64,000 bases of DNA, taken from the NCBI GenBank assembly GCA_041653875.1, contig JBAZEM010000003.1, positions 102,424-166,423 of the forward strand, given 5' to 3'. The notes under the pieces are model-generated. The model worked only from the letters and a program-made list of their open reading frames with translations. It searched no databases and had not been told where the DNA came from. How positions within the stretch are numbered: the first letter of the stretch is position 1; every line of letters begins with the position of its first letter. Source of the stretch: Kiritimatiellia bacterium (GTDB taxonomy: Bacteria; Verrucomicrobiota; Kiritimatiellia; JAAZAB01). This document shows, in pieces, positions 1 through 64,000 of this stretch. The position numbers and the translations under genes were made by a program.

Positions 1-757
1 GGGCAATGACGTCGTCGCCGTACGATGTTTGTGGATTGATTTTCGCTTCCACGCCCATGTCCAGACCGGTCTTCAGGTTGACCAGCGTCCCCACGAGCGT
101 CGTCGTGCCGATATCCACGGCGATGCCGTAGCACTTGTCGGCGGTGTCGCCCGGTTCGAAGTCCACCAGGTCGCCATCCACAATGACCGCCGTGCCGCGG
201 AACCCCTGAGCGCGCAGAAGTCCGGGCAGGAGGCGCAGCAGGCGGATACCGACCGGATCGAAGTCGATCGGACGGATGGCCGCTCGCAGGCGTTCGACAT
301 CCGAACAGGCATCCGCCTGGCTGGGCATATCAAGTTCCACGTAGTGCTTGCTGATCGCCGGACACAGTTCCGGCTTGCCCGGGCGCAGCGCTTCGCCTTT
401 GGCGAGGCCCGGCCGGCGGGAGACGTCGGCGGCTTGGACCAGAATCTGCTGTTGCGATTCGAACAGCGAGGTGACCGGAACTTCCACGACGAGGTCGCCC
501 TGGATTCTGGCCTGGCAGGCCAGGCGATAACCTTGCGCCACGCTCTCCTCGCCCAAGACCGTCCGGCAGTTGGCGGAGGGCGGACACGCGCCGCTGACGA
601 CTTTCAGCCGGCATTTGCCGCACGTTCCGCCGCCGCCGCATGGAGTCTGCAGGATCAGGCCGGCCTGGGCGGCGGCCTCCAGCAGGATGGTGCCCGGGAG
701 GGCATACACCTGGCGGCCGGCGGGCTCAAAACCGATTTTGTATTCCTGGCGCTTCAT
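1..757 (-). CDS. Partial (N-terminal part; gene runs off window start) 2Fe-2S ferredoxin/ASKHA-domain protein, RACo-like (reductive activator of corrinoid enzymes) paralog
   Basis: Hand translation of the reverse strand from ATG at 757 gives MKRQEYKIGFEPAGRQVYALPGTILLEAAAQAGLILQTPCGGGGTCGKCRLKVV...YGIAVDIGTTTLVGTLVNLKTGLDMGVEAKINP. It carries a plant-type 2Fe-2S Cys motif and a DIGTTT ASKHA phosphate-1 motif, parallel to the RACo at 59845-61773. No stop codon before position 1. The ORF track shows only a shadow ORF (29..796 +) here. Confidence 0.6.
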   Translation of the reverse strand, partial: MKRQEYKIGFEPAGRQVYALPGTILLEAAAQAGLILQTPCGGGGTCGKCRLKVVSGACPPSANCRTVLGEESVAQGYRLACQARIQGDLVVEVPVTSLFESQQQILVQAADVSRRPGLAKGEALRPGKPELCPAISKHYVELDMPSQADACSDVERLRAAIRPIDFDPVGIRLLRLLPGLLRAQGFRGTAVIVDGDLVDFEPGDTADKCYGIAVDIGTTTLVGTLVNLKTGLDMGVEAKINPQTSYGDDVIA

Positions 758-761
758 AATC

Positions 762-835
762 GAATGAAGAATGTAGAATGTAGAATGCAAAATTAAAACG
801 CAATTTAGTTTCTGCATTCTGCATTCTTCATTCTG
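762..835. repeat. Imperfect inverted repeat/hairpin built from 'gaatgcagaatg' units (family G) between galU stop and the RACo-like start
   Basis: Left arm cgaatgaagaatgtagaatgtagaatgc (762-788). Right arm gcattctgcattcttcattctg (814-835) is its reverse complement with two G/T differences. Related motifs at 17385-17420 and 34640-34668. Confidence 0.6.
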
Positions 836-1697
836 CCTTTCCGGAAATCTCCCTCAAAAAAGCCGCCAACTCCGCGCGCATATCGTCGCGCTTGAGACCA
901 AAGATAACGTTGGTTTTGATAAAGTCCAGTTTGTTTCCGATGTCGTAACGGATGCCGTCGAACCGCAGGCCGTACACGGCGCGGGTTTTCACCATCAGGC
1001 GCAGGGCGTCGGTCAATTGGATTTCACCGTTTTTGCCGGGCGTCAGGCGGCCGATGCAGTCGAAAACATCCGGGGTAAGAATATAGCGGCCGGCAATGGC
1101 CAGGTTGGAAGGCGCCTCGTTCACGTCGGGTTTCTCGACAAAGTCCGAGACAAGATATAAATTTTTCGCGATCGCACTGCCCGCCATGATGCCATAACGG
1201 CCGACCTTGGCGCGCGCCACTTCCTCAAGGGCCACCACGGATTCCCGATAACGGTCGAACACAGCCATCAACTGGCTGGTGACGGAGGAGCCCGATTCCA
1301 GGAGTGTGTCGCCCAGCAGCAGGGCGAACGGTTCGTCGCCGACGTGGCAACGGGCGCAGGCCACGGCATCGCCGAGTCCGTTCAACTGTTTCTGCCAAAC
1401 AAAATGGACGTTGGCCATGTCGGAAATGCGCCGCAAGAGTTCGCGCTCGGCGGATTTGCCCTTGGCTTCCAGTTCCGCTTCCAGCTCGAAGTTGCGGTCG
1501 AAATGTTCCTCGATCGCGCGCTTGCCTTTGCCGATGATCATAAGAATATCGGTAATACCGGAGGCCACGGCCTCTTCCACCACACACTGGATAACGGGCG
1601 TATCCACGATGGGCAGCATTTCCTTGGGCTGGGACTTGGCCGCCGGCAGGAAACGGGTGCCGAAACCGGCGGCGGGAATAACGGCTTTACGAATCAT
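828..1697 (-). CDS. galU: UTP-glucose-1-phosphate uridylyltransferase
   Basis: [37 protein letters not shown]... classic GalU N-terminus. ATG at 1697 with GGGAGG 7 nt upstream. The longer ORF to 1916 is an upstream extension. Confidence 0.85.
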
Positions 1698-2709
1698 GGG
1701 CATCCTCCCGGGCGGGTGAATAATCCGGCTTGAAAACCTTGACATTGATTTTAGCCAACGCCCGTGCCAGGCGCTGGAACATGGCCTCGTCCGCGTAAGT
1801 CCCCACAATGGCGCCGCCGGATCCGGTGAACTTGGCGCTGGCCCCGGCCGAGCGCGCCGCTTCGACCATGGCGATGTTCCCGGCGCTGAGCTTGTAGATC
1901 TTGCGGCGCCGGTCAAAGCTGGTGTTCAGCAAGGGGCCAAGCGCGTGGCCGGCGCCCGCGAGCAGGAGCGCGCGCGCCTGCTCGGTTAAATCCGCCCAGA
2001 AAGACATGGCCGCGACCACATCCGGTTCGCCGCGCTCGAAACGACTGCGAATGTCGTTATGGAACACATCCGAGCTCTCGGACAAATCGGTGCGGTAGGC
2101 GATGAAAAGGGGCGGCAGGAGTTCCAAGCACAAGGGTTCGTAGTGTCCGTAACCCTGGCGCGCCAGGAGTTCCCGATCGAAATCCATATAGACCAAGCCC
2201 TCGTACACCTGGGCCACGCGGTCCTGCAGGCCGGCGGAAATACCCAGTTCGTGTTTTTCGACCGACAGGATCAGATTGGCCTGGATCGGTTTTGGAATGC
2301 GCACATTGTAGAACCGCATCAGGGCCCGCAGGCAGGCGGTGATAATAGCGCTGGACCCGGCCAGGCCGACCTGGGAGGGAATGCTCGTGTCGTACCGGAT
2401 GGTGAAATTACGGTCTTCCAAGGCAATGCCTTGATCGCGGCAATAATCGTAAAAGCGCTTGATGGCGGCTTTCAAAAGCCGGACGCCGCCGTAATAGCCA
2501 TAGAGGCGGACATCCTCCGCCAATCGGCCCATGTTTTCGAAGCGCGAGTGATCGCGGGTATTGGACAGGATTTCGATTTCCGGCGTTTCGTACAACACAA
2601 CCTCGGCCCGGAAATTGCGGAAGACAAAAGCCATTGTTTTGCCAAAATATCCGTCCGATGGGTTGCCAATCAACCCCGCCCGCGGATACGCTTGCGCCCG
2701 AATGATCAT
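1687..2709 (-). CDS. GHMP-family sugar kinase (glucuronokinase/galactokinase-like)
   Basis: [13 protein letters not shown]-loop-like GHMP motif and GLAGSSA motif. Start moved to the internal ATG at 2709 ([21 protein letters not shown]) because the upstream part of the ORF overlaps an intergenic inverted-repeat element. Confidence 0.6.
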
Positions 2710-2714
2710 ATGTA

Positions 2715-2870
2715 AACCAAAGGGAATGGTTGATGGTAAATGGTCAATGGTTAATGATCGGAAAAGAGCCTGAACTGGGAATGGTTGATGGTAAATGGTC
2801 AATGACCAGCGACATCACTAATTTTATTGGTCTTTTTCTTTCCCTCATCAACCATTAACCATCGACCATT
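2715..2870. repeat. Family F inverted-repeat element ('ggttgatggtaaatggtcaatgg' / 'ccattaaccatcgaccatt') between recJ stop and the kinase start
   Basis: Two direct copies of aatggttgatggtaaatggtcaatg, followed by the reverse-complement arm catcaaccattaaccatcgaccatt. The same family is at 32581-32615 and 33605-33735. Confidence 0.6.
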
Positions 2871-2873
2871 TCT

Positions 2874-4601
2874 TCATTCTGTCTTTCTGATATCCTGCAC
2901 GTTCAATTCCAGCGTCTCCCTGCCCATAAAACTATTCTTCTGAAAGGTGAATGCCACGTCCAACGGTCCCGCCGGGATGGCAATATCGGCCATCCGGAAG
3001 GCGATGGCCGGCCGGCTGGTCCGGCCGTCGCCGACCGTAAAACGCAGATGGTTGACGCCAACCCGGCGCGGCTCTCCCTGGATGCGCGCGCCGCGCACGG
3101 CCAATACCGGCGCGGGATTACTCTGCCCAAACGGATGGAGCGCCGCCATGGCCGCCAACAAAGCATCGTCCGCCTGGTCCAGCGTAATCCAGGCGTTAAT
3201 TCGCTGGGTCGGCCGCAGATCGCGGCCTTGGAGTTCGACCTTCACGGCTTCGCCAAAGGCCTTCTGAAAAGACTCATACTGATCCTTGTGTATATCGAGA
3301 CCGGCGGCCATCTCATGTCCGCCGTAAGTTAGCAGGTATTGCCGGCATTGCTCAAGCCCTTTTAGGATATGATAACCTTCGATGCTCCGGCAGGAACCCC
3401 GCCCCACCCCGTCCCGGCCTTTCGCAGAATCGGGACCGAATGCCACGACAACGACCGGACGGCGGTAACGCGCCGCCAAACGGGATGCCACGATCCCGAT
3501 AATCCCCGCATGCCAGCCGGTTTTGGCGATCACCAGGCCATAATGCTCGCGCGCGTTGAAAGTGGCGTCAATTTCACGCATGGCCTCCGCCACAATTTCG
3601 GATTCGATCTTCTGGCGCGCCCGGTTGGCGCCATCCAATTCCACGGCGATTTCATGGGCGCGCGCCATGTCGTCGGTCAGCAGTAATTCCAATGAAGTGT
3701 CCGCGTTACCCATCCGCCCGGCGGCATTGAGGCGCGGCGCCAGGCCGTAACCGATGTGATGGGCATCGATGGCGCCGCGGATGCCGGCGATATCCACCAG
3801 CGATTTCCAGCGGGGCGCCAGGGATTGATTCATACGGCTCAAACCATGCCGCACCAGAATCCGGTTTTCGCCGGTCAGCGGCACAATATCCGCCACCGTG
3901 CCGACCGCCACAAAGTCAAGGTACTCGCGCAAATCGACGGTCTGCGCGGCTCCCAGTCCCTGGTTGCGCCCGATCTTAAGCAGTCCGTGGCAAAGCTTGA
4001 ACACCACGCCGACGCCCGCCAGGATTTTGAGGTTATCGATCCGGCCCAGCTTGGGATTGACCACCGCCAGCGCTTCAACCTTCCGTCCGCCGCTTTCGTG
4101 GTGGTCGGTGACGACAACGTCAATGCCCGCCTTTTGCGCCAGGCCGATGGCTGCGGCATCGTTGGCGCCGCAATCCACGGTGATCAGCAGGCTCGGCTTG
4201 CATTGCGCTATGCAACGCTTGAGCGCCGCCGGGCTCAGGCCATAGCCTTCTCCTTGCCGGCTCGGCAAGCAAGGCGCAACCCGCCGAGCGCCCAGGCGAT
4301 GCAGAACCTGGACCAGCAACGCGGCGCCGACAATGCCGTCGACGTCGTAATCGCCATACACGGCGATGGATTCGTCCGCCAGGATGGCCTTTTGAATCCG
4401 CCGGGCCGCCGGGTCCATATCGGGGAGTAAAAACGGATCGGAAAGCTCGCTGAGCCGCGGATTTAAAAATCGCTCGATCTCGGTCATGTCGCGGTAACCG
4501 AGGCCCATCAAGATCTCCGCCACGGGCAAAGGCAGGTCGAGGGCGCCTGCAAGTTGAATCGCCAAAGGGCCATCGCCGGGAATGGTCTTCCAGACTTTCA
4601 A
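2874..4601 (-). CDS. recJ: Single-stranded-DNA-specific exonuclease RecJ
   Basis: DHH and DHHA1 region motifs (GDYDVDGIVGAALL, VVTDHHE, GGGHEMAAG). Proposed TTG start at 4601 (MKVWKTIPGDGPLAIQLAGALD...) overlapping the secDF stop as TTGA. The 869-aa ORF to 5483 is an antisense extension into secDF. Confidence 0.75.
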   Translation of the reverse strand: MKVWKTIPGDGPLAIQLAGALDLPLPVAEILMGLGYRDMTEIERFLNPRLSELSDPFLLPDMDPAARRIQKAILADESIAVYGDYDVDGIVGAALLVQVLHRLGARRVAPCLPSRQGEGYGLSPAALKRCIAQCKPSLLITVDCGANDAAAIGLAQKAGIDVVVTDHHESGGRKVEALAVVNPKLGRIDNLKILAGVGVVFKLCHGLLKIGRNQGLGAAQTVDLREYLDFVAVGTVADIVPLTGENRILVRHGLSRMNQSLAPRWKSLVDIAGIRGAIDAHHIGYGLAPRLNAAGRMGNADTSLELLLTDDMARAHEIAVELDGANRARQKIESEIVAEAMREIDATFNAREHYGLVIAKTGWHAGIIGIVASRLAARYRRPVVVVAFGPDSAKGRDGVGRGSCRSIEGYHILKGLEQCRQYLLTYGGHEMAAGLDIHKDQYESFQKAFGEAVKVELQGRDLRPTQRINAWITLDQADDALLAAMAALHPFGQSNPAPVLAVRGARIQGEPRRVGVNHLRFTVGDGRTSRPAIAFRMADIAIPAGPLDVAFTFQKNSFMGRETLELNVQDIRKTE

Positions 4602-7120
4602 CGCGCGAGCGCCCCCTTTTCCGTTTTCTTCAGCACCCGCCGCAGGAACAGCATTATCGGCGTGGCGATATAGATCGACGAGAAACAGCCTGTAATGGTG
4701 CCGATCGTGAACAGGAACGCAAAATCCCTGATGGCGCCGCCGCCGAAGATCAGGAGCATCATCACCGCCATGAAGACTGTGGCCGCCGTCAGGATGGTCC
4801 GGCTCAGGGTCTCGTTGACGCTCAGGTTGCAGACCTCGATTAGCGATCGGTCGGGGTACTTGCGCATATTCTCGCGAATCCGGTCGTAAACGACGATGGT
4901 GTCGTTGATCGAATAACCCACGATCGTCAGCAAGGCCGCGATGGTGGTCATGCCGAATTGCCCGCCAAACAAACAGTAAACACCCATGCTGATCATAATG
5001 TCGTGAATCAGCGCGACAATGCCGCCCACGGCGAACGAAAACTCGAACCGCCAGGCAATGTATATAATCATGCCAATGAAGGAATATAACAGCGCCTTCA
5101 GCGCGTTGAACGTCATTTCCCGGCCGATCTGCGGCCCGACGGTGTCTTCGTTGACAACCTTGAATTCCGATGCCGGGAATTTCGCGGACAGGGTTTCCTT
5201 GACCTTGTCGCCGGTGCCGTAAGCGGAACGGACCTGCAGGAATTCCGCGTTTTTGTTCAATTCCTTTTGGTATTGGATTTGGGTGTCCTTGATGCCGACG
5301 CCCGCCAAGGCGCCGCGGACGGATTCGACCTCCTGCTTTTGGGCGAACTGGAAGGTAATGGAGGAGCCGCCCGTGAAATCCGTTCCCAGCAAATTCCCCA
5401 TGCCTTGCATGCCGCGTTGCGCCATGAAAATCCACGTGACGATGACGATCGCGACCGAAATCCCGATGGCCACCTTGCGCCAACCGATGAAATCGATGTT
5501 GGTGGCCTTGATGATGGATAACATCCGGAGCTGAGGCATGGATGAGCGCGAGACAATGATGTTAAAGATCATGCGCGTCACGACCAGGGCCGTGTACATG
5601 CTGACCATGATGCCGGCGGTGAGCGTGATGCCGAACCCGCGCACCGAGCCCGAGCCCAGCATGAACAGGATCACGGCGGCCATCACGGTCGTCAGGTTGG
5701 AATCCAGGATCGTGGTGAAGGCCTTGGTGTAACCGGCCTCGATCGCCGGGCCGAGTCGTTTGCCAAGGGTCTGCTCCTCGCGCACGCGCTCGAAAATCAG
5801 GACGTTGGCGTCCACCGCCATACCGACGGTCAACGCAATGCCGGCAATACCCGGCAGAGTCAGCACGGGCAGTCCGATATGCGCGCCCGTGGCGCCCGTG
5901 AAAAGCCCCATAATCCCGGCCGTGATCATCATGCCCAAGGGCAACAACAGCATGTTGAATATGAGCGCAATGTTGGCCACCAGTCCGCCGACCATATAAT
6001 AGACGGCCATGAAAACCGCCACCAGGATGCAGGCGTAAATCGTGGCGCGGGCGCCGCTTTCGATCGAGTCGCGCCCCAGGGAGGGGTCGACGCTCCGCGA
6101 TTCGATGATCTGCACGGGCGCGGGCAGGGACCCGGCGCGCAGCACAATCGACAGGTCCTGGGCGTCCTTAAGCGTAAAATTGCCTTCGATGATCGCTTCG
6201 CCGCCGTAGATGGCGGTTTTGAGGAACGGCGCCGAATAGAGTTTGTCATCCATGATGATCGCCAGGTAGCGGCGTCCATCCGGGCTCGGGTTCTTGGCGC
6301 CGCCCGGGGCGTAATCGGCCGTAATGTTCGCGAACCGGCGGGCGCCTTGCGAATCGAACTTCAAAGTCACATAAGGTTGCCCTAATTGATCGAATTCGAT
6401 TCCAGCTTTCTTGAGCGTGTCGCCCCGCAGTTCGCAGCGTTTGTTGACAAAGTACGGGGTGAAAATCTTCTGGCCTTCCTCCTGTTTTTCTTCCAGCATG
6501 AACTTGTAGCCGGGCGGCGCCTGGAAGCGTTCCAGCTTGTCGCGGAATTCCTCGGTCATGGCTTCGTCGGGAACTTTTCGGGTGTCGCGCCGATAAACCT
6601 CGCGCCGGCCGCCGCTCACGGACGCCCCGATTTGAAAACCCTCCGGCGCCAAGCCCTTCTCGAAGAGCGCGCCCACGAGCTTGTCGTTATCCTTGTGGAC
6701 AATGCTGAACTGGAGGAACGCGGCGCTCTTGATCAGTTTGGCGGCGCGGTCACGGTCCGCATCCTTGAGGCCGGGAATCTGCACGACGATCCGGTCGTGC
6801 TTTTCCGGGTAAATCAACGGTTCGGCCACGCCGAGGGCATCCACGCGGTTGCGAATGATTTCGACCGCCTGCTCCTGGGCGTGCTGAACGGCGGCGTCCA
6901 CCAGACCGCGGATTTTCACGTCCGTGATGTCCTTGTTCTCCTTGTTCTCCTCGCGAATCTGTTTCTCGATTTCGCTTTCGTCGATTTGCACGGTGAAGCT
7001 CGTGCCGCCCTTGAGATCGAGTCCCAGTTTCACCTTGGAGCGAAACGGGATCACCAAGGCCAGCGACCAGGCCGTCAGCGCAATCAATATCAGCCATTTC
7101 CAAAGCGCATGTTTATCCAT
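4598..7120 (-). CDS. secDF: Protein translocase subunit SecDF (fused SecD-SecF)
   Basis: 840 aa. N-terminal TM followed by a large periplasmic domain and 12-TM RND-like core. SecD motifs GLDLKGG and SecF-like C-terminal half. Confidence 0.85.
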   Translation of the reverse strand: MDKHALWKWLILIALTAWSLALVIPFRSKVKLGLDLKGGTSFTVQIDESEIEKQIREENKENKDITDVKIRGLVDAAVQHAQEQAVEIIRNRVDALGVAEPLIYPEKHDRIVVQIPGLKDADRDRAAKLIKSAAFLQFSIVHKDNDKLVGALFEKGLAPEGFQIGASVSGGRREVYRRDTRKVPDEAMTEEFRDKLERFQAPPGYKFMLEEKQEEGQKIFTPYFVNKRCELRGDTLKKAGIEFDQLGQPYVTLKFDSQGARRFANITADYAPGGAKNPSPDGRRYLAIIMDDKLYSAPFLKTAIYGGEAIIEGNFTLKDAQDLSIVLRAGSLPAPVQIIESRSVDPSLGRDSIESGARATIYACILVAVFMAVYYMVGGLVANIALIFNMLLLPLGMMITAGIMGLFTGATGAHIGLPVLTLPGIAGIALTVGMAVDANVLIFERVREEQTLGKRLGPAIEAGYTKAFTTILDSNLTTVMAAVILFMLGSGSVRGFGITLTAGIMVSMYTALVVTRMIFNIIVSRSSMPQLRMLSIIKATNIDFIGWRKVAIGISVAIVIVTWIFMAQRGMQGMGNLLGTDFTGGSSITFQFAQKQEVESVRGALAGVGIKDTQIQYQKELNKNAEFLQVRSAYGTGDKVKETLSAKFPASEFKVVNEDTVGPQIGREMTFNALKALLYSFIGMIIYIAWRFEFSFAVGGIVALIHDIMISMGVYCLFGGQFGMTTIAALLTIVGYSINDTIVVYDRIRENMRKYPDRSLIEVCNLSVNETLSRTILTAATVFMAVMMLLIFGGGAIRDFAFLFTIGTITGCFSSIYIATPIMLFLRRVLKKTEKGALAR

Positions 7121-7126
7121 ATCGTC

Positions 7127-7492
7127 TTACTCCTTTGCGTTGGCGTCCAAATTCTCGTCTTTCTGAATGACCCGCGTCACGGAGGCGCGCAGGACTTCCA
7201 GCTTCGTGTTCTCGGCCACCTTGACGACCAGCACGTTCTCCCTGATATTGGACACCGTCCCGATGAGCCCGCCGCCGAACACCACGCGATCGCCCGATTT
7301 GACTCCGGCGATCAAGGCCCGCCGCTCTTTTTCCTTGCGCTGTTGCGGCCGGATCATCATGAAATAAAACAGCCCCACCATGATCGCCAGCCAGCCGATC
7401 ATCATGACCGGCGAAGATTGCTGGCCGCCCTGGCCGCCCTGCCCGCCAAACCCGCCCATGCCGATCGTCGTCCACGAAGCGATTACGTTCAT
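7127..7492 (-). CDS. yajC: Preprotein translocase subunit YajC
   Basis: 121 aa. Single TM (LAIMVGLFYFMMIRPQQRKEKE) typical of YajC. Located immediately upstream of secDF. Confidence 0.8.
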   Translation of the reverse strand: MNVIASWTTIGMGGFGGQGGQGGQQSSPVMMIGWLAIMVGLFYFMMIRPQQRKEKERRALIAGVKSGDRVVFGGGLIGTVSNIRENVLVVKVAENTKLEVLRASVTRVIQKDENLDANAKE

Positions 7493-7854
7493 TGTCTTCT
7501 CCCGTTTTGATGATTACTTGGCTTGCCGGCCACCGCAACTTGTTTGTGTTGACCAAGTCGGCCCTTCCCGCTGGCCCGTACCTCTCGCCAGTTGGAACAA
7601 ACAGGCGCTCATGTTAAGGCGCGTTCCATGGCTTGACAAGCATATTCGTGATTGCTGTTGCTTGGCGTATTGCGCCACAATAAATGTTGCCGGACAAGGA
7701 GCGCAAGAATCCTTCCCAAGGCGTCATGGCCATAGGCAACGGAATGGCGCCTTAAAAGTTGGGGGCCGCCAAGGAAAACAAGCGGACAAAGGATAGGAAA
7801 AGATTTTGCCCGCTAAACACGCGAAAAGGACGCGAAACAAGAATCGGAAGACGC

Positions 7855-7920
7855 AGGAAGTTTAAAAACGTCCAAGATTCAAGCATCAAAATACTTTCTG
7901 TTGCTGCGCAGTTGCTCCTT
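7855..7920. repeat. Family D intergenic repeat (aaacgtccaagattcaagcatcaaaatactttctgttgctgcgcagtt)
   Basis: Near-identical to 35918-36015 (aagcgtcaagatttaagcatcaaaatact...ctgttgctgagcagtt). Lies in the 640-bp gap between yajC and lptB. Confidence 0.55.
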
Positions 7921-8133
7921 ATTGAGCCCGCCGCGCGAGCGAAGAAAAGCCCCAACCCCGTCGGCGAACACAAGGGGCCGCAGGCAGACCTTAAAAACGA
8001 TCCGGTCGAATCCGCTGATGAGGCCCTTGATCTTGCCCGCGAATTTCCGTGCAAACGCGTCCGCGCGCCGTCAGCCTGTGGTGGGTTGTTTAAGCACGCA
8101 CAGCACAGGAGATCAACGGCGCGGTTTCCGCGC

Positions 8134-8859
8134 TCACATGCTGAAGCGCGAGCCCAGATACAGTTCCCGGCTTAAGGGGTCCTCGATGAGAAACTGGCTG
8201 GTCCCCTCGCGCAACACTTTGCCGTCGCAAATCAGGTAGGCGCGATCCACGATGGTCAGGGTTTCGCGCACATTGTGGTCCGTTATCAAAATACCCAGGC
8301 CGCGCTTTTTCAAGTCGCGGATGATTTCCTGTACGTCATACACGGCCAGCGGATCCACGCCGCTGAAGGGTTCGTCCAGCAGGATGGCGGCGGGATTCGT
8401 CACCAGGGCCCGTGTGATCTCCAGACGCCGCCGTTCCCCGCCGCTGAGCGTATAGGCCATCTGCTTTGCCAGGCGCTTGATGTTAAGCTGTTCCAACAAA
8501 CTGTCCATTCGCGCAAGACGTTCGTCCGCCGAGAGCGGCAACATTTCCAGGATCGCCATCACGTTCTGCTCCACGGTCAGTTTTCGGAAAATGGACGGCT
8601 CCTGGGAAAGATAACCCAGCCCGCGCCGCGCGCGCTGATGCATCGGCAGATGCGTCACATCATGCCCATCGAATATCACCTGCCCGCCGTTCGGCGCAAT
8701 AAGTCCCACGATCATGTAAAAACTGGTGGTCTTGCCGGCCCCGTTGGGACCCAACAGTCCGACCACTTCGCCCCGCCCCACCTGGATGCTGACCCCATCC
8801 ACCACATTGCGACCGTGATAGGTCTTAACCAAATTATGCGTCGTAATCAAGGGTTCCAT
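8134..8859 (-). CDS. lptB: LPS export ABC transporter ATP-binding protein LptB
   Basis: Walker A GPNGAGKTT, signature LSGGERRR, Walker B ILLDEP. 241 aa, adjacent to lptA/lptC. Confidence 0.85.
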   Translation of the reverse strand: MEPLITTHNLVKTYHGRNVVDGVSIQVGRGEVVGLLGPNGAGKTTSFYMIVGLIAPNGGQVIFDGHDVTHLPMHQRARRGLGYLSQEPSIFRKLTVEQNVMAILEMLPLSADERLARMDSLLEQLNIKRLAKQMAYTLSGGERRRLEITRALVTNPAAILLDEPFSGVDPLAVYDVQEIIRDLKKRGLGILITDHNVRETLTIVDRAYLICDGKVLREGTSQFLIEDPLSRELYLGSRFSM

Positions 8860-8871
8860 GTTTTGGCCTTG

Positions 8872-9396
8872 CTACTTAAAGGACCGGTTCATTTCCTGAT
8901 CCGAGGATATTATCAGCTTGGCATTCGGTTCGCATAAAATCCGCTTGGAATCCCGCCACATTGTCACGGTCTCCCCGGTCAGCATATCCTGGTCCCGCTG
9001 AATGCGGGGATTGCCCGTTAACTGCATCCTGCCATCTTTCATGTCATAGGTGGCTTTTTCGCCGGTGGCTTTCACGTCGTTGCGGATAATCGACACATGG
9101 CCTTCGGCCTCGATCCGATCCACCTTGTTGTCTTCCGTAAAAAACACATTCAGGCGGTCGGACAGAATCTTGACTTCACGGTCCGTCACCACCACATTGC
9201 CCTCGAACAGCGCCTGACGTTTCTGCTGATCGAAACTAAGTTGCGTCGAGGTGATCACCGTGCCGTTGGTGGCGTCCTCGCCGGCCTTTTCCAACTTGGC
9301 CGGGCCGCTTGCAGGCATGGCGGACGAGCGGGCCGGCTCGTCCGCGACCGCGCTCCACACCAGGCCAAATATCGCCAGGACTACAATCCGCTTCAT
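8872..9396 (-). CDS. lptA: LPS transport periplasmic protein LptA (OstA-like)
   Basis: Signal peptide MKRIVVLAIFGLVWSAVA then OstA-like beta-jellyroll repeats. ATG at 9396. The longer ORF to 9588 is an extension. Confidence 0.7.
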   Translation of the reverse strand: MKRIVVLAIFGLVWSAVADEPARSSAMPASGPAKLEKAGEDATNGTVITSTQLSFDQQKRQALFEGNVVVTDREVKILSDRLNVFFTEDNKVDRIEAEGHVSIIRNDVKATGEKATYDMKDGRMQLTGNPRIQRDQDMLTGETVTMWRDSKRILCEPNAKLIISSDQEMNRSFK

Positions 9397-9398
9397 GG

Positions 9399-9830
9399 TT
9401 ACGGCGCCCCTTCCACAACCGACTTCGCGCTCAGGTTCCGCAGAATCACACGCGTGTTCGACAAAATTTTCATGCGCCCGTCCTGCGCATCCCATGCGAA
9501 GCCGCGGCCGGTCAGCTCGATCTCCTTGCGGGACACACAAACGTCGGACGAGGATGCGGCCGACCGTTTTACGCGATCGAACAGGCACTGCGGCGTGGAT
9601 ACCCGCATCATGACCTTGCCCTGCTCATAAAACGTCATTTTAAGATTCTTGATTTGAATCAACCCGCTGGGTTGAACTTGCGCCTCGTCACCCGTAATCT
9701 CGAATCTTAACTGCCCTTTTTCATCGTAATCCGGATAGCGGAATCCTTTCAACACCTGCCCGACCGCCACGCCGGCCAACAGAAGGACAATCGTCGCGCC
9801 CAGCAGATTCCTTTTCCGCCTAAAATTCAT
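9399..9830 (-). CDS. lptC: LPS export protein LptC-like
   Basis: N-terminal TM anchor, 143 aa. Position immediately upstream of lptA-lptB. Confidence 0.6.
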   Translation of the reverse strand: MNFRRKRNLLGATIVLLLAGVAVGQVLKGFRYPDYDEKGQLRFEITGDEAQVQPSGLIQIKNLKMTFYEQGKVMMRVSTPQCLFDRVKRSAASSSDVCVSRKEIELTGRGFAWDAQDGRMKILSNTRVILRNLSAKSVVEGAP

Positions 9831-9949
9831 GACTCGTTTTTCCGGCTTGCCATTAATTATGCGGCAGGGTTACAGCTTTCGGCGGGACCGGCTTCCGGCT
9901 TGTCTTCACGAGCATCTTTTTCGGAAAGGTTCATCAAGCCAACCCGATC

Positions 9950-10786
9950 TCATGCGCATACATCCGTCCTCACCAGGCGGTCGATCCGGCTGAGCAGGCG
10001 CCACAATTTCCTTAGCTGCGCAAACGGCAACTGGGTGTCCTTGTCGGACAACGCCTCGGCCGGATTGAGATGCGTTTCGATAAAGACAGCGTCACAACCC
10101 GCCGCCACGGCGGCCCGCGCCAGGGTGGCCGCCAGCCGGGCGTCGCCGCCGCTCCGGTCGCCCGCCCCGCCCGGCAACTGCACGCTGTGGGTGGCGTCGA
10201 ACACCACGGGATAGCCGAACTCCCGCAGGAGCGGCAGACTGCGCATATCGGCGACGAGATTATTGTAGCCGAAACTTACGCCCCGTTCCGTCACCACGAT
10301 TTGGCGATTGCCGGTGCTTTCCAGCTTGGCCAGGATGTTGCGAACATCGCTGGGCGCTAAAAACTGCCCCTTCTTGATATTGACCGGTTTGCCGCTGTGG
10401 CCCAACGCCAGGATCAGATCGGTCTGCCGGCACAGAAAGGCCGGGCACTGCAGCATGTCGGCTACGCGCGCCGCCAGCGGAACCTCGGTTTCGTCATGCA
10501 CGTCCGTCAATATCGGCAAGCCGTAACGGGATTTCACCTCCGCCAGAATGTCCAGTCCGCGCACCAGGCCCGGCCCGCGAAACGAGGCATGCGAGGAACG
10601 GTTGGCCTTGTCGAAGGAGGCCTTGAAGATCAAGGGAATGCACTCGGCTTCCGCCAGACGCGCCAGCCGGCCGGCCAGTTCCAGGCACTGCTTGCGGCTT
10701 TCGATGACACAAGGGCCGGCCATCAGCGCCAGGGGCTGGCCGTCACCGATCTTGAGATTGCCGACTTTGACTGTGCGATGCTTCAT
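9950..10786 (-). CDS. kdsA: 3-deoxy-8-phosphooctulonate (KDO8P) synthase
   Basis: 278 aa. DAHP-synthase-like TIM barrel, KdsA-type sequence (LMAGPCVIES, FKASFDKANRSS). Confidence 0.85.
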   Translation of the reverse strand: MKHRTVKVGNLKIGDGQPLALMAGPCVIESRKQCLELAGRLARLAEAECIPLIFKASFDKANRSSHASFRGPGLVRGLDILAEVKSRYGLPILTDVHDETEVPLAARVADMLQCPAFLCRQTDLILALGHSGKPVNIKKGQFLAPSDVRNILAKLESTGNRQIVVTERGVSFGYNNLVADMRSLPLLREFGYPVVFDATHSVQLPGGAGDRSGGDARLAATLARAAVAAGCDAVFIETHLNPAEALSDKDTQLPFAQLRKLWRLLSRIDRLVRTDVCA

Positions 10787-10840
10787 TGATTAGTCCACCG
10801 GTTCATAAGTTCGCCAACGTATCAACCGAAACACGAGATT

Positions 10841-10907
10841 CCTCGACTTCGCTACGCTCCACTCGAAATGACAGACGAAAAGTTGTCATCCCGAGCGAAG
10901 TCGAGGG
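10841..10907. terminator. Nested hairpin between kdsB stop and kdsA start
   Basis: cctcgacttcgct...agcgaagtcgagg 13-bp stem enclosing a second small stem (tgaca...tgtca). Terminator- or attenuator-like on the minus-strand transcript. Confidence 0.4.
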
Positions 10908-10949
10908 ATATCCATGCCGACCCATATCTCACTGTATCTACGCCGTCGG

Positions 10950-11699
10950 TTACGATGCCAACCCCATCTTGCGCAATATTTTTTCCACCACGGGCACGTC
11001 GGCGGGCGTATCCACGCCAACGCTCGGATGCCGGGTTTTCTCGACCTTGATGCGGCCGCCCAGATACAACGCCCGCAACTGTTCCAGGCATTCCGCGCGC
11101 TCCAACAAGCACGGCGGCGCGGCCACCAGTTTGTTCAAAAAGGCGGCGCGATATAAATAAATGCCGATATGCCGCCAATAGACCGGCTCCGCGGCATGAA
11201 AATCGCGCTCCCGAATATGGGGAATGGGGGCGCGCGAAAAATAGAGCGCGCGATCTTCCGCGTCCATCACGATTTTGCAAATCGTGACACTGAGCGCCTC
11301 CTCCGCCGCCGCCAGAGGCGCGGCCGCCGTTGCCATATCCCAGCCGGAATTTTTTAGCATAACCGCAATCAGGCGGTCAATCAAGTCCGGATCGATGAGC
11401 GGCTCATCGCCTTGAATGTTGACGACCACGTCCGCCGGATTGTGTCGCAGGGCCTCGGCCACGCGGTCGGTGCCGGAGGGATGATCGCCGCGCGTCATGA
11501 CAACCCGGCCGCCGAACGATTCCACGGCCTTGCGGATGCGGTCATCGTCCGTCGCCACGACCAGGTCGTCCAAGCGGCGGGCTTGCCGGCACCGCTCCAC
11601 GACCCACTGGATCAAGGGCTTGCCGCAGATCGGCGCCAGGCTCTTGCCCGGAAACCGGGTGGATCCCCAGCGTGACGGAATGACACCTGCGACACGCAT
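10950..11699 (-). CDS. kdsB: 3-deoxy-manno-octulosonate cytidylyltransferase (CMP-KDO synthetase)
   Basis: 249 aa. VIPSRWGSTRFPGKSLAPICGKPLIQWV and NIQGDEPL motifs of KdsB. Confidence 0.85.
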   Translation of the reverse strand: MRVAGVIPSRWGSTRFPGKSLAPICGKPLIQWVVERCRQARRLDDLVVATDDDRIRKAVESFGGRVVMTRGDHPSGTDRVAEALRHNPADVVVNIQGDEPLIDPDLIDRLIAVMLKNSGWDMATAAAPLAAAEEALSVTICKIVMDAEDRALYFSRAPIPHIRERDFHAAEPVYWRHIGIYLYRAAFLNKLVAAPPCLLERAECLEQLRALYLGGRIKVEKTRHPSVGVDTPADVPVVEKILRKMGLAS

Positions 11700-11740
11700 A
11701 AATCAGGCACCAAGGAACGAGGCAATTTTCATGTAGCCGC

Positions 11741-11930
11741 GGCGGTGACGCCGTGGCCGCCCGTCGTCGCCCCGGGGGCTATGGTGGGCAGGCCGAAGAA
11801 TCCACGCCCTTACGGGCGCGGCTACAAAGATTAAAATTCCTTAACGTTAAAACAGGTCTGCGGCAACTTTGCCGTTCTTACGAACGGCCTCTATGACGAT
11901 CCGGTGTAGTCGCGGTTCGTTAGAACCGCT
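11741..11930. repeat. Composite intergenic repeat: 'gaatccacgcccttacgggcgcggctac' module plus family C hairpin element (ggcaactttgccgttct..gaacggc..gtgtagtcgcggttcg.tagaaccgct)
   Basis: First module repeated at 34770-34815. Family C copies at 28317-28374, 45055-45126, 46495-46580, 57741-57833. Confidence 0.65.
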
Positions 11931-11933
11931 ATT

Positions 11934-13139
11934 TTATTTCTTCAGCGCCTTTTTGAATTCGCGGGTGAGCAGCGGGACGATTTTAAAGAGGTCGCCGACC
12001 AGACCGTAAGTCGCCATCCGGAAGATGGGCGCATCGGGATCCTTGTTGATTGCCACGATAATGTCGGAACTGGACATGCCCGCCAGGTGCTGGATTTGCC
12101 CGCTGATGCCACAGGCAATATAAATCTTGGGACAAACGGTCTTGCCGGTCTGGCCGACCTGGTGCGAATATGGAATCCAGCCCGCGTCCACGGCGGCGCG
12201 CGAGGATCCGACCCCGGCCCCCAGCGCTTCGGCCAATTCGCGGACGATCGCAAAATTCTCCGGCGCCTGCAGGCCGCGGCCGCCGGACACGATAATGTTG
12301 GCCTCCGCGATGTTGGCCGTGGTTTCCGTTTCCGGCACAAACCGCACGCGTTGGGCGCGGGATTTCAAGACTTCGGCGGCCACCTTCTCGATGATGGTCT
12401 CGCCCTGGCGCTTGACGTCAATCCCGGCCTCTTTCATGACCTTGTGACGCACGGTGGCCATCTGGGGCCGGTGCCTGGGCGTGATAATGGTGGCCATGAT
12501 GTTGCCGCCAAAGGCCGGGCGGGTCTGCAACAGGTTCTTCGTTTCCGGGTCGATGGCCAGGCCGGTGCAGTCGGCCGTAAGCCCCGCCTTGACGCGCACG
12601 GCCACGCGCGCCACCAGACTGCGCCCGATCGTGGTGGCCCCGCAAAGCATGATGGCGGGCTTATGCCGCCGAACAAGCTCGATAAGCACGGCGGCATAAG
12701 GCTCGTCCTGAAAATAGGCCAGTTCGGGCGCGTCCACCAGATAGACTCGGTCGGCCCCGCGCCGGGTGAGTTCCGCCGTCTGATCCGCCATCCGGTGGCC
12801 CAGCAATGCCGCGCACAGCTTCATGCCAAGCTGATCGGCCAGCTTGCGCCCTTCTCCCAAAAGCTCATAGGTAATGCTTTGAATATGGCCGTCTTTCTGC
12901 TCGGCAAAAACCCAGACATCGCGGTAAGCGCTCAGGTCCGCCGCCGCGGCCGCCGGTTTACGCATCGCGATGGCCTTGAACTTGCAGACCTCGACGCAGG
13001 CCCCGCAGAGTGTGCACTTGGCAAGATCGATGACCGCCAGCTTGCCCTGCATGGTTATGGCGCCGAACGGACAGGACTTGATGCAGAGCCGGCAACCGAC
13101 GCACTTATCTTTATCGATCGCAATAGGTTCGTTTTCCAT
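11934..13139 (-). CDS. etfA: Electron transfer flavoprotein alpha subunit with N-terminal 2x[4Fe-4S] ferredoxin domain (Fd-EtfA)
   Basis: CVGCRLCIKSCP and CTLCGACVEVC ferredoxin motifs, followed by EtfA FAD-binding domain (PKIYIACGISGQIQHLAG). Confidence 0.8.
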   Translation of the reverse strand: MENEPIAIDKDKCVGCRLCIKSCPFGAITMQGKLAVIDLAKCTLCGACVEVCKFKAIAMRKPAAAAADLSAYRDVWVFAEQKDGHIQSITYELLGEGRKLADQLGMKLCAALLGHRMADQTAELTRRGADRVYLVDAPELAYFQDEPYAAVLIELVRRHKPAIMLCGATTIGRSLVARVAVRVKAGLTADCTGLAIDPETKNLLQTRPAFGGNIMATIITPRHRPQMATVRHKVMKEAGIDVKRQGETIIEKVAAEVLKSRAQRVRFVPETETTANIAEANIIVSGGRGLQAPENFAIVRELAEALGAGVGSSRAAVDAGWIPYSHQVGQTGKTVCPKIYIACGISGQIQHLAGMSSSDIIVAINKDPDAPIFRMATYGLVGDLFKIVPLLTREFKKALKK

Positions 13140-13200
13140 GAATACTCTCCTGGTAACTATTCAGCGATCATGCTCCACTGAACACCGAACACCTCCGTAA

Positions 13201-13995
13201 TTACGAGGCCGCGGCAATCACGGCATCCTTCAGTTTCGCGACCACCTGCGGCACAATTTCCTCGGGCTCCCCCTTGAAGATCTGCCCGCCCTGCCGGGCC
13301 GGCGGCGTGAAAATTTTAACTACTTTGGTCGGCGACCCGTCCAAGCCCATGCCGGCTTTTTCGCCCTGGAGATCGTCCGCTTTCCAATGCGTGATTTGCG
13401 CTTTCTTGGCGGCCAACTTGCCCTTGAGTGACGGCAAACGCGGCTCGTTGATTTCCTTGACAACCGTCAACATGCAAGGCACCGGCGCGCGGATCGCTTC
13501 GGAGCCCTCTTCCAGGAGCCGTTCGCCGATCACATACTCGGCGCTGACTTCCTCGATCTTGCGCACATAGGTGATTTGAGGCAGGTCCAGATGGGCGGCG
13601 ATGCCGGGGCCTACCTGGGCGGTGTCGCCGTCCGAGGCCTGTTTGCCGCACAGGATCAGGCCGTAATCGCCTATTTTTTTCAAGGCCAGGGCCAGCGTAT
13701 AGCTGGTGGCCCAGGTGTCACTGCCGGCGAACGCCCGATCGGAAACCAGGATGCCGGCATCCACGCCCATGGCAATGGCCTCGCGCAAGGCGTTCTCGGC
13801 CTGGGGCGGCCCCATGGTAATGGCCGTGACCTTGCCGCCCAGTTTCTCCTTCAGGCGCAGACTCTCTTCGATGGCGTACATATCGAAGGGATTGACGATC
13901 GAAACGACGCCTTCCCGGATCAGCGTATTGGTCTTGGGGTCAATCTTGACGTCCGCCGTATCCGGCACCTGCTTGATACAAACCACGATATGCAT
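13201..13995 (-). CDS. etfB: Electron transfer flavoprotein beta subunit
   Basis: MHIVVCIKQVPDT... canonical EtfB N-terminus. ATG at 13995 with GGGGAG upstream. The longer ORF to 14058 is an extension. Confidence 0.8.
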   Translation of the reverse strand: MHIVVCIKQVPDTADVKIDPKTNTLIREGVVSIVNPFDMYAIEESLRLKEKLGGKVTAITMGPPQAENALREAIAMGVDAGILVSDRAFAGSDTWATSYTLALALKKIGDYGLILCGKQASDGDTAQVGPGIAAHLDLPQITYVRKIEEVSAEYVIGERLLEEGSEAIRAPVPCMLTVVKEINEPRLPSLKGKLAAKKAQITHWKADDLQGEKAGMGLDGSPTKVVKIFTPPARQGGQIFKGEPEEIVPQVVAKLKDAVIAAAS

Positions 13996-14390
13996 AGGCT
14001 CCCCATTTCGATTTTTATGCGGGCATCGAATTTTAAATTTCCGATCGGAAATCGGCAATTAAAGATCACTCGCTGAATCGCTCGATGAATCAACCCTACC
14101 GGCTTGGCGCATACTTGTCAAGCGCCCCCAAATCATCGCCTAAGACCGGCGGACTGTTTTGCGAACGCGCTTTTCACCCTGTGCCCGCGCGGCGGTCGAG
14201 GCCGTCCGCCTTCCATGAGAAGGCATCGCGTGAATCGCGATAATGGTTCATGGAGGGCGACGGGCTCCGTCGCCGTACGGACGCGTGGTTCACGCCGGGT
14301 TCTTGGCAAGATGGCTCATCCTTAGGCGAGGATCAGGGGAAGCGGCAGACAATTGACATCGGACCGTGACACTCTACAATATATTCCGTT

Positions 14391-15731
14391 ATGCACAACC
14401 CCCGTCACCGTGTGCCGCTGATCCTTGTCGCCGGGTCGGCCATCCTGTTGATTGCCGGCGTGGCTGTCGGCAACCTTTGGCTGCTCGTCAGCCTGTATAA
14501 AAGCACGGCGCGCTCATCCGCGACGCTCTCCGCCATCCAATACGGGCTCCTGGTGACAAAGAACCTGGAGCAACAGACGTTTTTCAGCGGAAACTCCATC
14601 GGCAAGGAAGACGCCGAGCAGTTCGGACAAATAGTGGCGGCCTTGCAAATGGTGGACCCCGGCTTGGAATATGTGTCGGTCAGCGAGGACGGCGTCATTG
14701 TCTATCAAAAGCAAGCGCGCCTTGCATTGGAACCGGGGATATTTAACGACGCAACCGCCAATCGTCCGGCAACGATAAGCATGGGACGGAAAAAACTATT
14801 GGTTGGCACAAACATGATTCCCGTAATCACGTTCACCCGCGCCGTCCGCTCTCCCGAAGGCCGTGTGCGCGACCTGCAGGTGGCCTTCCGCAAAGACATA
14901 TTTGAGCGCGAACATGCGGGCGCCGCCACGGCTGTGGCCACGATGTTTAAGATGTCGATCCTGACTTTGCTGATTTCGTTCGGCCTTTGCCTGCTGGCGG
15001 TCATCGGTCTGGTCCGGCGCGAGCTGATCTGGCAGAAACGCCAACAACTGAACGAGCACCTCTCCTTTGCGGGCGCCATGGCCGGCAGTATTATTCACGA
15101 TTTTCGGAATCCCATGTCGGCCATGCGGCTGGATGCCCAACTCCTCCAGCATGAAATCGCCAAGGGCGCCGCCGGGCGCCCCGAGCGGCTGTTGGACCTG
15201 GCCGGCCGCATTACGCAAACGATCGACCGGATGGACACCCTGCTGGGAGAATTTCTGGTGATTTACAAGCCGGATGCCGCAACCCATGAACGATTTGACC
15301 TTAACGCCGGCGTGCAGGATTGCATTGAGCTGGTCAAACACCGGTTTGCCAAAGCCCGCATCCAAGTTGTCCTTGAACTCGCGCCAACGCCGCTTTACGT
15401 CCAAGGCTATCCCGTGCAATTCAAACGGGCGCTGTCGAATGTGTTGAATAACGCCGAGCACTTTTCGCCCGTGGACAGCACCGTTACGGTGCAAACCCGG
15501 CAGGAGCAGAAGCAAGCGATTGTGACCGTCACCGACGAGGGTCCCGGCATTCCCGCGGCCGACCGCAAGCGCATCTTCGAGATTTTCTTTTCCAGGCGTC
15601 CCGGCGGCACGGGCATCGGCCTGGCCCTGGCCAAAACCGCCGTGGAAAACTGCGGCGGCACGATCGATGTGGCAACGCCGGACTCCGCCAAAGGCAGCCG
15701 GTTTGTCATCCGGATTCCGATGCAGGCATGA
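14391..15731 (+). CDS. Sensor histidine kinase (TM sensor + HisKA + HATPase_c)
   Basis: H-box HDFRNPMSAMRL. G-boxes GTGIGLALAK...GGTIDV. Two TM segments flank a periplasmic region. Confidence 0.8.
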   Translation: MHNPRHRVPLILVAGSAILLIAGVAVGNLWLLVSLYKSTARSSATLSAIQYGLLVTKNLEQQTFFSGNSIGKEDAEQFGQIVAALQMVDPGLEYVSVSEDGVIVYQKQARLALEPGIFNDATANRPATISMGRKKLLVGTNMIPVITFTRAVRSPEGRVRDLQVAFRKDIFEREHAGAATAVATMFKMSILTLLISFGLCLLAVIGLVRRELIWQKRQQLNEHLSFAGAMAGSIIHDFRNPMSAMRLDAQLLQHEIAKGAAGRPERLLDLAGRITQTIDRMDTLLGEFLVIYKPDAATHERFDLNAGVQDCIELVKHRFAKARIQVVLELAPTPLYVQGYPVQFKRALSNVLNNAEHFSPVDSTVTVQTRQEQKQAIVTVTDEGPGIPAADRKRIFEIFFSRRPGGTGIGLALAKTAVENCGGTIDVATPDSAKGSRFVIRIPMQA

Positions 15732-15856
15732 CCGGCGGCCCTGCTGTCAAAATTCAAATTGCTTTGCGACAGCAGTGATATTTGAAGCGCGCACAAAGAA
15801 GGATTGCGTTTTGGCGGCGGTCATATTATGGTTCCGGCCTTGCGAAAGGATGATAT

Positions 15857-16420
15857 ATGGCCGGCATTTGGAAGCAGTTCGCCCAGCGGGAAGCATCGTC
15901 CCTGATTCAGTTCGTTAAATACGCGATTTGCGGCGGGGCGGCGGTAACGGTGCACGTCATCGTTTTCTTCCTGCTCTCCTGGCTGATCATCCCCGCGCTC
16001 AACGACAAGGATATCCTTGTCCGGCTGTTGCATCTCGCGGCGGTCGACATCAGCGACGCCCTGCGCGCGCGCAACGCCATGATCAACAACATCCTGGCTT
16101 TTCTGTTCTCCAACCTGGCGGCCTACATCCTGAATATCCTCTGGGTTTTCGAATCCGGCCGTCGTTACCAGTTGTTGGATTCGGTCTTGCGCAAACTGGG
16201 GCTTATTCGGCGCGCGCGACTGAGCGCCTGGGCCCACCGCGCGGCGGAGGTGGCCCTGTTTTACGCCGTATCGGGTATTTCCATCGCGATCGGCACATTC
16301 CTGATGGGCGTAATGATCAACCAGTGGCATTGCACGACCACGGTGGCCTTCGGCGCGGAATGCGTGGTCGCGGCCCTGATCAATTTCGCCCTGCGGAAGT
16401 TCATGATCTTCAAGGGCTGA
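15857..16420 (+). CDS. GtrA-family membrane protein
   Basis: 187 aa, four predicted TM helices, VKYAICGGAAVTVHVIVFFLL GtrA-like N-terminus. Confidence 0.55.
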   Translation: MAGIWKQFAQREASSLIQFVKYAICGGAAVTVHVIVFFLLSWLIIPALNDKDILVRLLHLAAVDISDALRARNAMINNILAFLFSNLAAYILNILWVFESGRRYQLLDSVLRKLGLIRRARLSAWAHRAAEVALFYAVSGISIAIGTFLMGVMINQWHCTTTVAFGAECVVAALINFALRKFMIFKG

Positions 16421-17309
16421 TCCGCGTTCGCAGGATCGAGAGCGCCGTGGCCCGCGCCGGATTGCCGATTTCGAGGTGGTATTGCATAAAAAGTCCCAGG
16501 ATCCTCTCAAGTTCCTTCGTTTGCCGGGGCGTGCAGGCCGCGCTTTGCGCCGAGCGCCAGGAGCGCGACGACTGCCAGAAGCGGAGCATCCCCAGAATGT
16601 CAGGCGCGATCGGCAGCGCCTCTGCGCCGGCCGCCGGCGCGCACGTTTTGCAAAGAACGCCTCCGCGCCCACAGGAGAACACGGCCGCCTCACGCGCGCC
16701 GGCGGCAGTCTCCCGGCGGCCATTTGTCGTCCCGCCTGCCGCGCCCGCAACGCTGTCGCGTAGCGACTGCGGGCAGGCAACACCGGGCGCAGCGCTGCGG
16801 GCAGGCTGCCATCTGCCGTCTGTCTTCAGCGGATGGCGGCAGATCAGGCATTCGTTGAGTTGCGGAGAAAAGCCCATGAGCTGCATGAGTTTAAATTCGA
16901 ACCAGAACATGCCGATCTCCAGGGCCGATTGATCGGAGAAATAATCGAGGGCCATATCCAGCAGACGGAAGAGTTCCGGATGCGGCGCATATAGCGGCGA
17001 AATCCGCGCGACCAGTTCGGCAAAGTAGGAGGCACACGCCGTCGAGCGCCAACGCGACCGCAAGGGCGTGCGCGGCTTGAGCGGCGAGCATTCCTTGACG
17101 ATGTGCAGTCCCCGGAACAGGCGCAGGTAAACCAGCAGTTCGCAGGTATAGAACAAGTCCACCTGACCAACGAACGGACTGCGGCGGCGATGGGCGCCCT
17201 TGATGATCGTGGCGATCTTGCCGTGGTCGCTGGTCAACCACAGAACCACACGGGAGGTTTCCGAGAAAGGAATCATCCGCAAGACAATGGCCTGGGTTTT
17301 GACGATCAT
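16410..17309 (-). CDS. recO: DNA repair protein RecO
   Basis: N-terminal OB fold (MIVKTQAIVLRMIPFSETSRVV). C-terminal Cys4 zinc finger (CLICRH...C..C). Confidence 0.7.
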   Translation of the reverse strand: MIVKTQAIVLRMIPFSETSRVVLWLTSDHGKIATIIKGAHRRRSPFVGQVDLFYTCELLVYLRLFRGLHIVKECSPLKPRTPLRSRWRSTACASYFAELVARISPLYAPHPELFRLLDMALDYFSDQSALEIGMFWFEFKLMQLMGFSPQLNECLICRHPLKTDGRWQPARSAAPGVACPQSLRDSVAGAAGGTTNGRRETAAGAREAAVFSCGRGGVLCKTCAPAAGAEALPIAPDILGMLRFWQSSRSWRSAQSAACTPRQTKELERILGLFMQYHLEIGNPARATALSILRTRISP

Positions 17310-17404
17310 AGGCTGAAGGCTGCGGACTGTAAGCGGTTGTGAAAATCAGGGCAAAGAGATACTGGTTCCTCGTTCTTCGTTCCGACTTCTGCATTCTGCA
17401 TTCT

Positions 17405-17887
17405 TCATTCTGCATTTCTTCCCAAGAGTTCCGTCATAAGACCGGCCCGCCGGGCTTGGGCCAGCCAGCGCAATTCCCGCCGGCGCATGCGGCGCCGTTG
17501 CGCGCGCGTGCGATCGTCGGCCCCGGCCAGGTGGTCGCAGCCATGCGCCAGGTAGAGGGCCAATTCATCGGACACCTTGCCTGCGGCGCGCGCGCCTTCC
17601 TCCAGCGCCCGTTGAACATTGAGATGAATCTCGCCGCAGGCGCCCGCGCCGCCGCCGGGCATGGGCGCGAGCGTGAATGTAATGACATCCGTTGCGCGCG
17701 CGTGGTCGAGAAAAGTCCGGTTGACCGGGGTGATCCCGGCGTCATCGGTCAGCACCACGGACACCCCGGCCCACGCACATTCAGGACGCAGGCGGCCGGC
17801 CCGGAGCATGAAAAAACGCGCCAGCGCCGTCAACTTACGAACGTTCGGGCGGCGTTTCGTCTGCCGATTGTGAACGAATATTTTCAT
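17405..17887 (-). CDS. ybeY: rRNA maturation endoribonuclease YbeY
   Basis: HGCDHLAGADD metal-binding motif (H..H.....D). ATG at 17887. Confidence 0.75.
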   Translation of the reverse strand: MKIFVHNRQTKRRPNVRKLTALARFFMLRAGRLRPECAWAGVSVVLTDDAGITPVNRTFLDHARATDVITFTLAPMPGGGAGACGEIHLNVQRALEEGARAAGKVSDELALYLAHGCDHLAGADDRTRAQRRRMRRRELRWLAQARRAGLMTELLGRNAE

Positions 17888-19643
17888 TGCTGGGATAGGC
17901 CACACGCCCATGCAGGATGTTGCTCAAGGTTAAAATCAGCGCGCGCCGGATGGCATTGATTTCCGCCAGGGTCAGGTCGCAGGCATCCAGTTGGCCGTCC
18001 CGAAGCTTGGAATCCATTACATCGCGCACCAGGTCTTCCATGTTGCCGGGCGTAATCTTTTCCAACGACCGCGAGGCGGCCTCGATTGCGTCCGCCAAAC
18101 TCAACACGGCAATTTCACGGGACTGCGGCTTGGGACCGGGATAGCGGAAGTCCTCTTCCTTCACACCGGACGAGGCCGTATCGGGCGCGGCTTCGCCGCG
18201 CTGGACATTGGCCTTATGATAGAAATAAAACACCAGGCCCGAGCCGTGGTGCTGTTGAATGGCCTCGACCACCGCCCGGGGCAACTTGTAACGCAAGGCC
18301 AGGTTGACGCCCTCCTTGACGTGGGAAATGATGAGCAAAGTACTCATGCTGGGCGACAAATCGTCATGCGGATTTTGGCCGTACTGGATATTTTCGGAAA
18401 AGAAGGCGGGCTTGACCAGCTTGCCGATGTCATGGAAATAGGCGCAGATTCCGGCGCGCAGCGCATTGCCGCCGATGGCGGTCACGGCGGCCTGTGTCAG
18501 GTTGGCCACCATCAGGCTGTGGTGATAGGTGCCGGGGGCCTCGATCGCCAGGCGTTTCAACAAGGGATGTTCGAGATCCGAAAGCTCCAGGAGCGAAATA
18601 TCCGTGGAAATCCCGAAGATGAGTTCCAGGAGCGGAAGCAGGAGCATGGCGGCCAAAGCCGAGAACACGCCGCCGGCTATGCTCGCCAGGCACAAGGGAA
18701 TCACGGCTTCGAAGCCGGGCATCCTGATGGCGGCGAATCCGGCGACGCCGGCGGCGCCCGCCAGTCCGGCCCACAGTCCGATCCGGAAAATCTTCGAACG
18801 TGTTCTTACCGCCTGCGCAAAACGGACCGTAACGGCGGTCACGATCAGCCCCGTCACAAACACACTGATCCGGTAATCGGCCAGCCCGGCGGCGACAAAA
18901 CTAACCCAGAAACCCACCACAACACCGGCCAATGGACCGACCAATATTGACATCAAGAGCGGCGCCAGCGCCAAGGGCATAAGCGCCTCCACCAATGGGG
19001 TGAGCCAAGGCAGGCGATCGAACTCCATCCACAACAACCATTTGACTGGCGCCAGGCTCAGGAGCGAAACCAAAAGGAACAGGAGGATCATCGAGTTCGA
19101 CGAGATGACCCGCGGCGGAAGCCGGGCTTTGCCGGACGCGCCGAGCTCCGCGGTGCGTCCGAATTCGCCAAAGTCCGGAGCGCTTCCCGCACCGTCAAGG
19201 CAAACAAAGCGAAAGACAATGGCCGTGACCATTACGCCAAGCAAGAGAAGAAGTCCGTCGCCGGCCAGCTTTTGCAGTCGGTTCGAAAACGGTTCGTTCT
19301 CCTTGGCGAGCGCCTGGTAGCGCCGGATTTTTGCGAGCGCGACCGCATCCCCCATCTGCCCGCGCGGCACAAGCTCGGCGCCGGCGGACACGCCCCTTGC
19401 AGACAATACGCGCCCGGGTGTAAGCCGGCTTGCCCGCCCCGCGCCAAGGCCTTGGTCGGCAGGCCCGCCGCTGTTAGCCACCATTTGCAGGAGAAACGCC
19501 GTTAACCATACCAAAAACCAGCATCCCAAGCCCATGGCCGGTTTGTTGACAAAGGCCAAAACACCTTTGTCGGGCGCCTGACCGGATGGGCGCAGACGCT
19601 TTTTGGCGCCTTTAAGGAACAGTTTGGAAAACGCAAAGATCAT
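17835..19643 (-). CDS. 7TM receptor with intracellular HD hydrolase domain (PgpH/YqfF-like)
   Basis: Seven predicted TM helices followed by HD domain (HHSLMVANL...FHDIGK). Conserved position upstream of ybeY. ATG at 19643 overlaps the aminotransferase stop as ATGA. The first 153 codons of the listed ORF are extension. Confidence 0.7.
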   Translation of the reverse strand: MIFAFSKLFLKGAKKRLRPSGQAPDKGVLAFVNKPAMGLGCWFLVWLTAFLLQMVANSGGPADQGLGAGRASRLTPGRVLSARGVSAGAELVPRGQMGDAVALAKIRRYQALAKENEPFSNRLQKLAGDGLLLLLGVMVTAIVFRFVCLDGAGSAPDFGEFGRTAELGASGKARLPPRVISSNSMILLFLLVSLLSLAPVKWLLWMEFDRLPWLTPLVEALMPLALAPLLMSILVGPLAGVVVGFWVSFVAAGLADYRISVFVTGLIVTAVTVRFAQAVRTRSKIFRIGLWAGLAGAAGVAGFAAIRMPGFEAVIPLCLASIAGGVFSALAAMLLLPLLELIFGISTDISLLELSDLEHPLLKRLAIEAPGTYHHSLMVANLTQAAVTAIGGNALRAGICAYFHDIGKLVKPAFFSENIQYGQNPHDDLSPSMSTLLIISHVKEGVNLALRYKLPRAVVEAIQQHHGSGLVFYFYHKANVQRGEAAPDTASSGVKEEDFRYPGPKPQSREIAVLSLADAIEAASRSLEKITPGNMEDLVRDVMDSKLRDGQLDACDLTLAEINAIRRALILTLSNILHGRVAYPSNENIRSQSADETPPERS

Positions 19644-20962
19644 GATGCCAGATAGCGTCGAACGGCCGCCGCCAACGTACGGTAAACACGGTCCCGGCGC
19701 GATCGATTGCGTTCGAGGGTCGTGATGCGGAAACCCGGGTAAGGCGATGTAAAATCGCTGGCCGGCACCACGCAGATGCCCGTGGCCGCCAGGAGATAAT
19801 ATGCGAACCGTTTGTCCAGCGGTAGATGGGGCTTCGCGACCGTTTTGCGGATAAAGGCGCGCGCGGCGGAAGATGAAATCGGCAGGGTCTGCCGGGCGTT
19901 GAGCGTTTTGGGCGCGAACAAGGCCGTCATATAAAAAGCGCCCTGGATTGGCGAAACACGCAGGCCTGGTGTGCGGCTTAGGACGCGAAAAATAGCCTGA
20001 CCGTTGCGTTCCAGTTCGGACGTGTAACGCGCATTCCAACGCTGGTATTCGGGATGATCGTAGATCAGCGGCAGGGCCGTCTGGGGCAACGTCGTGGAAC
20101 ACACTTCCAGCATGAGCGGGCGTTTGATGCTTTCGAAAAAACGGGCATAATCGGCGTCGAGATCGGTGTTATGGAATTCCATCCAGCCGCAACGGGCGCC
20201 CGGCCAGGGCAAATCCTTTGACATCCCGCGCATAACGACCAGCGGAACACGCCGGCCGACCAGCTCGGTCAGTTGGACATATTGACAGCTCTTATAAACC
20301 AGCCGAAAATAGACCTCGTCGCTGAGCAGCATGAGCCGGTAGCGCTCCGCCAGCCGGATGATCGCTTCGAGCGTCGGGGCGTCATACACGGCGCCGGTGG
20401 GATTATTGGGGTTAATCAACAGAATGCCGGCGATCTCCGGGTGCTTGCGAATCTGGCGTTCCAGATGTTCCAAGTCCGGATACCAGCGGTTGTCGGGATC
20501 GAGCCGATAACCGATGGAGGCGGCGCCGGCGCAAAAGCTTTCCGTGGAACTATGCGAGGGATAGCCAGGGGCGGGCTGAATGACACGGGCGCCCGGTCGA
20601 AGCATCCGATAAAAGACACTAATGGCGCCGCCAAGTCCGTTGGTAAAAACGACATGCTCGCCATCCAAGCGACTGCCGGGCGAAAAACGCCGGGCATAAT
20701 CCGCCACCCACTGGCGGGTTGCGATACGACCGCGGGAATGGGTATAGCCGAAAACAGAACTATCGCGGGAGGAAACCAGCCCGGTCACAATACGTTTTAC
20801 AAAACCGGGCACTTCCCAGCCCTTGGCCACGGGGTCGCCGATATTCTCGCCAATAAAGGTGAAGTTCGGATCGAGCGCCCCTACCCGCGCGGCCAAATCC
20901 ACCATCTCGCGGATGCCATAAGTCAGGCGCTCGGTATTAGGATAAAAAATAGTTCTGCGCAT
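19640..20962 (-). CDS. PLP-dependent aminotransferase (class I/II, alanine aminotransferase-like)
   Basis: Fold-type I motifs (NPNNPTG, SKD..PGARCGW with Lys). ATG at 20962 chosen because the upstream 10 codons read into a family B repeat. Confidence 0.7.
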   Translation of the reverse strand: MRRTIFYPNTERLTYGIREMVDLAARVGALDPNFTFIGENIGDPVAKGWEVPGFVKRIVTGLVSSRDSSVFGYTHSRGRIATRQWVADYARRFSPGSRLDGEHVVFTNGLGGAISVFYRMLRPGARVIQPAPGYPSHSSTESFCAGAASIGYRLDPDNRWYPDLEHLERQIRKHPEIAGILLINPNNPTGAVYDAPTLEAIIRLAERYRLMLLSDEVYFRLVYKSCQYVQLTELVGRRVPLVVMRGMSKDLPWPGARCGWMEFHNTDLDADYARFFESIKRPLMLEVCSTTLPQTALPLIYDHPEYQRWNARYTSELERNGQAIFRVLSRTPGLRVSPIQGAFYMTALFAPKTLNARQTLPISSSAARAFIRKTVAKPHLPLDKRFAYYLLAATGICVVPASDFTSPYPGFRITTLERNRSRRDRVYRTLAAAVRRYLAS

Positions 20963-20989
20963 AACATGCCCTGCACAAGTTAGGCCCCG

Positions 20990-21330
20990 CAAAGCGGGGC
21001 GACTTTTTTATGTAGAGCCGACTTTATGTCGGCTATCTTCGGCACAGGATAGCCGGTATTCCGCCGGAGGCGGATCCGCCTATGGAGGAAAAACCGGCTC
21101 TACATCGGATTGAAATTCCTTAACATCGAGTTAGGCCCCGCAAAGCGGGGCGACTTTATCATGTAGAGCCGACTTTACGTCGGCTATCTTCTGACAGAAT
21201 AGCCGGTATTCCGCCGGAGGCGGATCCGCCTATGGAGGAAAAACCGGCTCTACCCGGATTGTCATGCCATAGGCGGATCCGCCTCCCGCCGTCGCATAAA
21301 GCTATGGCGGGCAGGCTGGCAGAAAATTCC
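20990..21330. repeat. Tandem composite MITE-like repeats (families A+B): two ~135-bp units, each with a hairpin 'gttaggccccgcaaagcggggcgactt', then 'tgtagagccgactttatgtcggctatcttcgg..agccggtattccgcc..ggcggatccgcc..tatggaggaaaaaccggctctaca', plus a third partial unit
   Basis: Seen in sequence. Outer inverted termini tgtagagccgg/ccggctctaca and inner palindrome ggcggatccgcc. Further copies at 27285-27350, 40040-40140, 42160-42250, 46740-46925, 47850-48040, 59245-59810. Confidence 0.75.
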
Positions 21331-21477
21331 TGTACATCAAGTCAGGCCGCCGAAAGCGGCGACTGTTCCATAGGTAGGGCGGTTTCGCCGAAACCGCCGT
21401 TCTCGATCCAGCACGGCGCGCTTGGCGAGCGCGCCCTACCCAAAACACAATTTTCCATTAATGCAATTAGCCGCCGG

Positions 21478-21954
21478 TCATCGAAAGGCGCCATGCAGTT
21501 GTTCCCAAAGTTCCAAGAGCGGCTGGGGAATGACTTTGACATCGGCCAGAACCGGCATGAAATTCGTGTCCCCTTCCCAGCGCGGCACAATGTGCAGGTG
21601 AACATGGTCTTTCAGACCCGCGCCCGCCGCTGTGCCCTGATTGATCCCCAGGTTAAATCCCTGCGCATGGACAACCTCCCGGAGCCGCACACAGGCCGTG
21701 GCTGCCAAAGCCATCATGTCGGCTTGTTCCTCCGGCCGCAAGCCTTCCAGACTATCGACGTGCCGGTACGGAATTGCCATCAAATGGCCGTTGTTATACG
21801 GGTACCGGTTCATAATGAGCGCGCACGCAGAGCTCCGCTTGATAATCAGATACTCGCGGTCGGACTCGGATTGAAATGCATCGCAGAGAAAACACCCCGG
21901 CTGACGGCACTTCAAAATATATTCCATGCGCCACGGCGCCCATAAGCGTTCCAT
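21478..21954 (-). CDS. HIT-family (histidine triad) nucleotide hydrolase
   Basis: HVHLHIVPR histidine-triad motif. ATG at 21954. The upstream part of the listed ORF is extension. Confidence 0.75.
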   Translation of the reverse strand: MERLWAPWRMEYILKCRQPGCFLCDAFQSESDREYLIIKRSSACALIMNRYPYNNGHLMAIPYRHVDSLEGLRPEEQADMMALAATACVRLREVVHAQGFNLGINQGTAAGAGLKDHVHLHIVPRWEGDTNFMPVLADVKVIPQPLLELWEQLHGAFR

Positions 21955-22162
21955 GTCCGTTGATCCTCGCTTGCCTGCGGCCGCTGATTTTGAAATACTA
22001 CTCCTCTTCCGATGCATGTATAGCAAGGTTTGAGCGCGCCAGCAAGCGGGAAGTGCAGATGAAGAACGGCTGATGTTTAATGGTTGAGTTCCGATTGGCA
22101 ATGGAAGATAAAAAATGGGCGCCGCATAGTTTGCCAGCCACCATGAATTTCAGGATTTCGAT

Positions 22163-23290
22163 ATGCCCAAACAAAACCAAGCCAAATCAACGCGCGTCTG
22201 CCTGATCGTCGGCGAAGATGAGTTCAGCGCCACGGCGGCCGCGCGGGAAAAGATCGATCGTTTTGTCCCGCCCGCCGACCAGACCCTGGGCCTGGAAATC
22301 ATCGACGGCCAGGCGGATGTCATCGACCAGGCGCTCGCTTGTCTGCGCCAGTGCCTGGAGGCCATCCGGACGATCGGTTTCCTCGGCGGGCGCAAAGTTG
22401 TCTGGCTGCGCGGGGTTGACTTCCTGAGCGACCCGATCATCGGCCGGAACAAGGACGTCCAGGAAACATTGCAGATTCTGGCCGACACCATGGCCGGCGG
22501 GATTCCCGAAGGGCACTTGCTGATTATCACCGCCCTGAAAGCGGATGCGCGCACTTCCTTTTATAAAGCCTGCATTGCCCAGGGCGAACTGATCGAGTTC
22601 GATCTTGCCGAGAAACCCTGGCAGAGGGAACGCGGCGCAATGGCCTTCGCCATGCATGCGTTTAAAGACGCCGGGCTGCAGGCCGGCAACGAAGCGGTCG
22701 AGCGCTTCGTGCGGAAAGTCGGGGACGATACCCGGCAGATTGTGCAGGAGACCGCCAAGCTGGCAACCTATCTGGGAGGGCGCCGCGAGGTCCGGGCCGC
22801 GGATATCGAAGCCATAACCGCGACTTCACGCGACCTGTCCGCCTGGGACCTGGAAGACGCCGTGGGCAGGCGGGACCTGCGCCAATCCCTGACGGTGCTC
22901 CGCCAGTTGCTGTTCCAGCGCATGGAACCAATCCGCCTGATTTCCGGATTGGAAGGACGTTTCCGCCACTTGCTCATTTTACGGGAAGCGCTGGATAATC
23001 GCCGGATCGCGCTCCAGCCAATGGGGCATGACAATTTCAAATTGACCATGGCGGATTTGCCGGAAGAACTGGCGGAGCAATTCAAGCAGGCGCTGGCTTC
23101 GGAGAAAGGAACGCCCCTGCATCCGTTTGTGGTCGGGAAATTAGCCGGGCAGGCGGCCCAGTTCACCCGCCTGGAAATCGATCGACGCCGCGACTGGCTC
23201 CTGGCCTCCCGCCGCCAACTGGTTTCCAGCGCCATACCGGGCCCCTTGCTCCTCGAATACCTGATTTTGAAACTGTGCCGATCCAAGTAA
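22163..23290 (+). CDS. holA: DNA polymerase III delta subunit
   Basis: 375 aa. N-terminal clamp-loader delta fold (VCLIVGEDEF, LRGVDFL) and delta C-terminal helical domain. Confidence 0.65.
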   Translation: MPKQNQAKSTRVCLIVGEDEFSATAAAREKIDRFVPPADQTLGLEIIDGQADVIDQALACLRQCLEAIRTIGFLGGRKVVWLRGVDFLSDPIIGRNKDVQETLQILADTMAGGIPEGHLLIITALKADARTSFYKACIAQGELIEFDLAEKPWQRERGAMAFAMHAFKDAGLQAGNEAVERFVRKVGDDTRQIVQETAKLATYLGGRREVRAADIEAITATSRDLSAWDLEDAVGRRDLRQSLTVLRQLLFQRMEPIRLISGLEGRFRHLLILREALDNRRIALQPMGHDNFKLTMADLPEELAEQFKQALASEKGTPLHPFVVGKLAGQAAQFTRLEIDRRRDWLLASRRQLVSSAIPGPLLLEYLILKLCRSK

Positions 23291-23320
23291 CCATCGACAA
23301 AACGAGAAAGGAACGATTGC

Positions 23321-24400
23321 ATGAAAATCGAATTGCGAAAAAACTGCGCCTGGGCCCTGCTTGTGCCCACCAGCATGGGCGTGCGGATCACCCCGGCCGA
23401 CGGCCAGCCGGTGCACTGCGGCGGGACATTCTCGATGCAGGCCACCAGCGCGGAAACGAATGTGGCCAGTGTTGCGGCTTATCTCGGCCTGCCGGTCAAA
23501 GTCCTGACGACCTTTGTCAAAGACAGCCCCATTGCCCGTTTCATCAAGGACGACCTCGCGAGCCGGCACATGGCTTATGAAGGCAAGGAAGTCGCGCAAG
23601 GCGGACCGTGGGGTTATCGCCACCAGTTCAATATTGCCGACAGCGGTTATGGCTCGCGCGGTCCGCGGGTGCATAACGATCGCGCCGGCGAGGTGGGCCG
23701 GACCCTGAACGTGAAGGATTTCGACCTGGAACGAATATTCGCCAGGGAGGGCGTGCAAATCGCGCACCTTTCGGGCCTGATCGCGGCGCTGTCGCCCGAG
23801 ACCGGGGTCTTTTGCCTTGAACTCGCGCGCGCCGCAAAAAAACACGGGACCCGGATTTCATTCGATCTTAATTATCGCGCCTCTTTCTGGAAGGATCGTG
23901 AAGCCGAGTTGCATCGGATTTTCACGGAGATCGCGGGGGTGGCCGACATTCTGGTCGGAAACGAGGAAGACTTCCAGCTTTGCCTGGGAATCGAAGGGCC
24001 CGAAGCCGGAGGCAAGGACATTGCCGCCAAGATCGAAAGTTTCAAAGGCATGATTGAACGGGTGCAGGAAGCCTACCCGCATGCTTCCGCCTTCGCCACC
24101 ACCTTGCGCGAGGTCATCAGCGCCAACCGCCACCTTTGGGGGGCCATCATGGCCGCAGGCGCCGATTGGCATGTTGTGGAACCCCGCGAAATAACGGTGC
24201 TCGACCGGATTGGGGGCGGCGACGGCTTTGTGGGCGGCATGCTCTATGCGATTTTGAAAGGCTGGGCGCCGGAGCAATGGATTCAATTCGGCTGGGCCGG
24301 CGGCGCATTGGCCACCACGCTCACGACCGATTACGGCCAGCCCGCGGATGAAGATCAGGTTTGGAGCATCTGGAAAGGCAATGCGCGGGTAAGGCGCTGA
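23321..24400 (+). CDS. PfkB-family carbohydrate kinase (ketodeoxygluconokinase-like)
   Basis: Ribokinase-like fold with C-terminal GGGDGFVGG anion-hole motif. AAAGGA RBS. Confidence 0.7.
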   Translation: MKIELRKNCAWALLVPTSMGVRITPADGQPVHCGGTFSMQATSAETNVASVAAYLGLPVKVLTTFVKDSPIARFIKDDLASRHMAYEGKEVAQGGPWGYRHQFNIADSGYGSRGPRVHNDRAGEVGRTLNVKDFDLERIFAREGVQIAHLSGLIAALSPETGVFCLELARAAKKHGTRISFDLNYRASFWKDREAELHRIFTEIAGVADILVGNEEDFQLCLGIEGPEAGGKDIAAKIESFKGMIERVQEAYPHASAFATTLREVISANRHLWGAIMAAGADWHVVEPREITVLDRIGGGDGFVGGMLYAILKGWAPEQWIQFGWAGGALATTLTTDYGQPADEDQVWSIWKGNARVRR

Positions 24401-24614
24401 CGCGGCGCAAGCCTGCAGCTGTTTAGGCTGTAGGCTGCAAGTCGGAATCGAAAAACACATTGGCAAAAAACCGGAGCTGAAGTTTACATAACATCAGTAA
24501 AGTTTTCGCTTTTTCCGTGATTTTACCACAGTCGACCTGTCCGCAGCGCTTCGCTCAGCGATGCAGGCGGGCAGCCTACAGTCTGAGCATCCTATGGGAT
24601 GCGATTGAGCCCCG

Positions 24615-25964
24615 ATGAATAAAGAGATCGCCGCCAAAATCCTGATCATCGAAGACGATCCCGACGGGCGCCGCTCCGTGGCGGAAGCCATGGAAGACGC
24701 GGGCTATGCCGCCGTCACAGCGGCCACCGGCGAAACCGGCATTCGCCTGTTCCAGGAACAAACCTTCGACGCCGTGCTCTCGGATATCCGGCTCCCGGAC
24801 CTTGACGGTCAAAAGGTTCAGGAACGCCTGAAGGCGATCCATGCCGAAGTTCCCGTCCTGCTGATGACGGCCTATGGAACCGTGGCGGACGCCGTGGCCG
24901 CGCTCAAAGCCGGCGCCTACGATTACATTCTCAAGCCGCTCAATCTGGCCGATATCCAGTCCAAAGTGGCGCACGCCATCGAAAACCGGCGCCTGCGCTT
25001 GCAACTATCATCGCTTAAAAGAGCGCTCTATGGCCGCGAGATCATCGCCGTTTCGCCCGGCATGGCCGCAGTGCTCCGGCAGGTAAAATCCGTCGCCGCC
25101 GCCCAGGCCACGGTGCTGATCCTGGGGGAAAGCGGCGTCGGCAAGGAATTGATTGCCCGCGCCCTGCACGATGGCAGTGCCCGCGCCGATGGACCGTTTG
25201 TGGCCGTTAATTGCGGGGCTTTTTCGGAATCTTTGCTCGAATCGGAACTCTTCGGCCATGAAAAAGGCGCTTTCACCGGCGCCGGCAATCGACACGCCGG
25301 CGCTTTCGAGCGCGCCCAGGGCGGCACCTTGTTCCTGGATGAAATCGGCATCGCGCCCCCCGCCGTGCAGATCAGGCTGCTGCGGGTTCTGGAAGAACGC
25401 GAAATAATCAGGGTGGGCGGGATCCGCCCGGTTCCCATCGACTTGCGCGTGATTTCGGCCTCCAATCGCAACCTGGATGACCTCGTCGCCGAACGCACCT
25501 TCCGCCACGATTTGCTTTACCGCCTGCAGGTGGTCACTCTCCGCGTTCCTCCGTTGCGGGAACGGCGGGAAGACATTCGACCTTTGGCGGATTTTTTTGT
25601 CGCCGCCGCGTGCAAACTGCATGGCCGGCACATTGACGAGATCGAGGCTGGTTTTTACAACACTTTGGAGCGGCATCCCTGGAGCGGCAATGTCCGCGAG
25701 TTGAAAAACGCGGTCGAGTCTGCGGTCATTTTGGCAACCGCATCCCGGTTGACCGCCGCCAATCTGAACCTGGCCCCACCTGGGGAGCGCAGTCCATCGG
25801 AAATCGTCATACCCCCGCAGACGACCCTGGCGGAGATCGAACGTCAAGCGCTTCTGCAATCTCTGAGCCGGCATACAGGCAGTCGCAATCTGGCGGCCGA
25901 TGAACTGGGGCTTTCCACCCGCACCATCCAGCGCAAGATCAAGGAATACGACCTGCCGTTCTAA
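24615..25964 (+). CDS. Sigma-54-dependent response regulator (NtrC family: REC + AAA+ + Fis HTH)
   Basis: REC domain with phospho-Asp (AVLSDIRLPDLDG). Walker A GESGVGKE. GAFTGA sigma-54 contact motif. C-terminal HTH. Confidence 0.85.
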   Translation: MNKEIAAKILIIEDDPDGRRSVAEAMEDAGYAAVTAATGETGIRLFQEQTFDAVLSDIRLPDLDGQKVQERLKAIHAEVPVLLMTAYGTVADAVAALKAGAYDYILKPLNLADIQSKVAHAIENRRLRLQLSSLKRALYGREIIAVSPGMAAVLRQVKSVAAAQATVLILGESGVGKELIARALHDGSARADGPFVAVNCGAFSESLLESELFGHEKGAFTGAGNRHAGAFERAQGGTLFLDEIGIAPPAVQIRLLRVLEEREIIRVGGIRPVPIDLRVISASNRNLDDLVAERTFRHDLLYRLQVVTLRVPPLRERREDIRPLADFFVAAACKLHGRHIDEIEAGFYNTLERHPWSGNVRELKNAVESAVILATASRLTAANLNLAPPGERSPSEIVIPPQTTLAEIERQALLQSLSRHTGSRNLAADELGLSTRTIQRKIKEYDLPF

Positions 25965-26295
25965 CAAAACGGCAAAGCCGCGTTCATTGTTCTTCGTTCC
26001 TCGTTCTTCGTTCCAGAAACGACAAAATGTCCACGGAGCGGACAGATTGTCAGATCAGTAAAGTCAGACGACAAACCGGAACTAACAAAAGAACGGCCAG
26101 TGAACGCCGGTGATTTCGACAACGCCCCATGTATGCGTGGTTTCAAGAGCGTCGGCCGACGTCCGACGGCTACAGAAGAATTCAGCACGTCGTTTTGGCG
26201 TTTTTGCAGCCGCGAGACGGCAGGCTCGCGTTCCGTAGCCGCGGCGGGCCGCCGTGGCTCTAATTCGAGACACATCGCCGTGAAGCAGGCAGTCT

Positions 26296-26311
26296 TGGCA
26301 CGATTAGTGCT
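26296..26311 (+). promoter_or_regulatory. Candidate sigma-54 (-24/-12) promoter TGGCAC-N5-GTGCT upstream of the hsp20 gene
   Basis: tTGGCACgattaGTGCtac. GG and GC separated by exactly 12 nt. -12 element about 30 nt upstream of ATG 26340. An NtrC-family activator is encoded immediately upstream. Confidence 0.5.
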
Positions 26312-26339
26312 ACATAAGGTAACAACTCCTTTTTATATC

Positions 26340-27203
26340 ATGGAAACAAACATTCCAGATTATGACAGCGCGCCCAAGCGGAAAGTCAGGACCAACTGGT
26401 TTTTGATTGCCGTGATTATCCTGTTGGGCATTGTGACCCTTGTGCAGAGCGTCATCCTATATGGAACATCCGAGCGAAGCGACTGGTCATTGGTCCGTGC
26501 CTTGCGTGAACGATTGCAAAAAGTTTGGCCGGGCATAGGCGATAAATCCCGTCAAACGGTCTTAAACCCTTCGGATAACCAGGTCGTTTTTTGGGAAACC
26601 ACGGACGATCTCGATCAAATCCACGATCAGATCAACCGGCTGTTGCGGAACATGACCACGACATTAGGCTCGCACATGACGGGAGGGCCGTTCCCCGGCA
26701 CGCCGTTCTCTGGCGTCGCCATTCGGCGCGAAAGCGGGAATCGCCCGCCGGTCATGTCGCCCGACCGCGATCTCGACCGGCTCCAGCGGGAAATCGAACG
26801 AATTTTCGAGCATGCCTACAACGAAAGCCAACAGAGCAGTTTGTTGTCGCGGATCGACCGCGGGTGGAACATGGTCGCGCCGGCCGCGGCCATGAACATC
26901 GAGGATCAGGGCAGTAATTATGTGGTCACGGTCGCCATGCCGGGGTTCGAAAAACAAGGTATCGCGATCAGCCTGGAAGGCCGTTTATTGATCATCGAGG
27001 CCAACCAGCCGACGCGCGCGCCGGCCGCGGCCGGCCGGAACGCCCCCATCGCGCGCCAGGGCCGGTTCCACACCCGGATCGTGCTGCCGGACAATATCGA
27101 AGGCGCCGGCGCCCAAGCCGCCTACGAGCATGATGTGCTCTGCGTGCGCGTTCCCAAGGCGGCCCAGACCAATTCGCTTGTCAGGTCCATCGCAATCCGA
27201 TAA
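26340..27203 (+). CDS. Membrane-anchored small heat shock protein (N-terminal TM + C-terminal Hsp20/alpha-crystallin domain)
   Basis: TM segment NWFLIAVIILLGIVTLVQSVILY. ACD from ~aa 190 (MNIEDQGSNYVVTVAMPGFEKQGIAISLEGRLLIIEA...VLCVRVPK). The listed ORF start at 26100 would overlap the promoter. Confidence 0.65.
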   Translation: METNIPDYDSAPKRKVRTNWFLIAVIILLGIVTLVQSVILYGTSERSDWSLVRALRERLQKVWPGIGDKSRQTVLNPSDNQVVFWETTDDLDQIHDQINRLLRNMTTTLGSHMTGGPFPGTPFSGVAIRRESGNRPPVMSPDRDLDRLQREIERIFEHAYNESQQSSLLSRIDRGWNMVAPAAAMNIEDQGSNYVVTVAMPGFEKQGIAISLEGRLLIIEANQPTRAPAAAGRNAPIARQGRFHTRIVLPDNIEGAGAQAAYEHDVLCVRVPKAAQTNSLVRSIAIR

Positions 27204-27362
27204 TTTGTCATTTTTTTATGGAAGCACAAAAGTAGCGATTAGCGTCGCCAAAAAGGATTGAGTGTGATGCATAAGACAGCCGGTATTAAACCGGCTCTAC
27301 CTGTGTGGTGTATAATGTAAAGCCGACTTTACGTCGGCTATTTTCAGGAGAGGAGAGACCTG

Positions 27363-28298
27363 ATGCTGGCAGTCAAGCGGCTCCAAAAAACATTCGGCTT
27401 GATCCATGCGGTCCGGGATGTGTCTTTCCAGGTTGCCAAGGGCGAAGTCCTTGGGTTCCTGGGTCCCAACGGCGCGGGCAAGACCACCACCATGCGCATG
27501 ATCACGGGCTTCCTGCCGCCCACGGCGGGCACAGCCAGCGTCATGGGGCACGATATTATCCAGGATCCCATTTCCGCCAAGAAGCTGATCGGGTACCTGC
27601 CGGAAAATGCTCCGGTCTATGCCGACATGACCGTCTGGAACTACTTGGGATTCATCGCCGAAATCCGCGGCTTCACCGGACGCCTGCGCGACGAGCGCGT
27701 CCGGCAAACCCTTTCAACCTGCCGGTTGGACAGCGTCAAGCATCAGGGCATCGGAACGCTATCGAAGGGCTATAAACAGCGCGTGTGCTTCGCCCAGGCC
27801 CTCCTGCACGATCCGCCGGCGCTCATCATGGATGAACCCACCGATGGACTGGACCCGAACCAGAAACATATTGTCCGCGCCATGATTCGCGACATGGCCG
27901 CGCGCAAGGCCATCGTGATTTCCACCCATATCCTCGAGGAAGTGGACGCCATTTGCTCGCGCGTCATTATTATCCGCAACGGTTCGATCGTCGCCAACGC
28001 CACACCGGCCGAACTGAAGGCCAAAAGCCGCACGCACGGCGCGGTGGAACTGACGGTCAAGTCGGCGCCCGGCGACCTGGCGGCCAAACTGGAACGCCTG
28101 GCCTCCGCCGAACGTGTGGAAATCCGGATGCCCCGCGTAGTGATCTATCCCCGTTCTTCGGCCGATGGGGCGGCGCGGCTGGCCGCGGACATCCTGGCGT
28201 TGGTCAAGGCCAACCCAGGCTGGGAATTGGCCGCGATGAAAACCCTGGAAGGGCGGCTGGACGACGTTTTTCGCGAACTGACGGAATCCGGAAATTAG
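27363..28298 (+). CDS. ABC transporter ATP-binding protein (ABC-2/GldA-like)
   Basis: Walker A GPNGAGKTT, signature LSKGYKQR, Walker B LIMDEP. Confidence 0.85.
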   Translation: MLAVKRLQKTFGLIHAVRDVSFQVAKGEVLGFLGPNGAGKTTTMRMITGFLPPTAGTASVMGHDIIQDPISAKKLIGYLPENAPVYADMTVWNYLGFIAEIRGFTGRLRDERVRQTLSTCRLDSVKHQGIGTLSKGYKQRVCFAQALLHDPPALIMDEPTDGLDPNQKHIVRAMIRDMAARKAIVISTHILEEVDAICSRVIIIRNGSIVANATPAELKAKSRTHGAVELTVKSAPGDLAAKLERLASAERVEIRMPRVVIYPRSSADGAARLAADILALVKANPGWELAAMKTLEGRLDDVFRELTESGN

Positions 28299-28412
28299 GC
28301 GACTAACGCCGCAATCATGCCGTTCTATCGAACGGCTACTACACCAGGTGTAGCCGCGGTTCGCAAGAACCGCTCTTTTTGAAATTCAATATTGAAACAA
28401 GGAGCGTGATCT

Positions 28413-29156
28413 ATGGATTCCATACGCAACACCAAGGCGATTATCAAACGCGAGTTGGCATCCTACTTCGAGTCGCCGGTGGCTTACGTGTTTATGGTCG
28501 TATTTCTGGTATTGATCGGATTCCTGACTTTTTTCGTGTCCAAATTTTATGAAAACGGCCAAGCCGACTTGCGCGGCTTTTTCTTCTGGCACCCATGGAT
28601 GTTTCTCATCCTCGTGCCGGCCGCCGCCATGCGGCTCTGGGCCGAGGAGCGCCGCGCCGGAACCATTGAAACCCTGCTGACTTTGCCTGTGACGCTCACC
28701 CAGGTGATCCTCGGCAAATTTCTGGCGGCCTGGATTTTTATCGGGCTTATCGTGGCGTTGACCTTCCCCATTGTTCTGACCACGGTCTATCTGGGCGCTC
28801 CGGACCGCGGCGCCATCGTGGGCGGCTACATCGGGAGCCTCCTGTTGGCGGGCGCTTATCTTTCGGTCGGCATGCTGACCTCGGCCCTGACGCGCAATCA
28901 GGTCATCAGCTTCGTGCTGTCGCTGGTAATCTGTCTCTTTCTCCTGCTGGCCGGCTGGCCGCCCGTAACGGACCTCATGGTGCGCTGGGCGCCGGAATGG
29001 CTGGTGCGCGGCGTGGCGGCTTTCGGCTTCATGCCGCACTACGATGCTTTCCAGAAAGGGGTGCTGGACCTGCGCGATTTCGCGTATTATTTCAGCGTGA
29101 TGATCTTCATGCTGTTCGGCGCCCACCTGGTGCTGGAAAACCGGAAGGCGGCCTGA
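28413..29156 (+). CDS. ABC-2 family transporter permease
   Basis: 247 aa, six TM helices, ABC-2 type. Confidence 0.75.
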   Translation: MDSIRNTKAIIKRELASYFESPVAYVFMVVFLVLIGFLTFFVSKFYENGQADLRGFFFWHPWMFLILVPAAAMRLWAEERRAGTIETLLTLPVTLTQVILGKFLAAWIFIGLIVALTFPIVLTTVYLGAPDRGAIVGGYIGSLLLAGAYLSVGMLTSALTRNQVISFVLSLVICLFLLLAGWPPVTDLMVRWAPEWLVRGVAAFGFMPHYDAFQKGVLDLRDFAYYFSVMIFMLFGAHLVLENRKAA

Positions 29157-29244
29157 TCTCATTGCGGTTTTGGGATTTGAGGTTGCGGATTTCCAATCGG
29201 AAATCGAAAATCCCAAATCCGAAATAATACAAAGGAACATCAAT

Positions 29245-31170
29245 ATGGCGACACGGCGACTTTTGAAATTTACCGGCAGTCTGGTCGGTTTGCTGGCCCT
29301 GCTGGCCATCCTGATCGCGGCCAATATTCTTATCGGCCGGGCAAGGGTGCGCGTGGACCTGACGGAAGAAAAACTCTACACTCTCTCGGAAGGCACGCGC
29401 GCCGTTTTAAAGTCGCTGGATGGCCCCGTGACCTTGAAGTTTTTTTTCTCCGGCAGCGCCGCGGAAGTTCCCATGCCGCTCAAGAATTTCGCGCGGCAGG
29501 TGGAGGACTTGCTGAAAGAATATGCCTTGACCTCCGGCGGCAAGGTGCTGGTTGAAACCTACGATCCCCAACCGGACTCGGACGCGGAGGAATGGGCTCA
29601 GCGTTACGGACTCGCCGGCGAACAGTTGGGAATCTCGGATTCCGCCCTTTACATGGGAATAGTGACCGTGAAAGGCGACGCCTATGCGGCCATTCCTTTC
29701 ATCGACCCGCGCAACGAGGAAATGCTGGAATACAACATCACCCGCGCGATCGCCCGGATGGCCACCCCTAAAAAACCGGCGATCGGCATTCTGAGCAGTC
29801 TGCCGGTCATGGGCGCGCGCTCGTTCCCTTATGCCATGCCGGGCCAGCCGCCCCCCAAGAACCAGCCGCCCTGGGTGGCGTTCCAAGACTTGAACAAGGA
29901 CTACGAGGTGCGCCAATTACCCGTCGCGGCGGAAACCATCGATCCGGCCATCGATGTCCTGGTCGTCGTCCATCCCAAGGCGATCTCCGAGAAAACGCAG
30001 TATGCCATTGACCAGTTTGTCCTGCGCGGCGGACGTTTGCTGGCGTTCATCGACCCCCTGTGCATCGCCGACAGCATGAGCCAGGAAGCGGCCATGGGAC
30101 TGGCGCGCCCGATGTCCGACCTCGGGGTCTTGCCCGCCGCGTGGGGGATCGCCTATGAACCCGACAAGGTCGTTGCCGACCCCTCGGCGAGCACTCGCGT
30201 GCGGCGCGGCGATAATACGGTCGAGGATAATCCCGTGTTTCTCAGTCTGCGGAAGTCGAATCTCGATGACAAGGACCTCATCACGTCCTCGCTGGAATCG
30301 TTGTGCCTGCCCGCCGCCGGCGCGTTTTCCGGAACCGGCACGGAAGGCTTGAGCGTCGGCGCCTTGCTGGTGTCCTCGGAGCAGTCCGCGCTCATCAGCG
30401 CTATGGCCGCCCAAATGGGCACGGAAATCGTTAGCCGCAATTTCAAGAGCGGTCAAAAGCGCCTGAACATGGGCATCCGCCTGCAGGGCAAGTTCAAGAC
30501 CGCTTTCCCGCAAGGCAAGCCCAAAACGGCGCCGGATCAGGATAAGAAGGATCCGGCCGCGAACGAAAAGGAACCGGCGCAGACGGAAGACACGACCCCA
30601 TCCTTGAAGGAAAGCGCCAAAACAAGCACGGTGATCCTGGTGGCGGATGTTGACATGCTTTACGACGCTTTTGCCGTACAGGAAATGCCGATTTTCGGCC
30701 AGCGCATTTTCCAGCCGCTGAACGATAACGTCAATTTCTTCGCCAACGCGCTGGAGCAACTTTCCGGCAGCGCGGATCTGGCGAAGATCCGCGCGCGCGG
30801 CCGGCTCGACCGTCCGTTCAAGCGCGTCCAAGCACTCCAGAGTGAAGCGCAACAACGCTGGATGGCGCAGGAACGCACGCTCCAGGAACAGTTGGCCGCC
30901 ACTCAGGAACGATTGGAAAGCCTGCAGTCCAAGAAGGACACCAGCCAGCGCTATATTCTCAGCGCCGAGCAGGAACAGGAGATCGCCAAGTTCAAAATGG
31001 AGCAGATCAAGACCCAGCATGAACTCAAACAGGTGCGCAAGAATCTGCGGGAAGGCATCGAAAAACTGGGCGTGAAGGTCAAGGCTGTCAACATCCTGGC
31101 CATCCCCATGCTGATTTGCCTGGCGGGACTGGTCTTCGGTTGGCGCCGGCGGCAGAACGCGCGGCGCTGA
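29245..31170 (+). CDS. GldG-family ABC transporter auxiliary protein
   Basis: N- and C-terminal TM anchors with a large periplasmic domain. Follows the ABC-2 ATPase and permease. ATG 29245 with AAAGGA RBS. Confidence 0.7.
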   Translation: MATRRLLKFTGSLVGLLALLAILIAANILIGRARVRVDLTEEKLYTLSEGTRAVLKSLDGPVTLKFFFSGSAAEVPMPLKNFARQVEDLLKEYALTSGGKVLVETYDPQPDSDAEEWAQRYGLAGEQLGISDSALYMGIVTVKGDAYAAIPFIDPRNEEMLEYNITRAIARMATPKKPAIGILSSLPVMGARSFPYAMPGQPPPKNQPPWVAFQDLNKDYEVRQLPVAAETIDPAIDVLVVVHPKAISEKTQYAIDQFVLRGGRLLAFIDPLCIADSMSQEAAMGLARPMSDLGVLPAAWGIAYEPDKVVADPSASTRVRRGDNTVEDNPVFLSLRKSNLDDKDLITSSLESLCLPAAGAFSGTGTEGLSVGALLVSSEQSALISAMAAQMGTEIVSRNFKSGQKRLNMGIRLQGKFKTAFPQGKPKTAPDQDKKDPAANEKEPAQTEDTTPSLKESAKTSTVILVADVDMLYDAFAVQEMPIFGQRIFQPLNDNVNFFANALEQLSGSADLAKIRARGRLDRPFKRVQALQSEAQQRWMAQERTLQEQLAATQERLESLQSKKDTSQRYILSAEQEQEIAKFKMEQIKTQHELKQVRKNLREGIEKLGVKVKAVNILAIPMLICLAGLVFGWRRRQNARR

Positions 31171-31272
31171 ACGTAAAACAGACGACAGAGGACGGACGCC
31201 GGACGACAGACGGCATTAATCGCTGGATCGCAAAATCACCGAATAAATACAGGGAGGCGGGAGACATAGACC

Positions 31273-32580
31273 ATGAAGATCCGTAATCTGATTCTGCTCG
31301 TTGTGTTGGCCGGAACCCTGATTGGCTGGGCGGCCTGGACCATGCGGCCGCACCCTCAATCGGGAATCGCCCTGATCGGCACGAAAGTCCTGCCCAACCT
31401 GCCCATCAACCAAGTGAATAAAATCGTGCTGACCACCACAAGCAACACCATTACCCTGGCCAAGGTTAAAGGCACATGGGCCGTGGCGAACCGCTTCGAT
31501 TATCCCGCCGCCTTCGACAAGATCGCCGATTGTCTGCTGCAACTCGGCGAGATGAAAGTGGGTCAGGTCATGGCCGCCAGTGAATCACAGAAAGGCGCCT
31601 TCAACCTGCTGGATCCCGCCGCGATGACCGTGGGACTCAAAGAACAGGCCGGTATGCGCGTGGAACTGCGGGATGAAAACGACGGACTCATCGCCACCCT
31701 GATAGTCGGCAAACCCTTTATGCGCGCCTACCCGGATGGCGGCCTGCAAGGGTCGCTTTCTTCCGGCGCTTATCCGGACGGCCAATACGTGCAGACCGCC
31801 GATGGCCGCGTAATTTTGGTCGGCCAAACCCTCGACCGCCTGACCGGGGACTTGAAAAACTGGCTGGCCAACGAGTTTATCGATGTCGCCGCCAACGATA
31901 TCCGTAATATTACGATCAGCGCGCCCGACCGCGCGCCGATCAAGCTGACGCGGCCTAAAAACGGCGAGCCTTTTGCGCTCGAAGGCCTGAAGAAAGAGGA
32001 AGGCGCTTTGGATGCCGCCAAGGTCAACCAGATCGGCGGCGCGCTGAACATGCTGGGGTTCGACGATATCGCCGCCCCCACCCTGTCCCTCAAGGAGACC
32101 GGCTTGGAGCATCCGGTGGTATTCGAAGCCGAAACACGCCAAGGCCGGATTTACACCTTGCGCATCGGCAACACTCTGACCAACGACACCTTTGACCGCT
32201 ACATTCAGGTGGCCGTGGCTTGGAAGGGGGCGGCGGGCGAAGAATCAGACAGCGGACGGCAGACGACGGACGACGGCTCGCAGAAGGCCGATACAAACGC
32301 GCTGGAGACGGCCAAGGCCAACCAGCAGGAGGCGGACAAATCCAAGGCGTTGAACGACCGCTTGGCGACCTGGACGTTCATCGTCAAGTCTTATCGGGCG
32401 GAGCCGTTCCTGCTCAAGCGCACGGACCTGATCAAGAAACCGGAGCCGCCCAAGGCGGACGACGGAGGACGGACGACGGACCCTCCTACGCCAGGGCGCT
32501 ATGGAGGGCAGGCGCCAGACGGCGACGACCAGACCGGAGATCGAAAAATCAGCGATCAGCAATCCGAAATCAGCAATTAG
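31273..32580 (+). CDS. DUF4340-like protein (partner of GldG-type ABC systems)
   Basis: N-terminal TM. Conserved gene order ATPase-permease-GldG-DUF4340. Acidic low-complexity C-terminus. Confidence 0.55.
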   Translation: MKIRNLILLVVLAGTLIGWAAWTMRPHPQSGIALIGTKVLPNLPINQVNKIVLTTTSNTITLAKVKGTWAVANRFDYPAAFDKIADCLLQLGEMKVGQVMAASESQKGAFNLLDPAAMTVGLKEQAGMRVELRDENDGLIATLIVGKPFMRAYPDGGLQGSLSSGAYPDGQYVQTADGRVILVGQTLDRLTGDLKNWLANEFIDVAANDIRNITISAPDRAPIKLTRPKNGEPFALEGLKKEEGALDAAKVNQIGGALNMLGFDDIAAPTLSLKETGLEHPVVFEAETRQGRIYTLRIGNTLTNDTFDRYIQVAVAWKGAAGEESDSGRQTTDDGSQKADTNALETAKANQQEADKSKALNDRLATWTFIVKSYRAEPFLLKRTDLIKKPEPPKADDGGRTTDPPTPGRYGGQAPDGDDQTGDRKISDQQSEISN

Positions 32581-32619
32581 ATTGACCATTAACCATTCGT
32601 TAGCATAGGAGCCTCACAC

Positions 32620-33609
32620 ATGGACCATACTGAAATTACCAAGACCACCGACCTGATTCACGCGCAGACCAAGGCCATCGATTCCGTGCGCCAGGAAGTA
32701 ATGAAAGTCATCGTGGGCCAGGAGCACATGCTGGACCGCATGTTGATTGCGCTCATCACCGGCGGCCACATCCTCCTGGAAGGCGTGCCGGGATTGGCTA
32801 AAACCACGGCGGTCAAGACACTGGCCCAGACCCTGGGTCTCAAGTTCCAGCGAATCAGTTTCACGCCGGACCTGCTGCCGGCCGATCTGATCGGCACGAT
32901 GATTTACGATCCGCGCGCCGGAACATTTTCGGTCAAGAAAGGGCCGGTTTTCACCAACCTCCTGCTGGCGGATGAAATCAACCGGGCCCCGGCCAAGGTG
33001 CAGTCGGCCCTTTTGGAGGCCATGCAGGAACACCAGGTGACGATCGGCGATCATACCTATCCCCTGCCGGAGCCGTTCATGGTCATGGCCACGCAGAACC
33101 CCATCGAACAGGAAGGCACCTACCCCCTGCCCGAGGCCCAGATTGACCGCTTCATGCTCAAATGCAAGGTGAGCTATCCATCCAAGGACGACGAACGCCG
33201 CATTATGAACCGATTCACACGCAAACGGGAGACGCAAGTCAACGCGGTCATGTCGGCCGAGCAGATCTTCCTGTTGCGCGATTTATTGGATCAGGTCTAT
33301 TGCGACGAAAAAGTGGGCGAATATATCCTCGACCTCGTATTCGCCACGCGCAAACCTTCGGCTTACAACATCCCGGCGGATCACCAGATCGAGTATGGCG
33401 CTTCGCCGCGGGCGACGCTTTACCTGAATCTGGCTTCCCGCGCCAACGCCATGTTGCACGGCCGCGGTTACGCCACTCCCCAGGACGTCAAGGAAATCGC
33501 CCATGACGTGCTCCGTCACCGCATCATGCTGACCTACGAGGCGGAGGCGGAAGAAGTCACCAGCGAGGACCTGATCGCGCGCCTTTTGAACGATATGCCG
33601 GTGCCATGA
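32620..33609 (+). CDS. MoxR-family AAA+ ATPase
   Basis: Walker A GVPGLAKT, Walker B LLADEINR, MoxR-type C-terminal domain. Confidence 0.9.
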   Translation: MDHTEITKTTDLIHAQTKAIDSVRQEVMKVIVGQEHMLDRMLIALITGGHILLEGVPGLAKTTAVKTLAQTLGLKFQRISFTPDLLPADLIGTMIYDPRAGTFSVKKGPVFTNLLLADEINRAPAKVQSALLEAMQEHQVTIGDHTYPLPEPFMVMATQNPIEQEGTYPLPEAQIDRFMLKCKVSYPSKDDERRIMNRFTRKRETQVNAVMSAEQIFLLRDLLDQVYCDEKVGEYILDLVFATRKPSAYNIPADHQIEYGASPRATLYLNLASRANAMLHGRGYATPQDVKEIAHDVLRHRIMLTYEAEAEEVTSEDLIARLLNDMPVP

Positions 33610-33735
33610 AAGCATGGTTAATGGAAAATGGTCAATGGCTAATGAATCGGAATCAACATGCTATCAAACATCAGCCATTCCCCATCAACCATTAACCATT
33701 GACCATTAACCATTCCCCTTCAACCATTCTTCCCC
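33605..33735. repeat. Family F inverted-repeat element between moxR and the DUF58 gene
   Basis: ggttaatggaaaatggtcaatggctaatg ... ccattaaccattgaccattaaccatt (reverse-complement arms). Confidence 0.6.
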
Positions 33736-33736
33736 A

Positions 33737-34627
33737 ATGCCCATCGACACCAAAGAATTGATGAAGCACGTCCGCCGGATCAAAGTGGTCACGGCCAAAC
33801 TTGTGGACGAACACATTTCCGGCGAGTATCACTCCGTCTTCAAGGGACGGGGCATGGAATTCGACGAGGTGCGCGCCTACGTGCCCGGCGACGACGTGCG
33901 CGCCATCGATTGGAACGTTACGGCCCGCATGGGCCACCCCTATGTCAAGCGCTTTTGCGAAGAGCGGGAATTGACGATTATTTTCCTGGTGGATATTTCC
34001 GGCTCCATGATTTTCGGGTCCGGCCTGCGTTCCAAGGCCGAGGTGGCCGCCGAACTTACCAGTCTCCTGGCACTCTCGGCCATTAAGAACCAGGACAAGG
34101 TCGGCATGATCCTGTTCTCCGACCGGATCGAGCGCTATCTCCCGCCGCGCAAGGGCCGAACGGCCGCGATGCGCTTAGTGCGGGAAGTTTTGGCGGCCGG
34201 GGAAACGCGCCGCGAAACCAACCTGGGCGCGGCCCTGCAGTTCCTGAACAAGGTCCAGAAACGCCGGGCCGTGGTGTTCCTGATTTCCGATTTTCTGGCA
34301 ACGGGATATGAAAAAGAATTACGGGTCCTGGCGCGCCACCACGACCTGATCGCCTGTCCGATTTGCGATCCGCGCGAGCAAAGCCTTCCCAATATCGGGC
34401 TCTTGGAAGTGGTCAACCCGGAAACAGGCGGCCTGATCATGGCGGACACCGGCTCCCGTCGTCTATTGCAGTCGTTCCAGGCTCAAGCCGCGGCCGAAGA
34501 ACTCGCGCGCGACAAACAATTTCAGCGGCTCAAAGTGGACCGCCTGGGGCTGACCACCGACCGGCCCTTTGTGGACGACGTGCGCCGGCTTTTCCACCTT
34601 CGCCAGCACCGCCGACAGCGGGGATGA
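33737..34627 (+). CDS. DUF58 domain protein (vWA-like, MoxR partner)
   Basis: Conserved DUF58 core (YVPGDDVRAIDWNVTAR..., VDISGSM). Confidence 0.8.
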   Translation: MPIDTKELMKHVRRIKVVTAKLVDEHISGEYHSVFKGRGMEFDEVRAYVPGDDVRAIDWNVTARMGHPYVKRFCEERELTIIFLVDISGSMIFGSGLRSKAEVAAELTSLLALSAIKNQDKVGMILFSDRIERYLPPRKGRTAAMRLVREVLAAGETRRETNLGAALQFLNKVQKRRAVVFLISDFLATGYEKELRVLARHHDLIACPICDPREQSLPNIGLLEVVNPETGGLIMADTGSRRLLQSFQAQAAAEELARDKQFQRLKVDRLGLTTDRPFVDDVRRLFHLRQHRRQRG

Positions 34628-34851
34628 AGAAAATGCGGAAGGCAGAATGTAGAATGCAGAATAGAAGACCAGACGGACGCGAGCGGGGCCCCTATGCGGC
34701 GCGTTTGCTTGGCGGCATGTTGGGCCGCCAAGGGCGGCGACTGTTTCCCGTGGCCGCGGCGGTGACGCCGTGGCTGCCGAAGGAATCCACGCCCTTACGG
34801 GCGCGGCTACGAAGATTGGCCGCCCAAGGCGGAAATTCCCTCAAGTTGACC

Positions 34852-35856
34852 ATGGCCCTGGCGGTTGCCGTTTCGTTCATGGGCCTGGCCGCCACAGCGG
34901 CGGTTGCCGCCGCGCCGGAATCCACGCCGGCGACCCGCGTGGAAAAAACGATCTCGGGGGACGTGGAAGTCATCGTCACCGCCGACCCGGCCCAGGTTCA
35001 TTTGGACCGTGACATCCTGCTTTCCATCGCGACAATCGCGCCATCCAACATCGCCGTCCGATTGCCGCCAATAGACAATCGACTTGCCGGTTTCACACTG
35101 AACGGCGCGTTCGACCGCGAGCCGACAACTCGCAACGGGACCATTACGCGCGAACATTGTTTCCGGCTGACGCCGCTTGTGGCCGCCGAATACCGGCTGG
35201 CGCCCATGGCGGTGACCTATGCCGATACAAACCTCTCGAACGCGCCGGAAAATTGGTTTGCCACGCGCGCTTTGCTTTTCGACGTCGCCCCGATCGGCAA
35301 CGAGCATCCGGGCGCCATCCGCGATATCCGCGGGCCGGTCTGGATTTACCCGGCTTTCAAGACCGTCGCCGGCTGGCTGGCAATTCTGGCGCTGATGGCC
35401 GCGGCGGGCTGGGCGCTCTACCGGCTCAGCCGCCGGGTTCACCGCGCCGTCCGGTTGCGGCGGATGTCGCCCCGCGAACGCGCCCTCGATCAACTCGTCG
35501 AGCTTCTTAAGCAGGATTTGGTTGGGAAAGGCAGGATCAAGGAATTCTACATCGGATTAACCACGATCGTTCGCTGTTATATCGAGGGCGCGCATGCCAT
35601 AAGAGCGCCGGAACAGACCACCGAAGAATTTCTTGAAACAGCGGCGCGCAATCCCTCCTTCAATCCCGAGGTCTTAAAAAAACTGAAGATCTTTTTACAG
35701 ACCGGCGATCTCGTTAAATTCGCCGTTTATCACCCTGGCAAGGAAATTATCGATCAAACTCTTGCCACTGCCGGCGATTACATAGATACCGACGAACAAT
35801 TCCAACAGAAGGCCAACGCCGGGCCGCCGGCCACGCGGGACGCACGGCCAGCGTAA
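34852..35856 (+). CDS. Hypothetical exported/membrane protein of the Bat operon
   Basis: Signal-peptide-like start MALAVAVSFMGLAATAAVAAA. Internal TM segment. Start placed downstream of a family-C/G repeat that occupies the front of the listed 497-aa ORF. Confidence 0.45.
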   Translation: MALAVAVSFMGLAATAAVAAAPESTPATRVEKTISGDVEVIVTADPAQVHLDRDILLSIATIAPSNIAVRLPPIDNRLAGFTLNGAFDREPTTRNGTITREHCFRLTPLVAAEYRLAPMAVTYADTNLSNAPENWFATRALLFDVAPIGNEHPGAIRDIRGPVWIYPAFKTVAGWLAILALMAAAGWALYRLSRRVHRAVRLRRMSPRERALDQLVELLKQDLVGKGRIKEFYIGLTTIVRCYIEGAHAIRAPEQTTEEFLETAARNPSFNPEVLKKLKIFLQTGDLVKFAVYHPGKEIIDQTLATAGDYIDTDEQFQQKANAGPPATRDARPA

Positions 35857-35869
35857 AACGAAGGCAACT

Positions 35870-36020
35870 ACTCAGCAAAAAACTTTTTTAACTACGAAAC
35901 ACACGAAATTAATTAAAAGCGTCAAGATTTAAGCATCAAAATACTTGTTTTCTTCTCTGATTTTCGCGTTTTTTGCGTGTTTCGTAGTTAGTCCTTTCTG
36001 TTGCTGAGCAGTTACAAACG
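35870..36020. repeat. Family D inverted-repeat element
   Basis: aactactcagcaa...aactacgaaacacacgaaa / ttttcgcgttttttgcgtgtttcgtagtt...ttgctgagcagtt arms flank aagcgtcaagatttaagcatcaaaatact. Related to 7855-7920. Confidence 0.6.
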
Positions 36021-36051
36021 AAGAACAAAGAACTGTTTACAGGTTATAGCA

Positions 36052-37086
36052 ATGTTTCGACTTGCCGATCCATATTACCTGTTTCTGCTGGTCCCGCTTT
36101 GTGTCGCAGGCTGGGCCATGCTCGCGCGACGAAGAAACAGCGCCATTCTATTCGCGCCCACGCATCGACTGCCGGCCGCGGCCTTCACTTGGCGGACAGC
36201 GACCATCGCCCTGGCGCCGTTTCTGTTTCTGGCGGGCGCCGGACTCGCGATTATCGCCCTGGCGCGCCCGCAAACCGTGTTCTCGAAGACCGCCCATCAA
36301 ACCGACGCCATCGCCATCCAAATGGTGGTGGACGTCTCCGGCTCGATGGAAGCGCTGGATTTCTCGACGCGCGACACAATGCGCACCCGCCTGGACATGG
36401 TCAAGGAAACATTCGCCCGGTTTATCGAAAAGCGCCCCGACGATTTGATCGGCCTGGTGACCTTCGGCGGCTATGCCAACAGCCGTGTGCCGCTGACCAT
36501 CGATCACGGCGCGCTCCGGCACGTCCTCAAAGGAGTTCAGATCCCCAAGCCCGCCCTGGATGCCAACGGACAATTGACCAACCAGGAGGAATTGCTGACC
36601 GCCATCGGCGACGCCTTGGCCACGGCTTGCGCCCGGCTGGAAAAGTCCGAGATCAAGTCGAAAATCATCGTGCTCCTCACCGACGGCGAATCCAACACCG
36701 GCATCATCCAGCCTGACCAGGCCGTCAAGGCGGCCAAGGCGCTGGGGATCAAGGTCTATGCCATCGGCGTGGGCTCCAACGGGCGCGCCCCATTTATGGC
36801 CCATGATGTTTTCGGCCGCGAAGTCATCCAATACGCCGAAGTCAAGATCGACGAGGATTTGCTCCGCCGCGTCGCCTCGACGACCGGCGGTCAATATTTC
36901 AACGTCAAGGATCCCAAGGGGCTTGCCCGGGCGCTAACCGACATCGACAAGCTGGAAAGAACCAATATCCGCAAAGAGATTTACAACCAGTACACGGAAT
37001 TGTTTCCCCGCTGCCTCTGGCCGGGGGTTCTCTTGCTGGCGCTGGCAAGCTCGTTGAACATGATGGTGAGGAAAGAAATCATCTGA
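36052..37086 (+). CDS. batA: BatA-like vWA-domain membrane protein
   Basis: N-terminal TM pair, vWA MIDAS (VVDVSGSM, LLTDGESNTG), C-terminal TM. Confidence 0.8.
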   Translation: MFRLADPYYLFLLVPLCVAGWAMLARRRNSAILFAPTHRLPAAAFTWRTATIALAPFLFLAGAGLAIIALARPQTVFSKTAHQTDAIAIQMVVDVSGSMEALDFSTRDTMRTRLDMVKETFARFIEKRPDDLIGLVTFGGYANSRVPLTIDHGALRHVLKGVQIPKPALDANGQLTNQEELLTAIGDALATACARLEKSEIKSKIIVLLTDGESNTGIIQPDQAVKAAKALGIKVYAIGVGSNGRAPFMAHDVFGREVIQYAEVKIDEDLLRRVASTTGGQYFNVKDPKGLARALTDIDKLERTNIRKEIYNQYTELFPRCLWPGVLLLALASSLNMMVRKEII

Positions 37087-37143
37087 ATTGCGGAAATGGC
37101 GTAAAATTAAAAATCAAACATCCGAAATCGGAAATTATTAATC

Positions 37144-39939
37144 ATGCACGTTCAGTTCGCAAATCCCTGGGCTTTGATCCTACTCTGGCTGGCGCCGGTC
37201 ATCGGCATCGTCTGGCTGGCGGCCTGGCGCCTGAAGGCCCGCGCCCTGGAGCGCTTCCTGGCGCCGGCCATGCGCGCGAAATTGTGCCCTCCGCCCCAGC
37301 CCCAGCGCTTCTACTGGCAATGGGCGCTGGTATTGCTCGGGCTCCTCCTGGCGCTTATCGCCGCGGCCCGGCCGCAATGGGGCCTGCGCGAGGAAATTGT
37401 CAGGCAACGCGGACGCGACCTGATCGTTGCGCTCGACGTCTCGCGCTCCATGCTGGCGCAGGATGTTCGCCCCAATCGGCTCCAACGCTCCAAGGCGGAT
37501 ATCCAGGACCTGCTCCGCGAATTGCGGGGCGACCGGGTTGCGCTGATCGTTTTCAGCGGCAAGGCCCTCCAGCTATGCCCGCTGACCACCGACTATGCTT
37601 ATCTCGAGCAAGTCCTGGCCGACGTTTCCCCGGAATCGGCGCCGCGAGGCGAAACCGACATAGGCGACGCCATCGTCAAAGCCATGGACGCTTTTGAGAA
37701 CGATGCCGGCGCTTATCAAGCCGTCATTCTCGTCTCCGATGGCGAAGATCTGGCCGGCAAAGCCAAGGCCGCGGCCGAAAACGCCAGGAAAAAAGGCGTC
37801 GTTATTTTTACAGTCGGCTTGGGCGACCCGCAAGGCGCCAAAATACCAAGCGCGACACGCCCCAATGAATTCATGTCCTACCAGGGCAAGGATGTGGTCA
37901 GCAAGCTGCAGCATGAGACGCTGAAATCCATCGCCGAAATCACAGGCGGCGCCTATGTGCCCGTCGGCACGGCCAACGTCAGGTTGGATACACTGTACCG
38001 CGACCGTTTGAGCAAGCTGACGACGCGCGACATCGAGGAATCCATCCAGCGCCGCCGTATCGAACGCTACCAATGGTTCCTCTTGCCGGCCGTGCTGGCC
38101 TTGTTGGCCGGCGCCTTGCTGAGCCGCGGACGCCTGGGTAAAAAAGCGAAGGCGCCGCAATCCGTCCCGGCTACGGCTGTGCGCGTTTGGCCGTTGCTGT
38201 TCCCGCTCGCCCTCGTTGCCGGACTGGTTCAGGCCCAGGCTCCGCAGCAGACCACGACCGAGTCCCCGAGCACAAACACACCGTCGATTGCCGGCTCCTC
38301 GACAAATGTTTCCGTAGCCGATACGTCCGCCGGCACCGGCCGTGACGGGGCGCGGCGCGCTCAACGCTTGTACCGGATGGGCGCCTACCATGCGGCGGCC
38401 AAAACATACCTGGCGGCCATGCCGGGCCAGACGGCGGCGCTTCAGAACGATTGCCTTTACAACGCGGGTAACGCGCTCTACCGGGCCGGGCAGTATCAGG
38501 CTGCCGCCGCGAAATATGCCGAACTAACTACGCGCCGGCCGGTCGATCCCGCGGCCGCGTTTTACAATTTGGGTTGCGCCGAATTCCAACTGGCCGAACA
38601 GGCCAAATCCGCCGGGACCAACGTTCCGCCTGGAGGCGACATCTCGCCCGATACGCGGCCATCTTTGTTGGAGCGTTCCGGGCTGGCATTCCTGCAAGCA
38701 TTGCGTCATCGGAACGACGACGAGGCGGCGCGCGCGAACATTGGGGTGGTCACGAACCTCCTGCCGGAAGCCCGCGAACAAGCCAAACTCAAGACACTCC
38801 TGGCCCGCTACCAAGGCATACCGCCGCCGCAATTAGCCGATACAATGCTCGAAAACCAGCGTAAAATCGGCGCGAATCTGCCCGCCGCCATGACCAACGC
38901 CACACCCGCCCGGATCGACCAGATGGAAGCGCTAAGCGCGCAACAGCGCGACAATGCGGATTTATTGATTCCACTGAAAATATCCATGGCTTCGGCGCCG
39001 GCCCAGATGGCCGCTTCATCCACCTCCGGCGTGCCCCAGGGACCCCAAGTGGAACAGCACATCGAGGCTGTGCGCAACACCATGCAACAGGCGACGGAAT
39101 CCCTGCGTAACCTGGAAAACGAAGCCTATCGCCCGGTTATGACGGCCGAATCCGGCGTTTACAACCTGTGGAAAGGCATGGCTCAATTCCCCCAATTGCT
39201 CCGCGAGGACATATTCCGCCAAACCAACGCGATCAATCTGACGACCTCCGTCCTGACCCATGCCGCCGAGGCGGAATTGCGGGGCATCCGCCACCAGCAG
39301 AACGAAGCCCGGGAGCTGACCGGCTTGTTCGCCGAACGCTTCTCGCAGGCTGTGCCGCCCGGCGGAACGCCGGTCCCGGCCTCTAACGCCGTGACGACCG
39401 CCGCCACGGCAACCAATGCGCCGGAAGAAAAACAGGCGATTACCGCGGAAACGCGCGCGAATATTCTCGCCCTGGCCCAGCAGGCGCGGACCTTGCAAGG
39501 CCAGGCGCTCGCTCAAATCGAATCCACCAATCTCACCGCCGCCTTGCCCAACCAGCGCCAAGCCTGCGAACTCCTGAAAGAAATCGAAAAGCTTCTGCCC
39601 AAAAACAAGGACCAGAACCGGCAACAACCGAACCAACAGCAGGATCAAAACAAACAGGATCAGCCGAAACAAGACAAGCAGAAGCAGGATCAGTCGAAGC
39701 AGGACCAGCCGAAACAAGACCAACAAAAGCAGGAACCGCCGCCGCAAGACAAACAACAAGAGCAACAACCGCAACCGGAAGCGGAGAAGAAACTGGAGCA
39801 ACAGGATAAGGACAAGGAAATGACCCCCACCCAAGCCAAGGCGCTCTTGGAAAAAGCCCAACAGCGGGAAAAGGACCACCGCGAGGAGCGCGAACGCGAC
39901 ACCTATATTCCTCCCTCCCCGGTGGAAAAGGACTGGTGA
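37144..39939 (+). CDS. batB: BatB/BatC-like fusion: vWA domain + TPR repeats + Q/K-rich low-complexity C-terminus
   Basis: vWA MIDAS (ALDVSRSM, LVSDGED). TPR region (YRMGAYHAAAKTYLAA..., YNAGNALYRAGQY). Tail of QDQ/KQD repeats. Confidence 0.75.
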   Translation: MHVQFANPWALILLWLAPVIGIVWLAAWRLKARALERFLAPAMRAKLCPPPQPQRFYWQWALVLLGLLLALIAAARPQWGLREEIVRQRGRDLIVALDVSRSMLAQDVRPNRLQRSKADIQDLLRELRGDRVALIVFSGKALQLCPLTTDYAYLEQVLADVSPESAPRGETDIGDAIVKAMDAFENDAGAYQAVILVSDGEDLAGKAKAAAENARKKGVVIFTVGLGDPQGAKIPSATRPNEFMSYQGKDVVSKLQHETLKSIAEITGGAYVPVGTANVRLDTLYRDRLSKLTTRDIEESIQRRRIERYQWFLLPAVLALLAGALLSRGRLGKKAKAPQSVPATAVRVWPLLFPLALVAGLVQAQAPQQTTTESPSTNTPSIAGSSTNVSVADTSAGTGRDGARRAQRLYRMGAYHAAAKTYLAAMPGQTAALQNDCLYNAGNALYRAGQYQAAAAKYAELTTRRPVDPAAAFYNLGCAEFQLAEQAKSAGTNVPPGGDISPDTRPSLLERSGLAFLQALRHRNDDEAARANIGVVTNLLPEAREQAKLKTLLARYQGIPPPQLADTMLENQRKIGANLPAAMTNATPARIDQMEALSAQQRDNADLLIPLKISMASAPAQMAASSTSGVPQGPQVEQHIEAVRNTMQQATESLRNLENEAYRPVMTAESGVYNLWKGMAQFPQLLREDIFRQTNAINLTTSVLTHAAEAELRGIRHQQNEARELTGLFAERFSQAVPPGGTPVPASNAVTTAATATNAPEEKQAITAETRANILALAQQARTLQGQALAQIESTNLTAALPNQRQACELLKEIEKLLPKNKDQNRQQPNQQQDQNKQDQPKQDKQKQDQSKQDQPKQDQQKQEPPPQDKQQEQQPQPEAEKKLEQQDKDKEMTPTQAKALLEKAQQREKDHREERERDTYIPPSPVEKDW

Positions 39940-40151
39940 TTAAGTTGCCCCGCAAAGCGGGGTAACTTTTTCATAACGCCCGGTGATGGGCGCCGGGCCT
40001 GCAATATCTTTGTAGGCCGGGTCCCCTGACCCGGCGGGATTGTCATGCCATAGGCAGATCCGCCTCCCGCCGTCGCATAAAGCTATGGCGGGCAGGCTGG
40101 CGGAAAATTCCTTAACGTTTAATCAGGCGGCCAAAGGTCGCAACTGTTTCT

Positions 40152-42098
40152 ATGCGCTTACTTTCAACAATAGTCCTTATGGCATTCCTCTGGCTGGCCG
40201 CGGCCCTGCCGCTTTTGGCCGATGACGTGACGATCAACGTCGAGGCCAACCGCAACCAGCTCTATTTGGGCGAGTCGTTTATTCTGCAAGTCAACGTCTC
40301 CGGGACCGGTGAAGCCGAGCCCGATCTCTCCCAGATCAAGAACAGCAAGGTCCGCAGTCTGGGCAAACAAAACATCAGCAACTTCAGCATCAGTTTTGTG
40401 AACGGCCAGATGACCCGGCAAGGTTTTTCAGGCCTGATCGTCAGTTATGAGATCACGCCCCTGGCCGCCGGCGCTTTTCAGGCCGGGCCGGTCATCGTCA
40501 GCGTGAACGGCAAAAGTTATACGGCGCAAGGTCCGTCCCTTTCCGTCACCGATATCGCCAAGCAGGACTTGGTCAAGCTGGCCATAACATCCTCCAGCGA
40601 AACGGCGTTGATCGATGAGCCGTTCGAAATCACGCTCACGGTGCTGATCAAACGGCTTGCGGGCAGGTTCGCCGATGCCGAGCCGATCTTCCCTGACAAG
40701 CCCCCCGTCCTGATCGTCCCCTGGTTGAACCCATCCGGCATCCCGGGCCTGAATGGGCCCGATATCGGCCAGCTCCTGAATAAGTTGCTGATCCAAAACA
40801 ACCGGCCCGGATTCGCCATCAACGACTATACATGCCAGGCCGATCCGTTCGACTTCAGCAGTTTCATGGCCGGCGGCAGACGGCGGGCGTCGTTTGCGCT
40901 GGACCATCGGCAGAGCACGCAGGACGGCAAAGATTATGCGGTCTATTCCCTCACGCTCCCCTACTCGGCCAGAGATGAGGGCAACTATGTGTTCGGCCCC
41001 GTGGAATTCAAAGGTTCCGTGCCGGTCGAGGCCGACGACACGGGCAAAGCCAACGGCACAGCCATCTTTGCGGCGGGCCCCGCCTGCACGGTGCGGGTCA
41101 TCCCGCCCCCCGAACTGAATCGGCCCGCGTGCTTCAGCGGGGCCGTTGGCAGCAACCTGGCGGTCAAGGCCAGCCTGGATGCGACCACATGTTCCGTGGG
41201 CGATCCGCTGAAATTTACCCTGGAATTAACCGGGCGGGTGCGCTTTGACAAAATGTTGCCGCCCAAATTGGCCCTGCAAACCAATCTGCTGGCGCATTTC
41301 ACCATCTATGACAACACCGTGCAAACGGTCAAGCAGGATGGCGCCTGCCGGTATATCTATACTCTGCGGCCAAAACATGCCGGGGCATTCCAGGTTCCGC
41401 CGGTTGAAGTGGCCTATTACGATGTCAAAAGCCGCGCCTATAAAACCATCGCCACCCAGATGATCCCGCTGGCCGTTAAAAAAGGCTCGGAAGTCACGGT
41501 GTCCCAAATTCAGGGTAATACCAACCGCTTGCAGGCCGCGGCCGGAACGGAGGATGACCGGACCCAGCCGATCGCGCCCGCCCGCGCGGATGCGGCCGGC
41601 GCCGACTCCATACCCCTATTGGGCGCCTCCGTCTGGCTGGCGGTGGCCGGCACCGGCCCCGCCCTGTTTCTCATTGGTTTGATGGTCCAATTCTACAGGG
41701 CGCACAACGCCATGCGCCGCGCCGCCCTGCGGCGGCAACGGGCCATGCCGCGCGCGTTGCGGCGTCTGGACAGGGCGATCAAGCTAAGCGCTTCAGATTT
41801 ATCCCGGCGGGGCTCGTCGTCCGCCGCCGATGAACTGTGCGCCGCCATGCGCCATTACATAGCCGAGCGCATGGACGTTCCAGCGGCGGGCCTCACGCCG
41901 AAGGACGCCTGTCATTTGCTGGCGACAGCCGGGGCGCCCGACGATCCTTCCAAGGAGCTATGCCGCCTTTTTGAGCATTATTTTAATGCCGGCTTTTCGA
42001 ACCGGACGGAACTCAAGGATCTCGCCGCCGATTGCCGTAAACTCAAAAAATCGATCCGGGAAATCGACAAGGACATTCACTCTCGCAAAAGACGGTGA
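40152..42098 (+). CDS. batD: BatD-like oxygen-tolerance protein
   Basis: Signal peptide followed by BatD-family beta-rich domain and C-terminal TM. Confidence 0.7.
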   Translation: MRLLSTIVLMAFLWLAAALPLLADDVTINVEANRNQLYLGESFILQVNVSGTGEAEPDLSQIKNSKVRSLGKQNISNFSISFVNGQMTRQGFSGLIVSYEITPLAAGAFQAGPVIVSVNGKSYTAQGPSLSVTDIAKQDLVKLAITSSSETALIDEPFEITLTVLIKRLAGRFADAEPIFPDKPPVLIVPWLNPSGIPGLNGPDIGQLLNKLLIQNNRPGFAINDYTCQADPFDFSSFMAGGRRRASFALDHRQSTQDGKDYAVYSLTLPYSARDEGNYVFGPVEFKGSVPVEADDTGKANGTAIFAAGPACTVRVIPPPELNRPACFSGAVGSNLAVKASLDATTCSVGDPLKFTLELTGRVRFDKMLPPKLALQTNLLAHFTIYDNTVQTVKQDGACRYIYTLRPKHAGAFQVPPVEVAYYDVKSRAYKTIATQMIPLAVKKGSEVTVSQIQGNTNRLQAAAGTEDDRTQPIAPARADAAGADSIPLLGASVWLAVAGTGPALFLIGLMVQFYRAHNAMRRAALRRQRAMPRALRRLDRAIKLSASDLSRRGSSSAADELCAAMRHYIAERMDVPAAGLTPKDACHLLATAGAPDDPSKELCRLFEHYFNAGFSNRTELKDLAADCRKLKKSIREIDKDIHSRKRR

Positions 42099-42265
42099 TC
42101 GCCATGAAAACGCCGGAAAACAAAAACAGCGCATCGAATCTTAACCGGTGTTCCGCCAAAAGCGGATCCGCCTATGAAGGAAAAACCGGCTCTACTTTCG
42201 GAATGCCTTGTCTATGTAGAGCCGATTTTATATCGGCTATTCTTGGGCCCGGACCTATTTGGCGA

Positions 42266-42877
42266 TTGGCATTGATCGTGAGTATCGCCCTGTCGGCGGC
42301 CATGTCCGCATCCGCCTTGAGCGCGTCCGAACGGGCCTTCATCTGGAATGAGGGCCAGGCACACATGGCAAGCGCCCGCACACCGGAGGCCTACCTGCGC
42401 GCCGCACAGTCGTATCGAAAACTGGTGGACGACGGCGTGCGCAACGGCCCCCTGTTTTATAATCTGGGCACGGCCCTCCTGCAGGCCGGACAGATTGAGC
42501 CGGCGATTAACGCCTTTCTGCGCGCCGAACAGTTTCTGGGCGCCCAGAGCGACATCCGCCAAAACCTTAAAATCGCCATGGCGCGCAAGGCCAATAACGA
42601 AACCGCGGAATGGCCCTGGTATCGCCTGGTGCTGTTCTGGCATTTCTATCTGTCCGCCGCCACGCGCGCACTGGCGGCCGCGATCGCGTTTTTTATCTTT
42701 TGGGCCGTATTGACCCTGCGGCTGGCGGCAATTCGACAAAGCTGGGTAAATGTCATCCTGATCATGGCCGCCGTTGCCGTGATCCTGTGCGGATCGAGCG
42801 TGGCCGCCTCATGGTGGCAGCAGGAAGCCGAGGCCAGCGCTTCCCAACTTATTCAGACACCGATGGCAAGCAAATAA
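42266..42877 (+). CDS. TPR-repeat protein of the Bat operon (BatC/BatE-like); start uncertain (TTG 42266 / GTG 42278 / ATG ~42300)
   Basis: TPR-like segment (AYLRAAQSYRKLVDDGVRNGPLFYNLGTALLQAGQIEPAINAF). N-terminal hydrophobic segment. The listed ORF start at 42095 reads through a family A repeat. Confidence 0.5.
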   Translation: MALIVSIALSAAMSASALSASERAFIWNEGQAHMASARTPEAYLRAAQSYRKLVDDGVRNGPLFYNLGTALLQAGQIEPAINAFLRAEQFLGAQSDIRQNLKIAMARKANNETAEWPWYRLVLFWHFYLSAATRALAAAIAFFIFWAVLTLRLAAIRQSWVNVILIMAAVAVILCGSSVAASWWQQEAEASASQLIQTPMASK

Positions 42878-42950
42878 ATACGCCCGGGCGCCCCTTTTCT
42901 GTCATTATAATCTTTACCTTCGCCGCATAAGATGATAAATTAATTTTGTA

Positions 42951-43286
42951 ATGCAAACGGAACCTGCCATAACTACGACTATGACCCAAATGGAACTGGC
43001 GGAGGAGTTCCGCCGTCTGTTTTGGGATCGCCCCTTGGAAGCGAGCGATATTGACGCCTATCCTCAGTGGGTGGTTAAACGCGTGCTGGACTATGGCGAT
43101 TTGCCGGATGTTCAGGCGGCCCTGCGTTATTTTGGGCGGGATCGCTTTTTCGCCTTGGTAAACGGGATCCGTTTTGACTCCATTCGAACGGAGCGCTTCT
43201 GGCAACAACTCATGACCCATGAAGGATTGACGCCATGCACACAGAAACCCTGCCCCGGGGAAGCCGGCAAACTCTGGATTGGTTAG
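42951..43286 (+). CDS. Small protein immediately upstream of and overlapping the AbiEii-like gene; candidate cognate partner/antitoxin
   Basis: 111 aa, no recognisable domain. 52-nt overlap with the downstream NTase gene. Confidence 0.4.
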   Translation: MQTEPAITTTMTQMELAEEFRRLFWDRPLEASDIDAYPQWVVKRVLDYGDLPDVQAALRYFGRDRFFALVNGIRFDSIRTERFWQQLMTHEGLTPCTQKPCPGEAGKLWIG

Positions 43287-44011
43287 ACCGCCTAAGCGCA
43301 CCCGCCCTACGGAATTGGATATTAGCCGGCGGCACAGGGTTGGCCCTCCAGATCGGCCATCGTATTTCGGAGGACTTCGACTTTTTTCGAACGGACGACA
43401 TGGACGCGCGCGCGCTCCACGACGTTTTCAAAGCCTATGGGGCGTATGAAACCCTGCAGGAAGCCGAGCATACGCTGACGGTCCGTTTGGACCGGACCAA
43501 GCTTTCATTTTTTTGCGTCCGCGATCCGTTCCTGTTCGGCAGTCTGCCTTACCGATTTTTCACGATCGCGGACATAACCGACATTGCCCTGATGAAAATT
43601 GCCGCCATTTCGGGACGTGGCAGCCGCAAGGATTTTATAGACCTTTTTTTTATTCTCTCCGGGCCGCCTTTTTTAGCCGAAAAGTCCGGTGGCTTGTCCC
43701 GGGAAGCATCCTCCGCCGCCGAAGCGGCTATGGAGGACAGGATGGCGTTCTTGGCTTCCCAGGGTTCCGCGAAGATGCTCCGCGGCAAGCCGCAGAGCGC
43801 TTCGCTTTTCTTGCGTCAAATCCTGGAACTCACCATAAAAAAATACGGCGCCAGCCGCGCCAATCGCTACCACCTCTTGAAAAGCCTCACTTATTTTGAC
43901 GACGCCGAACGGGAGCCTATGCCGCAAATGCTTCGCGCCGTTGATTGGAACGCCTGCAAACGTTTTTTTATCCAAGCGGCGCAAGACGTGATTATGCAAC
44001 TCGAATCCTGA
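43235..44011 (+). CDS. AbiEii/DUF1814-family nucleotidyltransferase (type IV toxin-like)
   Basis: LAGGTGLALQIGHRISEDFDFF. Matches the GGTAL..HR.SEDLDF signature of AbiEii/AbiGii NTases. Confidence 0.65.
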   Translation: MHTETLPRGSRQTLDWLDRLSAPALRNWILAGGTGLALQIGHRISEDFDFFRTDDMDARALHDVFKAYGAYETLQEAEHTLTVRLDRTKLSFFCVRDPFLFGSLPYRFFTIADITDIALMKIAAISGRGSRKDFIDLFFILSGPPFLAEKSGGLSREASSAAEAAMEDRMAFLASQGSAKMLRGKPQSASLFLRQILELTIKKYGASRANRYHLLKSLTYFDDAEREPMPQMLRAVDWNACKRFFIQAAQDVIMQLES

Positions 44012-44021
44012 GGGCAAACCA

Positions 44022-45026
44022 ATTTCCGCATCCGTTGCCATCAACGACCGACCGGCTTTCCCGGCGAAGACGGGGCAATCCCTGCTGGCCGCGCTGAAGG
44101 CGCAGTCCATCTTCGTGCCTTCCGCCTGCGGCGGGCACGGGATGTGCGGGCTGTGCCAAGTCAAGGTGCTTGCGGGCGCCGGGCCCTGCACAGACCGGGA
44201 GCAGGCGCTCCTGAGCGAGACGGCGCGCCGGGCGGGCATGCGCCTGGCCTGCCAGGTTCCGGTGGAGCGCGATTTGCGCCTCGCCATTCCCAACGATTAT
44301 TTTACCGCGCGCGAATACAAGGCGGAAGTCGCCGCGCTCCGCGACCTGACCCCGGACATCCGCGAGATCACACTCCGGCTTCGATCGCCGCCCGCCATCG
44401 ATTTCAAGGCCGGCCAATATATCCAATTGCGCATTCCGCCTTACGAACAGTCCCGCCGCACAATCTACCGCGCTTACTCCATCGCCTCGCCGCCCTCGGA
44501 CCACGGCCGGCTGGAACTGGAAGTCCGCCGCGTTTTGAACGGCGTGGGCACAACCTATCTTTTCAAGCATCTGTCCTTGAACACCCCCGTGGTTTTCAAC
44601 GGACCTTATGGCGAATTTTACCTGCGCGAAAACGACCGGGCCGTCGTTCTGATTGCCGGCGGCGCGGGCATGGCGCCCATGAAAGCCATGCTGGACGATA
44701 TGCGGGAGCGTAAAATTCGCCGCGAGGTCCGCTATTTTTTCGGCGCCCGCGCGCGCCGCGATCTTTTCCTGATGCCCGAGATGCAGGCGCTGGAGCAAAG
44801 CCTGGCGGATTTCAGGTTTATCCCCGCGCTCTCCAAGCCATTGCCGGAGGATGATTGGACCGGCGAAACGGGACTGATCACCGAGGTGCTGTGCCGGCAA
44901 TTGGAAAACCCATATTCCGGGGAAGCCTATCTTTGCGGCAGCCCGGCCATGATCCAGGCCTGTATCAAGATACTGCGGGAAAAAGGCGTAGCCAAGGATC
45001 GCATATTTTACGACGCCTTCGCGTGA
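44022..45026 (+). CDS. NqrF-like oxidoreductase: 2Fe-2S ferredoxin domain + FAD/NAD(P)-binding ferredoxin reductase domain; start codon uncertain (ATT 44022 or GTG 44115)
   Basis: SACGGHGMCGLCQV...LACQ Cys4 motif. RAYSIAS FAD motif. GGAGMAPM NAD motif. The in-frame ferredoxin domain extends 31 codons upstream of the GTG used by the ORF track, with no ATG/GTG/TTG. Confidence 0.6.
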   Translation: MSASVAINDRPAFPAKTGQSLLAALKAQSIFVPSACGGHGMCGLCQVKVLAGAGPCTDREQALLSETARRAGMRLACQVPVERDLRLAIPNDYFTAREYKAEVAALRDLTPDIREITLRLRSPPAIDFKAGQYIQLRIPPYEQSRRTIYRAYSIASPPSDHGRLELEVRRVLNGVGTTYLFKHLSLNTPVVFNGPYGEFYLRENDRAVVLIAGGAGMAPMKAMLDDMRERKIRREVRYFFGARARRDLFLMPEMQALEQSLADFRFIPALSKPLPEDDWTGETGLITEVLCRQLENPYSGEAYLCGSPAMIQACIKILREKGVAKDRIFYDAFA

Positions 45027-45163
45027 TTTTGGTCTCAATCGCTAAATTAAGTCTTGGGCAACTTTGCCGTTCTCACGAACGGCGACTACACCGATCAAGT
45101 GTAGTCGCGCTTCGAGAGAACCGCTATGTTTTTAAAATTCCCATGCATTGAACCGAGGTAATT

Positions 45164-45646
45164 ATGCAAAAAAAATCCATGGACGCCCTTGAACGGACCC
45201 TGCGCCAGGCGAGCGCCGCCGGCGCGGGATTTCTGGGACAAGACGAGCGGCGCCTGGCGGTCATTCTCCGGGCCGATGGCGGGGCCGTCCGGCGGCGCGG
45301 ATTGACCAATGCGCGCATCGCCCGGCGTCTGCTGGCCTTGCGCCAGGCCGGATGGGAAGGACTGGGCGAGCCGGTGTCCGCCCCCCCCCATTGCGAGGTA
45401 TGCGTGGATGCCGCGCGCGGCACACTGCCCTGTCCGTTTGGCGATCGGGGCTCGTTCGCCAAAGTCAACACAACGGTCCGCAACCTTGCAAGCGGGCAGA
45501 AGATCACGTTCAGCGATTTAAATATCCACCTGATTGCCGCTCATGGGTTTTACGAGGGCCGCGGCGCCCAATTTCGCCTCGACCCGGAGCAATTGATGGA
45601 CACGCTGGAAATGGGGACAATAAAAAAACATGATGGAATACATTGA
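45164..45646 (+). CDS. Hypothetical protein with HCEVC...LPCPFGD cysteine motif
   Basis: 160 aa, no family recognised. Confidence 0.35.
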   Translation: MQKKSMDALERTLRQASAAGAGFLGQDERRLAVILRADGGAVRRRGLTNARIARRLLALRQAGWEGLGEPVSAPPHCEVCVDAARGTLPCPFGDRGSFAKVNTTVRNLASGQKITFSDLNIHLIAAHGFYEGRGAQFRLDPEQLMDTLEMGTIKKHDGIH

Positions 45647-45726
45647 TTTCGCGCAAAGACGATGATAATGGTTATAGTGCACACGACCCGTCATGGAAAC
45701 GACGCAACAAGGGAGGAGCCGGCGTT

Positions 45727-46056
45727 ATGCAGATCGAAACCGTCAAGATCGATCAGACAATCGTCATGGAAATCAAAGGCCGCATGGATGTCATTGCCGC
45801 AATGGAATACGAAAAAGAGATCATGGCGTGTCTCCAGCGCGGCGAACGAAAATTCGTCGTGGACCTTAATGCCTTGGACTATATCAGCAGCGCCGGTCTG
45901 CGCAGCCTGCTGACCACCGCCAAGAAAATCAAGGAGGCCAAGGGCACAGCCAACTTCTGCAATGTCAAAGGCGTCGTCAAGGAAGTCTTTGCCATGTCCG
46001 GCTTCGACTCGATCTTGCCGATCTTCAAGTCGGTGAAGGATGCCTTGCCGCGTTAG
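45727..46056 (+). CDS. STAS-domain protein (anti-sigma-factor antagonist-like)
   Basis: SpoIIAA-like: LDYISSAGLRSLL with conserved Ser. GGAGG RBS and ATG at 45727. Confidence 0.7.
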   Translation: MQIETVKIDQTIVMEIKGRMDVIAAMEYEKEIMACLQRGERKFVVDLNALDYISSAGLRSLLTTAKKIKEAKGTANFCNVKGVVKEVFAMSGFDSILPIFKSVKDALPR

Positions 46057-46060
46057 ACCT

Positions 46061-46393
46061 ATGCAAATCATCGTCAAAAAGAGGGACTCCGCCGCCGTCT
46101 TGAGCATCCATGGCCATTTTAACGCCGCCGCTGTCCCGGAATTCGAGCGGATTTTCAACCAGCATCTGGATGCCGGCGAACGCCGTTTCGTCTTGAACCT
46201 GGCCGAACTGACCTTCATCAGCAGTGCGAGCCTGTGTAGTATTCTTGCGACCGCCAAAAAAATCAAGGAGCGGGGCGGAAACATGGTGGTCTGCGCCCTG
46301 CAAGGCGAAGCGCGCAAAGTTTTCGATATCTCCGGGTTCGCCGCCTTGTTTTCCATTTATCCTACGGAAGCGGAGGCGCTCAAACAGGTATGA
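46061..46393 (+). CDS. STAS-domain protein, second tandem paralog
   Basis: LTFISSASLCSIL STAS motif. Immediately follows the first. Confidence 0.7.
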   Translation: MQIIVKKRDSAAVLSIHGHFNAAAVPEFERIFNQHLDAGERRFVLNLAELTFISSASLCSILATAKKIKERGGNMVVCALQGEARKVFDISGFAALFSIYPTEAEALKQV

Positions 46394-46479
46394 TCTCTGT
46401 CCGACGACCATGAACCAGCCCCCCCCTCATCCCCGCAGTCTCCCGCTCTTGTTCGGCGCAATGATTCGTTTTTTTAACT

Positions 46480-46925
46480 TCTACATCGAGTTAGGCGGCC
46501 AAAGGCCGCGACTTTGCCGTTCTCTCGAACGGCGCTACAACGATCCGGTGTAGTTGCGGTTCGATAGAACCGCTTGCCGCCGTGTGGATTGAAATTCCTT
46601 AGCATCAAGTTAGGCCCCGCAGCGGGGCGGCTTTTCATAACGCCCGGTGAGGGCACCGGGCCTACAGTATTGTAGGCCGGGTCCCCTGACCCGGCGGGTT
46701 TGGATTTCCTATACATCAAGTTAGACCCCGAGGAAGGGGGCAACTTTTTCATGTAGAGCCGACTTTATGTCGGCTATCTTCGGACAGAATAGCCGGTATT
46801 CCGCCAAAAGCGGATCCGCCTATGGAGGAAAAACCGGCTCTACATCGGATTGTTATGCCATAGGCATATCCGCCACCCGCCGTCGCATAAAGCTATGGCG
46901 GGCAGGCTGGCGGAAAATTCCTGTA
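46480..46925. repeat. Repeat cluster: family C, family B/E hairpins (gttaggccccgc..., ataacgcccggtgagggcaccgggcc...gtaggccgggtcccctgacccggcggg), family A units
   Basis: Seen in sequence. Modules match copies at 39945-40140 and 20990-21330. Confidence 0.7.
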
Positions 46926-47124
46926 CATGCACTAATCGCCGAGCGCATAAAATCGCGCTTTGCCGACTTCTTGCGGCACAAAATTACCAAAATCAAACAT
47001 GAAATTGCTATAAAGTCACGGCGGCAAATGGCACGATACGGGCCGTTTTAATAAAAGGATTCAATAAGGTCTATGGCGGCTTCCATACAAAAGCCGAAAC
47101 CGTATCGGATGAAAGAATAGCGCC

Positions 47125-47826
47125 ATGTGCGAAAAATGTGGATGTTCAGATCGTGCGAGCCATCACCGTGCGTCAGACCATGACCGCGCGGACCTGCGCC
47201 ATCTGGACCACCTTGCGGAACAGAATCGAATGTTTTTCCAATCCAAGCGCGTGCTGGCCATCAATGTGCTGTCGTTTTCCTCATCCAGCGCCCGTCCGTT
47301 GCTCCGGCAAACGGTGGCCGAATGGGGCCGGCATCGTCATGTGGCTGTGGTGGACAGCGTCTTTTTGGAGTCCATTCATGCGGCCCATGATCATGAGTCC
47401 AGCCATTGCCATGCCCACGACGAGGCCGGGGAGGATCTGGGGTTGCTGGATGCGCACAAAATCAGCCATGCATTGCACGCCCTGGATTTGGACGGGGTGG
47501 ATGTTCTTCTCCTGGAAAACGGCGGAAGCGCCGCCTGCCAGGCGCTGAACGATTTGGGCGAAGTCCTCCGCGTAGCGGTCTTTTCCGTCCGGGATGGCGA
47601 ACTGAAACCGCTCAAGTTTCCTCCATTTTTCCAGAAGGCCGACGCTGTCGTTATCCAGGACATGGATCAGGCGGACGCGCTCGGCTTTGACCTGAGCAAG
47701 GCCCGCGCAAACGTCCGGAGCGTGGCGCCCCAGGCCGCGTTACTGGAGGCCTCGGCTCGCACGGGAACGGGGCTTGGCGAATGGTATGCGTTTTTGGAAG
47801 CGGGTTTGAAACGGTTCGAGGCGTAA
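47125..47826 (+). CDS. HypB-like (G3E family) metallochaperone homolog with degenerate Walker A / G4 motifs
   Basis: N-terminal MCEKCGC (HypB high-affinity Ni CxxCGC). His-rich stretch. Region aligns to HypB NLVSSPGSGKTTLL but reads NVLSFSSSSARPLL. CH and ENxG..C metal motifs are retained. The NKxD position reads QDMD. Confidence 0.6.
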   Translation: MCEKCGCSDRASHHRASDHDRADLRHLDHLAEQNRMFFQSKRVLAINVLSFSSSSARPLLRQTVAEWGRHRHVAVVDSVFLESIHAAHDHESSHCHAHDEAGEDLGLLDAHKISHALHALDLDGVDVLLLENGGSAACQALNDLGEVLRVAVFSVRDGELKPLKFPPFFQKADAVVIQDMDQADALGFDLSKARANVRSVAPQAALLEASARTGTGLGEWYAFLEAGLKRFEA

Positions 47827-47844
47827 GGTAGTCTCCGAGGAATG

Positions 47845-48040
47845 GAGTGACTTTTTCATGTAGAGCCGATTTTATGTCGGCTATCTTCGGGGCATAATAG
47901 CCGGTATTCCGCCAAAAGCGGATCCGCCTATGGAGGAAAAACCGGCTCTACATCGGATTGTCCGCCCCAGGCTGATCCGCCTCCCGCCGCCGCATAAAGC
48001 CATGGCTGGCAGGCTGGCGAAAAATTCCTTAACATCAACG
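47845..48040. repeat. Family A MITE-like repeat copy upstream of the HMT gene
   Basis: tgtagagccgattttatgtcggctatcttcgg...ggcggatccgcctatggaggaaaaaccggctctacatcggattg. Confidence 0.7.
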
Positions 48041-48079
48041 CGGATGGAAAACACAAACGGCAACAAGGAGAAAGTCGGC

Positions 48080-48976
48080 ATGGCAAAGAATACAATCGCG
48101 AATGAAGTCCACAAGGGGCGCGTTCTGGTATCCGACGGGGCATGGGGAACGTTTTTGCAGAAGAAAGGCTTGAAGACGGGCGAATGCCCTGAACTCTGGT
48201 GCGTAACGCACCAACCGGATGTGCTCGACATTGCCAGGAGCTATATCGCCGCCGGCGCCGACATGATCGAATCCGACAGCTTCGGCGGCACACGCTACAA
48301 ACTGGAGCATTTTGGCCTGGCGGACCGCACCGCGGAAATCAATAAAGCCGCCGCCGCCATTTCCCGGGAAGCGGCCGGCGCCGACAAGTGGGTGATCGCC
48401 TCTGTCGGCCCAACCGGACGGATGACGGCCATGGGCGACGTGACGGAGCAGGATTTGTATGACGCGTTCAAGGAACAAGCCCTGGCCCTGGCCGCCGGCG
48501 GCGCGGATGCGTTGTGCATCGAAACCATGAGCGCCCTGGACGAAGCCTCCGCCGCGATCCGCGCCACGCGCGAAAACACAAAATGCGAAGTCATCTGCAC
48601 GTTCACGTTCGATCGCACCCTGCAGGGCGGATATCGAACCATGATGGGCGTATCGCCGACTGAGGCGGCCCGCGCGGCCGTGGCCGCCGGCGCCCATGCG
48701 ATCGGCGCCAACTGCGGCAACGGCATGGAACGGATGATCGAGATCGTGAAAGAAATGCGCGCGGCGGCGCCCAAGACCCCGATCCTGGTGCATGCCAATG
48801 CCGGCCTGCCGAAGAACGTGAACGGCGTGGACGTCTTTCCGGAAACTCCGGCTGACATGGCCGGCCGCGTGGCGCCCCTGGTGGCGGCCGGCGCAAACAT
48901 TATTGGCGGATGTTGCGGCACCACGCCGGCGCATATCGCGGCCATCCGCAAAGCAGTGGACGGATTAAAACGTTAA
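48080..48976 (+). CDS. Homocysteine S-methyltransferase-domain protein (MetH Hcy-binding/MmuM-like, Zn-dependent)
   Basis: GGCCGTTPAHI zinc motif, GANCGNG, TIM-barrel Hcy-domain pattern. AAGGAG RBS and ATG at 48080. The listed ORF start lies in a repeat. Confidence 0.75.
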   Translation: MAKNTIANEVHKGRVLVSDGAWGTFLQKKGLKTGECPELWCVTHQPDVLDIARSYIAAGADMIESDSFGGTRYKLEHFGLADRTAEINKAAAAISREAAGADKWVIASVGPTGRMTAMGDVTEQDLYDAFKEQALALAAGGADALCIETMSALDEASAAIRATRENTKCEVICTFTFDRTLQGGYRTMMGVSPTEAARAAVAAGAHAIGANCGNGMERMIEIVKEMRAAAPKTPILVHANAGLPKNVNGVDVFPETPADMAGRVAPLVAAGANIIGGCCGTTPAHIAAIRKAVDGLKR

Positions 48977-48997
48977 CCTGGAACGAAAGGAGCCCGT

Positions 48998-50059
48998 ATG
49001 AGCTTTCAACCGAAATTTTTGGCCTCGGCCATCGGCAGCATGCCCTTCGATAACGCGGATTACGCCGTGGAAGTTTCACTGAAGAACCTGCCGCAGGCGC
49101 CGATTTGGCCGCAGCTTCCCAAATTCGGCATGAACGAACAGATGGAGATTCAGTATTCCGAAGGCATGCCCTGCGCCGTGATCGACCGGGACAAGCAGCG
49201 CCTCTATTTCAACACGTCCGGCGATTACTCCGAGTCCTTTGCCGCGTTTTACGAGACGTATATGGCCGCGACCGAAGGCGGCGATCTCTCCGCCCTGGCC
49301 ATCAGCCCCGCTTTTTCGCGCGGCATTTACGCCTTGGAAAAGCGTCTCCAGGCCGGCGGCAAAAAGCTGCCCTACGTAAAAGTGCAGACCACCGGGCCGT
49401 GCAGTTTTGCCCTGACGATCGTGGACGAAAACAAGCGGGCGATCTATTACAACGAGGAATTCCTCGACATGATCGTAAAGACCCTGGCGCTGAAATGCCG
49501 CTGGCAAATCCGCAAGTTCAAGCCGTTTGCGGAACGCATCATTTGTTTCGTTGACGAGCCCATTCTCTCCGCCTTCGGCAGTTCGACCTATGTATCGGTC
49601 AAACGCGAAGACGTGGTCGCCCGAATCGGCGAAGTGGTCGAGGCGATTCATGCGGAAGGCGGACTCGCCGGCATTCATTGCTGCGGCAACACGGAGTGGA
49701 GCATCCTGATCGACGCGGGTGTGGACATCGTGAATTTTGACGCCTTCGGTTTCGGCGAGACGATCGCCATGTATGCCGACGCGGTCAAAAGCCACCTCGC
49801 CCGGGGCGGCGTCCTGGCCTGGGGGATCGTGCCGACTTCCACGGCCATCCGGGAACAAACCGCGGATACGCTGGCCGCCAAACTGGAGCAGACCATGCAA
49901 CACCTCGCCGGCAAGGGGATCGATCCGGCCTTGATTGCGCAACAAGCCATGCTGACGCCGTCATGCGGCACGGGTTCGCTGGAGCCGGCCGACGCGCTCA
50001 AGGTCTTCGAAACGCTGGCGGCGCTGTCCGTGAAAATGCGGGCGCAATACCGGTTTTAA
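48998..50059 (+). CDS. Core-MetE-like (cobalamin-independent methionine synthase catalytic-domain family; UroD-like fold) methyltransferase
   Basis: FVDEPIL (MetE IQIDEPA-type motif). HCCGN and SCGTGS Zn-ligand motifs. 353 aa. Confidence 0.6.
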   Translation: MSFQPKFLASAIGSMPFDNADYAVEVSLKNLPQAPIWPQLPKFGMNEQMEIQYSEGMPCAVIDRDKQRLYFNTSGDYSESFAAFYETYMAATEGGDLSALAISPAFSRGIYALEKRLQAGGKKLPYVKVQTTGPCSFALTIVDENKRAIYYNEEFLDMIVKTLALKCRWQIRKFKPFAERIICFVDEPILSAFGSSTYVSVKREDVVARIGEVVEAIHAEGGLAGIHCCGNTEWSILIDAGVDIVNFDAFGFGETIAMYADAVKSHLARGGVLAWGIVPTSTAIREQTADTLAAKLEQTMQHLAGKGIDPALIAQQAMLTPSCGTGSLEPADALKVFETLAALSVKMRAQYRF

Positions 50060-50095
50060 CCGCAAAGCGCGCGAACTCCGGCGGAGGAGGCGACC

Positions 50096-50311
50096 ATGAG
50101 CGACATCCGGTGTCCGGGACAGGACCAGCGCTATTGGAAGCCGGGCGATATTTTTTACGCCGGCTGTCCCTGGTGCGGCGCGGAAATCGAATTTTGGAAG
50201 GACGAGCCGGTTCGGATTTGTTCGAAATGCAGGCGCGAAGTGCGGAATCCACGAATGGACCTTGGATGCGCCAAGTGGTGCAAAGAGGCGGACAAATGCC
50301 TGGGACGCTGA
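50096..50311 (+). CDS. Small 8-Cys zinc-ribbon-like protein
   Basis: 71 aa. CPGQ...CPWC...CSKC...C..C...C pattern. Strong GGAGGAGG RBS 5-6 nt upstream. Confidence 0.5.
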   Translation: MSDIRCPGQDQRYWKPGDIFYAGCPWCGAEIEFWKDEPVRICSKCRREVRNPRMDLGCAKWCKEADKCLGR

Positions 50312-50321
50312 AAACGACTTC

Positions 50322-51095
50322 ATGAAAATAGCCATTTCAGGCAAGGGCGGGGTCGGAAAGTCAACCTTGGCGGCGGCGCTGTCCTTGCTTCTGGCGCGCA
50401 AGGGCCGGCAAGTGCTGGCCGTGGATGCCGATCCGGACTCCAATCTCGGGGCATCCCTGGGCATCCCGGCGGCGGACCGCCGGGCGATCGTGTCCATTGC
50501 CCGCCAAGTCGCCTTGATCGAGGAGCGCACGGGCGCGAAAGTCAGCCAGTTCGGCCAGGTCTTTAAGATGAATCCGGATGTCGCGGATATCGCGGATACT
50601 TTTGCCTGGCGGCACAACGGCGTGGCCTTGCTGGTGCTGGGCGCGGTGAAACGGGGCGGAGGCGGATGCGCTTGTCCGGAGAATGTGCTGCTCAAGGCGC
50701 TGGTGACCGAGTTGGTGTTGCGGCGGGACGAGGCCCTGGTGATGGACATGGAAGCCGGCATCGAGCATCTCGGACGGGGCACGACCCGGGGCGTGGATCT
50801 GATGCTGGTTGTGGTGGAGCCCGGCCAGCGGTCTCTGGATACCGCCCGCCGTGTGTTCGAGTTGGGCAGGCAACTGGGCTTGCGCCGTTTCCGGGTCGTG
50901 GCGAATAAAATCGCGAGCCCAGCCGACGAAACCTTCGTCCGTTCGGCCTTTAACGAGGAAGAATTGATCGGCGCGATTCCGTATTCCGAGGCCTTGCGCG
51001 GAGCGGACCGGGATGGCCGTTCCGTGTTGGACGGCATCCCCCCGGACATCCTGGCCAGGTTCGAAACAATTTTACGGCAAGTTGAACAAACGTAA
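50322..51095 (+). CDS. cooC: CO dehydrogenase nickel-insertion ATPase CooC
   Basis: P-loop SGKGGVGKST. CACPE Ni-binding CxC motif. Confidence 0.85.
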   Translation: MKIAISGKGGVGKSTLAAALSLLLARKGRQVLAVDADPDSNLGASLGIPAADRRAIVSIARQVALIEERTGAKVSQFGQVFKMNPDVADIADTFAWRHNGVALLVLGAVKRGGGGCACPENVLLKALVTELVLRRDEALVMDMEAGIEHLGRGTTRGVDLMLVVVEPGQRSLDTARRVFELGRQLGLRRFRVVANKIASPADETFVRSAFNEEELIGAIPYSEALRGADRDGRSVLDGIPPDILARFETILRQVEQT

Positions 51096-51141
51096 GCGCA
51101 AACACTTACAATCGACAATTTGTTAGGAACAGGAGCCAAGA

Positions 51142-51375
51142 ATGAGCATCACGGATATTGAGCGTCAGAAATATGTCCGCCTGATCGCGCGCGTGGAAGA
51201 GTTGGAAGCCCGCGTGGCGGAACTGGAAGACGAAATCGCCTTCGATAAAGACTCCGGCCAATCCCAGGATGGGGCCTTGGTGGCAGACGAACTGCGGGCG
51301 GCGCAGAACAAATTGGCCGCGGCGCGCACCGAGCTGGCGCGCGTCAGCGACGGTTGCGGAAAACCCCACGGATGA
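51142..51375 (+). CDS. Small coiled-coil protein between the two cooC genes
   Basis: 77 aa, heptad-like EELEARVAELEDE. AGGAG RBS. Confidence 0.4.
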   Translation: MSITDIERQKYVRLIARVEELEARVAELEDEIAFDKDSGQSQDGALVADELRAAQNKLAAARTELARVSDGCGKPHG

Positions 51376-51418
51376 CCGGCAACGATTTTTTCAACCACGA
51401 GCGAAGAAATTGACGCGT

Positions 51419-52198
51419 ATGAGTTTCACGATTGCCATAACGGGCAAAGGGGGGGTCGGCAAAACGACGCTCGCGGGTCTTCTGGTGAAACGCCTGATCG
51501 CCTCCGGACGCCGGCCCGTCCTGGCCGTGGACGCGGACCCCAACACCTGTTTGGACGCCGCGCTGGGCGTAAAAATCCGGCAGACGGTCGGCGGCGGCCG
51601 GGAAGAGGCCCGTCAAATCGCCGGCAAGGGGCTGGCGTCCGGCATTTCCAAACAGCAACTGTTGGAGCTGAAAATCGAGGAAAGCTTGGTGGAGGCCGAG
51701 GCTTTCGATTATCTCGCCATGGGACGGCCCGAGGGGCCGGGCTGTTATTGCTATGCCAATAATGTATTGAAATCGGCCTTGGAGACGCTGGCCGGCCATT
51801 ACCCCTATGTGGTGCTCGATAACGAGGCCGGATTGGAAAACCTCTCGCGCCGGATCGTGCGCAAAGTGGATCTTTTGATCATGGTGTCGGACCCGTCCCG
51901 CCGCGGCTTGGAAACGGTGCGGCGCTTGCACGCGCTGGCGCGGGAAATGGGCGTGGCCTTCGACCGTCTGGCTTTGGTGGTCAACCGCCTGCGGCAGGAA
52001 ACGCTGCCCGCGGAGGTCGAGGCCGTCCGCGCTGAAACCGGCGCCCAGGCGGTCTGGGGTTTGCCGGATCTCGCGGCGGTGGCGGAGCGAGCGGAGCGCG
52101 GCGAGTATGGATGCGACCTTCCGGCGGACAACGCGCTGGTGCGAAAAGTGGATGAGTTGCTGCGGGTTTTAGTGCCTGGCCGCGAAACTGGAGGATGA
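51419..52198 (+). CDS. acsF: CooC/AcsF-type Ni-insertion ATPase (second paralog)
   Basis: P-loop TGKGGVGKTT. CYCYAN CxC motif. Confidence 0.8.
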   Translation: MSFTIAITGKGGVGKTTLAGLLVKRLIASGRRPVLAVDADPNTCLDAALGVKIRQTVGGGREEARQIAGKGLASGISKQQLLELKIEESLVEAEAFDYLAMGRPEGPGCYCYANNVLKSALETLAGHYPYVVLDNEAGLENLSRRIVRKVDLLIMVSDPSRRGLETVRRLHALAREMGVAFDRLALVVNRLRQETLPAEVEAVRAETGAQAVWGLPDLAAVAERAERGEYGCDLPADNALVRKVDELLRVLVPGRETGG

Positions 52199-54159
52199 TC
52201 AACGATATGACAACGGAGACGAAACCAACCAAAAAAGCGGAAGATCGCGCCTGGGATGCGGCCTCCGTTGCGGTGTTGAACAAGGCCGCGGCGGAGTGTA
52301 TCGACACCTGCTTCAGCCGCATGGACACCCAGCAGAACCAATGCGCCTTCGGCAAACAAGGCATCTGTTGCCGGATTTGCTATATGGGGCCTTGCCGCAT
52401 CACGGCGAAAGCCCCCCGCGGGGTGTGCGGCGCGGATGCCGACACCATTGTGGCCCGCAATTTGCTCCGCGAAGTGGCCGGCGGCACCGCGGCGCATTCC
52501 GACCACGGACGCCACCTGGCGCTGCTGCTCAAGCGCGTCGCCGAAGGGCAAGGCGGCGATTACCGGATCAAGGATGAAGCCGTCTTGCGCCAGGCGGCCC
52601 GCTGGTACCAGGTCGAAGAAAGCGGCCGGGCGGCGAACGCCGTGGCGCTGGATCTGGCCAAATTGTTCTTGAACGAGTTTGCCTCGCAGGAAGAGACGCT
52701 CCGGACTTTGGCGCTGGCGCCGCAGAAACGGCGGAGCGTCTGGGAAAAAGAAGGCATCCAGCCGCAGGGGATCGACCGCATGTGCGTGGAAGCCCTGCAC
52801 CGCTCGACCATGGGCGTGGATCACGATTACGCGCATCTGCTGAGCCATGCGTTCCGAACCGCCTTGGCCGATGGCTGGGGCGGATCGCGGATTGCCACAA
52901 TCGTGTCCGATATTCTCTTCGGTTCGCCCGCGCCGGTGCGCAGCGAGGCGAATCTCGGCGTGCTGGGCGCCAAAACCGTGAACGTGGTGGTCCATGGCCA
53001 TGAACCCGCGCTTTCCGAAATGCTGGCCATTGCGTCGCAGGATGCGGACATGCTGGCGCTGGCGCGCGCGGCGGGGGCGGAAGGCATCACGCTGGCGGGC
53101 ATTTGTTGCACCGCCAACGAAATTTTGATTCGCCGCGGCATTCCGATCGCCGGGAATTTGCTGCAACAGGAATTGGCGATCGTCACCGGCGCCGTCGAGA
53201 TGATGGTGGTGGATGTGCAGTGCTGCATGCCCAGCTTGCCGACCGTGGCCGCGGCTTATCACACGGAAGTCGTTTCCACCAGCGCGATCGCCAAGACCCT
53301 TGGCACCACGCAGGCGGCCTTTGACGAGGAAAAGGCCCTGGCCTGCGCCAAGGACCTGCTCCGCCGCGCCATTGCCAACTTCAAGAACCGCCAGAGCGCC
53401 AAAGTCGCGATTCCGCCCTTGCGCTCGCCGCTGGTGGCCGGCTTTGGCGTCGAGGCAATCAAATATATGCTCGGCGGCCGTTACCGCGCCTCGTTTCGTC
53501 CGTTGAACGACGCCATCATGCAGGGCCGCATCCACGGCGTGGTGGGAATTGTCGGTTGCAACAACCCCAAGACGCGGGTCGATGAATACATCAACACCCT
53601 GACCAAGGCCTTGATCCAACGCAATGTGCTGGTGCTTAAGACCGGTTGCGCGGCGATTGCCTCGGCCAAGGAGGGACTCTTGACGCCCGAGGCGGCCTTG
53701 GAAGCGGCCGGGCCCGGCCTGCGCGAAGTGTGCGAAGCCATCGGCATCCCGCCGGTCTTGCACATGGGCAGTTGCGTGGACAATTCCCGCATCCTCGAGG
53801 CCGCCACGGAGGTCGTGCGGGAAGGAGGCTTGGGCGACGATCTTTCCATGATCCCGGCCGTGGGGGTGGCGCCGGAATGGATGAGCGAGAAAGCCGTGGC
53901 CATCGGCTTCTATTTTGTCGCCTCGGGCGTGGACGTCATCCTCGGGCATCCTTTCCGCATCGCCGGTTCGGCCAAGGCAACCCAATTCCTGAACACGGAT
54001 GTCCGTGAATCGTTCGGCGCAAGCTTCCACGTTTGCGAAGACGCGCCCGCCGCCGTCGAGCGGATTTTCGAACTGCTCGACCAGCGCCGCGAAAAATTGG
54101 GAATCAACCGCAAGATGGAGCGCAAGCTCTTTGACATGAAAGACAGGAGAGGCGTATAA
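52195..54159 (+). CDS. cooS: Anaerobic Ni-Fe-S carbon monoxide dehydrogenase catalytic subunit (CooS/AcsA)
   Basis: GICCRICYMGPCRI B/D-cluster motif. C-cluster ligand regions (HGH, GICCTANE, GCNN..., MGSCVDN). Alternative start ATG 52207. Confidence 0.85.
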   Translation: MINDMTTETKPTKKAEDRAWDAASVAVLNKAAAECIDTCFSRMDTQQNQCAFGKQGICCRICYMGPCRITAKAPRGVCGADADTIVARNLLREVAGGTAAHSDHGRHLALLLKRVAEGQGGDYRIKDEAVLRQAARWYQVEESGRAANAVALDLAKLFLNEFASQEETLRTLALAPQKRRSVWEKEGIQPQGIDRMCVEALHRSTMGVDHDYAHLLSHAFRTALADGWGGSRIATIVSDILFGSPAPVRSEANLGVLGAKTVNVVVHGHEPALSEMLAIASQDADMLALARAAGAEGITLAGICCTANEILIRRGIPIAGNLLQQELAIVTGAVEMMVVDVQCCMPSLPTVAAAYHTEVVSTSAIAKTLGTTQAAFDEEKALACAKDLLRRAIANFKNRQSAKVAIPPLRSPLVAGFGVEAIKYMLGGRYRASFRPLNDAIMQGRIHGVVGIVGCNNPKTRVDEYINTLTKALIQRNVLVLKTGCAAIASAKEGLLTPEAALEAAGPGLREVCEAIGIPPVLHMGSCVDNSRILEAATEVVREGGLGDDLSMIPAVGVAPEWMSEKAVAIGFYFVASGVDVILGHPFRIAGSAKATQFLNTDVRESFGASFHVCEDAPAAVERIFELLDQRREKLGINRKMERKLFDMKDRRGV

Positions 54160-57100
54160 TGTCTAAACTCATCTGCAGCAACGCCATCGATGGCGCCATC
54201 GAATGGGTGGCCCGGGCCGAAGCAAAACTGGCGGAGGCAATCCGCTCCAAAGGCGAAGCGTGTCCGGCGGCCTTTCCATCCACCGCGTATTTCCTGCCCA
54301 TCATCTATTCGTTCCTGGGCCAAAAGGTCGCCACCCTCGGAGACATGCGGAGCATTCTGCGCCGCGCCAAGGAACTGCTCCCGGCGCGGCCGTCCCGGCA
54401 GGTCTGGCTGCCGTATTTGGGCAATACGCTGGATGCCGGCGTGGCCGCGCTTTTTGCGTGCGAGATTCTGGAAGCCTGCAAGTATGTCATCGGCCCCAAC
54501 CCGGTGGAAGGCATTTGGCTGGGCGCGGCCAACGACGTGATCATGCGCGAGCGCGGCATCGAGTTCGTGGATGGAACGGCGCCGGGATTCGCCGCCATTG
54601 TCGGCGCGGCGCCGAACAAGGAAATCGCCGTGCAGATCGCCCGGGAATTACAGCAAAAGAATTTGTACGTGTTCATGGCCGGTTGCACGAATGGCGTGCA
54701 GTTCGCCGAACAGCTCGCCGAGGCCGGCGTGCAGCTGGGTTGGGAAACCCGACTGGTACCGTTCGGCCGCGATGTTTCGGCGGCGGTTTACGCCCTGGGG
54801 TTCGCCAACCGCGCGGCCCTTTCGTTCGGCGGCGTCAAGCCCGGCGATTACGAAGCCAACCTGAAGTATAACAAGAACCGTATCTTTGCCTTTGTGCTGG
54901 CGCTGGGCGAAGTGACGGCCGACAAATATGCCGTGGCGGCCGGCGCGATCAATTACGGCTTCCCGGTCATCGCGGACACCAACATCCCGCAGATCCTTCC
55001 CACGGGGGTGTGCACCTACGAGCATGTGGTATCCAACGTCCCCTACGAGAGCATGGTGGAACGCGCCCTGGAAGTCCGCGGCTGTAAAATCAAGATCGCC
55101 AAGGTGCCGATTCCCGTGCCCTATGGCCCGGCCTTCGAGGGCGAGCGCATCCGCAAGGCGGATGTTCATGCGGAGTTCGGCGGCAACCTGACGCCCGCGT
55201 TCGAATTCGCCACCTCCGTGGGCCTGGACCAGATCAATGACGGCGAGGTGGAAATCATCGGGCCGGATATCGACCAGGCGCCGGCCGGAACGGCGCTGCC
55301 TTTGGCCATCTGGGTGGAAGCGGCCGGGCGGAAAATGCAGCCGGATTTCGAGCCCATTCTGGAACGCCAGATCCATCACATGCTTAACGGCGCGGAAGGC
55401 ATCTGGCACATGGGCCAGCGCGACATCGTCTGGACGCGCGTCTCCAAGGCCGGGTTTGCCAAAGGCCTGCGTCTGCGCCATTACGGCGATATCCTCCATG
55501 CCAAATTGTTGTCCGACTATCCCGCCATCGTGGACAAGGTCAAGGTGACGCTGGTGACGGACCGGGCGGAAGTCGAGAAGCGCCTGGCCGTGGCCCGCAA
55601 AGTGTATGACGAGCGCAACCGCCGGCTGGAGACCATGACCGACGATTCCGTGGATACGTTTTACTCCTGTCTGCTGTGCCAGTCCTTTGCCCCCAACCAC
55701 GTCTGCATCATCACGCCCGAACGCCTGGGCTTGTGCGGCGCCTACAACTGGCTGGACGGCAAGGCGGCCTATGAAATCGACGAGACTGGCCCAAACCAGC
55801 CGGTGAAAAAAGGCGAATGCCTGGATCCGGTCAAGGGCGTGTGGAAGGGCATCGATGACTTCGTCTATGTGAACAGCCACAAGACCGTCCCTTCGTTCTG
55901 CGCCTATTCGATCATGGACAAGCCCATGACCAGTTGCGGCTGCTTCGAAGCGATTGTGGCCTATGTGCCGGAATGCAACGGCGTCATGGTGGTGAACCGG
56001 GAATTCCTGGGCGAAACGCCCGCCGGCATGACGTTCTCGTCCCTCGCCGGAAATGTGGGCGGCGGTCAGCAAACCCCTGGTTTCATGGGATGCGGCAAAG
56101 TGTTCCTGACATCGCGAAAATTCATGTTTGCCGAAGGCGGACACAAGCGCCTGGTCTGGATGCCCAAGGCGCTTAAAAAACTGCTGGCCGACGACCTGAA
56201 AAGACGGTTTACGGAACAGGGCGCCCCGGATCTCATGGACAAGATTGCCGACGAATCGGTCGGCAGCGATGGACAGACCGTCCGCGCCTTCATGGAAAAG
56301 GTGGACCACCCCGCGCTGCGCATGGACGACATGGCCACCTATGCCGAAGCGGCGCCCAAGGCGGAGGCGGCTCCCAGCACGCCGGCGCCCGCGGCGACAC
56401 TCATGGAAACGGCGGCGGCAAAATCCCTTGCGCCAGAACTCACGCCCGGAAAACCGGACGAGGCCCCGGCATTGACGCCGGACCTGATCGCCCAGATCAA
56501 GGCGCAGGTGGCGCATGAAGTCAAGACGACACTCACACAAGAGATCGTCCGCGACATCATCGGCTCCTTGAGCCGTCAATTTCTGGGCGGCTCGAGTCCT
56601 GTTTTGCCGGCAACCGCTCCCGCGGCAATGCCCGCGGCGCCGGCGCCCGTTGCCGCCCGCGCGCCGGAGTCAAAAAAGCCAGGCGTTGCGGAGCGCCTGG
56701 CCGCTGTCCGGACATTTACCATCAAGAAAGAGGCCTGCGAAGTCCCGGTGTGGACCGTGAAACTCGGGGCCACCAAGGCCGAAGGCGGAACGCGCGGCCG
56801 CACCTATATGATCGGCGGCGCCAAAGCGTTGCCGTTTCACGGCTGGGAAGGCAAGGCCGCCAATCCGCCGCGCATTGCCATGGAAGTTTACGATGTGGTG
56901 AGTGAAAAGTATCCGGCCGTGTTGCGCGCGATTTACGGCGACCTGTTAAACGATCCGGCGGCCATGGCGCGTGAATGCGTGACCAAGCACGGGGCCGATT
57001 TGATTTCCGTGCGCTTGGACGGCACCCACCCGGAGCGCGGCAACCGCTCGCCGGAACAAGCCGTCGAAGTCGTCCAGTCCGTGCTCCGGGCCGTGGATGT

Positions 57101-57674
57101 GCCGTTGATTGTCACCGGCCACAACAATTTCGACCGGAACAATGAGGTCATGAAGGCGGTGGCCCAGGCGTGCGCCGGTGAAAACCTGCTCTTGAACTGG
57201 GTGGAACAGAACAATTACCGGACGATCGCCGGCGCGGCCATTGCCTACAACCATGCCGTCGTTGCGCAGGCGCCCATCGACGTGAACATCGCCAAGCAAT
57301 TGAACATTCTGCTGACGAATATGGATTTGAAACCCGAGCGGATTGTCATGGACCCCATGACCGGCGCGCTGGGCTATGGCATCGAATACACCTATTCGGT
57401 CATGGAGCGCATTCGGCTGACCGGACTCGGCGGCGACAAGATGCTGGCCGGCCCGCTGATGGTCGCGCCCGGACCGGAATGCGTCAAAGTCAAGGAATGC
57501 AAGGCCGCGGAACGGGATTTCCCGGCCTGGGGTAATCTGGCCCAGCGCGCCGCGCTCTGGGAGCTGACCACCGCGCTCAGCCTGCTGTATGCCGGCGCCG
57601 ACCTGCTTGTCCTGAACCATCCGGATGCCGTTCGGGAACTGAAGTCGGCCATCGCACAGTTGATGGAGGAATAA
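54159..57674 (+). CDS. acsB: Acetyl-CoA synthase AcsB fused through an Ala/Pro-rich linker to a CFeSP small-subunit (AcsD/CdhD-like) TIM-barrel domain
   Basis: AcsB A-cluster motif CGCFE plus CLLCQSFAPNHVC. C-terminal ~330 aa match AcsD (GGTRGRTYMIGG, IAMEVYD, MDPMTGALGYGIEY). 1171 aa in total. Confidence 0.8.
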   Translation: MSKLICSNAIDGAIEWVARAEAKLAEAIRSKGEACPAAFPSTAYFLPIIYSFLGQKVATLGDMRSILRRAKELLPARPSRQVWLPYLGNTLDAGVAALFACEILEACKYVIGPNPVEGIWLGAANDVIMRERGIEFVDGTAPGFAAIVGAAPNKEIAVQIARELQQKNLYVFMAGCTNGVQFAEQLAEAGVQLGWETRLVPFGRDVSAAVYALGFANRAALSFGGVKPGDYEANLKYNKNRIFAFVLALGEVTADKYAVAAGAINYGFPVIADTNIPQILPTGVCTYEHVVSNVPYESMVERALEVRGCKIKIAKVPIPVPYGPAFEGERIRKADVHAEFGGNLTPAFEFATSVGLDQINDGEVEIIGPDIDQAPAGTALPLAIWVEAAGRKMQPDFEPILERQIHHMLNGAEGIWHMGQRDIVWTRVSKAGFAKGLRLRHYGDILHAKLLSDYPAIVDKVKVTLVTDRAEVEKRLAVARKVYDERNRRLETMTDDSVDTFYSCLLCQSFAPNHVCIITPERLGLCGAYNWLDGKAAYEIDETGPNQPVKKGECLDPVKGVWKGIDDFVYVNSHKTVPSFCAYSIMDKPMTSCGCFEAIVAYVPECNGVMVVNREFLGETPAGMTFSSLAGNVGGGQQTPGFMGCGKVFLTSRKFMFAEGGHKRLVWMPKALKKLLADDLKRRFTEQGAPDLMDKIADESVGSDGQTVRAFMEKVDHPALRMDDMATYAEAAPKAEAAPSTPAPAATLMETAAAKSLAPELTPGKPDEAPALTPDLIAQIKAQVAHEVKTTLTQEIVRDIIGSLSRQFLGGSSPVLPATAPAAMPAAPAPVAARAPESKKPGVAERLAAVRTFTIKKEACEVPVWTVKLGATKAEGGTRGRTYMIGGAKALPFHGWEGKAANPPRIAMEVYDVVSEKYPAVLRAIYGDLLNDPAAMARECVTKHGADLISVRLDGTHPERGNRSPEQAVEVVQSVLRAVDVPLIVTGHNNFDRNNEVMKAVAQACAGENLLLNWVEQNNYRTIAGAAIAYNHAVVAQAPIDVNIAKQLNILLTNMDLKPERIVMDPMTGALGYGIEYTYSVMERIRLTGLGGDKMLAGPLMVAPGPECVKVKECKAAERDFPAWGNLAQRAALWELTTALSLLYAGADLLVLNHPDAVRELKSAIAQLMEE

Positions 57675-57740
57675 GGCGCGGCTAATCCGTTTTGCCAAAA
57701 CCAAGAACCAATTTTTTTGGGCTAATTTAATCAAGCCTTC

Positions 57741-57833
57741 GGTTATTTTGCCGTTCTATCGAACGGCCACTACGCCGAATGGCCTGTCTGAACTCGGCCA
57801 GGGGTGTAGCTGCGGTTCGACAGAACCGCTGTG
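57741..57833. repeat. Family C hairpin repeat between acsB-D and acsC
   Basis: ttttgccgttctatcgaacggc...gtgtagctgcggttcgacagaaccgct. Confidence 0.65.
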
Positions 57834-57896
57834 TTTTGAATTCACTTAACATCGAGAACGGAACAATATCCAATTCGACAACCAACGAGGTGACGC

Positions 57897-59234
57897 ATGG
57901 CGCTTACCGGTTTGCAAATCCAAAAACTGCTCCCAAAAACCAACTGCAAGGAATGCGGCTCCAACACCTGCCTGGCCTTTGCCATGAAACTGGCGGCGAA
58001 AAAGGCGGACTTGTCCGCATGCCCTTACGCATCGGAAGAAGCCAAGCGCGTGCTCGGCGCGGCGAGCGAACCGCCGGTCCGGGAGATCGCGCTCGGCGGC
58101 GGCCGCCGGCTCAAACTGGGCGCGGAAACCGTCCTGTTTCGCCATGAAAAAACGTTCGTGAACCAGACCGCGCTCGCGGTGAATGTGAACGACACCGATG
58201 AACCCGCGGCGCTGGCAAAGACGTTGCAGGCCATTCGCGATTACGTGCTGGTGCGCGTGGGTGAAACCCTGCTGGTGGAGTTGGTTTGCGTGACCCAAAA
58301 AGGGAATAGCCCGGCCCGCTTTGCCGCGCTCGCCAAACAGGCGTGGGAGACCGTTAAGCGGCCGCTCATTCTGCGCAGCGCCGACGCGGACGCCCTGCGC
58401 GAAGCGGCGGCGGCCGTCAAAGGCTCCGGCAGCGTGCTGGCCCCCGCCACGCCGGAAGCCGCCCGCGCGCTGGCGGCGGTCGCCAAAGAAAACGGTCATG
58501 CCCTGGCCGTCACCGCGCCGGATTTGAACGATTTGACGGCGCTGGCCGCCGGCTTGAGAGCAGAGGGGTTCGGCGATCTGATCCTGCAGTTTCAGACGCA
58601 TTCGCTGGCCGAACAATTCCAGACCAATACGATTGCCCGGCGCGCCGCGCTCAAGGACAATTACAAACCGCTCGGCTATCCCAGCCTCCGGTTCGTGGAA
58701 GGCGCCGAACTGCTCGCCTGCGCCACCCAGGCTGTCACGGAAATCTGCAAGTATGGCGGCATCTGCGTTCTGCCGGTTTTCGATCCGGCGCTCTTGGCCG
58801 TCCTTATGACCCTGCGCTTGAATCTTTATACTGACCCTCAAAAACCGATCCAGGTGGAGCCCAGGATTTACCCCGTGGGCGAACCCAAACCGGATTCGCC
58901 GGTGTTTGTGACCACGAACTTCTCGCTGACCTATTTCATTGTGTCCGGCGAAATCGAAAACAGCGGCACAAGCGCCTGGCTGGTGGTCCCGGAATGCGAA
59001 GGCATGAGCGTGCTCACCGCCTGGGCGGCCGGGAAATTCTCCGGCGCCTCGATCGGGAAATTTATCAAGGAGTCCGGTCTGGAACAACAAGTCACGACGC
59101 GTCACATCGTGATCCCCGGATATGTCGCGCAAATCAGCGGCGAACTGGAAGAAAGTCTCCCCGGCTGGAAAGTGCTCGTGGGGCCGCAGGAAGCCGCCGA
59201 TATCGAGAGCTTTGTCAAGGCGCGGCTGGCATAG
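57897..59234 (+). CDS. acsC: Corrinoid iron-sulfur protein large subunit (AcsC/CdhE)
   Basis: N-terminal CKECGSNTC...CPY [4Fe-4S] motif. TIM-barrel and C-terminal corrinoid-binding region. Confidence 0.85.
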   Translation: MALTGLQIQKLLPKTNCKECGSNTCLAFAMKLAAKKADLSACPYASEEAKRVLGAASEPPVREIALGGGRRLKLGAETVLFRHEKTFVNQTALAVNVNDTDEPAALAKTLQAIRDYVLVRVGETLLVELVCVTQKGNSPARFAALAKQAWETVKRPLILRSADADALREAAAAVKGSGSVLAPATPEAARALAAVAKENGHALAVTAPDLNDLTALAAGLRAEGFGDLILQFQTHSLAEQFQTNTIARRAALKDNYKPLGYPSLRFVEGAELLACATQAVTEICKYGGICVLPVFDPALLAVLMTLRLNLYTDPQKPIQVEPRIYPVGEPKPDSPVFVTTNFSLTYFIVSGEIENSGTSAWLVVPECEGMSVLTAWAAGKFSGASIGKFIKESGLEQQVTTRHIVIPGYVAQISGELEESLPGWKVLVGPQEAADIESFVKARLA

Positions 59235-59244
59235 GTCCGCCCGG

Positions 59245-59810
59245 CCCCGAATTCGGGCGCGGCACGGCCGCTGCACATTCTGTGCTGAAGATAACCGACG
59301 TGAAGTCGGCTCTACATGAAATAGTTGTGGAATTAGCCGCATAATTTAATTTAATAGGAAATTGCTCTCGGGTAGGGCCGGACTGCCAGTCCGGCCTCAG
59401 TCACGGAAGAACGGCGGGAAGCGGATATGCCTATGGCATGACAATCGGTGTAGAGCCGGTTTTTCCGCCATAGGCGGATCCGCTTTTGGCGGAATACCGG
59501 CTATTCTGTCCGAAGATAGCCGACATAAAGTCAGCTCTACATGAAAAAGTTGTGGAGTTAGCCGCACAATTTAATCTAATAGGAAATTGCTCTTGGGTAG
59601 GGCCGGACTGCCAGTCCGGCTTCAGTCACGGAAGAACGGCGGGAAGCGGATATGCCTATGGCATGACAATCGGTGTAGAGCCGGTTTTTCCGCCAGAGGC
59701 GGATCCGCCTCCGGTGGAATACCGGCTATTCCGTCCGAAGATAGCCGACATAAAGTCGGCTCTACATGAAAAAGTCGCCCCGTTCCTCGGGGCCTAACTT
59801 GAACAGGTTG
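59245..59810. repeat. Two tandem ~245-bp composite MITE-like units (family A in inverse orientation + additional module) ending in a family B hairpin
   Basis: Unit 1 ~59290-59535, unit 2 ~59536-59775, >90% identical. aagtcgccccgttcctcggggcctaac hairpin at 59774-59800. Confidence 0.75.
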
Positions 59811-59844
59811 TTTATTGACGGCTCCTAAAGAAACCCTCCAAACA

Positions 59845-61773
59845 ATGCCGCTTGTCACATTCCAACCTTCGGGCCGGACCGTACAAATTCCCCCCAAAAC
59901 CGAGTTGCTGGATGCGATCCGGGCCGCCGGCGTTTCCATCGATTCGCCCTGCGGAGGACGCGGCACCTGCGGCAAGTGCATCGTCCGCATTGTCGCCGGC
60001 GCCGTGGATGCCGGCCAGAGCCTCGGGATGCTGCCCTCCGCCACGGTGGCGGATGGTTACGTGCTTGCCTGCAAGACCAAGGTGCAGGATTCCAACCTGA
60101 CCGTGGAAATCCCAGCAATACAGGCGCGGGAAGGCGCGCAAATCGCCGCGGGCGATGAAACCATCCTGGTCCGCGGCGAGCTGCTCCCAAAAAACTGGGA
60201 ATACGATTCCCTTTCCGTCAAGTGGTGCGTGGACGTGCCGCCGCCCCGGCTGGAAGACGGACTTTCCGACTTGGACCGGCTCACCCGCCGCATTCAGCGG
60301 GAATGGGGCGCCGTGGAATTGCATTACCCCTTGACGGTTATCCGCGAGGTGGCGAACGCGCTTCGCGCCCAGCAGGGCGTGGTGACCGCCACCTTGATCC
60401 GGACCCCGGAACGGATTTATGTGGTCCGCCTGGAAGCGGGCGACCAAACCACCAGCCATTATGGCATTGCCGTGGACATCGGCACCACCACGGTTTCGGT
60501 CCAGCTCGTGAATCTGGCGCTGGCGGAAATCGTGGGGACGCGCAGCGATTACAACGACCAAATCGCCTGCGGCCTCGATGTGATCGGCCGGATCAATTAC
60601 GCCCGGCGGCCGGACCGGCTCCGGGAATTGCGCGAACGAATTCTGGCCACGATCAATCGCCTGATTTGCCAGGTAACGGAGCAGCAGGGGATCGCCCCGC
60701 ATCTCGTCAGCAACGCCGTGCTCTCCGGCAACACCACGATGGTGCATTTGCTGCTGGGCCTGAACCCGGAATATATCCGGCTGAAACCCTACACCCCCAC
60801 GGTTCTGGAAGTTCCCTACCTGACCGCCGCGGAAGTCGGCATCGATATCGCCCCGGATTCCTGGATTTATATTTCCCCGAGTGTCGGCAGCTATGTCGGC
60901 GGCGACATCACCGCCGGCGTGCTCTGCACGGATTTGGCGATGGACACCGCGGACGTTAACCTCTTTATCGATATCGGCACCAACGGCGAACTGGTGGTGG
61001 GCAACAACGAGTTTCTCCTTACCTGCGCCTGTTCCGCGGGCCCGGCATTCGAAGGCGGCGGGGTCGATTGCGGCATGCGCGCGGCCCTCGGCGCCATCGA
61101 GCGCGCGGAGGTGAACCCCGAGGATGGCGCCGCCCGCTATTGGACCATCGGCAATGTCCCGCCCAAGGGTATTTGCGGTTCCGGCATGATTTCCCTGCTG
61201 GCCGATCTGATCAAAACCGGCTGGCTCGATTTCGCCGGAAAACTTAACCGTGCTCGCCCGTCGCCCGCCATTAAAATCGAAGGACGCCACGCTCACTATA
61301 TCATTGCGCCGGCCGGCCGCGACGGATTGACACACCCCGTTGTCATCAGCGAACCGGATATCGAAAATATCGTCCGCGCCAAGGCCGCCATCTATGCCGC
61401 TTGTTCGCTTTTGGTTCAGCACGCGGGCCTGACGTTCGGGGATTTGAAAAACGTTTACATCGGCGGTGGATTCGGACGGTTCCTCGATTTGGAGAAGGCC
61501 ATGACAATCGGCCTGATCCCGGAACTGCCGCGGGAAAAATACCACTACATCGGCAATTCCTCCCTGCTGGGTTCCTATATTGTGCTGGTTTCGCAGGATT
61601 ACCGCCAACGCCAATTGGAACTCGCCCGGCGCATGACGTATGTGGATCTCAGCTCGGATCCCCAATATATGGACCAGTACACCGGCGCGTTATTTCTGCC
61701 GCATACGGACCCGGCCCTGTTTCCCGGAGTTCATGCCGCGCTTCGTTCCAGCGGCATAACGCGTCCGGGATGA
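59845..61773 (+). CDS. Reductive activator of corrinoid enzyme (RACo-like: 2Fe-2S ferredoxin + ASKHA ATPase)
   Basis: MPLVTFQPSGRTV...CGGRGTCGKC 2Fe-2S motif. GIAVDIGTTT ASKHA phosphate-1. ~640 aa. Confidence 0.8.
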   Translation: MPLVTFQPSGRTVQIPPKTELLDAIRAAGVSIDSPCGGRGTCGKCIVRIVAGAVDAGQSLGMLPSATVADGYVLACKTKVQDSNLTVEIPAIQAREGAQIAAGDETILVRGELLPKNWEYDSLSVKWCVDVPPPRLEDGLSDLDRLTRRIQREWGAVELHYPLTVIREVANALRAQQGVVTATLIRTPERIYVVRLEAGDQTTSHYGIAVDIGTTTVSVQLVNLALAEIVGTRSDYNDQIACGLDVIGRINYARRPDRLRELRERILATINRLICQVTEQQGIAPHLVSNAVLSGNTTMVHLLLGLNPEYIRLKPYTPTVLEVPYLTAAEVGIDIAPDSWIYISPSVGSYVGGDITAGVLCTDLAMDTADVNLFIDIGTNGELVVGNNEFLLTCACSAGPAFEGGGVDCGMRAALGAIERAEVNPEDGAARYWTIGNVPPKGICGSGMISLLADLIKTGWLDFAGKLNRARPSPAIKIEGRHAHYIIAPAGRDGLTHPVVISEPDIENIVRAKAAIYAACSLLVQHAGLTFGDLKNVYIGGGFGRFLDLEKAMTIGLIPELPREKYHYIGNSSLLGSYIVLVSQDYRQRQLELARRMTYVDLSSDPQYMDQYTGALFLPHTDPALFPGVHAALRSSGITRPG

Positions 61774-61876
61774 GCCGGCCTGAAAGAATTACGTCCGATC
61801 CAAAGCAAGGGCTCGGTTGCGATCCAAAGACATTCCCGCGTGACAGACCGGCGCCGGATGGATAGAATCCCGTGCC

Positions 61877-63040
61877 ATGCAAGCCTCTGTTTTAAGACCG
61901 CACCCCGGCATAAACACCTTGGCTGTTCGCCGGGAGTACGAGCGCCGGTTCGGTTTCCGCACAGCCTTCACGGACACCGAAGGCCGGATCGGCGCCGGCG
62001 CCATCGATTGCGATTGTCGCGCCGCCCATGAACGCCAAGCCTTATGCCGCCGGATCGTGGCGGAATCGCTCCGCTGGGGCGAGCCGTTTATGGATCTATG
62101 CGCGTGCGAGCACATGCTATGGGGCATTCCGGTGATGGTCAACCAGCAGGTGCTCGGAGGGCTGGTCGCCTCGGCCAGCGCCGGCGATGGAAAACGCATG
62201 ACGCATCTGCGCAAAGCCGCGGATGCGTTATTAACCCTGGCGGTTGAAAACAACCTGACCAACGCCGCCCTGCTGACCGCGAACAGAGCCAAGGCGGACC
62301 GGGAACGGCAGAAAGCCGAGGCGATTCACGATTCCAAGACCGTGGATTACGATTATATCCGCTCCGTATATCTGCAGGAAGAGCCCGCCCTGATCGCCGC
62401 CATCCGCGAAGGCGAGCGCGGCGCGGCGCGCGCCATCATCAATCGTGTATTGGTCGGCATTTATTTTCTCGGCCGGCGCCGGCTCGATCTTTTGAAAAGC
62501 CTTGTATTGGAACTCGTGGTCATGATGTCGCGCGCCGCGGTCGAAACAGGCGCGGATCCCGCGGAAATACTCGGCAGTCATTATCGCAGTCTGGTGGAAT
62601 TGGACACAATCCTGGACGATGAAACCCTAACCCGCTGGCTGGCCGGCATCCTGGAACGAATCATGGATGCCATCCGCGACAAGCGGCGTTACCCCAGCAC
62701 CATCTTGCTGGGCCATGCGCTTCGGCATATGCGGGAGCATCTCGCCGGCGATATTAACCGCGACCAGGTGGCCAAGGTGGCGGGACTTTCGCCAAGCGTG
62801 TTTTCCCATCTCATGCGCGAACAACTCAACACTTCCTTTACCGAGTTGCTCACGCAATACCGGGTGGATCGCGCCGCCGAACTCCTGGCCCGGGCCACGG
62901 ACCCCATCTCGGAAGTGGCCTTGACTTGCGGCTTCCCGGATCAAAGTTATTTCACCAAAGTCTTTAAGAAGCGCATGGGAAAAACCCCGTTCGTTTACCG
63001 CCACGAACATGCTCCGGCCCTGACGGTCCCCGCAAAATGA
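61877..63040 (+). CDS. AraC-family transcriptional regulator with N-terminal PocR-like sensory domain
   Basis: C-terminal double HTH (VAKVAGLSPSVFSHLMREQ..., TCGFPDQSYFTKVFKKRMGKTP). Confidence 0.7.
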   Translation: MQASVLRPHPGINTLAVRREYERRFGFRTAFTDTEGRIGAGAIDCDCRAAHERQALCRRIVAESLRWGEPFMDLCACEHMLWGIPVMVNQQVLGGLVASASAGDGKRMTHLRKAADALLTLAVENNLTNAALLTANRAKADRERQKAEAIHDSKTVDYDYIRSVYLQEEPALIAAIREGERGAARAIINRVLVGIYFLGRRRLDLLKSLVLELVVMMSRAAVETGADPAEILGSHYRSLVELDTILDDETLTRWLAGILERIMDAIRDKRRYPSTILLGHALRHMREHLAGDINRDQVAKVAGLSPSVFSHLMREQLNTSFTELLTQYRVDRAAELLARATDPISEVALTCGFPDQSYFTKVFKKRMGKTPFVYRHEHAPALTVPAK

Positions 63041-63080
63041 ATTTCCACCCAAGTTTGCGCGCGCGGTCTCGCGAGGAAAG

Positions 63081-63157
63081 TGGTACCCCGGAGAGGATTT
63101 GAACCTCCGACCTGCCGATTAGGAATCGGCTGCTCTGTCCAGCTGAGCTACCGGAGT
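63081..63157 (-). tRNA. tRNA-Arg (anticodon CCT)
   Basis: Reverse complement folds as a cloverleaf: acceptor ACTCCGG/CCGGGGT (one G-U), D-arm GCTCAGCTGGACAGAGC, anticodon arm GCCGA-TTCCTAA-TCGGC, T-arm GGAGGTTCAAATCCTCT. CCA is encoded. Confidence 0.8.
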
Positions 63158-63220
63158 ATAAACGCCTTACGGCAACGGCAAGCTACCATAGCGCACGGGT
63201 AATTGACAATCACGCAGAAA

Positions 63221-64000
63221 TCAGATTTTCCGGCGGGATTCGAGGAAATCGGTTTCGTCACGGCGGGTCCAGGTTTTGACGCGCAACAGTTCCATCGAGG
63301 AAATCTGCGGATAGAGCACGATCTTGCCCTCCACGGCGGCGGCCTTGATCAGCTCAAGGGCCTTGGGAAACCGGTCAAGACTGCCGACCATGTCCAAGTG
63401 CAGGCCGGGATCGAACTCGCCGGCCGCCACCATGCGCAGGGCCTCGGCAACATCCGCCGGACTGCCCCCACTCGACCCGCACAGGCGGATTTCATCGTAG
63501 TGCACGCGGAGGGTATCGAGTTCGATCGTGTGTTCGCCGCGCTTCAATCCGCCAAAGAGATTCAACACGCCGCCCTTGGCCAGCCACTGCTGGCTCGCTT
63601 GCTGTACGTTGCGGATTCCCACGGCGGCGATGATATCGTCGGCGCCCTTGCCGTTACTGACCTGCTTGATGAGCGCCAACCCTTCGGCCGAGAGCACGGC
63701 ATGCAGTTGGGTGCCGGCCTGTCTGGCTTTGGCCGTCAAGCTCGCGCGGACGCACGCCAGGCGTTGCTCGATGACATCCATGACGATCAGGTGGCGCGGC
63801 GCAAAGCGCAAGGCGGCCTCGGCATGCATCCGGCCCATGGGCCCCGCGCCAATGACCACGGCGACGCCGTCGCGCAAAAGACCCAACTGCGGGACGCGCG
63901 GCGCGGTCGGCGATTGCTGGTGGATATGGATGTGCCGGTCCTGGGCTGAAATCACGCAGGAAAGCGGCTCGCACAAGGCCCCGGCAAAGAAGGGAATGGC
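63221..64000 (-). CDS. Partial (C-terminal part; 5' end beyond window) zinc-type medium-chain dehydrogenase/reductase
   Basis: Rossmann motif VIGAGPMGRM and MDR C-terminal region. The ORF continues past 64000. Confidence 0.6.
   Translation of the reverse strand, partial: AIPFFAGALCEPLSCVISAQDRHIHIHQQSPTAPRVPQLGLLRDGVAVVIGAGPMGRMHAEAALRFAPRHLIVMDVIEQRLACVRASLTAKARQAGTQLHAVLSAEGLALIKQVSNGKGADDIIAAVGIRNVQQASQQWLAKGGVLNLFGGLKRGEHTIELDTLRVHYDEIRLCGSSGGSPADVAEALRMVAAGEFDPGLHLDMVGSLDRFPKALELIKAAAVEGKIVLYPQISSMELLRVKTWTRRDETDFLESRRKI

Follow-up and report, generated by a model that had tools for sequence, protein, structure and literature searches.

A CODH/ACS-corrinoid operon with two homocysteine methyltransferase genes and a predicted route from acetyl-CoA to methionine

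Gene content of the locus

The locus occupies positions 47125 to 63040 on the plus strand of the window (the whole 64-kb stretch of DNA from a Kiritimatiellia bacterium that was analysed), where the genes follow each other in the order given below. This order, together with the gene identities and the physical joining of a CODH/ACS-corrinoid cluster to two homocysteine methyltransferase genes, had been proposed by a sequence-only reading and was confirmed by Pfam and NCBIfam, with the exception of the core-MetE-like protein, which has no Pfam match and was identified by homology.

47125..47826, + strand: HypB, HypB-type Ni-insertion GTPase (NCBIfam TIGR00073 hypB, 132 bits versus a 121-bit cut-off)
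47930..48976, + strand: HMT, putative stand-alone MetH-type homocysteine-binding domain protein (PF02574, E 1e-69)
48998..50059, + strand: core-MetE, predicted MesB-family core methionine synthase with a single MetE-type barrel, 353 aa (MesB homology, fold, profile alignment)
50096..50311, + strand: 71-aa Zn-ribbon protein with 8 Cys (sequence)
about 50322..51095, + strand: CooC-type Ni-insertion ATPase (PF01656, CbiA family; P-loop GKGGVGKS; CxC motif GCACPEN)
51142..51375, + strand: 77-aa coiled-coil protein (weak coiled-coil Pfam matches only)
about 51419..52198, + strand: second CooC/AcsF-type ATPase, CooC2 (PF01656; a 259-aa called gene in related locus L001)
52195..54159, + strand: CooS/AcsA, Ni-CO dehydrogenase (PF03063, E 1e-158; TIGR01702, 609 bits)
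54159..57674, + strand: AcsB::AcsD fusion, one 1171-aa ORF (NF040764, 1032 bits; NF003376, delta subunit, 381 bits)
57897..59234, + strand: AcsC, large CFeSP subunit (PF04060 FeS and PF03599 CdhD; NF003195, 500 bits)
59277..59775, no strand: tandem repeat of 225 nt, 2.2 copies, in the acsC-RACo spacer (TRF: period 225, 93% matches)
59845 (called start)..61773, + strand: RACo, reductive activator of corrinoid protein, 642 aa (Fer2, RACo_linker, Raco_middle, RACo_C_ter)
61877..63040, + strand: AraC-family regulator (HTH_18 and HTH_AraC)
63081..63157, - strand: tRNA-Arg(CCT), right edge of the cluster (Rfam RF00005 and ARAGORN)

The likely true start of HMT is the Met at 48080, giving a protein of 298 aa. 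Within the AcsB::AcsD fusion, CODH_A_N, CdhC and ACS_CODH_B_C domains span residues 21-725 and a CdhD domain residues 877-1104, with an Ala/Pro-rich linker; a single fused HSP was recovered in 46/52 related loci. The 225-nt tandem repeat interrupts the operon between acsC and RACo, and the length of this spacer is identical in three independent assemblies. As for the last gene, labelled PocR/AraC at first reading, the AraC part of the label stood, while Pfam detected no PocR domain in the protein encoded here; in three related loci (L070, L074 and L077) the operon has PocR/AraC regulators beside it.

The core-MetE-like protein and its neighbor HMT

The sequence of the core-MetE-like protein places it in the MesB family. 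As reference we used a D. mccartyi-type sequence recovered from a metagenome contig (L094) via the published A481 primer, in which S15, W69, H215, C217, D236 and C312 are identical to the published residues. Against this Dehalococcoides mccartyi core-MetE (MesB, cbdbA481/DET0516) the window protein scored 239.9 bits in phmmer, the published cut-offs being at least 173 bits to D. mccartyi MesB and at least 130 bits in a proteome survey (Price et al. 2021), and 236 bits in BLASTP (38% identity, E 3e-80). Its AF2 model consists of one TIM barrel (pLDDT 85.5), for which the top PDB folds were MetE C-terminal barrels and MesD (3rpd), and its 353 aa fit the family size limit of at most about 386 aa, the N-terminal folate-binding domain being absent as it is in the Dehalococcoides enzyme. 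The zinc ligands H227, C229, D248 and C323 align to MetE H641, C643, E665 and C726 and form the same HCDC site as in Dehalococcoides; H227, D248 and C323 are invariant across the family and C229 nearly so. The homocysteine contacts are likewise kept, with D186 (motif FVDEP) aligning to the homocysteine-binding Asp of MetE (D599) and S14 (motif IGSMP) to S15 of the Dehalococcoides MesB, the homocysteine-binding Ser (MetE S433). The original core-MetE label was upheld. The CFeSP subunits AcsC and AcsD, whose presence in the genome is a further family criterion, are both encoded in the same operon. The Dehalococcoides core-MetE is a characterized methylcobalamin:homocysteine methyltransferase that does not use methyl-THF (PMC7005905).

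HMT contains PF02574 as its sole domain and lacks pterin-binding, B12-binding and AdoMet-activation domains; no MetH-Fol or MetH-B12 match was found in the window by tblastn either. Among solved structures it is nearest to MetH Hcy domains (1q7m, 152 bits), followed by BHMT (65 bits) and YagD-type HMT (45 bits), and its zinc cysteines (GANCGNG and the Cys-Cys of GGCCGT) are conserved and align to the Cys3 zinc site of T. maritima MetH. By these alignments HMT is closest to the MetH homocysteine-binding domain, i.e. the methylcorrinoid-using type, as had been suggested.

Conservation of the operon and absence of folate-branch genes

Synteny was compared across the genomes of 80 related species, which represent about 14 phylum-level groups, with denominators that differ per gene. 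We found mesB adjoining cooC-cooC-cooS-acsB::D-acsC-RACo in 80 species genomes, which makes it an invariant neighbor of the CODH/ACS/CFeSP genes in about 80 species; CooC1 was present at 73/74 loci, the second CooC at 60/63, CooS at 55/57, AcsB at 50/52 and AcsC at 45/48. Since the gene set recurs essentially unchanged in 80/80 related loci, its arrangement is far from chance. The operon is spread widely, gut lineages included. HMT and mesB are adjacent in at least 55/72 loci, and in L095 and L096 HMT lies at another place within the operon. The 71-aa Zn-ribbon protein (61–80% identical in relatives) travels with the operon at variable positions, and in 15 loci or more the 77-aa coiled-coil protein (38–50% identity) is encoded between the cooC genes. 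A DUF3786 gene is conserved in the operons of relatives. HypB was found upstream only in the closest relatives (L008-L014), and no further conserved neighbors of the operon appear in the related loci.

The claim that no AcsE-type methyltransferase is encoded in the window was borne out. PF00809 (pterin-binding/AcsE) was found neither in any ORF of at least 200 aa of the 64 kb nor among the precomputed Pfam matches of called genes, and the E. coli MetH folate domain gave zero tblastn matches at E ≤ 1. Furthermore, AcsE, MetF, FolD and MetH-Fol were not detected in any flank (~10 kb) of the 80 related loci, nor within 10 kb downstream of RACo in 4/4 contexts.

A predicted route from acetyl-CoA to methionine

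The analysis shows what the genes encode, that the core-MetE-like protein belongs to the MesB family and has its catalytic residues, and that the synteny is conserved in the absence of acsE. From this we propose, at a probability of roughly 0.55, a self-contained CODH/ACS-CFeSP operon, horizontally mobile, whose AcsE has been replaced by homocysteine methyltransferases, with methyl-CFeSP passing its methyl group to homocysteine. The operon would thus probably channel the methyl group of acetyl-CoA straight into methionine. This supports the earlier suggestion of a direct connection between the ACS/CFeSP methyl pool and the methylation of homocysteine, with the MetH-type HMT pointing the same way.

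In this scheme, acetyl-CoA would be cleaved by ACS (the AcsB part of the fusion) and the methyl group passed to the corrinoid of CFeSP (AcsC and the AcsD part, which is tethered to ACS through the fusion). MesB would then move the methyl group from methyl-Co(III) to zinc-activated homocysteine, yielding methionine, and HMT probably catalyzes the same transfer. CooS would oxidize CO to CO2 and yield reduced ferredoxin, so that the predicted net reaction is acetyl-CoA + homocysteine → methionine + CO2. Maturation of the Ni sites may fall to HypB and the two CooC proteins, and RACo would re-reduce accidentally oxidized Co(II). CFeSP as the physiological methyl donor, the net direction towards methionine and the use of the same donor by HMT are what we infer from these data. 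A variant operon, in which CooF and an FAD/NAD(P) oxidoreductase lie beside CooS, fits the cleavage direction, given that such CooF-FNOR-type units are regarded as CO-oxidizing (PMC6344411).

Several observations speak against this proposal. Two non-homologous enzymes predicted for the same reaction look redundant, and for a biosynthetic step of low flux the full Ni/Fe-S/B12 machinery seems expensive, although it is widely spread. Riboswitches for SAM, methionine or B12 were not found ahead of the operon, either here or in 9 relatives. Lastly, the operon is immediately preceded by a formate-THF ligase gene (fhs) in 2/80 loci (L040 and L069), hinting that some hosts link the operon to folate C1 metabolism.

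Alternative functions

The same two fhs genes would also fit an ordinary Wood-Ljungdahl CODH/ACS for bulk carbon or energy metabolism, synthesizing or cleaving acetyl-CoA with an AcsE encoded elsewhere, and with MesB and HMT as no more than a side branch from methyl-CFeSP to methionine, like that of sulfate reducers and acetogens with MesB. MesB is present in many organisms with a complete Wood-Ljungdahl pathway (Price 2021, PMC7857596), and both CooS and the N-terminal CODH-docking domain of AcsB are canonical. However, whereas acsE is always clustered with acsBCD in canonical acetogens (PMC5039349), it is missing from all 80 flanks and the 4 downstream contexts. The hosts, moreover, belong mostly to saccharolytic lineages not known as acetogens, and mesB holds a fixed place inside the operon, which leaves this explanation possible but doubtful.

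A second alternative concerns HMT, which could be unrelated to corrinoid chemistry and act in salvage, methylating homocysteine from S-methylmethionine, AdoMet or betaine; it would share a transcript with mesB only because both genes contribute to the supply of methionine. PF02574 does include BHMT and YagD/MmuM-type enzymes, the NCBIfam models for BHMT (232 bits) and the YitJ N-domain (256 bits) match HMT below their cut-offs, and HMT is absent beside mesB in 17/72 loci. Nevertheless, we consider a salvage role unlikely, as MetH Hcy domains score 2–3 times above BHMT or YagD among the solved relatives and as HMT stays in the operon whether it is placed at the head, in the middle or at the tail.

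Finally, the flow might be reversed, with homocysteine/methionine instead of folate carrying methyl groups in a folate-free methylotrophic acetogenesis. HMT would form methionine with methyl groups that substrate-specific methyltransferases have loaded onto corrinoid proteins (e.g. methanol via MtaBC), MesB would run backwards from the methionine methyl to Co(I)-CFeSP, and ACS would condense the methyl group with CO from CooS. The presence of two different homocysteine/methionine-binding transferases in one operon would then make sense, and at one Pontiellaceae locus (L074) MtaC, MtaB (E 1e-159), CobW and a RamA-like activator lie directly upstream of HMT-mesB-CODH/ACS without MtaA. A precedent exists in MtsA of methanogens, a case of Zn-dependent thioether demethylation by Co(I). 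Such a reversal is very unlikely, however, since a thiolate accepts the methyl group of methyl-Co(III) in a strongly exergonic reaction, we know of no MesB or MetH that runs in reverse, the MtaBC linkage occurs in 1/80 loci only and the CooF-FNOR variants fit CO oxidation. If true, it would provide a plug-in methylotrophic electron sink for saccharolytic anaerobes in many phyla. The operon would then be a 'thio' form of the Wood-Ljungdahl carbonyl branch that does without folate, methionine/homocysteine taking the place of tetrahydrofolate as soluble methyl carrier; this reading seems improbable.

Relation to known systems and significance

Compared with the canonical bacterial cluster (acsA-acsB-acsC-acsD-acsE-cooC/acsF-acsV), the window operon shares CooS/AcsA, AcsB, AcsC, AcsD, two CooC-type ATPases and RACo with their canonical domains, but it lacks acsE, contains mesB (with or without HMT) and has AcsB and AcsD fused; methyl-branch genes are not adjacent, save for the two cases of fhs. 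HMT shares with MetH, including its split forms, the Hcy barrel with its Cys3 zinc site, and the operon resembles split MetH systems in having an activator of the RamA/RACo type; in contrast to MetH, the pterin-binding, B12-binding and AdoMet domains are absent, and CFeSP is the only corrinoid carrier in the operon. In the MtaABC methanol:CoM system, too, a Zn-activated thiol receives its methyl group from a corrinoid protein, and MtaB and MtaC lie directly upstream of HMT in L074; here, however, the predicted thiol acceptor is homocysteine rather than CoM, and an MtaA/URO-D family protein is absent.

The proposed transfer of methyl groups from acetyl-CoA to methionine follows the logic of the incomplete Wood-Ljungdahl pathway of D. 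mccartyi, in which they would pass from acetyl-CoA via AcsB and CFeSP to homocysteine without AcsE (PMC7005905, PMC7857596). In this organism methionine is labeled from the acetate methyl group, and MesB/MesC are predicted to draw on CoFeSP (PMC7857596). Dehalococcoides differs in that mesB lies away from the acs genes (L094) and CODH is absent, so that CO is released; in the window, mesB lies within an operon with CooS, two CooC, RACo, AcsB::AcsD and a second, MetH-type transferase. A physical link of mesB to CFeSP genes is also known from the mesB-acsC-acsD operons of some methanogens (Price et al. 2021, Fig 3B), and is taken as evidence for CFeSP as methyl donor. Those operons are archaeal and contain CFeSP genes only, whereas the one described here is bacterial, combines a complete CODH/ACS with HMT, the Zn-ribbon protein and, in relatives, DUF3786, and extends over about 14 phylum-level groups.

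The concept itself is not new, having been proposed for Dehalococcoides by Deobald 2020 and generalized to MesB/MesC by Price 2021 (PMC7857596). In the literature searched we did not find this architecture of a bacterial operon, with acsE replaced, a second transferase of MetH type, the AcsB::AcsD fusion and the conserved Zn-ribbon and DUF3786 genes. The route predicted here would be contained in one compact operon, which is found in many bacterial phyla.

Gene content of the cluster

An ORF listing combined with profile searches bore out the plus-strand gene order that a sequence-only reading had assigned to the cluster of this Kiritimatiellia MAG. Its PocR label for the AraC-type regulator was not confirmed, as the PocR domain was undetected in the window copy.

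Genes of the cluster (window coordinates, strand, description)
47125-47826, +, HypB (TIGR00073, above cut-off)
47930-48976, +, HMT, homocysteine S-methyltransferase (PF02574, E 1e-69)
48998-50059, +, 353-aa core-MetE-like protein (no match in Pfam)
50096-50311, +, 71-aa Zn-ribbon protein with 8 Cys
about 50322-51095, +, CooC (CxC motif)
between the two CooC genes, +, 77-aa coiled coil
about 51419-52198, +, second CooC
52195-54159, +, CooS
54159-57674, +, AcsB::AcsD, single 1171-aa ORF (complete AcsB and AcsD barrel, Ala/Pro-rich linker)
57897-59234, +, AcsC
59845-61773, +, RACo
61877-63040, +, AraC-type regulator

Since the HMT domain begins at residue 66, translation of this protein probably starts from the Met at 48080. 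The cluster ends with the AraC-type regulator, which is followed by a tRNA-Arg gene and then by a Zn-ADH gene on the minus strand. A gene for an AbiEii-type nucleotidyltransferase toxin (PF08843; 43235-44011, +) precedes the cluster by about 3 kb. The acsC-RACo spacer is unusually long in the window (about 610 nt; 8-70 nt in relatives) and is filled by a 225-nt tandem repeat (59277-59775; 2.2 copies, 93% identical), which recurs in three independent assemblies and matches no Rfam family. A second, stand-alone RACo/DUF4445 paralogue, located beside a hybrid histidine kinase, runs off the left edge of the window (2-817, -; 11953-13872 in the left flank, L004); no corrinoid protein was found within 8 kb of it, implying that the genome holds a further corrinoid system at another site.

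Two putative homocysteine methyltransferases

Searches of Pfam, NCBIfam and PDB sequences gave no useful match for the core-MetE-like protein, returning nothing but a PPR match judged spurious and a 26-bit score for NCBIfam PRK00957. Because the sequence libraries were almost silent, we first suspected a fifth core-MetE family, an idea that was dropped when a recovered Dehalococcoides MesB scored 240 bits. The AlphaFold model is a single TIM barrel (pLDDT 85.5). In the PDB, its fold comes closest to the catalytic halves of MetE and to the MesD structure 3rpd. In a profile alignment, the zinc ligands H641, C643, E665 and C726 of E. coli MetE correspond to H227, C229, D248 and C323 of the window protein, and the homocysteine-binding D599 corresponds to D186; across the family, each of these residues is invariant or almost so.

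The Dehalococcoides MesB reference was recovered by scanning metagenome contigs with the A481 forward primer (supplement of Deobald et al. 2020). The recovered gene encodes 343 aa on a 465-kb contig (48% GC), its end coincides with the reverse-primer site, and its product carries S15, W69, H215, C217, D236 and C312, matching the published residues exactly. Compared with this product, the window protein shows 38% identity and scores of 236 bits (BLASTP) and 239.9 bits (phmmer), which exceed the MesB family cut-off of 173 bits (Price et al. 2021) and make it, as judged from its sequence, a MesB-family core methionine synthase. The earlier core-MetE-like call thus gained support from fold, zinc site and score. 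A more distant homologue, annotated as hypothetical, lies on the Desulfosarcina ovata plasmid NZ_AP021877 (L089, 9980-11008; 30% identical to the window protein and scoring 153 bits against the Dehalococcoides MesB) within a nitrosative-stress cluster (NorR, NO reductase, ZIP transporter, DUF1858, FprA, Hcp), and could serve as an alternative methionine synthase induced by stress.

For HMT, the nearest solved relatives are MetH homocysteine-binding domains (T. maritima 1q7m, 152 bits), with BHMT (65 bits) and YagD-type HMT (45 bits) both well behind, and all three zinc cysteines are kept, in agreement with the MetH-type domain proposed from sequence. No pterin, B12 or AdoMet domain was found in HMT, and no Rossmann-type B12 protein in the window.

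Conservation and spread of the operon

A search of one genome per species returned 328 relatives, of which the best 80 (66-83% identity) were analysed. These 80 belong to about 14 phylum-level groups (grouped by record title): Lentisphaerota/Victivallales, Verrucomicrobiota including Kiritimatiellia, Planctomycetota, Bacteroidota, Bacillota, Spirochaetota, KSB1, Omnitrophota, Zhuqueibacterota, Acidobacteriota/Aminicenantes, Ignavibacteriota, Syntrophales/Deferrimicrobium, Raymondbacteria, and Chitinivibrionales and Sumerlaeota. The synteny comparison showed that the association of mesB with CODH/ACS genes is conserved.

Operon genes in relatives (loci with the gene/loci long enough to judge)
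CooC1, 73/74
CooC2, 60/63
CooS, 55/57
AcsB, 50/52
AcsB::AcsD as one fused HSP, 46/52
AcsC, 45/48
HMT directly upstream of mesB, 55/72

The HMT count is a lower bound, given that HMT sits mid-operon in locus L096 and at the operon tail in L095. De novo clustering of all flanking ORFs revealed no further conserved neighbour, and the genes upstream of the operon vary in kind, with regulators and transporters among them. A DUF3786 gene directly follows RACo in 4/4 contexts centred on RACo homologues, often together with the Zn-ribbon gene (L095 11922-12545, L096 12417-13013, L097 11904-12503), and lies upstream of HMT in L033, L034, L036, L047, L063 and L086; it is missing from the window, which has the AraC regulator in its place. 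The 71-aa Zn-ribbon protein is 61-80% identical across phyla and stays with the operon while its position and strand vary (window 50096-50311, L095 13771-13983, L096 12101-12310, L097 12527-12721); a role as metallochaperone or as Fe-S/redox partner is conceivable.

The identity of every operon gene is near 70% across phyla, and the flanks are unconserved. The right end of the cluster borders directly on a tRNA-Arg(CCT) gene (63081-63157, -), shortly beyond which several independent assemblies break off; in relatives, the region downstream of the operon carries transposase fragments or a phage-type integrase (L097 12959-13648, L096 20492-21649). Sequence identity, flanks, edge tRNA and transposase/integrase genes together point to horizontal spread of the operon as a unit, and the tRNA edge, assembly breaks and downstream genes are consistent with a mobile island.

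Absence of acsE and the direction of methyl transfer

Canonical acetogens always keep acsE in one cluster with acsBCD (PMC5039349), whereas the window cluster holds a predicted methylcorrinoid:homocysteine methyltransferase in its stead. No pterin-binding domain was found by Pfam in any window ORF of at least 200 aa or among precomputed Pfam matches of called genes, and the E. coli MetH folate domain found nothing in the window by tblastn at E <= 1, so that the claim of no AcsE-type ORF in the 64 kb holds. The main rival explanation is that the enzyme serves an ordinary Wood-Ljungdahl pathway, with acsE at a remote site and MesB as a side tap. The left flank contained nothing relevant, and the right side stops at the tRNA and Zn-ADH gene. 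As the flanks of relatives end near RACo, the four RACo-centred contexts were fetched in addition, and none (0/4) had a PF00809 gene within 10 kb. MetH-Fol, MetF and FolD queries gave no tblastn match in any flank of relatives; a formate-THF ligase gene lies directly upstream of the operon in two loci. That MesB itself might replace AcsE by using methyl-THF was rejected, as it lacks the N-terminal folate domain and the characterised member accepts methylcobalamin but not methyl-THF (PMC7005905).

The most economical reading of the operon, by analogy with the Dehalococcoides proposal (PMC7005905) and its generalisation by Price et al. (PMC7857596), retains the suggested wiring of ACS/CFeSP to homocysteine. 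ACS would cleave acetyl-CoA and pass the methyl group to CFeSP, from which MesB would transfer it to homocysteine, while CooS would oxidise CO to CO2 with reduction of ferredoxin and the AcsB::AcsD fusion would tether CFeSP to ACS. Protein identity, catalytic residues and linkage are shown, and the operon is strong genomic-context evidence for CFeSP as the methyl donor of MesB; donor, flux direction and HMT role are what we infer. Two difficulties face this mechanism: it is odd that two non-homologous enzymes should serve one predicted reaction, and the machinery would be costly for biosynthesis alone. Riboswitches (SAM, B12, THF, methionine), sought as a test of function, were found neither in the window nor in 9 loci.

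The direction from acetyl-CoA to methionine is favoured because passing a methyl group from methyl-Co(III) onto a thiolate releases free energy. The same direction is favoured by a subtype without adjacent HMT (L022, L037, L043, L045, L051, L067), which carries CooF and an FAD/NAD(P) oxidoreductase, a unit regarded as CO-oxidising (PMC6344411), between cooC2 and cooS; the identity of its CooS to that of the window is only about 50%. Reverse flow, with methionine as methyl carrier, is suggested by a Pontiellaceae MAG (L074, 2395-9976), in which PocR/AraC, MtaC, MtaB (E 1e-159), CobW and a RamA-like activator, with no MtaA, directly precede HMT-mesB-CODH/ACS, but this linkage occurs in only 1/80 loci.

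Relation to known systems

The concept of methionine formation from methyl-CFeSP is already published. The proposed Dehalococcoides pathway follows the same ACS to CFeSP to MesB logic, to which the window operon adds CooS and the AcsB::AcsD fusion; the mesB-acsCD operons reported by Price et al. are from methanogens, whereas the present operon is bacterial and has a full CODH/ACS set. In the literature searched, we found no description of a bacterial full CODH/ACS operon with acsE replaced by mesB, of its partnership with a MetH-type Hcy domain, of its AcsB::AcsD fusion, of its conserved Zn-ribbon and DUF3786 genes, or of its occurrence in lineages not regarded as acetogens.

For MesB-type methionine synthases, the methyl donor in vivo has so far been a prediction only, and this compact set of about 12 genes could allow, if expressed as a unit, a direct test of methyl-CFeSP:homocysteine transfer. 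Moreover, the presence of acsB and cooS in Kiritimatiellia, Victivallales, Bacteroidales, Planctomycetota, Omnitrophota and others need not mean acetogenesis or CO2 fixation, which has consequences for metagenomic surveys in which acsB alone serves to score the Wood-Ljungdahl pathway.

What the first reader, a model, noticed from the sequence alone, without database searches (positions are those of the whole stretch)
47125..47826. HypB paralog with destroyed P-loop but intact metal-binding motifs, at the head of the Ni-enzyme cluster
The protein aligns residue-by-residue with the HypB GTPase core. It retains the N-terminal CxxCGC Ni site, a His-rich tract and the CH/Cys dimer-interface metal ligands. 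However, Walker A GSGKTT is replaced by SSSARP and the NKxD guanine-specificity motif reads QDMD. This predicts a nucleotide-independent Ni-binding pseudo-GTPase. Genuine CooC ATPases are encoded a few kb downstream. The protein could therefore act as Ni storage or hand-over partner for CODH/ACS maturation rather than for hydrogenase.
Basis: partly seen in the sequence, partly recalled or inferred. Interest (0 to 1): 0.7.

Follow-up and report, generated by a model that had tools for sequence, protein, structure and literature searches.

The report
HypB-like nickel protein lacking GTPase motifs
This gene encodes a conserved relative of the hydrogenase nickel chaperone HypB that has lost all its GTP-binding motifs but keeps its N-terminal nickel-binding motif, and in every genome examined it heads a CO-dehydrogenase/acetyl-CoA-synthase operon instead of sitting with hydrogenase genes, so it is probably a passive nickel donor for those enzymes.

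Summary
The ORF at 47125-47826 (+, 233 aa) is real. It is a HypB homolog by sequence (TIGR00073, 132 bits against a cut-off of 121) and by predicted fold (TM about 0.8 to 2hf8 and 2wsm). The CH pair is lost in register, and the window's H-C-H lies in a variable, disordered loop.

This is not decay. About 50 relatives share the same losses, and none has a Walker A or NKxD in any register. All fetched ORFs are intact, with dN/dS of 0.13-0.26. The family has its own invariant residues: H88, H111, H115 and Q139, with H90 at 95%.

Gene neighbourhoods split cleanly. All 22 degenerate loci with enough flank precede methyltransferase, two cooC, CODH and ACS genes, and none has hyp genes. None of the 93 canonical HypB loci is near CODH/ACS. 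The family is rare: 9 of 185,579 species genomes, all PVC-group MAGs.

Best reading: a nucleotide-independent nickel store or donor for CooC-driven CODH/ACS maturation. This is inferred, not shown. It is a new variant of a known kind, and no description turned up in the searched literature.

The parts
47125..47826 (+). Degenerate HypB-like ORF (233 aa plus stop), the first gene of the conserved CODH/ACS cluster
   Evidence: family alignments
47125..47148 (+). N-terminal MCEKCGCS. M1, C2, C5, G6 and C7 are invariant in the family (the CxxCGC high-affinity Ni motif of E. coli-type HypB)
   Evidence: PMC7055735 and PMC13202556 for the motif's role
47149..47211 (+). His/Asp-rich N-terminal linker (DRASHHRASDHDRADLRHLDH), disordered in the model
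47272..47298 (+). Walker A remnant SFSSSSARP (canonical SSPGSGKTT). Lys and Thr never occur at these positions in the family
47356..47448 (+). Switch I, strand beta3 and the CH motif are replaced by a His/acid-rich loop (SVFLESIHAAHDHESSHCHAHDEAGEDLGLL). H88 is invariant and H90 is 95% conserved. Residues 91-104 have pLDDT below 50. Median 7 His in the family against 1 in canonical HypB
47449..47469 (+). DAHKISH. D109, A110, H111 and H115 are invariant in the family. H111 and H115 align with the M. jannaschii HypB surface-site histidines H100 and H104
   Evidence: PMC13202556
47515..47541 (+). Switch II remnant ENGGSAACQ (canonical ENVGNLVCP). N132, G134 and Q139 are invariant; C138 is only 71% conserved
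47596..47622 (+). GELKPLKFP, retained from canonical EGEDKPLKYP. K164 corresponds to A. fulgidus HypB K148, the lysine needed for dimerisation
   Evidence: PMC7055735
47653..47667 (+). NKxD remnant IQDMD. The Lys is never present in the family (E 71%, D 17%)
48080..48976 (+). Homocysteine-S-methyltransferase-family protein (PF02574, 298 aa) with the Zn motifs GANCG and GGCCG. It is the next gene in every locus of the family
48998..50059 (+). 353-aa MetE/MtaA-like barrel with an invariant HxC...C zinc motif and no Pfam hit
50096..50311 (+). 71-aa ORF with 8 Cys, zinc-ribbon-like, conserved in the cluster
50322..51095 (+). CooC-type ATPase 1 (GKGGVGKST, CAC)
51419..52198 (+). CooC-type ATPase 2 (GKGGVGKTT, CYC)
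52195..54159 (+). Ni-CODH (Prismane/CODH family)
54159..57674 (+). Acetyl-CoA synthase fused to a CdhD/AcsD domain (1171 aa)
57897..59234 (+). Corrinoid Fe-S protein large subunit (AcsC-like)
59815..61773 (+). RACo, the reductive activator of the corrinoid protein

Best explanation
The gene encodes a neofunctionalised HypB that keeps the fold but has lost the GTPase. It no longer binds or hydrolyses nucleotide, and it no longer has the Cys-His...Cys G-domain metal site that GTP controls in real HypB.

What selection has kept:
- two His/Asp-rich disordered tracts suited to binding several more metal ions weakly;
- a new set of four conserved histidines (H88, H90, H111, H115) at the base of the internal loop;
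- the folded core, including the lysine used for dimerisation (K164).

I infer that the protein acts as a nucleotide-independent nickel store or donor for the three Ni sites of CODH/ACS (one in the C-cluster, two in the A-cluster). The energy-dependent insertion step would be left to the two CooC-type ATPases encoded in the same operon. Functionally this resembles CooJ of Rhodospirillum rubrum, or the storage half of Bradyrhizobium HypB.

Shown: loss of the motifs, conservation, purifying selection, exclusive linkage to CODH/ACS, and a lineage-restricted distribution.

Inferred: that the metal is nickel, that CooC or CODH/ACS is the recipient, and that the protein dimerises.
For: - HypB homology and fold.
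- Family-wide replacement of Walker A, switch I, CH, switch II and NKxD, with M1/C2/C5/G6/C7 100% conserved. No motif in another register in any of the 50 sequences.
- Purifying selection: omega 0.13-0.26 in the least saturated pairs, with all 15 fetched ORFs intact. The constraint is 2-4 times more relaxed than on neighbouring genes, as expected after loss of catalysis.
- Neighbourhoods: 22 of 22 degenerate loci with flank carry the methyltransferase, CooC, CODH and ACS genes, and none has hyp genes. None of the 93 canonical HypB loci has a cluster gene, and most have hypA.
- It is always the first gene of the cluster, and the upstream neighbours vary.
- The same cluster works without it in Opitutaceae, Omnitrophota and Aminicenantes. 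It is therefore an optional accessory, as CooJ and CooT are (PMC13056359).
- The internal loop has a median of 7 His against 1 in canonical HypB.
- Literature: the CxxCGC site binds Ni at sub-picomolar Kd, the G-domain site prefers Zn, and His-rich HypBs store Ni (PMC7055735). CooJ is a His-rich Ni binder for CODH, and a role for HypB in CODH maturation is an open question (PMC6006190).
Against: - No experiment or tool here shows metal binding, and Cys3 and His tracts can also bind Zn or Co.
- The two genes immediately downstream are zinc-dependent methyltransferase types, so adjacency alone does not single out the Ni enzymes.
- The window protein's His tracts are modest (16 His in total) compared with classical storage HypBs (24 His near the N-terminus in B. 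japonicum).
- No physical link to CooC is known for any HypB.
- CODH/ACS clusters of the same type function in other phyla without this protein.
Confidence: 0.55

Rival explanations
1. It is a metal-independent or metal-sensing scaffold or regulator. On this reading the dead G-domain is kept as a docking module for CooC, CODH/ACS or the corrinoid protein. It would organise or gate assembly, with the Cys3/His sites serving as a nickel sensor rather than a supply.
For: The folded core is conserved, including K164 and the DLGE and KPLKxP segments, along with a new invariant surface set (H88, H111, H115, Q139, with H90 at 95%). Pseudoenzymes commonly act as scaffolds (general knowledge). The linkage to the cluster is strict.
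Against: The most strongly conserved element is the known Ni-binding N-terminus (100%). The loop that changed most became His-rich, which points to metal handling rather than pure docking.
Confidence: 0.15
2. It is a zinc or cobalt chaperone or buffer for the methyl branch. It would serve the two Zn-dependent methyltransferases encoded immediately downstream, or the cobalamin protein, rather than the Ni enzymes.
For: - The next gene in every locus is a PF02574 methyltransferase with the GGCCG zinc motif, often only 14-60 nt away.
- The gene after that is a MetE-like barrel with an invariant HxC...C zinc motif (PMC7005905).
- In L005 cobalamin-biosynthesis genes lie directly upstream.
- His-rich HypB tracts also bind Zn and Co (PMC7055735).
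Against: - The HypB site that prefers Zn (the G-domain CH...C site) is exactly the one that was lost. The retained CxxCGC site is the Ni site (PMC7055735).
- Opitutaceae locus L117 has the same methyltransferase, the 71-aa Cys-rich ORF and the MetE-like protein, yet has no HypB-like gene.
- Known Zn chaperones of the G3E class belong to a different branch (COG0523) and are active GTPases (PMC2770081).
Confidence: 0.12
3. It still serves hydrogenase maturation. For example, it could be a nickel reservoir for a canonical HypA/HypB encoded elsewhere, or a heterodimer partner of a canonical HypB, and its position next to CODH/ACS would be incidental.
For: Canonical HypB and [NiFe] hydrogenases exist in related PVC bacteria, including a Kiritimatiellae MAG. 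NCBI and JGI annotate family members as HypB.
Against: None of the 22 loci has any hyp or hydrogenase gene within 10 kb on either side. The position at the head of the CODH/ACS cluster is kept across members that are only 40-50% identical. Canonical HypBs of the same group sit in hypF-D-E-A-B clusters.
Confidence: 0.06
4. It is a cryptic NTPase that binds nucleotide through a non-canonical pocket.
For: The beta1-loop-helix topology at the former P-loop is retained in the model.
Against: The Lys and Thr of Walker A, the switch I Asp/Thr, and the Lys of NKxD are absent from all 50 sequences. The replacing residues are themselves variable, so no alternative conserved pocket is evident.
Confidence: 0.03
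5. It is a decaying pseudogene or a functionless relic.
For: It evolves faster than every neighbouring gene: 45-53% identity against 68-86%. In this organism it is flanked by copies of a dispersed repeat.
Against: The ORFs are intact in all 15 fetched loci. Omega is 0.13-0.26. About 40 columns are invariant across sequences that are roughly 50% identical. The position is conserved.
Confidence: 0.03

Closest known systems
GTPase-type HypB with an N-terminal CxxCGC motif and His-rich region (E. coli, Bradyrhizobium japonicum and Rhizobium leguminosarum HypB; TIGR00073, G3E family)
   Same: The proteins are homologous over the whole length, with the same fold. They share the MCxxCGC N-terminus, a His-rich linker, and the DLGE and KPLK[YF]P segments. 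The TIGR00073 model scores above its cut-off.
   Different: - Walker A, switch I, the CH of the G-domain metal site, switch II and NKxD are all absent.
- Strand beta3 is replaced by a disordered His-rich loop.
- The Pfam cobW domain scores below threshold.
- The gene is never next to hypA or other hyp genes, and always heads a CODH/ACS cluster.
CooJ (Rhodospirillum rubrum), the His-rich Ni-binding accessory protein of CODH
   Same: Both are small, nucleotide-independent, His-rich proteins encoded with cooC and a Ni-CODH. Both are sporadically distributed and dispensable accessories. This is the closest functional analogy (PMC6006190, PMC13056359).
   Different: They are unrelated in sequence and fold. 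CooJ has a C-terminal tail with 16 His and no Cys3 site. The protein here is a HypB-derived alpha/beta domain with an N-terminal Cys3 motif. The similarity is functional analogy only; homology was not tested.
The nickel-storage role of B. japonicum HypB ('nickelin'), which is separable from its GTP-dependent Ni mobilisation
   Same: It gives precedent for a HypB whose His-rich part stores Ni independently of the GTPase (PMC7055735, citing Olson and Maier 2000).
   Different: In B. japonicum the GTPase is intact and essential for hydrogenase maturation. Here only the storage-type elements remain.
The hypB gene in the Citrobacter amalonaticus Y19 cooS-cooC-cooT-cooJ-hypB cluster
   Same: A hypB-family gene sits in a CODH accessory cluster (PMC6006190).
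   Different: That case is described as an ordinary HypB, and its motifs were not examined here. The review that reports it says a role for HypA/HypB in CODH nickel acquisition remains undemonstrated.

Membership tests
HypB (TIGR00073 equivalog; GTPase-type HypB of the G3E family) | Profile score above the curated cut-off | tested here: met
   132.1 bits against a cut-off of 121.2. The stricter PRK10463 model scores 111 against 385, and Pfam cobW scores 20.0 against 20.7 while covering only residues 112-206.
HypB (TIGR00073 equivalog; GTPase-type HypB of the G3E family) | HypB/G3E alpha-beta fold | tested here: met
   The AF2 model has pLDDT 83.8. Foldseek finds 2hf8 at E 1e-15 with TMt 0.82, and 2wsm_B with TMt 0.88. 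Strand beta3 is not predicted.
HypB (TIGR00073 equivalog; GTPase-type HypB of the G3E family) | Walker A P-loop, [GS]xxGxGK[ST] | tested here: not met
   SFSSSSARP stands where SSPGSGKTT should be. G53, G55, K56 and T57 are each 100% conserved in 106 canonical sequences, and K and T are never present in the 46 aligned family sequences. There is no P-loop in any register in 50 family sequences.
HypB (TIGR00073 equivalog; GTPase-type HypB of the G3E family) | Switch I (GDxxTxxDAxR) and switch II/Walker B (ENVGNLVCP) | tested here: not met
   G78, D79, T82, D85 and R88 are replaced by S, V, E, H and H. Switch II reads ENGGSAACQ.
HypB (TIGR00073 equivalog; GTPase-type HypB of the G3E family) | Guanine-specificity motif [NT]KxD | tested here: not met
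   The motif reads QDMD here. K179 is 100% conserved in canonical HypB and never present in the family.
HypB (TIGR00073 equivalog; GTPase-type HypB of the G3E family) | G-domain metal site CH-X30-34-C, stated to be present in all GTPase-type HypBs (PMC13202556) | tested here: not met
   C106-H107 is replaced by G-L, and the position is variable in the family. Only the distal Cys138 remains, at 71% in the family, and it is lost in P0047-P0049.
HypB (TIGR00073 equivalog; GTPase-type HypB of the G3E family) | N-terminal high-affinity CxxCGC motif (a subclass feature) | tested here: met
   MCEKCGCS is present, and the motif is invariant in the family.
HypB (TIGR00073 equivalog; GTPase-type HypB of the G3E family) | Genomic association with hypA, other hyp genes or [NiFe]-hydrogenase genes | tested here: not met
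   None of the 22 family loci has a hyp or hydrogenase gene within 10 kb on either side. Most of the 93 canonical loci do.
HypB (TIGR00073 equivalog; GTPase-type HypB of the G3E family) | GTP hydrolysis, and Ni transfer to HypA | not testable with these tools
   These need biochemical assays.
Pseudoenzyme (pseudo-GTPase) | Retains the fold of an enzyme family, lacks the catalytic or binding motifs across the family, and is still under purifying selection | tested here: met
   Fold. Motif loss. Omega 0.13-0.26 with intact ORFs.
CooJ-type His-rich Ni accessory protein of CODH (functional class) | His-rich metal-binding region, and a gene encoded with cooC and cooS | tested here: met
   There are two His-rich tracts, and the internal loop has a median of 7 His in the family. 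The gene sits in an operon-like cluster with two cooC genes and CODH.
CooJ-type His-rich Ni accessory protein of CODH (functional class) | Sequence homology to R. rubrum CooJ | not tested
   No CooJ sequence or profile was compared. The fold is HypB-like, so homology is not expected.
CooJ-type His-rich Ni accessory protein of CODH (functional class) | Binds several Ni(II) ions per monomer and supports CODH activation | not testable with these tools
   This needs metal-binding and activation assays.

The most novel reading that the evidence does not exclude
This would be the first natural pseudo-GTPase in the G3E metallochaperone class. A HypB was recruited from hydrogenase maturation to CODH/ACS maturation. 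Its GTP-gated Cys-His-Cys transfer site was replaced by a His4 site flanking a His-rich loop. The protein now hands nickel directly to the CxC sites of the CooC ATPases. That would make it the missing upstream nickel donor for C-cluster and A-cluster assembly in these bacteria.
Probability: 0.35. Interest if true: 0.75.

Novelty: new variant of a known kind. Interest (0 to 1): 0.6.

Why it matters
How nickel reaches CooC/AcsF and then the C- and A-clusters of CODH/ACS is poorly understood. A 2018 review states that any involvement of HypA/HypB in CODH nickel acquisition 'remains to be demonstrated' (PMC6006190).

This small, soluble protein is linked only to CODH/ACS. It has lost everything a HypB needs for GTP-gated delivery and kept its nickel-binding N-terminus. 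That makes it a natural separation-of-function variant and a tractable handle:
- it can be purified;
- it can be tested for Ni binding and for transfer to CooC;
- it can be co-expressed with CODH/ACS.

It also matters for annotation. The family passes the TIGR00073 'equivalog' threshold and is labelled 'hydrogenase nickel incorporation protein HypB' in public records, which is probably functionally wrong. Counts of hydrogenase-maturation capacity in MAGs that rely on that label would be inflated for these lineages.

Tried and rejected
1. Alternative register for the GTPase motifs. None of the 50 family sequences has [AG]x4GK or [NT]KxD anywhere. The window's QKAD at residues 170-173 is not conserved (family A/S/Q, N/G/D, A, R/A/D) and lies before the strand, not after it. 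The other five reading frames hold only one chance match, on the minus strand.

2. Pseudogene. Rejected by the intact ORFs, omega of 0.13-0.26 and the invariant columns.

3. The roughly 210-nt direct repeat that brackets the gene (46718-46928 and 47825-48035) as a mobile-cassette boundary. Rejected, because it is a dispersed intergenic repeat with at least six other copies or fragments in the window. It has no Rfam match.

4. Same-genome coexistence with a canonical hypB. P0303 (canonical) and P0023 (degenerate) both listed a 37,006-bp ENA contig, but the samples differ (ERZ24794672 and ERZ1426829), so this was a coincidence. The question stays open.

5. The 71-aa Cys-rich ORF as a HypA-like partner gained together with the degenerate HypB. 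Rejected, because in Opitutaceae it is present next to the methyltransferase without any HypB-like gene.

6. Sigma-70 promoter scan upstream of the gene: nothing found. The terminator-like hairpin just after the stop codon is weak and belongs to the repeat.

7. Literature searches for 'HypB' with 'pseudo-GTPase', and for 'G3E' with 'pseudoenzyme', returned no papers.

8. Geometry of the nucleotide pocket could not be inspected, because model coordinates are not exposed to scripts.
Full report
**The object**

Window 47125-47826 (+) is an ATG-initiated ORF of 233 codons. It matches NCBIfam TIGR00073 (hypB) at 132.1 bits, above the curated cut-off of 121.2. The Pfam cobW/HypB/UreG domain reaches only 20.0 bits (cut-off 20.7) and covers only the C-terminal half. 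The best solved relatives are the archaeal HypBs 2wsm (E 4e-22) and 2hf8 (E 7e-20). An AlphaFold2 model built on 26 family sequences is confident (pLDDT 83.8, pTM 0.81). The exceptions are residues 1-19 and 91-104. Its best structural matches are HypB structures (2hf8 at E 1e-15, target-normalised TM 0.82-0.88), followed by UreG and MeaB. The protein is therefore a HypB homolog with a HypB fold.

I aligned 45 family members plus the window protein against 106 canonical HypBs and tabulated residue frequencies in window numbering.

| Element | Canonical HypB (conservation) | This family | Window |
|---|---|---|---|
| Walker A | P52 (96%), G53 (100%), S/A54, G55 (100%), K56 (100%), T57 (100%) | S/P/A, R/G/Q, S, N/G/S, A/V, H/R/Q; Lys and Thr never occur | S-S-S-S-A-R |
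| Switch I | G78 (91%), D79 (97%), T82 (81%), D85 (98%), R88 (94%) | lost | S, V, E, H, H |
| Strand and CH motif | Q99, T102 (100%), C106 (93%), H107 (98%), L108 (100%) | variable residues | G106-L107 at the CH position |
| Switch II | E-N-V-G-N-L-V-C-P | E-N-G-G-S-A-A-C-Q | ENGGSAACQ |
| EGEDKPLKYP | D160 (95%), Y165 (98%) | D160 becomes L/S/F; Y165 becomes F | GELKPLKFP |
| [NT]K179xD181 | K 100%, D 99% | N/Q, E/D, x, D/N/E; Lys never occurs | Q-D-M-D |

No family sequence has [AG]x4GK or [NT]KxD in any register.

The claim that the 'CH/Cys dimer-interface ligands' are intact is wrong. The window's H94-C95-H96 lies in a variable insertion with pLDDT below 50, and C95 is G, a gap or D in relatives. 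The true CH position reads G-L. Cys138 is present here but in only 71% of the family, and it is absent from the most divergent members P0047-P0049. A 2026 study states that all GTPase-type HypBs have the CH-X30-34-C site (PMC13202556). This protein does not.

**What the family has kept or gained**

- M1, C2, C5, G6 and C7 are invariant, whereas only about 55% of the canonical set has this motif.
- The family has new invariant residues H88, H111, H115 and Q139, plus H90 at 95%. Of 50 sequences, 48 match HxH...DAHxxxH.
- H111 and H115 align with H100 and H104 of M. jannaschii HypB. In the crystal those two bind a surface zinc (PMC13202556). They are His in only 19% and 11% of canonical HypBs.
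- The segment that forms switch I, strand beta3 and the CH motif in real HypB has become a disordered His/Asp/Glu-rich loop. It has a median of 7 His (range 3-12) against 1 in canonical HypB.
- K164 corresponds to A. fulgidus HypB K148, which is needed for dimer formation (PMC7055735). It is retained in 97% of the family.

**It is not a pseudogene**

- A word-indexed search found 45 relatives at 46-69% identity, none with a precomputed Pfam domain.
- An exhaustive profile search of 1.84 billion cluster representatives found only about seven 50%-identity clusters of the degenerate type (over 250 bits). From the next hit down (203 bits) the proteins aligned and those used carry the canonical motifs.
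- All 15 fetched loci that carry a family member (12 distinct MAGs or contigs besides the window; L001/L002 repeat the window organism and L005 equals L014) have intact ORFs.
- In the least saturated pairs, dN/dS is 0.13 (L009/L012), 0.135 (L007/L013), 0.23 (L003/L007) and 0.26 (L010/L015). That is purifying selection, but 2-4 times weaker than on the neighbouring genes, whose values are mostly 0.02-0.15.
- Against the window protein, orthologues are 45-53% identical. The neighbouring gene products are 68-86% identical.

**Context**

In the window the gene is followed by:
- a PF02574 homocysteine-S-methyltransferase-family gene;
- a 353-aa MetE-like gene;
- a 71-aa Cys-rich ORF;
- two CooC-type ATPases (3kje matches at E 2e-45 and 2e-19; GKGGVGK[ST] plus CxC);
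- Ni-CODH;
- an ACS::CdhD fusion;
- the corrinoid protein large subunit;
- RACo.

There are no hyp or hydrogenase genes anywhere in the 64 kb.

- 23 loci encode a degenerate protein. All 22 with enough flank have the methyltransferase, CooC, CODH and ACS genes downstream, and none has a hyp or hydrogenase gene within 10 kb.
- 93 loci encode canonical HypB. None has a cluster gene. Most have hypA adjacent, and many have hypD, hypE, hypF or hydrogenase genes.
- Even L038, which is only 40% identical to the window protein, heads the same cluster.

The upstream neighbours differ between loci: CorA, cobalamin-synthesis genes, serS and STAS genes. The degenerate HypB is therefore the first conserved gene of the unit.

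The family occurs in 9 of 185,579 species-representative genomes. All nine are PVC-group MAGs labelled Kiritimatiellae, Lentisphaerales or Verrucomicrobiota. The window organism is labelled Kiritimatiellia.

The core cluster (MetE-like, two CooC, CODH, ACS::CdhD) also exists in Opitutaceae, Omnitrophota and Aminicenantes, without any HypB-like gene. The protein is therefore a lineage-restricted accessory, much like CooJ and CooT, which occur only sporadically in CODH operons (PMC13056359).

**Mechanism (inference)**

In E. coli HypB the CxxCGC site binds Ni(II) with sub-picomolar Kd. The G-domain site prefers Zn (1 µM, against 12 µM for Ni). His-rich HypBs bind many Ni ions and are thought to store nickel (PMC7055735).

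This family has discarded the GTP switch and the Zn-preferring G-domain site. It has kept the Ni-type Cys3 site and expanded its His-rich segments. The operon encodes enzymes that need three Ni ions per CODH/ACS protomer (established knowledge of the C- and A-clusters). It also encodes two dedicated CooC ATPases.

The most economical reading is a nucleotide-independent nickel store or donor upstream of CooC. I give this about 0.55. The rivals are:
- a scaffold or sensor role for the dead G-domain (0.15);
- a Zn or Co role for the adjacent methyl-branch enzymes (0.12);
- a residual hydrogenase role (0.06);
- a cryptic NTPase (0.03);
- a functionless relic (0.03).

The zinc rival deserves respect, because both downstream genes look like Zn enzymes (GGCCG, and HxC...C; PMC7005905). 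However, Opitutaceae has both of them without this protein.

**Comparison with what is known, and novelty**

The protein works most like CooJ, or like the storage half of B. japonicum HypB. By descent it is a HypB. It fails five of the defining HypB features that I could test: Walker A, the switches, NKxD, the CH...C site and the hyp neighbourhood. It should therefore not be filed as a functional HypB, even though it passes the TIGR00073 threshold and carries that name in public records.

A hypB next to cooS is on record for Citrobacter amalonaticus Y19, and the role of HypB in CODH maturation is described as undemonstrated (PMC6006190). I found no paper describing a P-loop-less HypB or any G3E pseudoenzyme in the searchable library. 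That is absence of evidence within that library only.

I rate it a new variant of a known kind.

**Limits**

- The metal identity, the partner and the oligomeric state are all unmeasured.
- I could not determine whether the same genomes also carry a canonical hypB. One Kiritimatiellae MAG does, but it is a different assembly.
- I could not inspect the model's pocket, because coordinates are not exposed to scripts.

Noticed in passing
window 48998-50059 (+); also L117, L118, L119: A 353-aa protein with no Pfam hit. It has more than 5,000 homologs at about 70% identity across many phyla (Aminicenantes, Omnitrophota, Opitutaceae, Phycisphaerae, Clostridia, KSB1). It sits directly beside two cooC genes, CODH and ACS::CdhD. 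The AF2 model (pLDDT 81) resembles MetE C-terminal barrels and the MtaA-like structure 4ay7, and H227-x-C229...C323 is invariant (the MetE zinc motif). No pterin-binding AcsE was seen in the cluster genes scanned in the window or among the Pfam hits listed for the gene calls of the related loci. It may be an unrecognised corrinoid-dependent methyltransferase of this Wood-Ljungdahl cluster type (compare core-MetE, PMC7005905).
   Followed up: partly
window 50096-50311 (+): A 71-aa ORF with 8 Cys (CPxC...CxxC plus four more). It is 75-80% identical in the genome loci compared (L007-L015) and matches no family. In Opitutaceae (L117, 4413-4622, minus strand, not called as a gene) it follows the PF02574 methyltransferase. 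It therefore travels with that gene, not with the degenerate HypB.
   Followed up: partly
window 46718-46928 and 47825-48035; also 20976-21340, 39939-40116, 42142-42240, 59277-59802, and fragments at 11860-11930 and 45058-45125: A dispersed intergenic repeat of about 150-230 nt, 85-96% identical between copies, on both strands and sometimes in tandem. It contains the palindrome TTCCGCCAAAAGCGGATCCGCCTATGGAGGAA and a weak terminator-like hairpin. It has no Rfam match. Two copies bracket the degenerate hypB gene. The repeat also creates spurious ORF extensions, such as the 47930 start of the methyltransferase ORF, whose true start is probably 48080.
   Followed up: partly
window 54159-57674 (+): Acetyl-CoA synthase is fused to a CdhD/AcsD-like domain (the small subunit of the corrinoid Fe-S protein) in one 1171-aa protein. 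The same fusion occurs in the Opitutaceae and Aminicenantes loci.
   Followed up: no
window 51142-51375 (+): A 77-aa coiled-coil ORF lies between the two cooC genes. A 76-aa counterpart follows the first cooC in L117. Its function is unknown.
   Followed up: no
P0103 (from the exhaustive protein search, not in the window): A different odd HypB. Its P-loop is intact (SSQGAGKT), but the CH motif and ENVGNLVCP are lost (ENQANTPSS). It may be a second, independent kind of HypB degeneration.
   Followed up: no
window 47125-47229 compared with public gene calls (P0001): Public gene calls (JGI, ENA, Logan) for this organism start the protein at Met36 (198 aa). That cuts off the MCxxCGC motif, which is invariant in all relatives.
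   Followed up: yes
window 42951-44011 (+): A DUF6922 plus AbiEii nucleotidyltransferase pair (a type IV toxin-antitoxin-like module) lies between the BatD-type operon and the ferredoxin-reductase-like gene.
   Followed up: no
window 45643-46393 (+): Two tandem STAS-domain (anti-sigma-antagonist-like) genes lie directly upstream of the cluster in this organism only. They are not conserved in the other loci.
   Followed up: no

Follow-up and report, generated by a model that had tools for sequence, protein, structure and literature searches.

Two adjacent ORFs in the 64,000-nucleotide stretch analyzed here (the window) raise the question of why two thiol methyltransferases of different fold should be encoded side by side, and from which donor they would take their methyl groups. 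The original prediction described them as two distinct zinc-thiol folds drawing on a methylcorrinoid, either as redundant routes to methionine or as a relay between thiols. On balance, we favor the reading that the pair (gene 1 and gene 2) represents the methyl-transfer genes of the operon that contains it, making methionine from corrinoid-bound methyl groups.

The tandem, same-strand arrangement was as predicted (Table 1). Both genes start with ATG, with AAGGAG 8 nt upstream of gene 1 and AAAGGAG upstream of gene 2, whose ATG lies 21 nt past the gene 1 stop. Shine-Dalgarno sites precede genes 1 and 2 and the zinc-finger gene that follows, the intergenic gaps are short, and a promoter/terminator scan found no convincing terminator between these three genes. 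Beyond the pair, the order is zinc-finger gene, CooC, CooC, CooS, an AcsB-AcsD fusion, AcsC and RACo. The CdhD domain of the fusion spans residues 877-1104, and the fusion is also present in related loci. As AcsC and the AcsD domain share the operon with gene 2, the corrinoid iron-sulfur protein (CFeSP) is encoded there. The original prediction had overlooked that the pair heads a conserved CODH/ACS-CFeSP-RACo operon, without AcsE at the loci examined. The transcription unit in this lineage probably begins with the HypB-type gene, whose homologues (45-53% identity) immediately precede the pair in L001-L007, L082, L084 and L086. A second RACo/RamA-like activator is encoded at the window start; a homologue search with it returned partial proteins only.

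Table 1. Features of the methyltransferase pair and the surrounding operon (positions in the window).
Feature	Position	Strand	Evidence or remark
HypB-type Ni-insertion GTPase	47125..47826	+	TIGR00073 hypB, 132 bits vs cut-off 121
Gene 1, stand-alone MetH-type homocysteine-binding Zn methyltransferase	48080..48976	+	298 aa, PF02574 only
Gene 2, MesB-family core (MetE-C-terminal-like) Zn methyltransferase	48998..50059	+	353 aa
71-aa Cys-rich zinc-ribbon-like protein	50096..50311	+	Travels with operon; sub-threshold zf-HYPF is the sole Pfam signal
CooC-type Ni-insertion ATPase 1	50322..51095	+	CbiA/ParA-family P-loop
77-aa coiled-coil protein	51142..51375	+	Patchy conservation
CooC/AcsF-type ATPase 2	51419..52198	+	CbiA/AAA_31 matches; kept in related loci
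Ni-CODH catalytic subunit CooS/AcsA	52195..54159	+	TIGR01702, 609 bits vs cut-off 478
AcsB fused to small CFeSP subunit AcsD	54159..57674	+	1171 aa; CODH_A_N, CdhC, ACS_CODH_B_C, then CdhD
AcsC, large corrinoid iron-sulfur protein subunit	57897..59234	+	PF04060 FeS and PF03599 CdhD
RACo, ATP-dependent reductive activator of corrinoid protein	59845..61773	+	Fer2, RACo_linker, Raco_middle, RACo_C_ter; gene call taken from L166
AraC-family regulator, operon flank	61877..63040	+	HTH_18/HTH_AraC

Gene 1 had been assigned to PF02574 on the strength of a GGCCG motif, with no pterin or B12 domain attached, and this assignment held. PF02574 is its sole domain and is matched over the full profile (positions 1-283 of 283; E = 6e-70; 236.7 bits against a gathering cut-off of 22), and all 120 close homologues are proteins of ~298 aa with PF02574 alone. 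The zinc ligands C212 (GANCG), C278 and C279 (GGCCG) align with the ligand motifs of T. maritima MetH. In MetH and BHMT structures, the Asp of DGxxGT (here D19) and the Glu of ET (E148) bind the homocysteine amino group. All five residues are invariant in the 77 operon-linked gene 1 homologues (77/77). The best relative in the PDB is the homocysteine barrel of T. maritima MetH, with 152 bits. An enzyme of the SMM or betaine type was considered and rejected, as BHMT and YagD gave 65 and 45 bits, respectively. By sequence comparison, gene 1 is closest to the homocysteine barrel of cobalamin-dependent MetH.

Among NCBIfam models, gene 1 matches YitJ-N (256 bits) and PRK07534. Judged by its name, the latter appears to cover the Sinorhizobium "BHMT," which has been re-read as the homocysteine module MtgE of a split MetH (PMC12478193). 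Like the stand-alone module PGA1_c13370/MtgE (Price 2018; PMC12478193), gene 1 is a PF02574-only protein of ~300 aa with intact zinc and homocysteine sites, and would be expected to draw its methyl group from a separately encoded, otherwise-charged corrinoid protein. The partners differ, however, being a MetH-type B12 protein and a pterin-binding module for PGA1_c13370/MtgE but MesB and CFeSP/ACS for gene 1. Also unlike MtgE, gene 1 has no pterin module nearby and falls below the PRK07534 equivalog cut-off (232 vs 338 bits).

Gene 2 was expected to be a core-MetE of family PF01717. The motifs behind that expectation are present, namely DEP (D186-E187-P188), H227-C-C229 and C323 in a ~350-aa core format, and they are invariant in a 58-sequence family alignment and in 108 operon-linked orthologues. 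The family assignment failed, as no Pfam family matched gene 2 even at E ≤ 10, PF01717 and PF01208 included; among NCBIfam models, there was a weak match to PRK00957, named "methionine synthase" (26 bits). Using hhalign, we detected similarity to E. coli MetE that is limited to its C-terminal half (Prob 80.5%, E = 1.3e-5), with H227, C229, D248 and C323 falling in register on the MetE ligands H641, C643, E665 and C726. In hmmsearch, S14, D186 and C323 fall on MetE S433, D599 and C726. The four zinc ligands are invariant in family alignments, and the homocysteine-binding positions S14 and D186 are kept in 108 of 108 operon-linked orthologues. The AF2 model (pLDDT 97) is a single domain of alternating strands and helices, and its top Foldseek matches are MetE structures. 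PDB sequence and profile searches with gene 2 returned nothing or spurious PPR-repeat matches, and the pterin-binding barrel PF00809 matched neither gene 1 nor gene 2.

Profile, fold and motif evidence together place gene 2 in the MetE catalytic-barrel lineage, with a MesB-type H-x-C...D...C zinc signature. It shares the homologous catalytic barrel with MetE (PF01717/TIGR01371), but has no Pfam or TIGRFAM match and no N-terminal barrel, and it has Asp in place of Glu665; unlike MetE, the characterized core enzymes do not use methyl-folate. The claim of two distinct zinc-thiol folds is thereby borne out, with a MetH-type homocysteine barrel next to a MetE-type core barrel and intact sites in both. 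The core-MetE label is right as to lineage, but the protein is better placed in the MesB family than among generic core-MetE proteins. A UroD/MtaA-type enzyme, which the original prediction had named as a competing identity for gene 2, was rejected based on the absence of a PF01208 match and an hhalign Prob of 0.2% against E. coli HemE.

The reference MesB is CbdbA481/DET0516 of Dehalococcoides mccartyi (Deobald 2020, PMC7005905; Price 2021, PMC7857596), with zinc ligands H214, C216, D235 and C311 and homocysteine contacts S15 and D177 (Price 2021). Both proteins are single MetE-C-terminal-type barrels (~345 aa in MesB) without the folate-binding half, have a Ser and an Asp as homocysteine contacts, and carry the His, Cys, Asp and Cys ligands at near-equal spacing (2/19/75 in gene 2 vs 2/19/76 in DET0516). 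We used P0393 of Methanomassiliicoccales as a stand-in for DET0516, and gene 2 aligns with it at 34% identity and 230 bits; the membership score for MesB in Price 2021, at least 130-173 bits, refers to DET0516 itself. None of 390 retrieved proteins fitted the residue-position fingerprint of DET0516. P0393 is probably MesB, given its position beside CooC, RACo, AcsC, AcsD and AcsB and the statement that this order has MesB only (Price 2021, PMC7857596). Gene 2 also resembles MesB in accompanying AcsC/AcsD, alongside which alone MesB occurs, and in being operonic with ACS genes, as in Methanomassiliicoccales (L165). The gene 2 clade differs from MesB in forming part of the head of the ACS operon, with no AcsE close by, and in usually having before it another homocysteine methyltransferase to which it is unrelated. 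A relative with 42% identity to gene 2 is translationally coupled to a B12-binding/Met_synt_B12 protein, which indicates that the family works with corrinoid proteins.

The operon recurs in ~160 loci from more than ten phyla at 55-88% identity, with hosts among Kiritimatiellia, Lentisphaerae, Planctomycetes, Bacteroidota, Clostridia, spirochaetes and candidate phyla, and it is horizontally spread. Few copies lack the MesB-like gene. The operon-linked gene 2 clade is tight, at 66-90% identity across phyla, whereas other representatives of the family reach at most ~50%. Of 72 species-level genomes from many phyla, 55 have the PF02574 gene immediately before the MesB-like gene, an adjacency far beyond chance. 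CooC occurs within 2.5 kb downstream of the MesB-like gene at 63 of 65 genome loci. Among 32 metagenome loci anchored on AcsB, 28 have the MesB-like gene and 17 the PF02574 gene, the latter always together with the MesB-like gene. Within the operon, the PF02574 gene never occurs without the MesB-like gene, and the reverse situation does occur. The placement of the PF02574 gene varies, with at least four arrangements: it can lie directly upstream, precede Znf-CooC, be oriented divergently or follow RACo. As a test for subfunctionalization, we looked for alignment columns that distinguish MesB-like proteins accompanied by a PF02574 protein from unaccompanied ones, and there were none.

Gene 1 and gene 2 are the only methyltransferase candidates found in the operon. 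A tblastn search with the AcsE of L165 detected no AcsE/PF00809 homologue in the window or the 160 related loci, and Pfam scans of neighboring genes did not detect one either. MtaC-type B12 proteins occur near the pair only in L067, L143 and L155. L067, from Pontiellaceae, encodes a methanol:corrinoid system directly upstream of the pair, in the order MtaC-MtaB-CobW-RamA-PF02574-MesB-CooC (MtaB match E = 1e-159), and no MtaA-type MT2 was found at this locus; L143 and L155 have MtaC and RamA in the same position. Pfam scans of 94 ORFs that precede the pair on the same strand revealed no recurrent methyl-donor system (RACo-like, 3; DUF3786, 4; MtaB, 1; FTHFS, 1). Neither in the window nor in 14 related loci, seven of them Bacillota, did we find a SAM riboswitch or T-box ahead of the operon.

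As originally proposed, the donor is best read as a methyl-corrinoid, judging from homology and from the CFeSP/ACS operon around the pair. Both enzymes are most likely methyl-corrinoid:homocysteine methyltransferases, with the MesB-family enzyme served by the CFeSP of the operon. Based on the folds, motifs, family placement, operon structure and conservation observed here, we infer the substrates, donor proteins and direction of flux as follows. The zinc site of gene 2 (H227, C229, D248, C323) would activate the thiol of a homocysteine held by S14 and D186, and the thiolate would attack methyl-Co(III) on the CFeSP formed by AcsC and the AcsB-fused AcsD domain, yielding methionine and Co(I). 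Gene 1, with C212, C278 and C279 at zinc and D19 and E148 at homocysteine, would act chemically like the homocysteine module of a split methionine synthase. It would take the methyl group from a separate methyl-corrinoid protein, which may be CFeSP, as for gene 2, or a MtaC/MetH-type B12-binding protein; a MetH-type homocysteine barrel is not known to dock on CFeSP. The MtaC-MtaB-RamA genes upstream of the pair in L067 suggest that the two enzymes work with different classes of corrinoid carrier. The operon would thus provide a direct connection between corrinoid-bound methyl groups and the methyl pool of methionine, bypassing methyl-tetrahydrofolate. Some observations count against this explanation. 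Two intact homocysteine methyltransferases in one operon look redundant, the keeping of the pair in about three-quarters of the genomes is left unaccounted for, and a Bacillota methionine-biosynthesis unit without a SAM riboswitch or T-box would be unusual.

The same observations bear on a reading in which two classes of corrinoid protein are linked by homocysteine/methionine, replacing folate as the soluble carrier of methyl groups. In this case, gene 1 would unload methyl-MtaC-type proteins, charged from methanol or another donor, onto homocysteine, and gene 2 would run in reverse and methylate Co(I)-CFeSP from methionine, for use in making acetyl-CoA. The pair would stand in for MtaA plus AcsE, without tetrahydrofolate. 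The gene order of L067 lends this idea some concrete footing, short of proof: as in MtaB-MtaC-MtaA/AcsE systems, an MT1 (MtaB), MtaC and an activator precede a TIM-barrel methyltransferase and ACS, matching the logical order of methanol, corrinoid, carrier and CFeSP. Where those systems have pterin-binding barrels, at the MT2 and AcsE positions, L067 has zinc-thiol enzymes, which would make homocysteine the carrier in place of tetrahydrofolate. The lack of detectable AcsE, the one-sided dependence of the PF02574 gene on the MesB-like gene, the similar placement of MtaC and RamA in L143 and L155, and the absence of methionine-type riboswitches at the loci searched are all consistent with such a relay. 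Many hosts are also labeled as belonging to polysaccharide-degrading fermenter groups (Victivallales, Kiritimatiellales, Bacteroidales), for which converting methanol and CO2 to acetate would be a useful electron sink. However, a donor system adjoins the pair in only three of ~160 loci. Operons with MesB only are common and some adjoin Fhs; those genomes, at least, probably encode AcsE at another site. Moreover, demethylation of a thioether onto Co(I) is thermodynamically uphill and is not known for MesB or MetE. We consider the relay unlikely.

Similarly improbable, in our view, is that gene 1 is the homocysteine module of a folate-dependent MetH whose other modules are encoded elsewhere, with MesB as an independent second synthase and gene 1 owing its place next to the ACS operon only to co-regulation of C1 genes. 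Split MetH in three parts, one of them a free-standing PF02574 module, is established for Phaeobacter and Ruegeria, the PRK07534 score of gene 1 points to a model that by name apparently covers the MtgE-type "BHMT," and a second RACo/RamA-like activator is encoded at the window start. On the other hand, we found no PF00809 or PF02310 partner within the 64-kb window or near the pair in most related loci. The PF02574 gene also accompanies the ACS operon in more than ten phyla and in no fewer than four arrangements, which argues against chance placement and for a functional connection with the operon.

A thiol other than homocysteine for one or both enzymes (methanethiol, methylmercaptopropionate, a CoM-like cofactor or a selenol), with CFeSP charged or discharged in the manner of the Mts and Mta systems of methanogens, is very improbable: PF02574 enzymes with other acceptors exist, and the fold family of gene 2 includes MtaA-type methylcobamide:thiol transferases (4ay7/4ay8, by Foldseek, UroD and 4ay7 matching at lower TM), but neither protein varies at the positions that hold the amino-acid portion of homocysteine (S14 and D186 in gene 2; D19 and E148 in gene 1), and gene 2 has no PF01208 signal.

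Returning to the methionine-forming reading, both enzyme families are known, and a literature search on this operon arrangement returned nothing beyond the MesB and split-MetH papers. The conserved pairing in a CODH/ACS-CFeSP operon, as a co-inherited pair that provides the sole methyltransferase candidates of a laterally mobile module, appears to be undescribed. At the least, the predicted MesB-CFeSP shortcut to methionine would extend to a much wider set of anaerobes, and a MetH-type partner of MesB is identified in the ACS operon. The relay, if true, would have broader consequences. Methyl groups would enter the acetyl-CoA pathway independently of folate, through a portable ACS module that could allow fermenters lacking the folate methyl branch and AcsE to make acetyl-CoA from scavenged methyl groups and CO2. 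"Incomplete Wood-Ljungdahl" gene sets in MAGs would then be read differently, and the attribution of methanol and methyl-sulfur turnover in anoxic habitats would change.

When examining the smaller genes of the operon, we noted that copies of the 71-aa Cys-rich protein (62-80% identity) occur in varying positions at many loci. Using tblastn, we detected copies of the 77-aa coiled-coil protein (36-77% identity) between both CooC genes at ~20 loci. The L067 operon is flanked by an AraC/PocR regulator that shares 27% identity with the AraC-family regulator of the window.

The original prediction placed a stand-alone homocysteine-binding protein and a core-only MetE side by side. The two genes do lie in tandem on the same strand, 21 nt apart. 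PF02574 covers the first protein end to end (E=6e-70) and was its sole match in a Pfam scan; the predicted GGCCG zinc motif is present (C278 and C279), with C212 as the third ligand. Against solved structures, this protein scored 152 bits with the homocysteine barrel of T. maritima MetH, 65 with betaine-homocysteine methyltransferase (BHMT) and 45 with the SMM-type YagD. By sequence, it is far nearer the barrel of cobalamin-dependent MetH than BHMT or YagD. In NCBIfam it scored highest with the YitJ N-terminal half (256 bits) and with PRK07534 (232 bits, under the cut-off of 338), which, judging by its name, presumably covers bacterial “BHMT” re-read as MtgE. All 120 of the closest homologues are ~298 aa long with PF02574 alone, and every one of 77 operon-linked copies has D19, E148, C212, C278 and C279.

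Features of the window around the PF02574 and MesB-like genes
Feature	Position	Strand	Remarks
Electron-transfer flavoprotein pair	11934-14058	-	Alpha subunit with N-terminal 2x[4Fe-4S] ferredoxin domain
Bat/MoxR-type cluster (MoxR AAA ATPase, DUF58, vWA proteins, BatD)	32620-42098	+	Upstream of the pair
AbiEii-family nucleotidyltransferase toxin gene	43235-44011		After the Bat/MoxR-type cluster
PF02574 gene	48080-48976	+	298 aa; Shine-Dalgarno sequence
MesB-like gene	48998-50059	+	353 aa; Shine-Dalgarno sequence
Cys-rich, zinc-ribbon-like protein	50096-50311	+	71 aa; without family assignment
AcsB-AcsD fusion	54159-57674	+	Single 1171-aa ORF; CdhD domain at residues 877-1104
tRNA gene	63084-63157	-	Rfam match

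The second protein is 100% identical to one from a Kiritimatiellia MAG. It has the DEP and H-x-C...C features expected of a core MetE, but the anticipated PF01717 assignment did not hold, as no Pfam model matched even at E<=10. Its only library match was PRK00957 (“methionine synthase,” NCBIfam; 26 bits). A search of 1.8 billion cluster representatives, with a threshold of E<=1e-30, returned 433 relatives. Fifty-eight of these were aligned: all share H227, C229, D248 and C323, while S14 and D186 are almost invariant. Only the C-terminal half of E. coli MetE aligned with the profile (hhalign Prob 80.5%, E=1.3e-5), in a register that places H227/C229/D248/C323 on the zinc ligands H641/C643/E665/C726; local HMMER pieces place S14, D186 and C323 on S433, D599 and C726. 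The possibility that this is instead a UroD/MtaA-type enzyme was rejected, as uroporphyrinogen decarboxylase scored Prob 0.2% with the same profile. An AlphaFold model built from the alignment (pLDDT 97) has MetE structures as its best PDB neighbours (E=3e-8, TM 0.58-0.64), with UroD and a Methanosarcina MtaA-like enzyme ranking second.

The same HCDC ligand pattern (Asp for Glu665), with the same spacing, occurs in MesB, the Dehalococcoides-type core methionine synthase (H214, C216, D235, C311, S15 and D177; Price et al., PMC7857596). As a proxy for the score against the MesB reference DET0516, we used a Methanomassiliicoccales protein (34% identity, 230 bits), whose gene adjoins CooC, RACo, AcsC, AcsD and AcsB; this order has MesB only (PMC7857596). 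A third relative is placed amid housekeeping genes. In another related locus (L164, 10001-12261, +), a MesB-like gene (42% identity) runs 7 nt into the next gene, whose 399-aa product combines a B12-binding domain with a Met_synt_B12 (MetH reactivation) domain. This pair looks like a two-gene, MetH-like, folate-free methionine synthase, and the overlap lends support to the idea that members of the family make use of corrinoid proteins.

The conserved operon context is the main addition to the original prediction. A HypB gene lies upstream of the pair. Downstream, in this order, are genes for the 71-aa Cys-rich protein, CooC, a coiled-coil protein of 77 aa, another CooC, CooS, a fusion of AcsB with AcsD (the small CFeSP subunit), AcsC, RACo and an AraC regulator. 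Almost all related loci retain the fusion, with 61-88% identity, implying that operons of this type tether CFeSP to ACS. Copies of the 71-aa protein share 62-80% identity (including those in L009, L011, L016, L095, L105 and L143) but vary in place: some follow MesB, some follow RACo and some lie upstream on the other strand. Genes for DUF3786 and CobW-type GTPase proteins follow RACo in several loci (L143, 16750-18355; L112, 12040-12696; L095, 18450-19445) and may encode additional factors for accessory or maturation roles.

Scanning species-representative genomes with the MesB-like protein gave 80 loci, labelled as Lentisphaerota, Kiritimatiellota, Verrucomicrobiota, Planctomycetota, Bacteroidota, Bacillota, Spirochaetota, Omnitrophota, KSB1, Acidobacteriota/Aminicenantes, Ignavibacteriota, Desulfobacterota and others. 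The whole operon recurs at 55-88% protein identity across these phyla, which implies lateral spread. MAGs titled “Akkermansia muciniphila,” “Victivallis vadensis” and “Akkermansia sp.” (L002, L032 and L077) carry the CODH/ACS operon; these titles look like automatic assignments rather than properties of the cultured species.

CooC lies within 2.5 kb downstream of the MesB-like gene in 63 of the 65 genome loci with downstream sequence. Among the 72 with at least 1.1 kb upstream, 55 have a PF02574 gene directly upstream on the same strand (median gap 78 nt), three have a divergently placed, more distant paralogue and 14 have no PF02574 gene in the flank. To remove the bias of anchoring on the MesB-like gene, we also anchored on AcsB. 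The MesB-like gene is present in 28 of 32 such metagenome loci (at least 6.5 kb upstream) and PF02574 in 17, every time together with MesB. Both genes are also retained in the orders PF02574-Znf-CooC-MesB-CooC and with PF02574 after RACo. The MesB-like catalytic residues are identical in all 108 copies, partner or not, and no alignment column among these discriminates the two groups. Six loci (L015, L030, L036, L038, L044 and L060) have a variant operon that lacks PF02574, encodes a CooF-like 4Fe-4S protein and an FAD/NAD(P) oxidoreductase before CooS, and has a more divergent CooS (~51% identity).

The analysis establishes folds, motifs, family placement and synteny, and our statements on substrates, donors and direction of flux are inferences. 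The best-supported reading is that both proteins are probably methyl-corrinoid:homocysteine methyltransferases. In each, zinc would deprotonate the homocysteine thiol, and the resulting thiolate would accept methyl from a corrinoid protein's methyl-Co(III), yielding methionine and Co(I), with RACo keeping the corrinoid protein active. MesB would be supplied by the CFeSP that the operon encodes, a donor predicted earlier for the family (PMC7857596), and the PF02574 protein by either CFeSP or an MtaC-type protein. The original prediction is therefore supported in part: corrinoid chemistry is the best reading, and either redundancy or a methyl relay may underlie the pairing.

AcsE, a pterin-binding methyltransferase, belongs to the canonical acs cluster and is also encoded in that of Methanomassiliicoccales. 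With the latter AcsE as tblastn query, no homologue was detected in the window or in 160 related loci, nor was one found among neighbouring ORFs by Pfam scans; this absence applies to the loci and is not proof for whole genomes. Homocysteine/methionine could conceivably act as a methyl carrier that replaces folate and AcsE, which would fit the lack of AcsE in these loci, the asymmetry whereby PF02574 never occurs in an operon without MesB, and the lack of S-box and T-box elements in the window and 14 related loci (seven Bacillota loci included). In the window, no riboswitch precedes the operon, and the tRNA gene is the sole Rfam match. A super-operon in a Pontiellaceae MAG (L067) also fits such a relay. 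Directly upstream of PF02574, on the same strand (3783-8546, +), are genes for an MtaC-type corrinoid protein (B12-binding_2 and B12-binding), the methanol:cobalamin methyltransferase MtaB (E=1e-159), a CobW GTPase and an activator of the RamA/RACo type; PF02574 is followed by the MesB-like and ACS genes. Thermodynamics and the rarity of adjacent donor genes make the relay unlikely: a donor system adjoins the pair in only 3 of ~160 loci (the others, metagenome loci L143 and L155, have MtaC and an activator in the same place), and a census of 94 upstream ORFs revealed no generally associated methyl-donor system.

The L067 locus encodes no MtaA-type MT2 of either the pterin-binding or the UroD-like kind, so the MetH-type barrel takes the place of MT2. 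The two enzymes may thus divide the work, the MetH-type barrel serving MetH/MtaC-type corrinoid domains and MesB serving CFeSP, although only the 3 loci noted, of ~160, are arranged in this way. In the Syntrophales-type operon, which lacks PF02574, formate-tetrahydrofolate ligase is directly upstream of the MesB-like gene (L062, 8123-9808; also L118, L119, L133, L137, L154, L159 and L033). Thus, a folate branch exists in this group, and AcsE is probably encoded elsewhere.

It is similarly doubtful that the PF02574 protein is a module of a folate-dependent split MetH with the remaining modules elsewhere. There is precedent, in that a 2025 study re-reads bacterial “BHMT” as MtgE, a stand-alone homocysteine module of split methionine synthases that takes its methyl group from a separate corrinoid protein (PMC12478193), but the gene keeps its link to the ACS operon through several arrangements, which speaks against this. 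A thiol substrate other than homocysteine is highly improbable, given the invariant amino-acid-binding residues.

Publications already describe MesB, how it is linked to the Wood-Ljungdahl corrinoid protein, and stand-alone homocysteine modules (PMC7857596, PMC12478193). We found no description in the literature of a conserved MesB-like/PF02574 pairing that heads a mobile ACS operon with an AcsB-AcsD fusion and no AcsE nearby.

A second RACo-family corrinoid activator runs off the start of the window (1-757, -), ~47 kb upstream of the pair. It is 639 aa in the source contig, shares 36% identity with the operon's RACo and is complete in L167 (20030-20837+). Its presence is a hint that a further corrinoid methyltransferase system lies just beyond the window.
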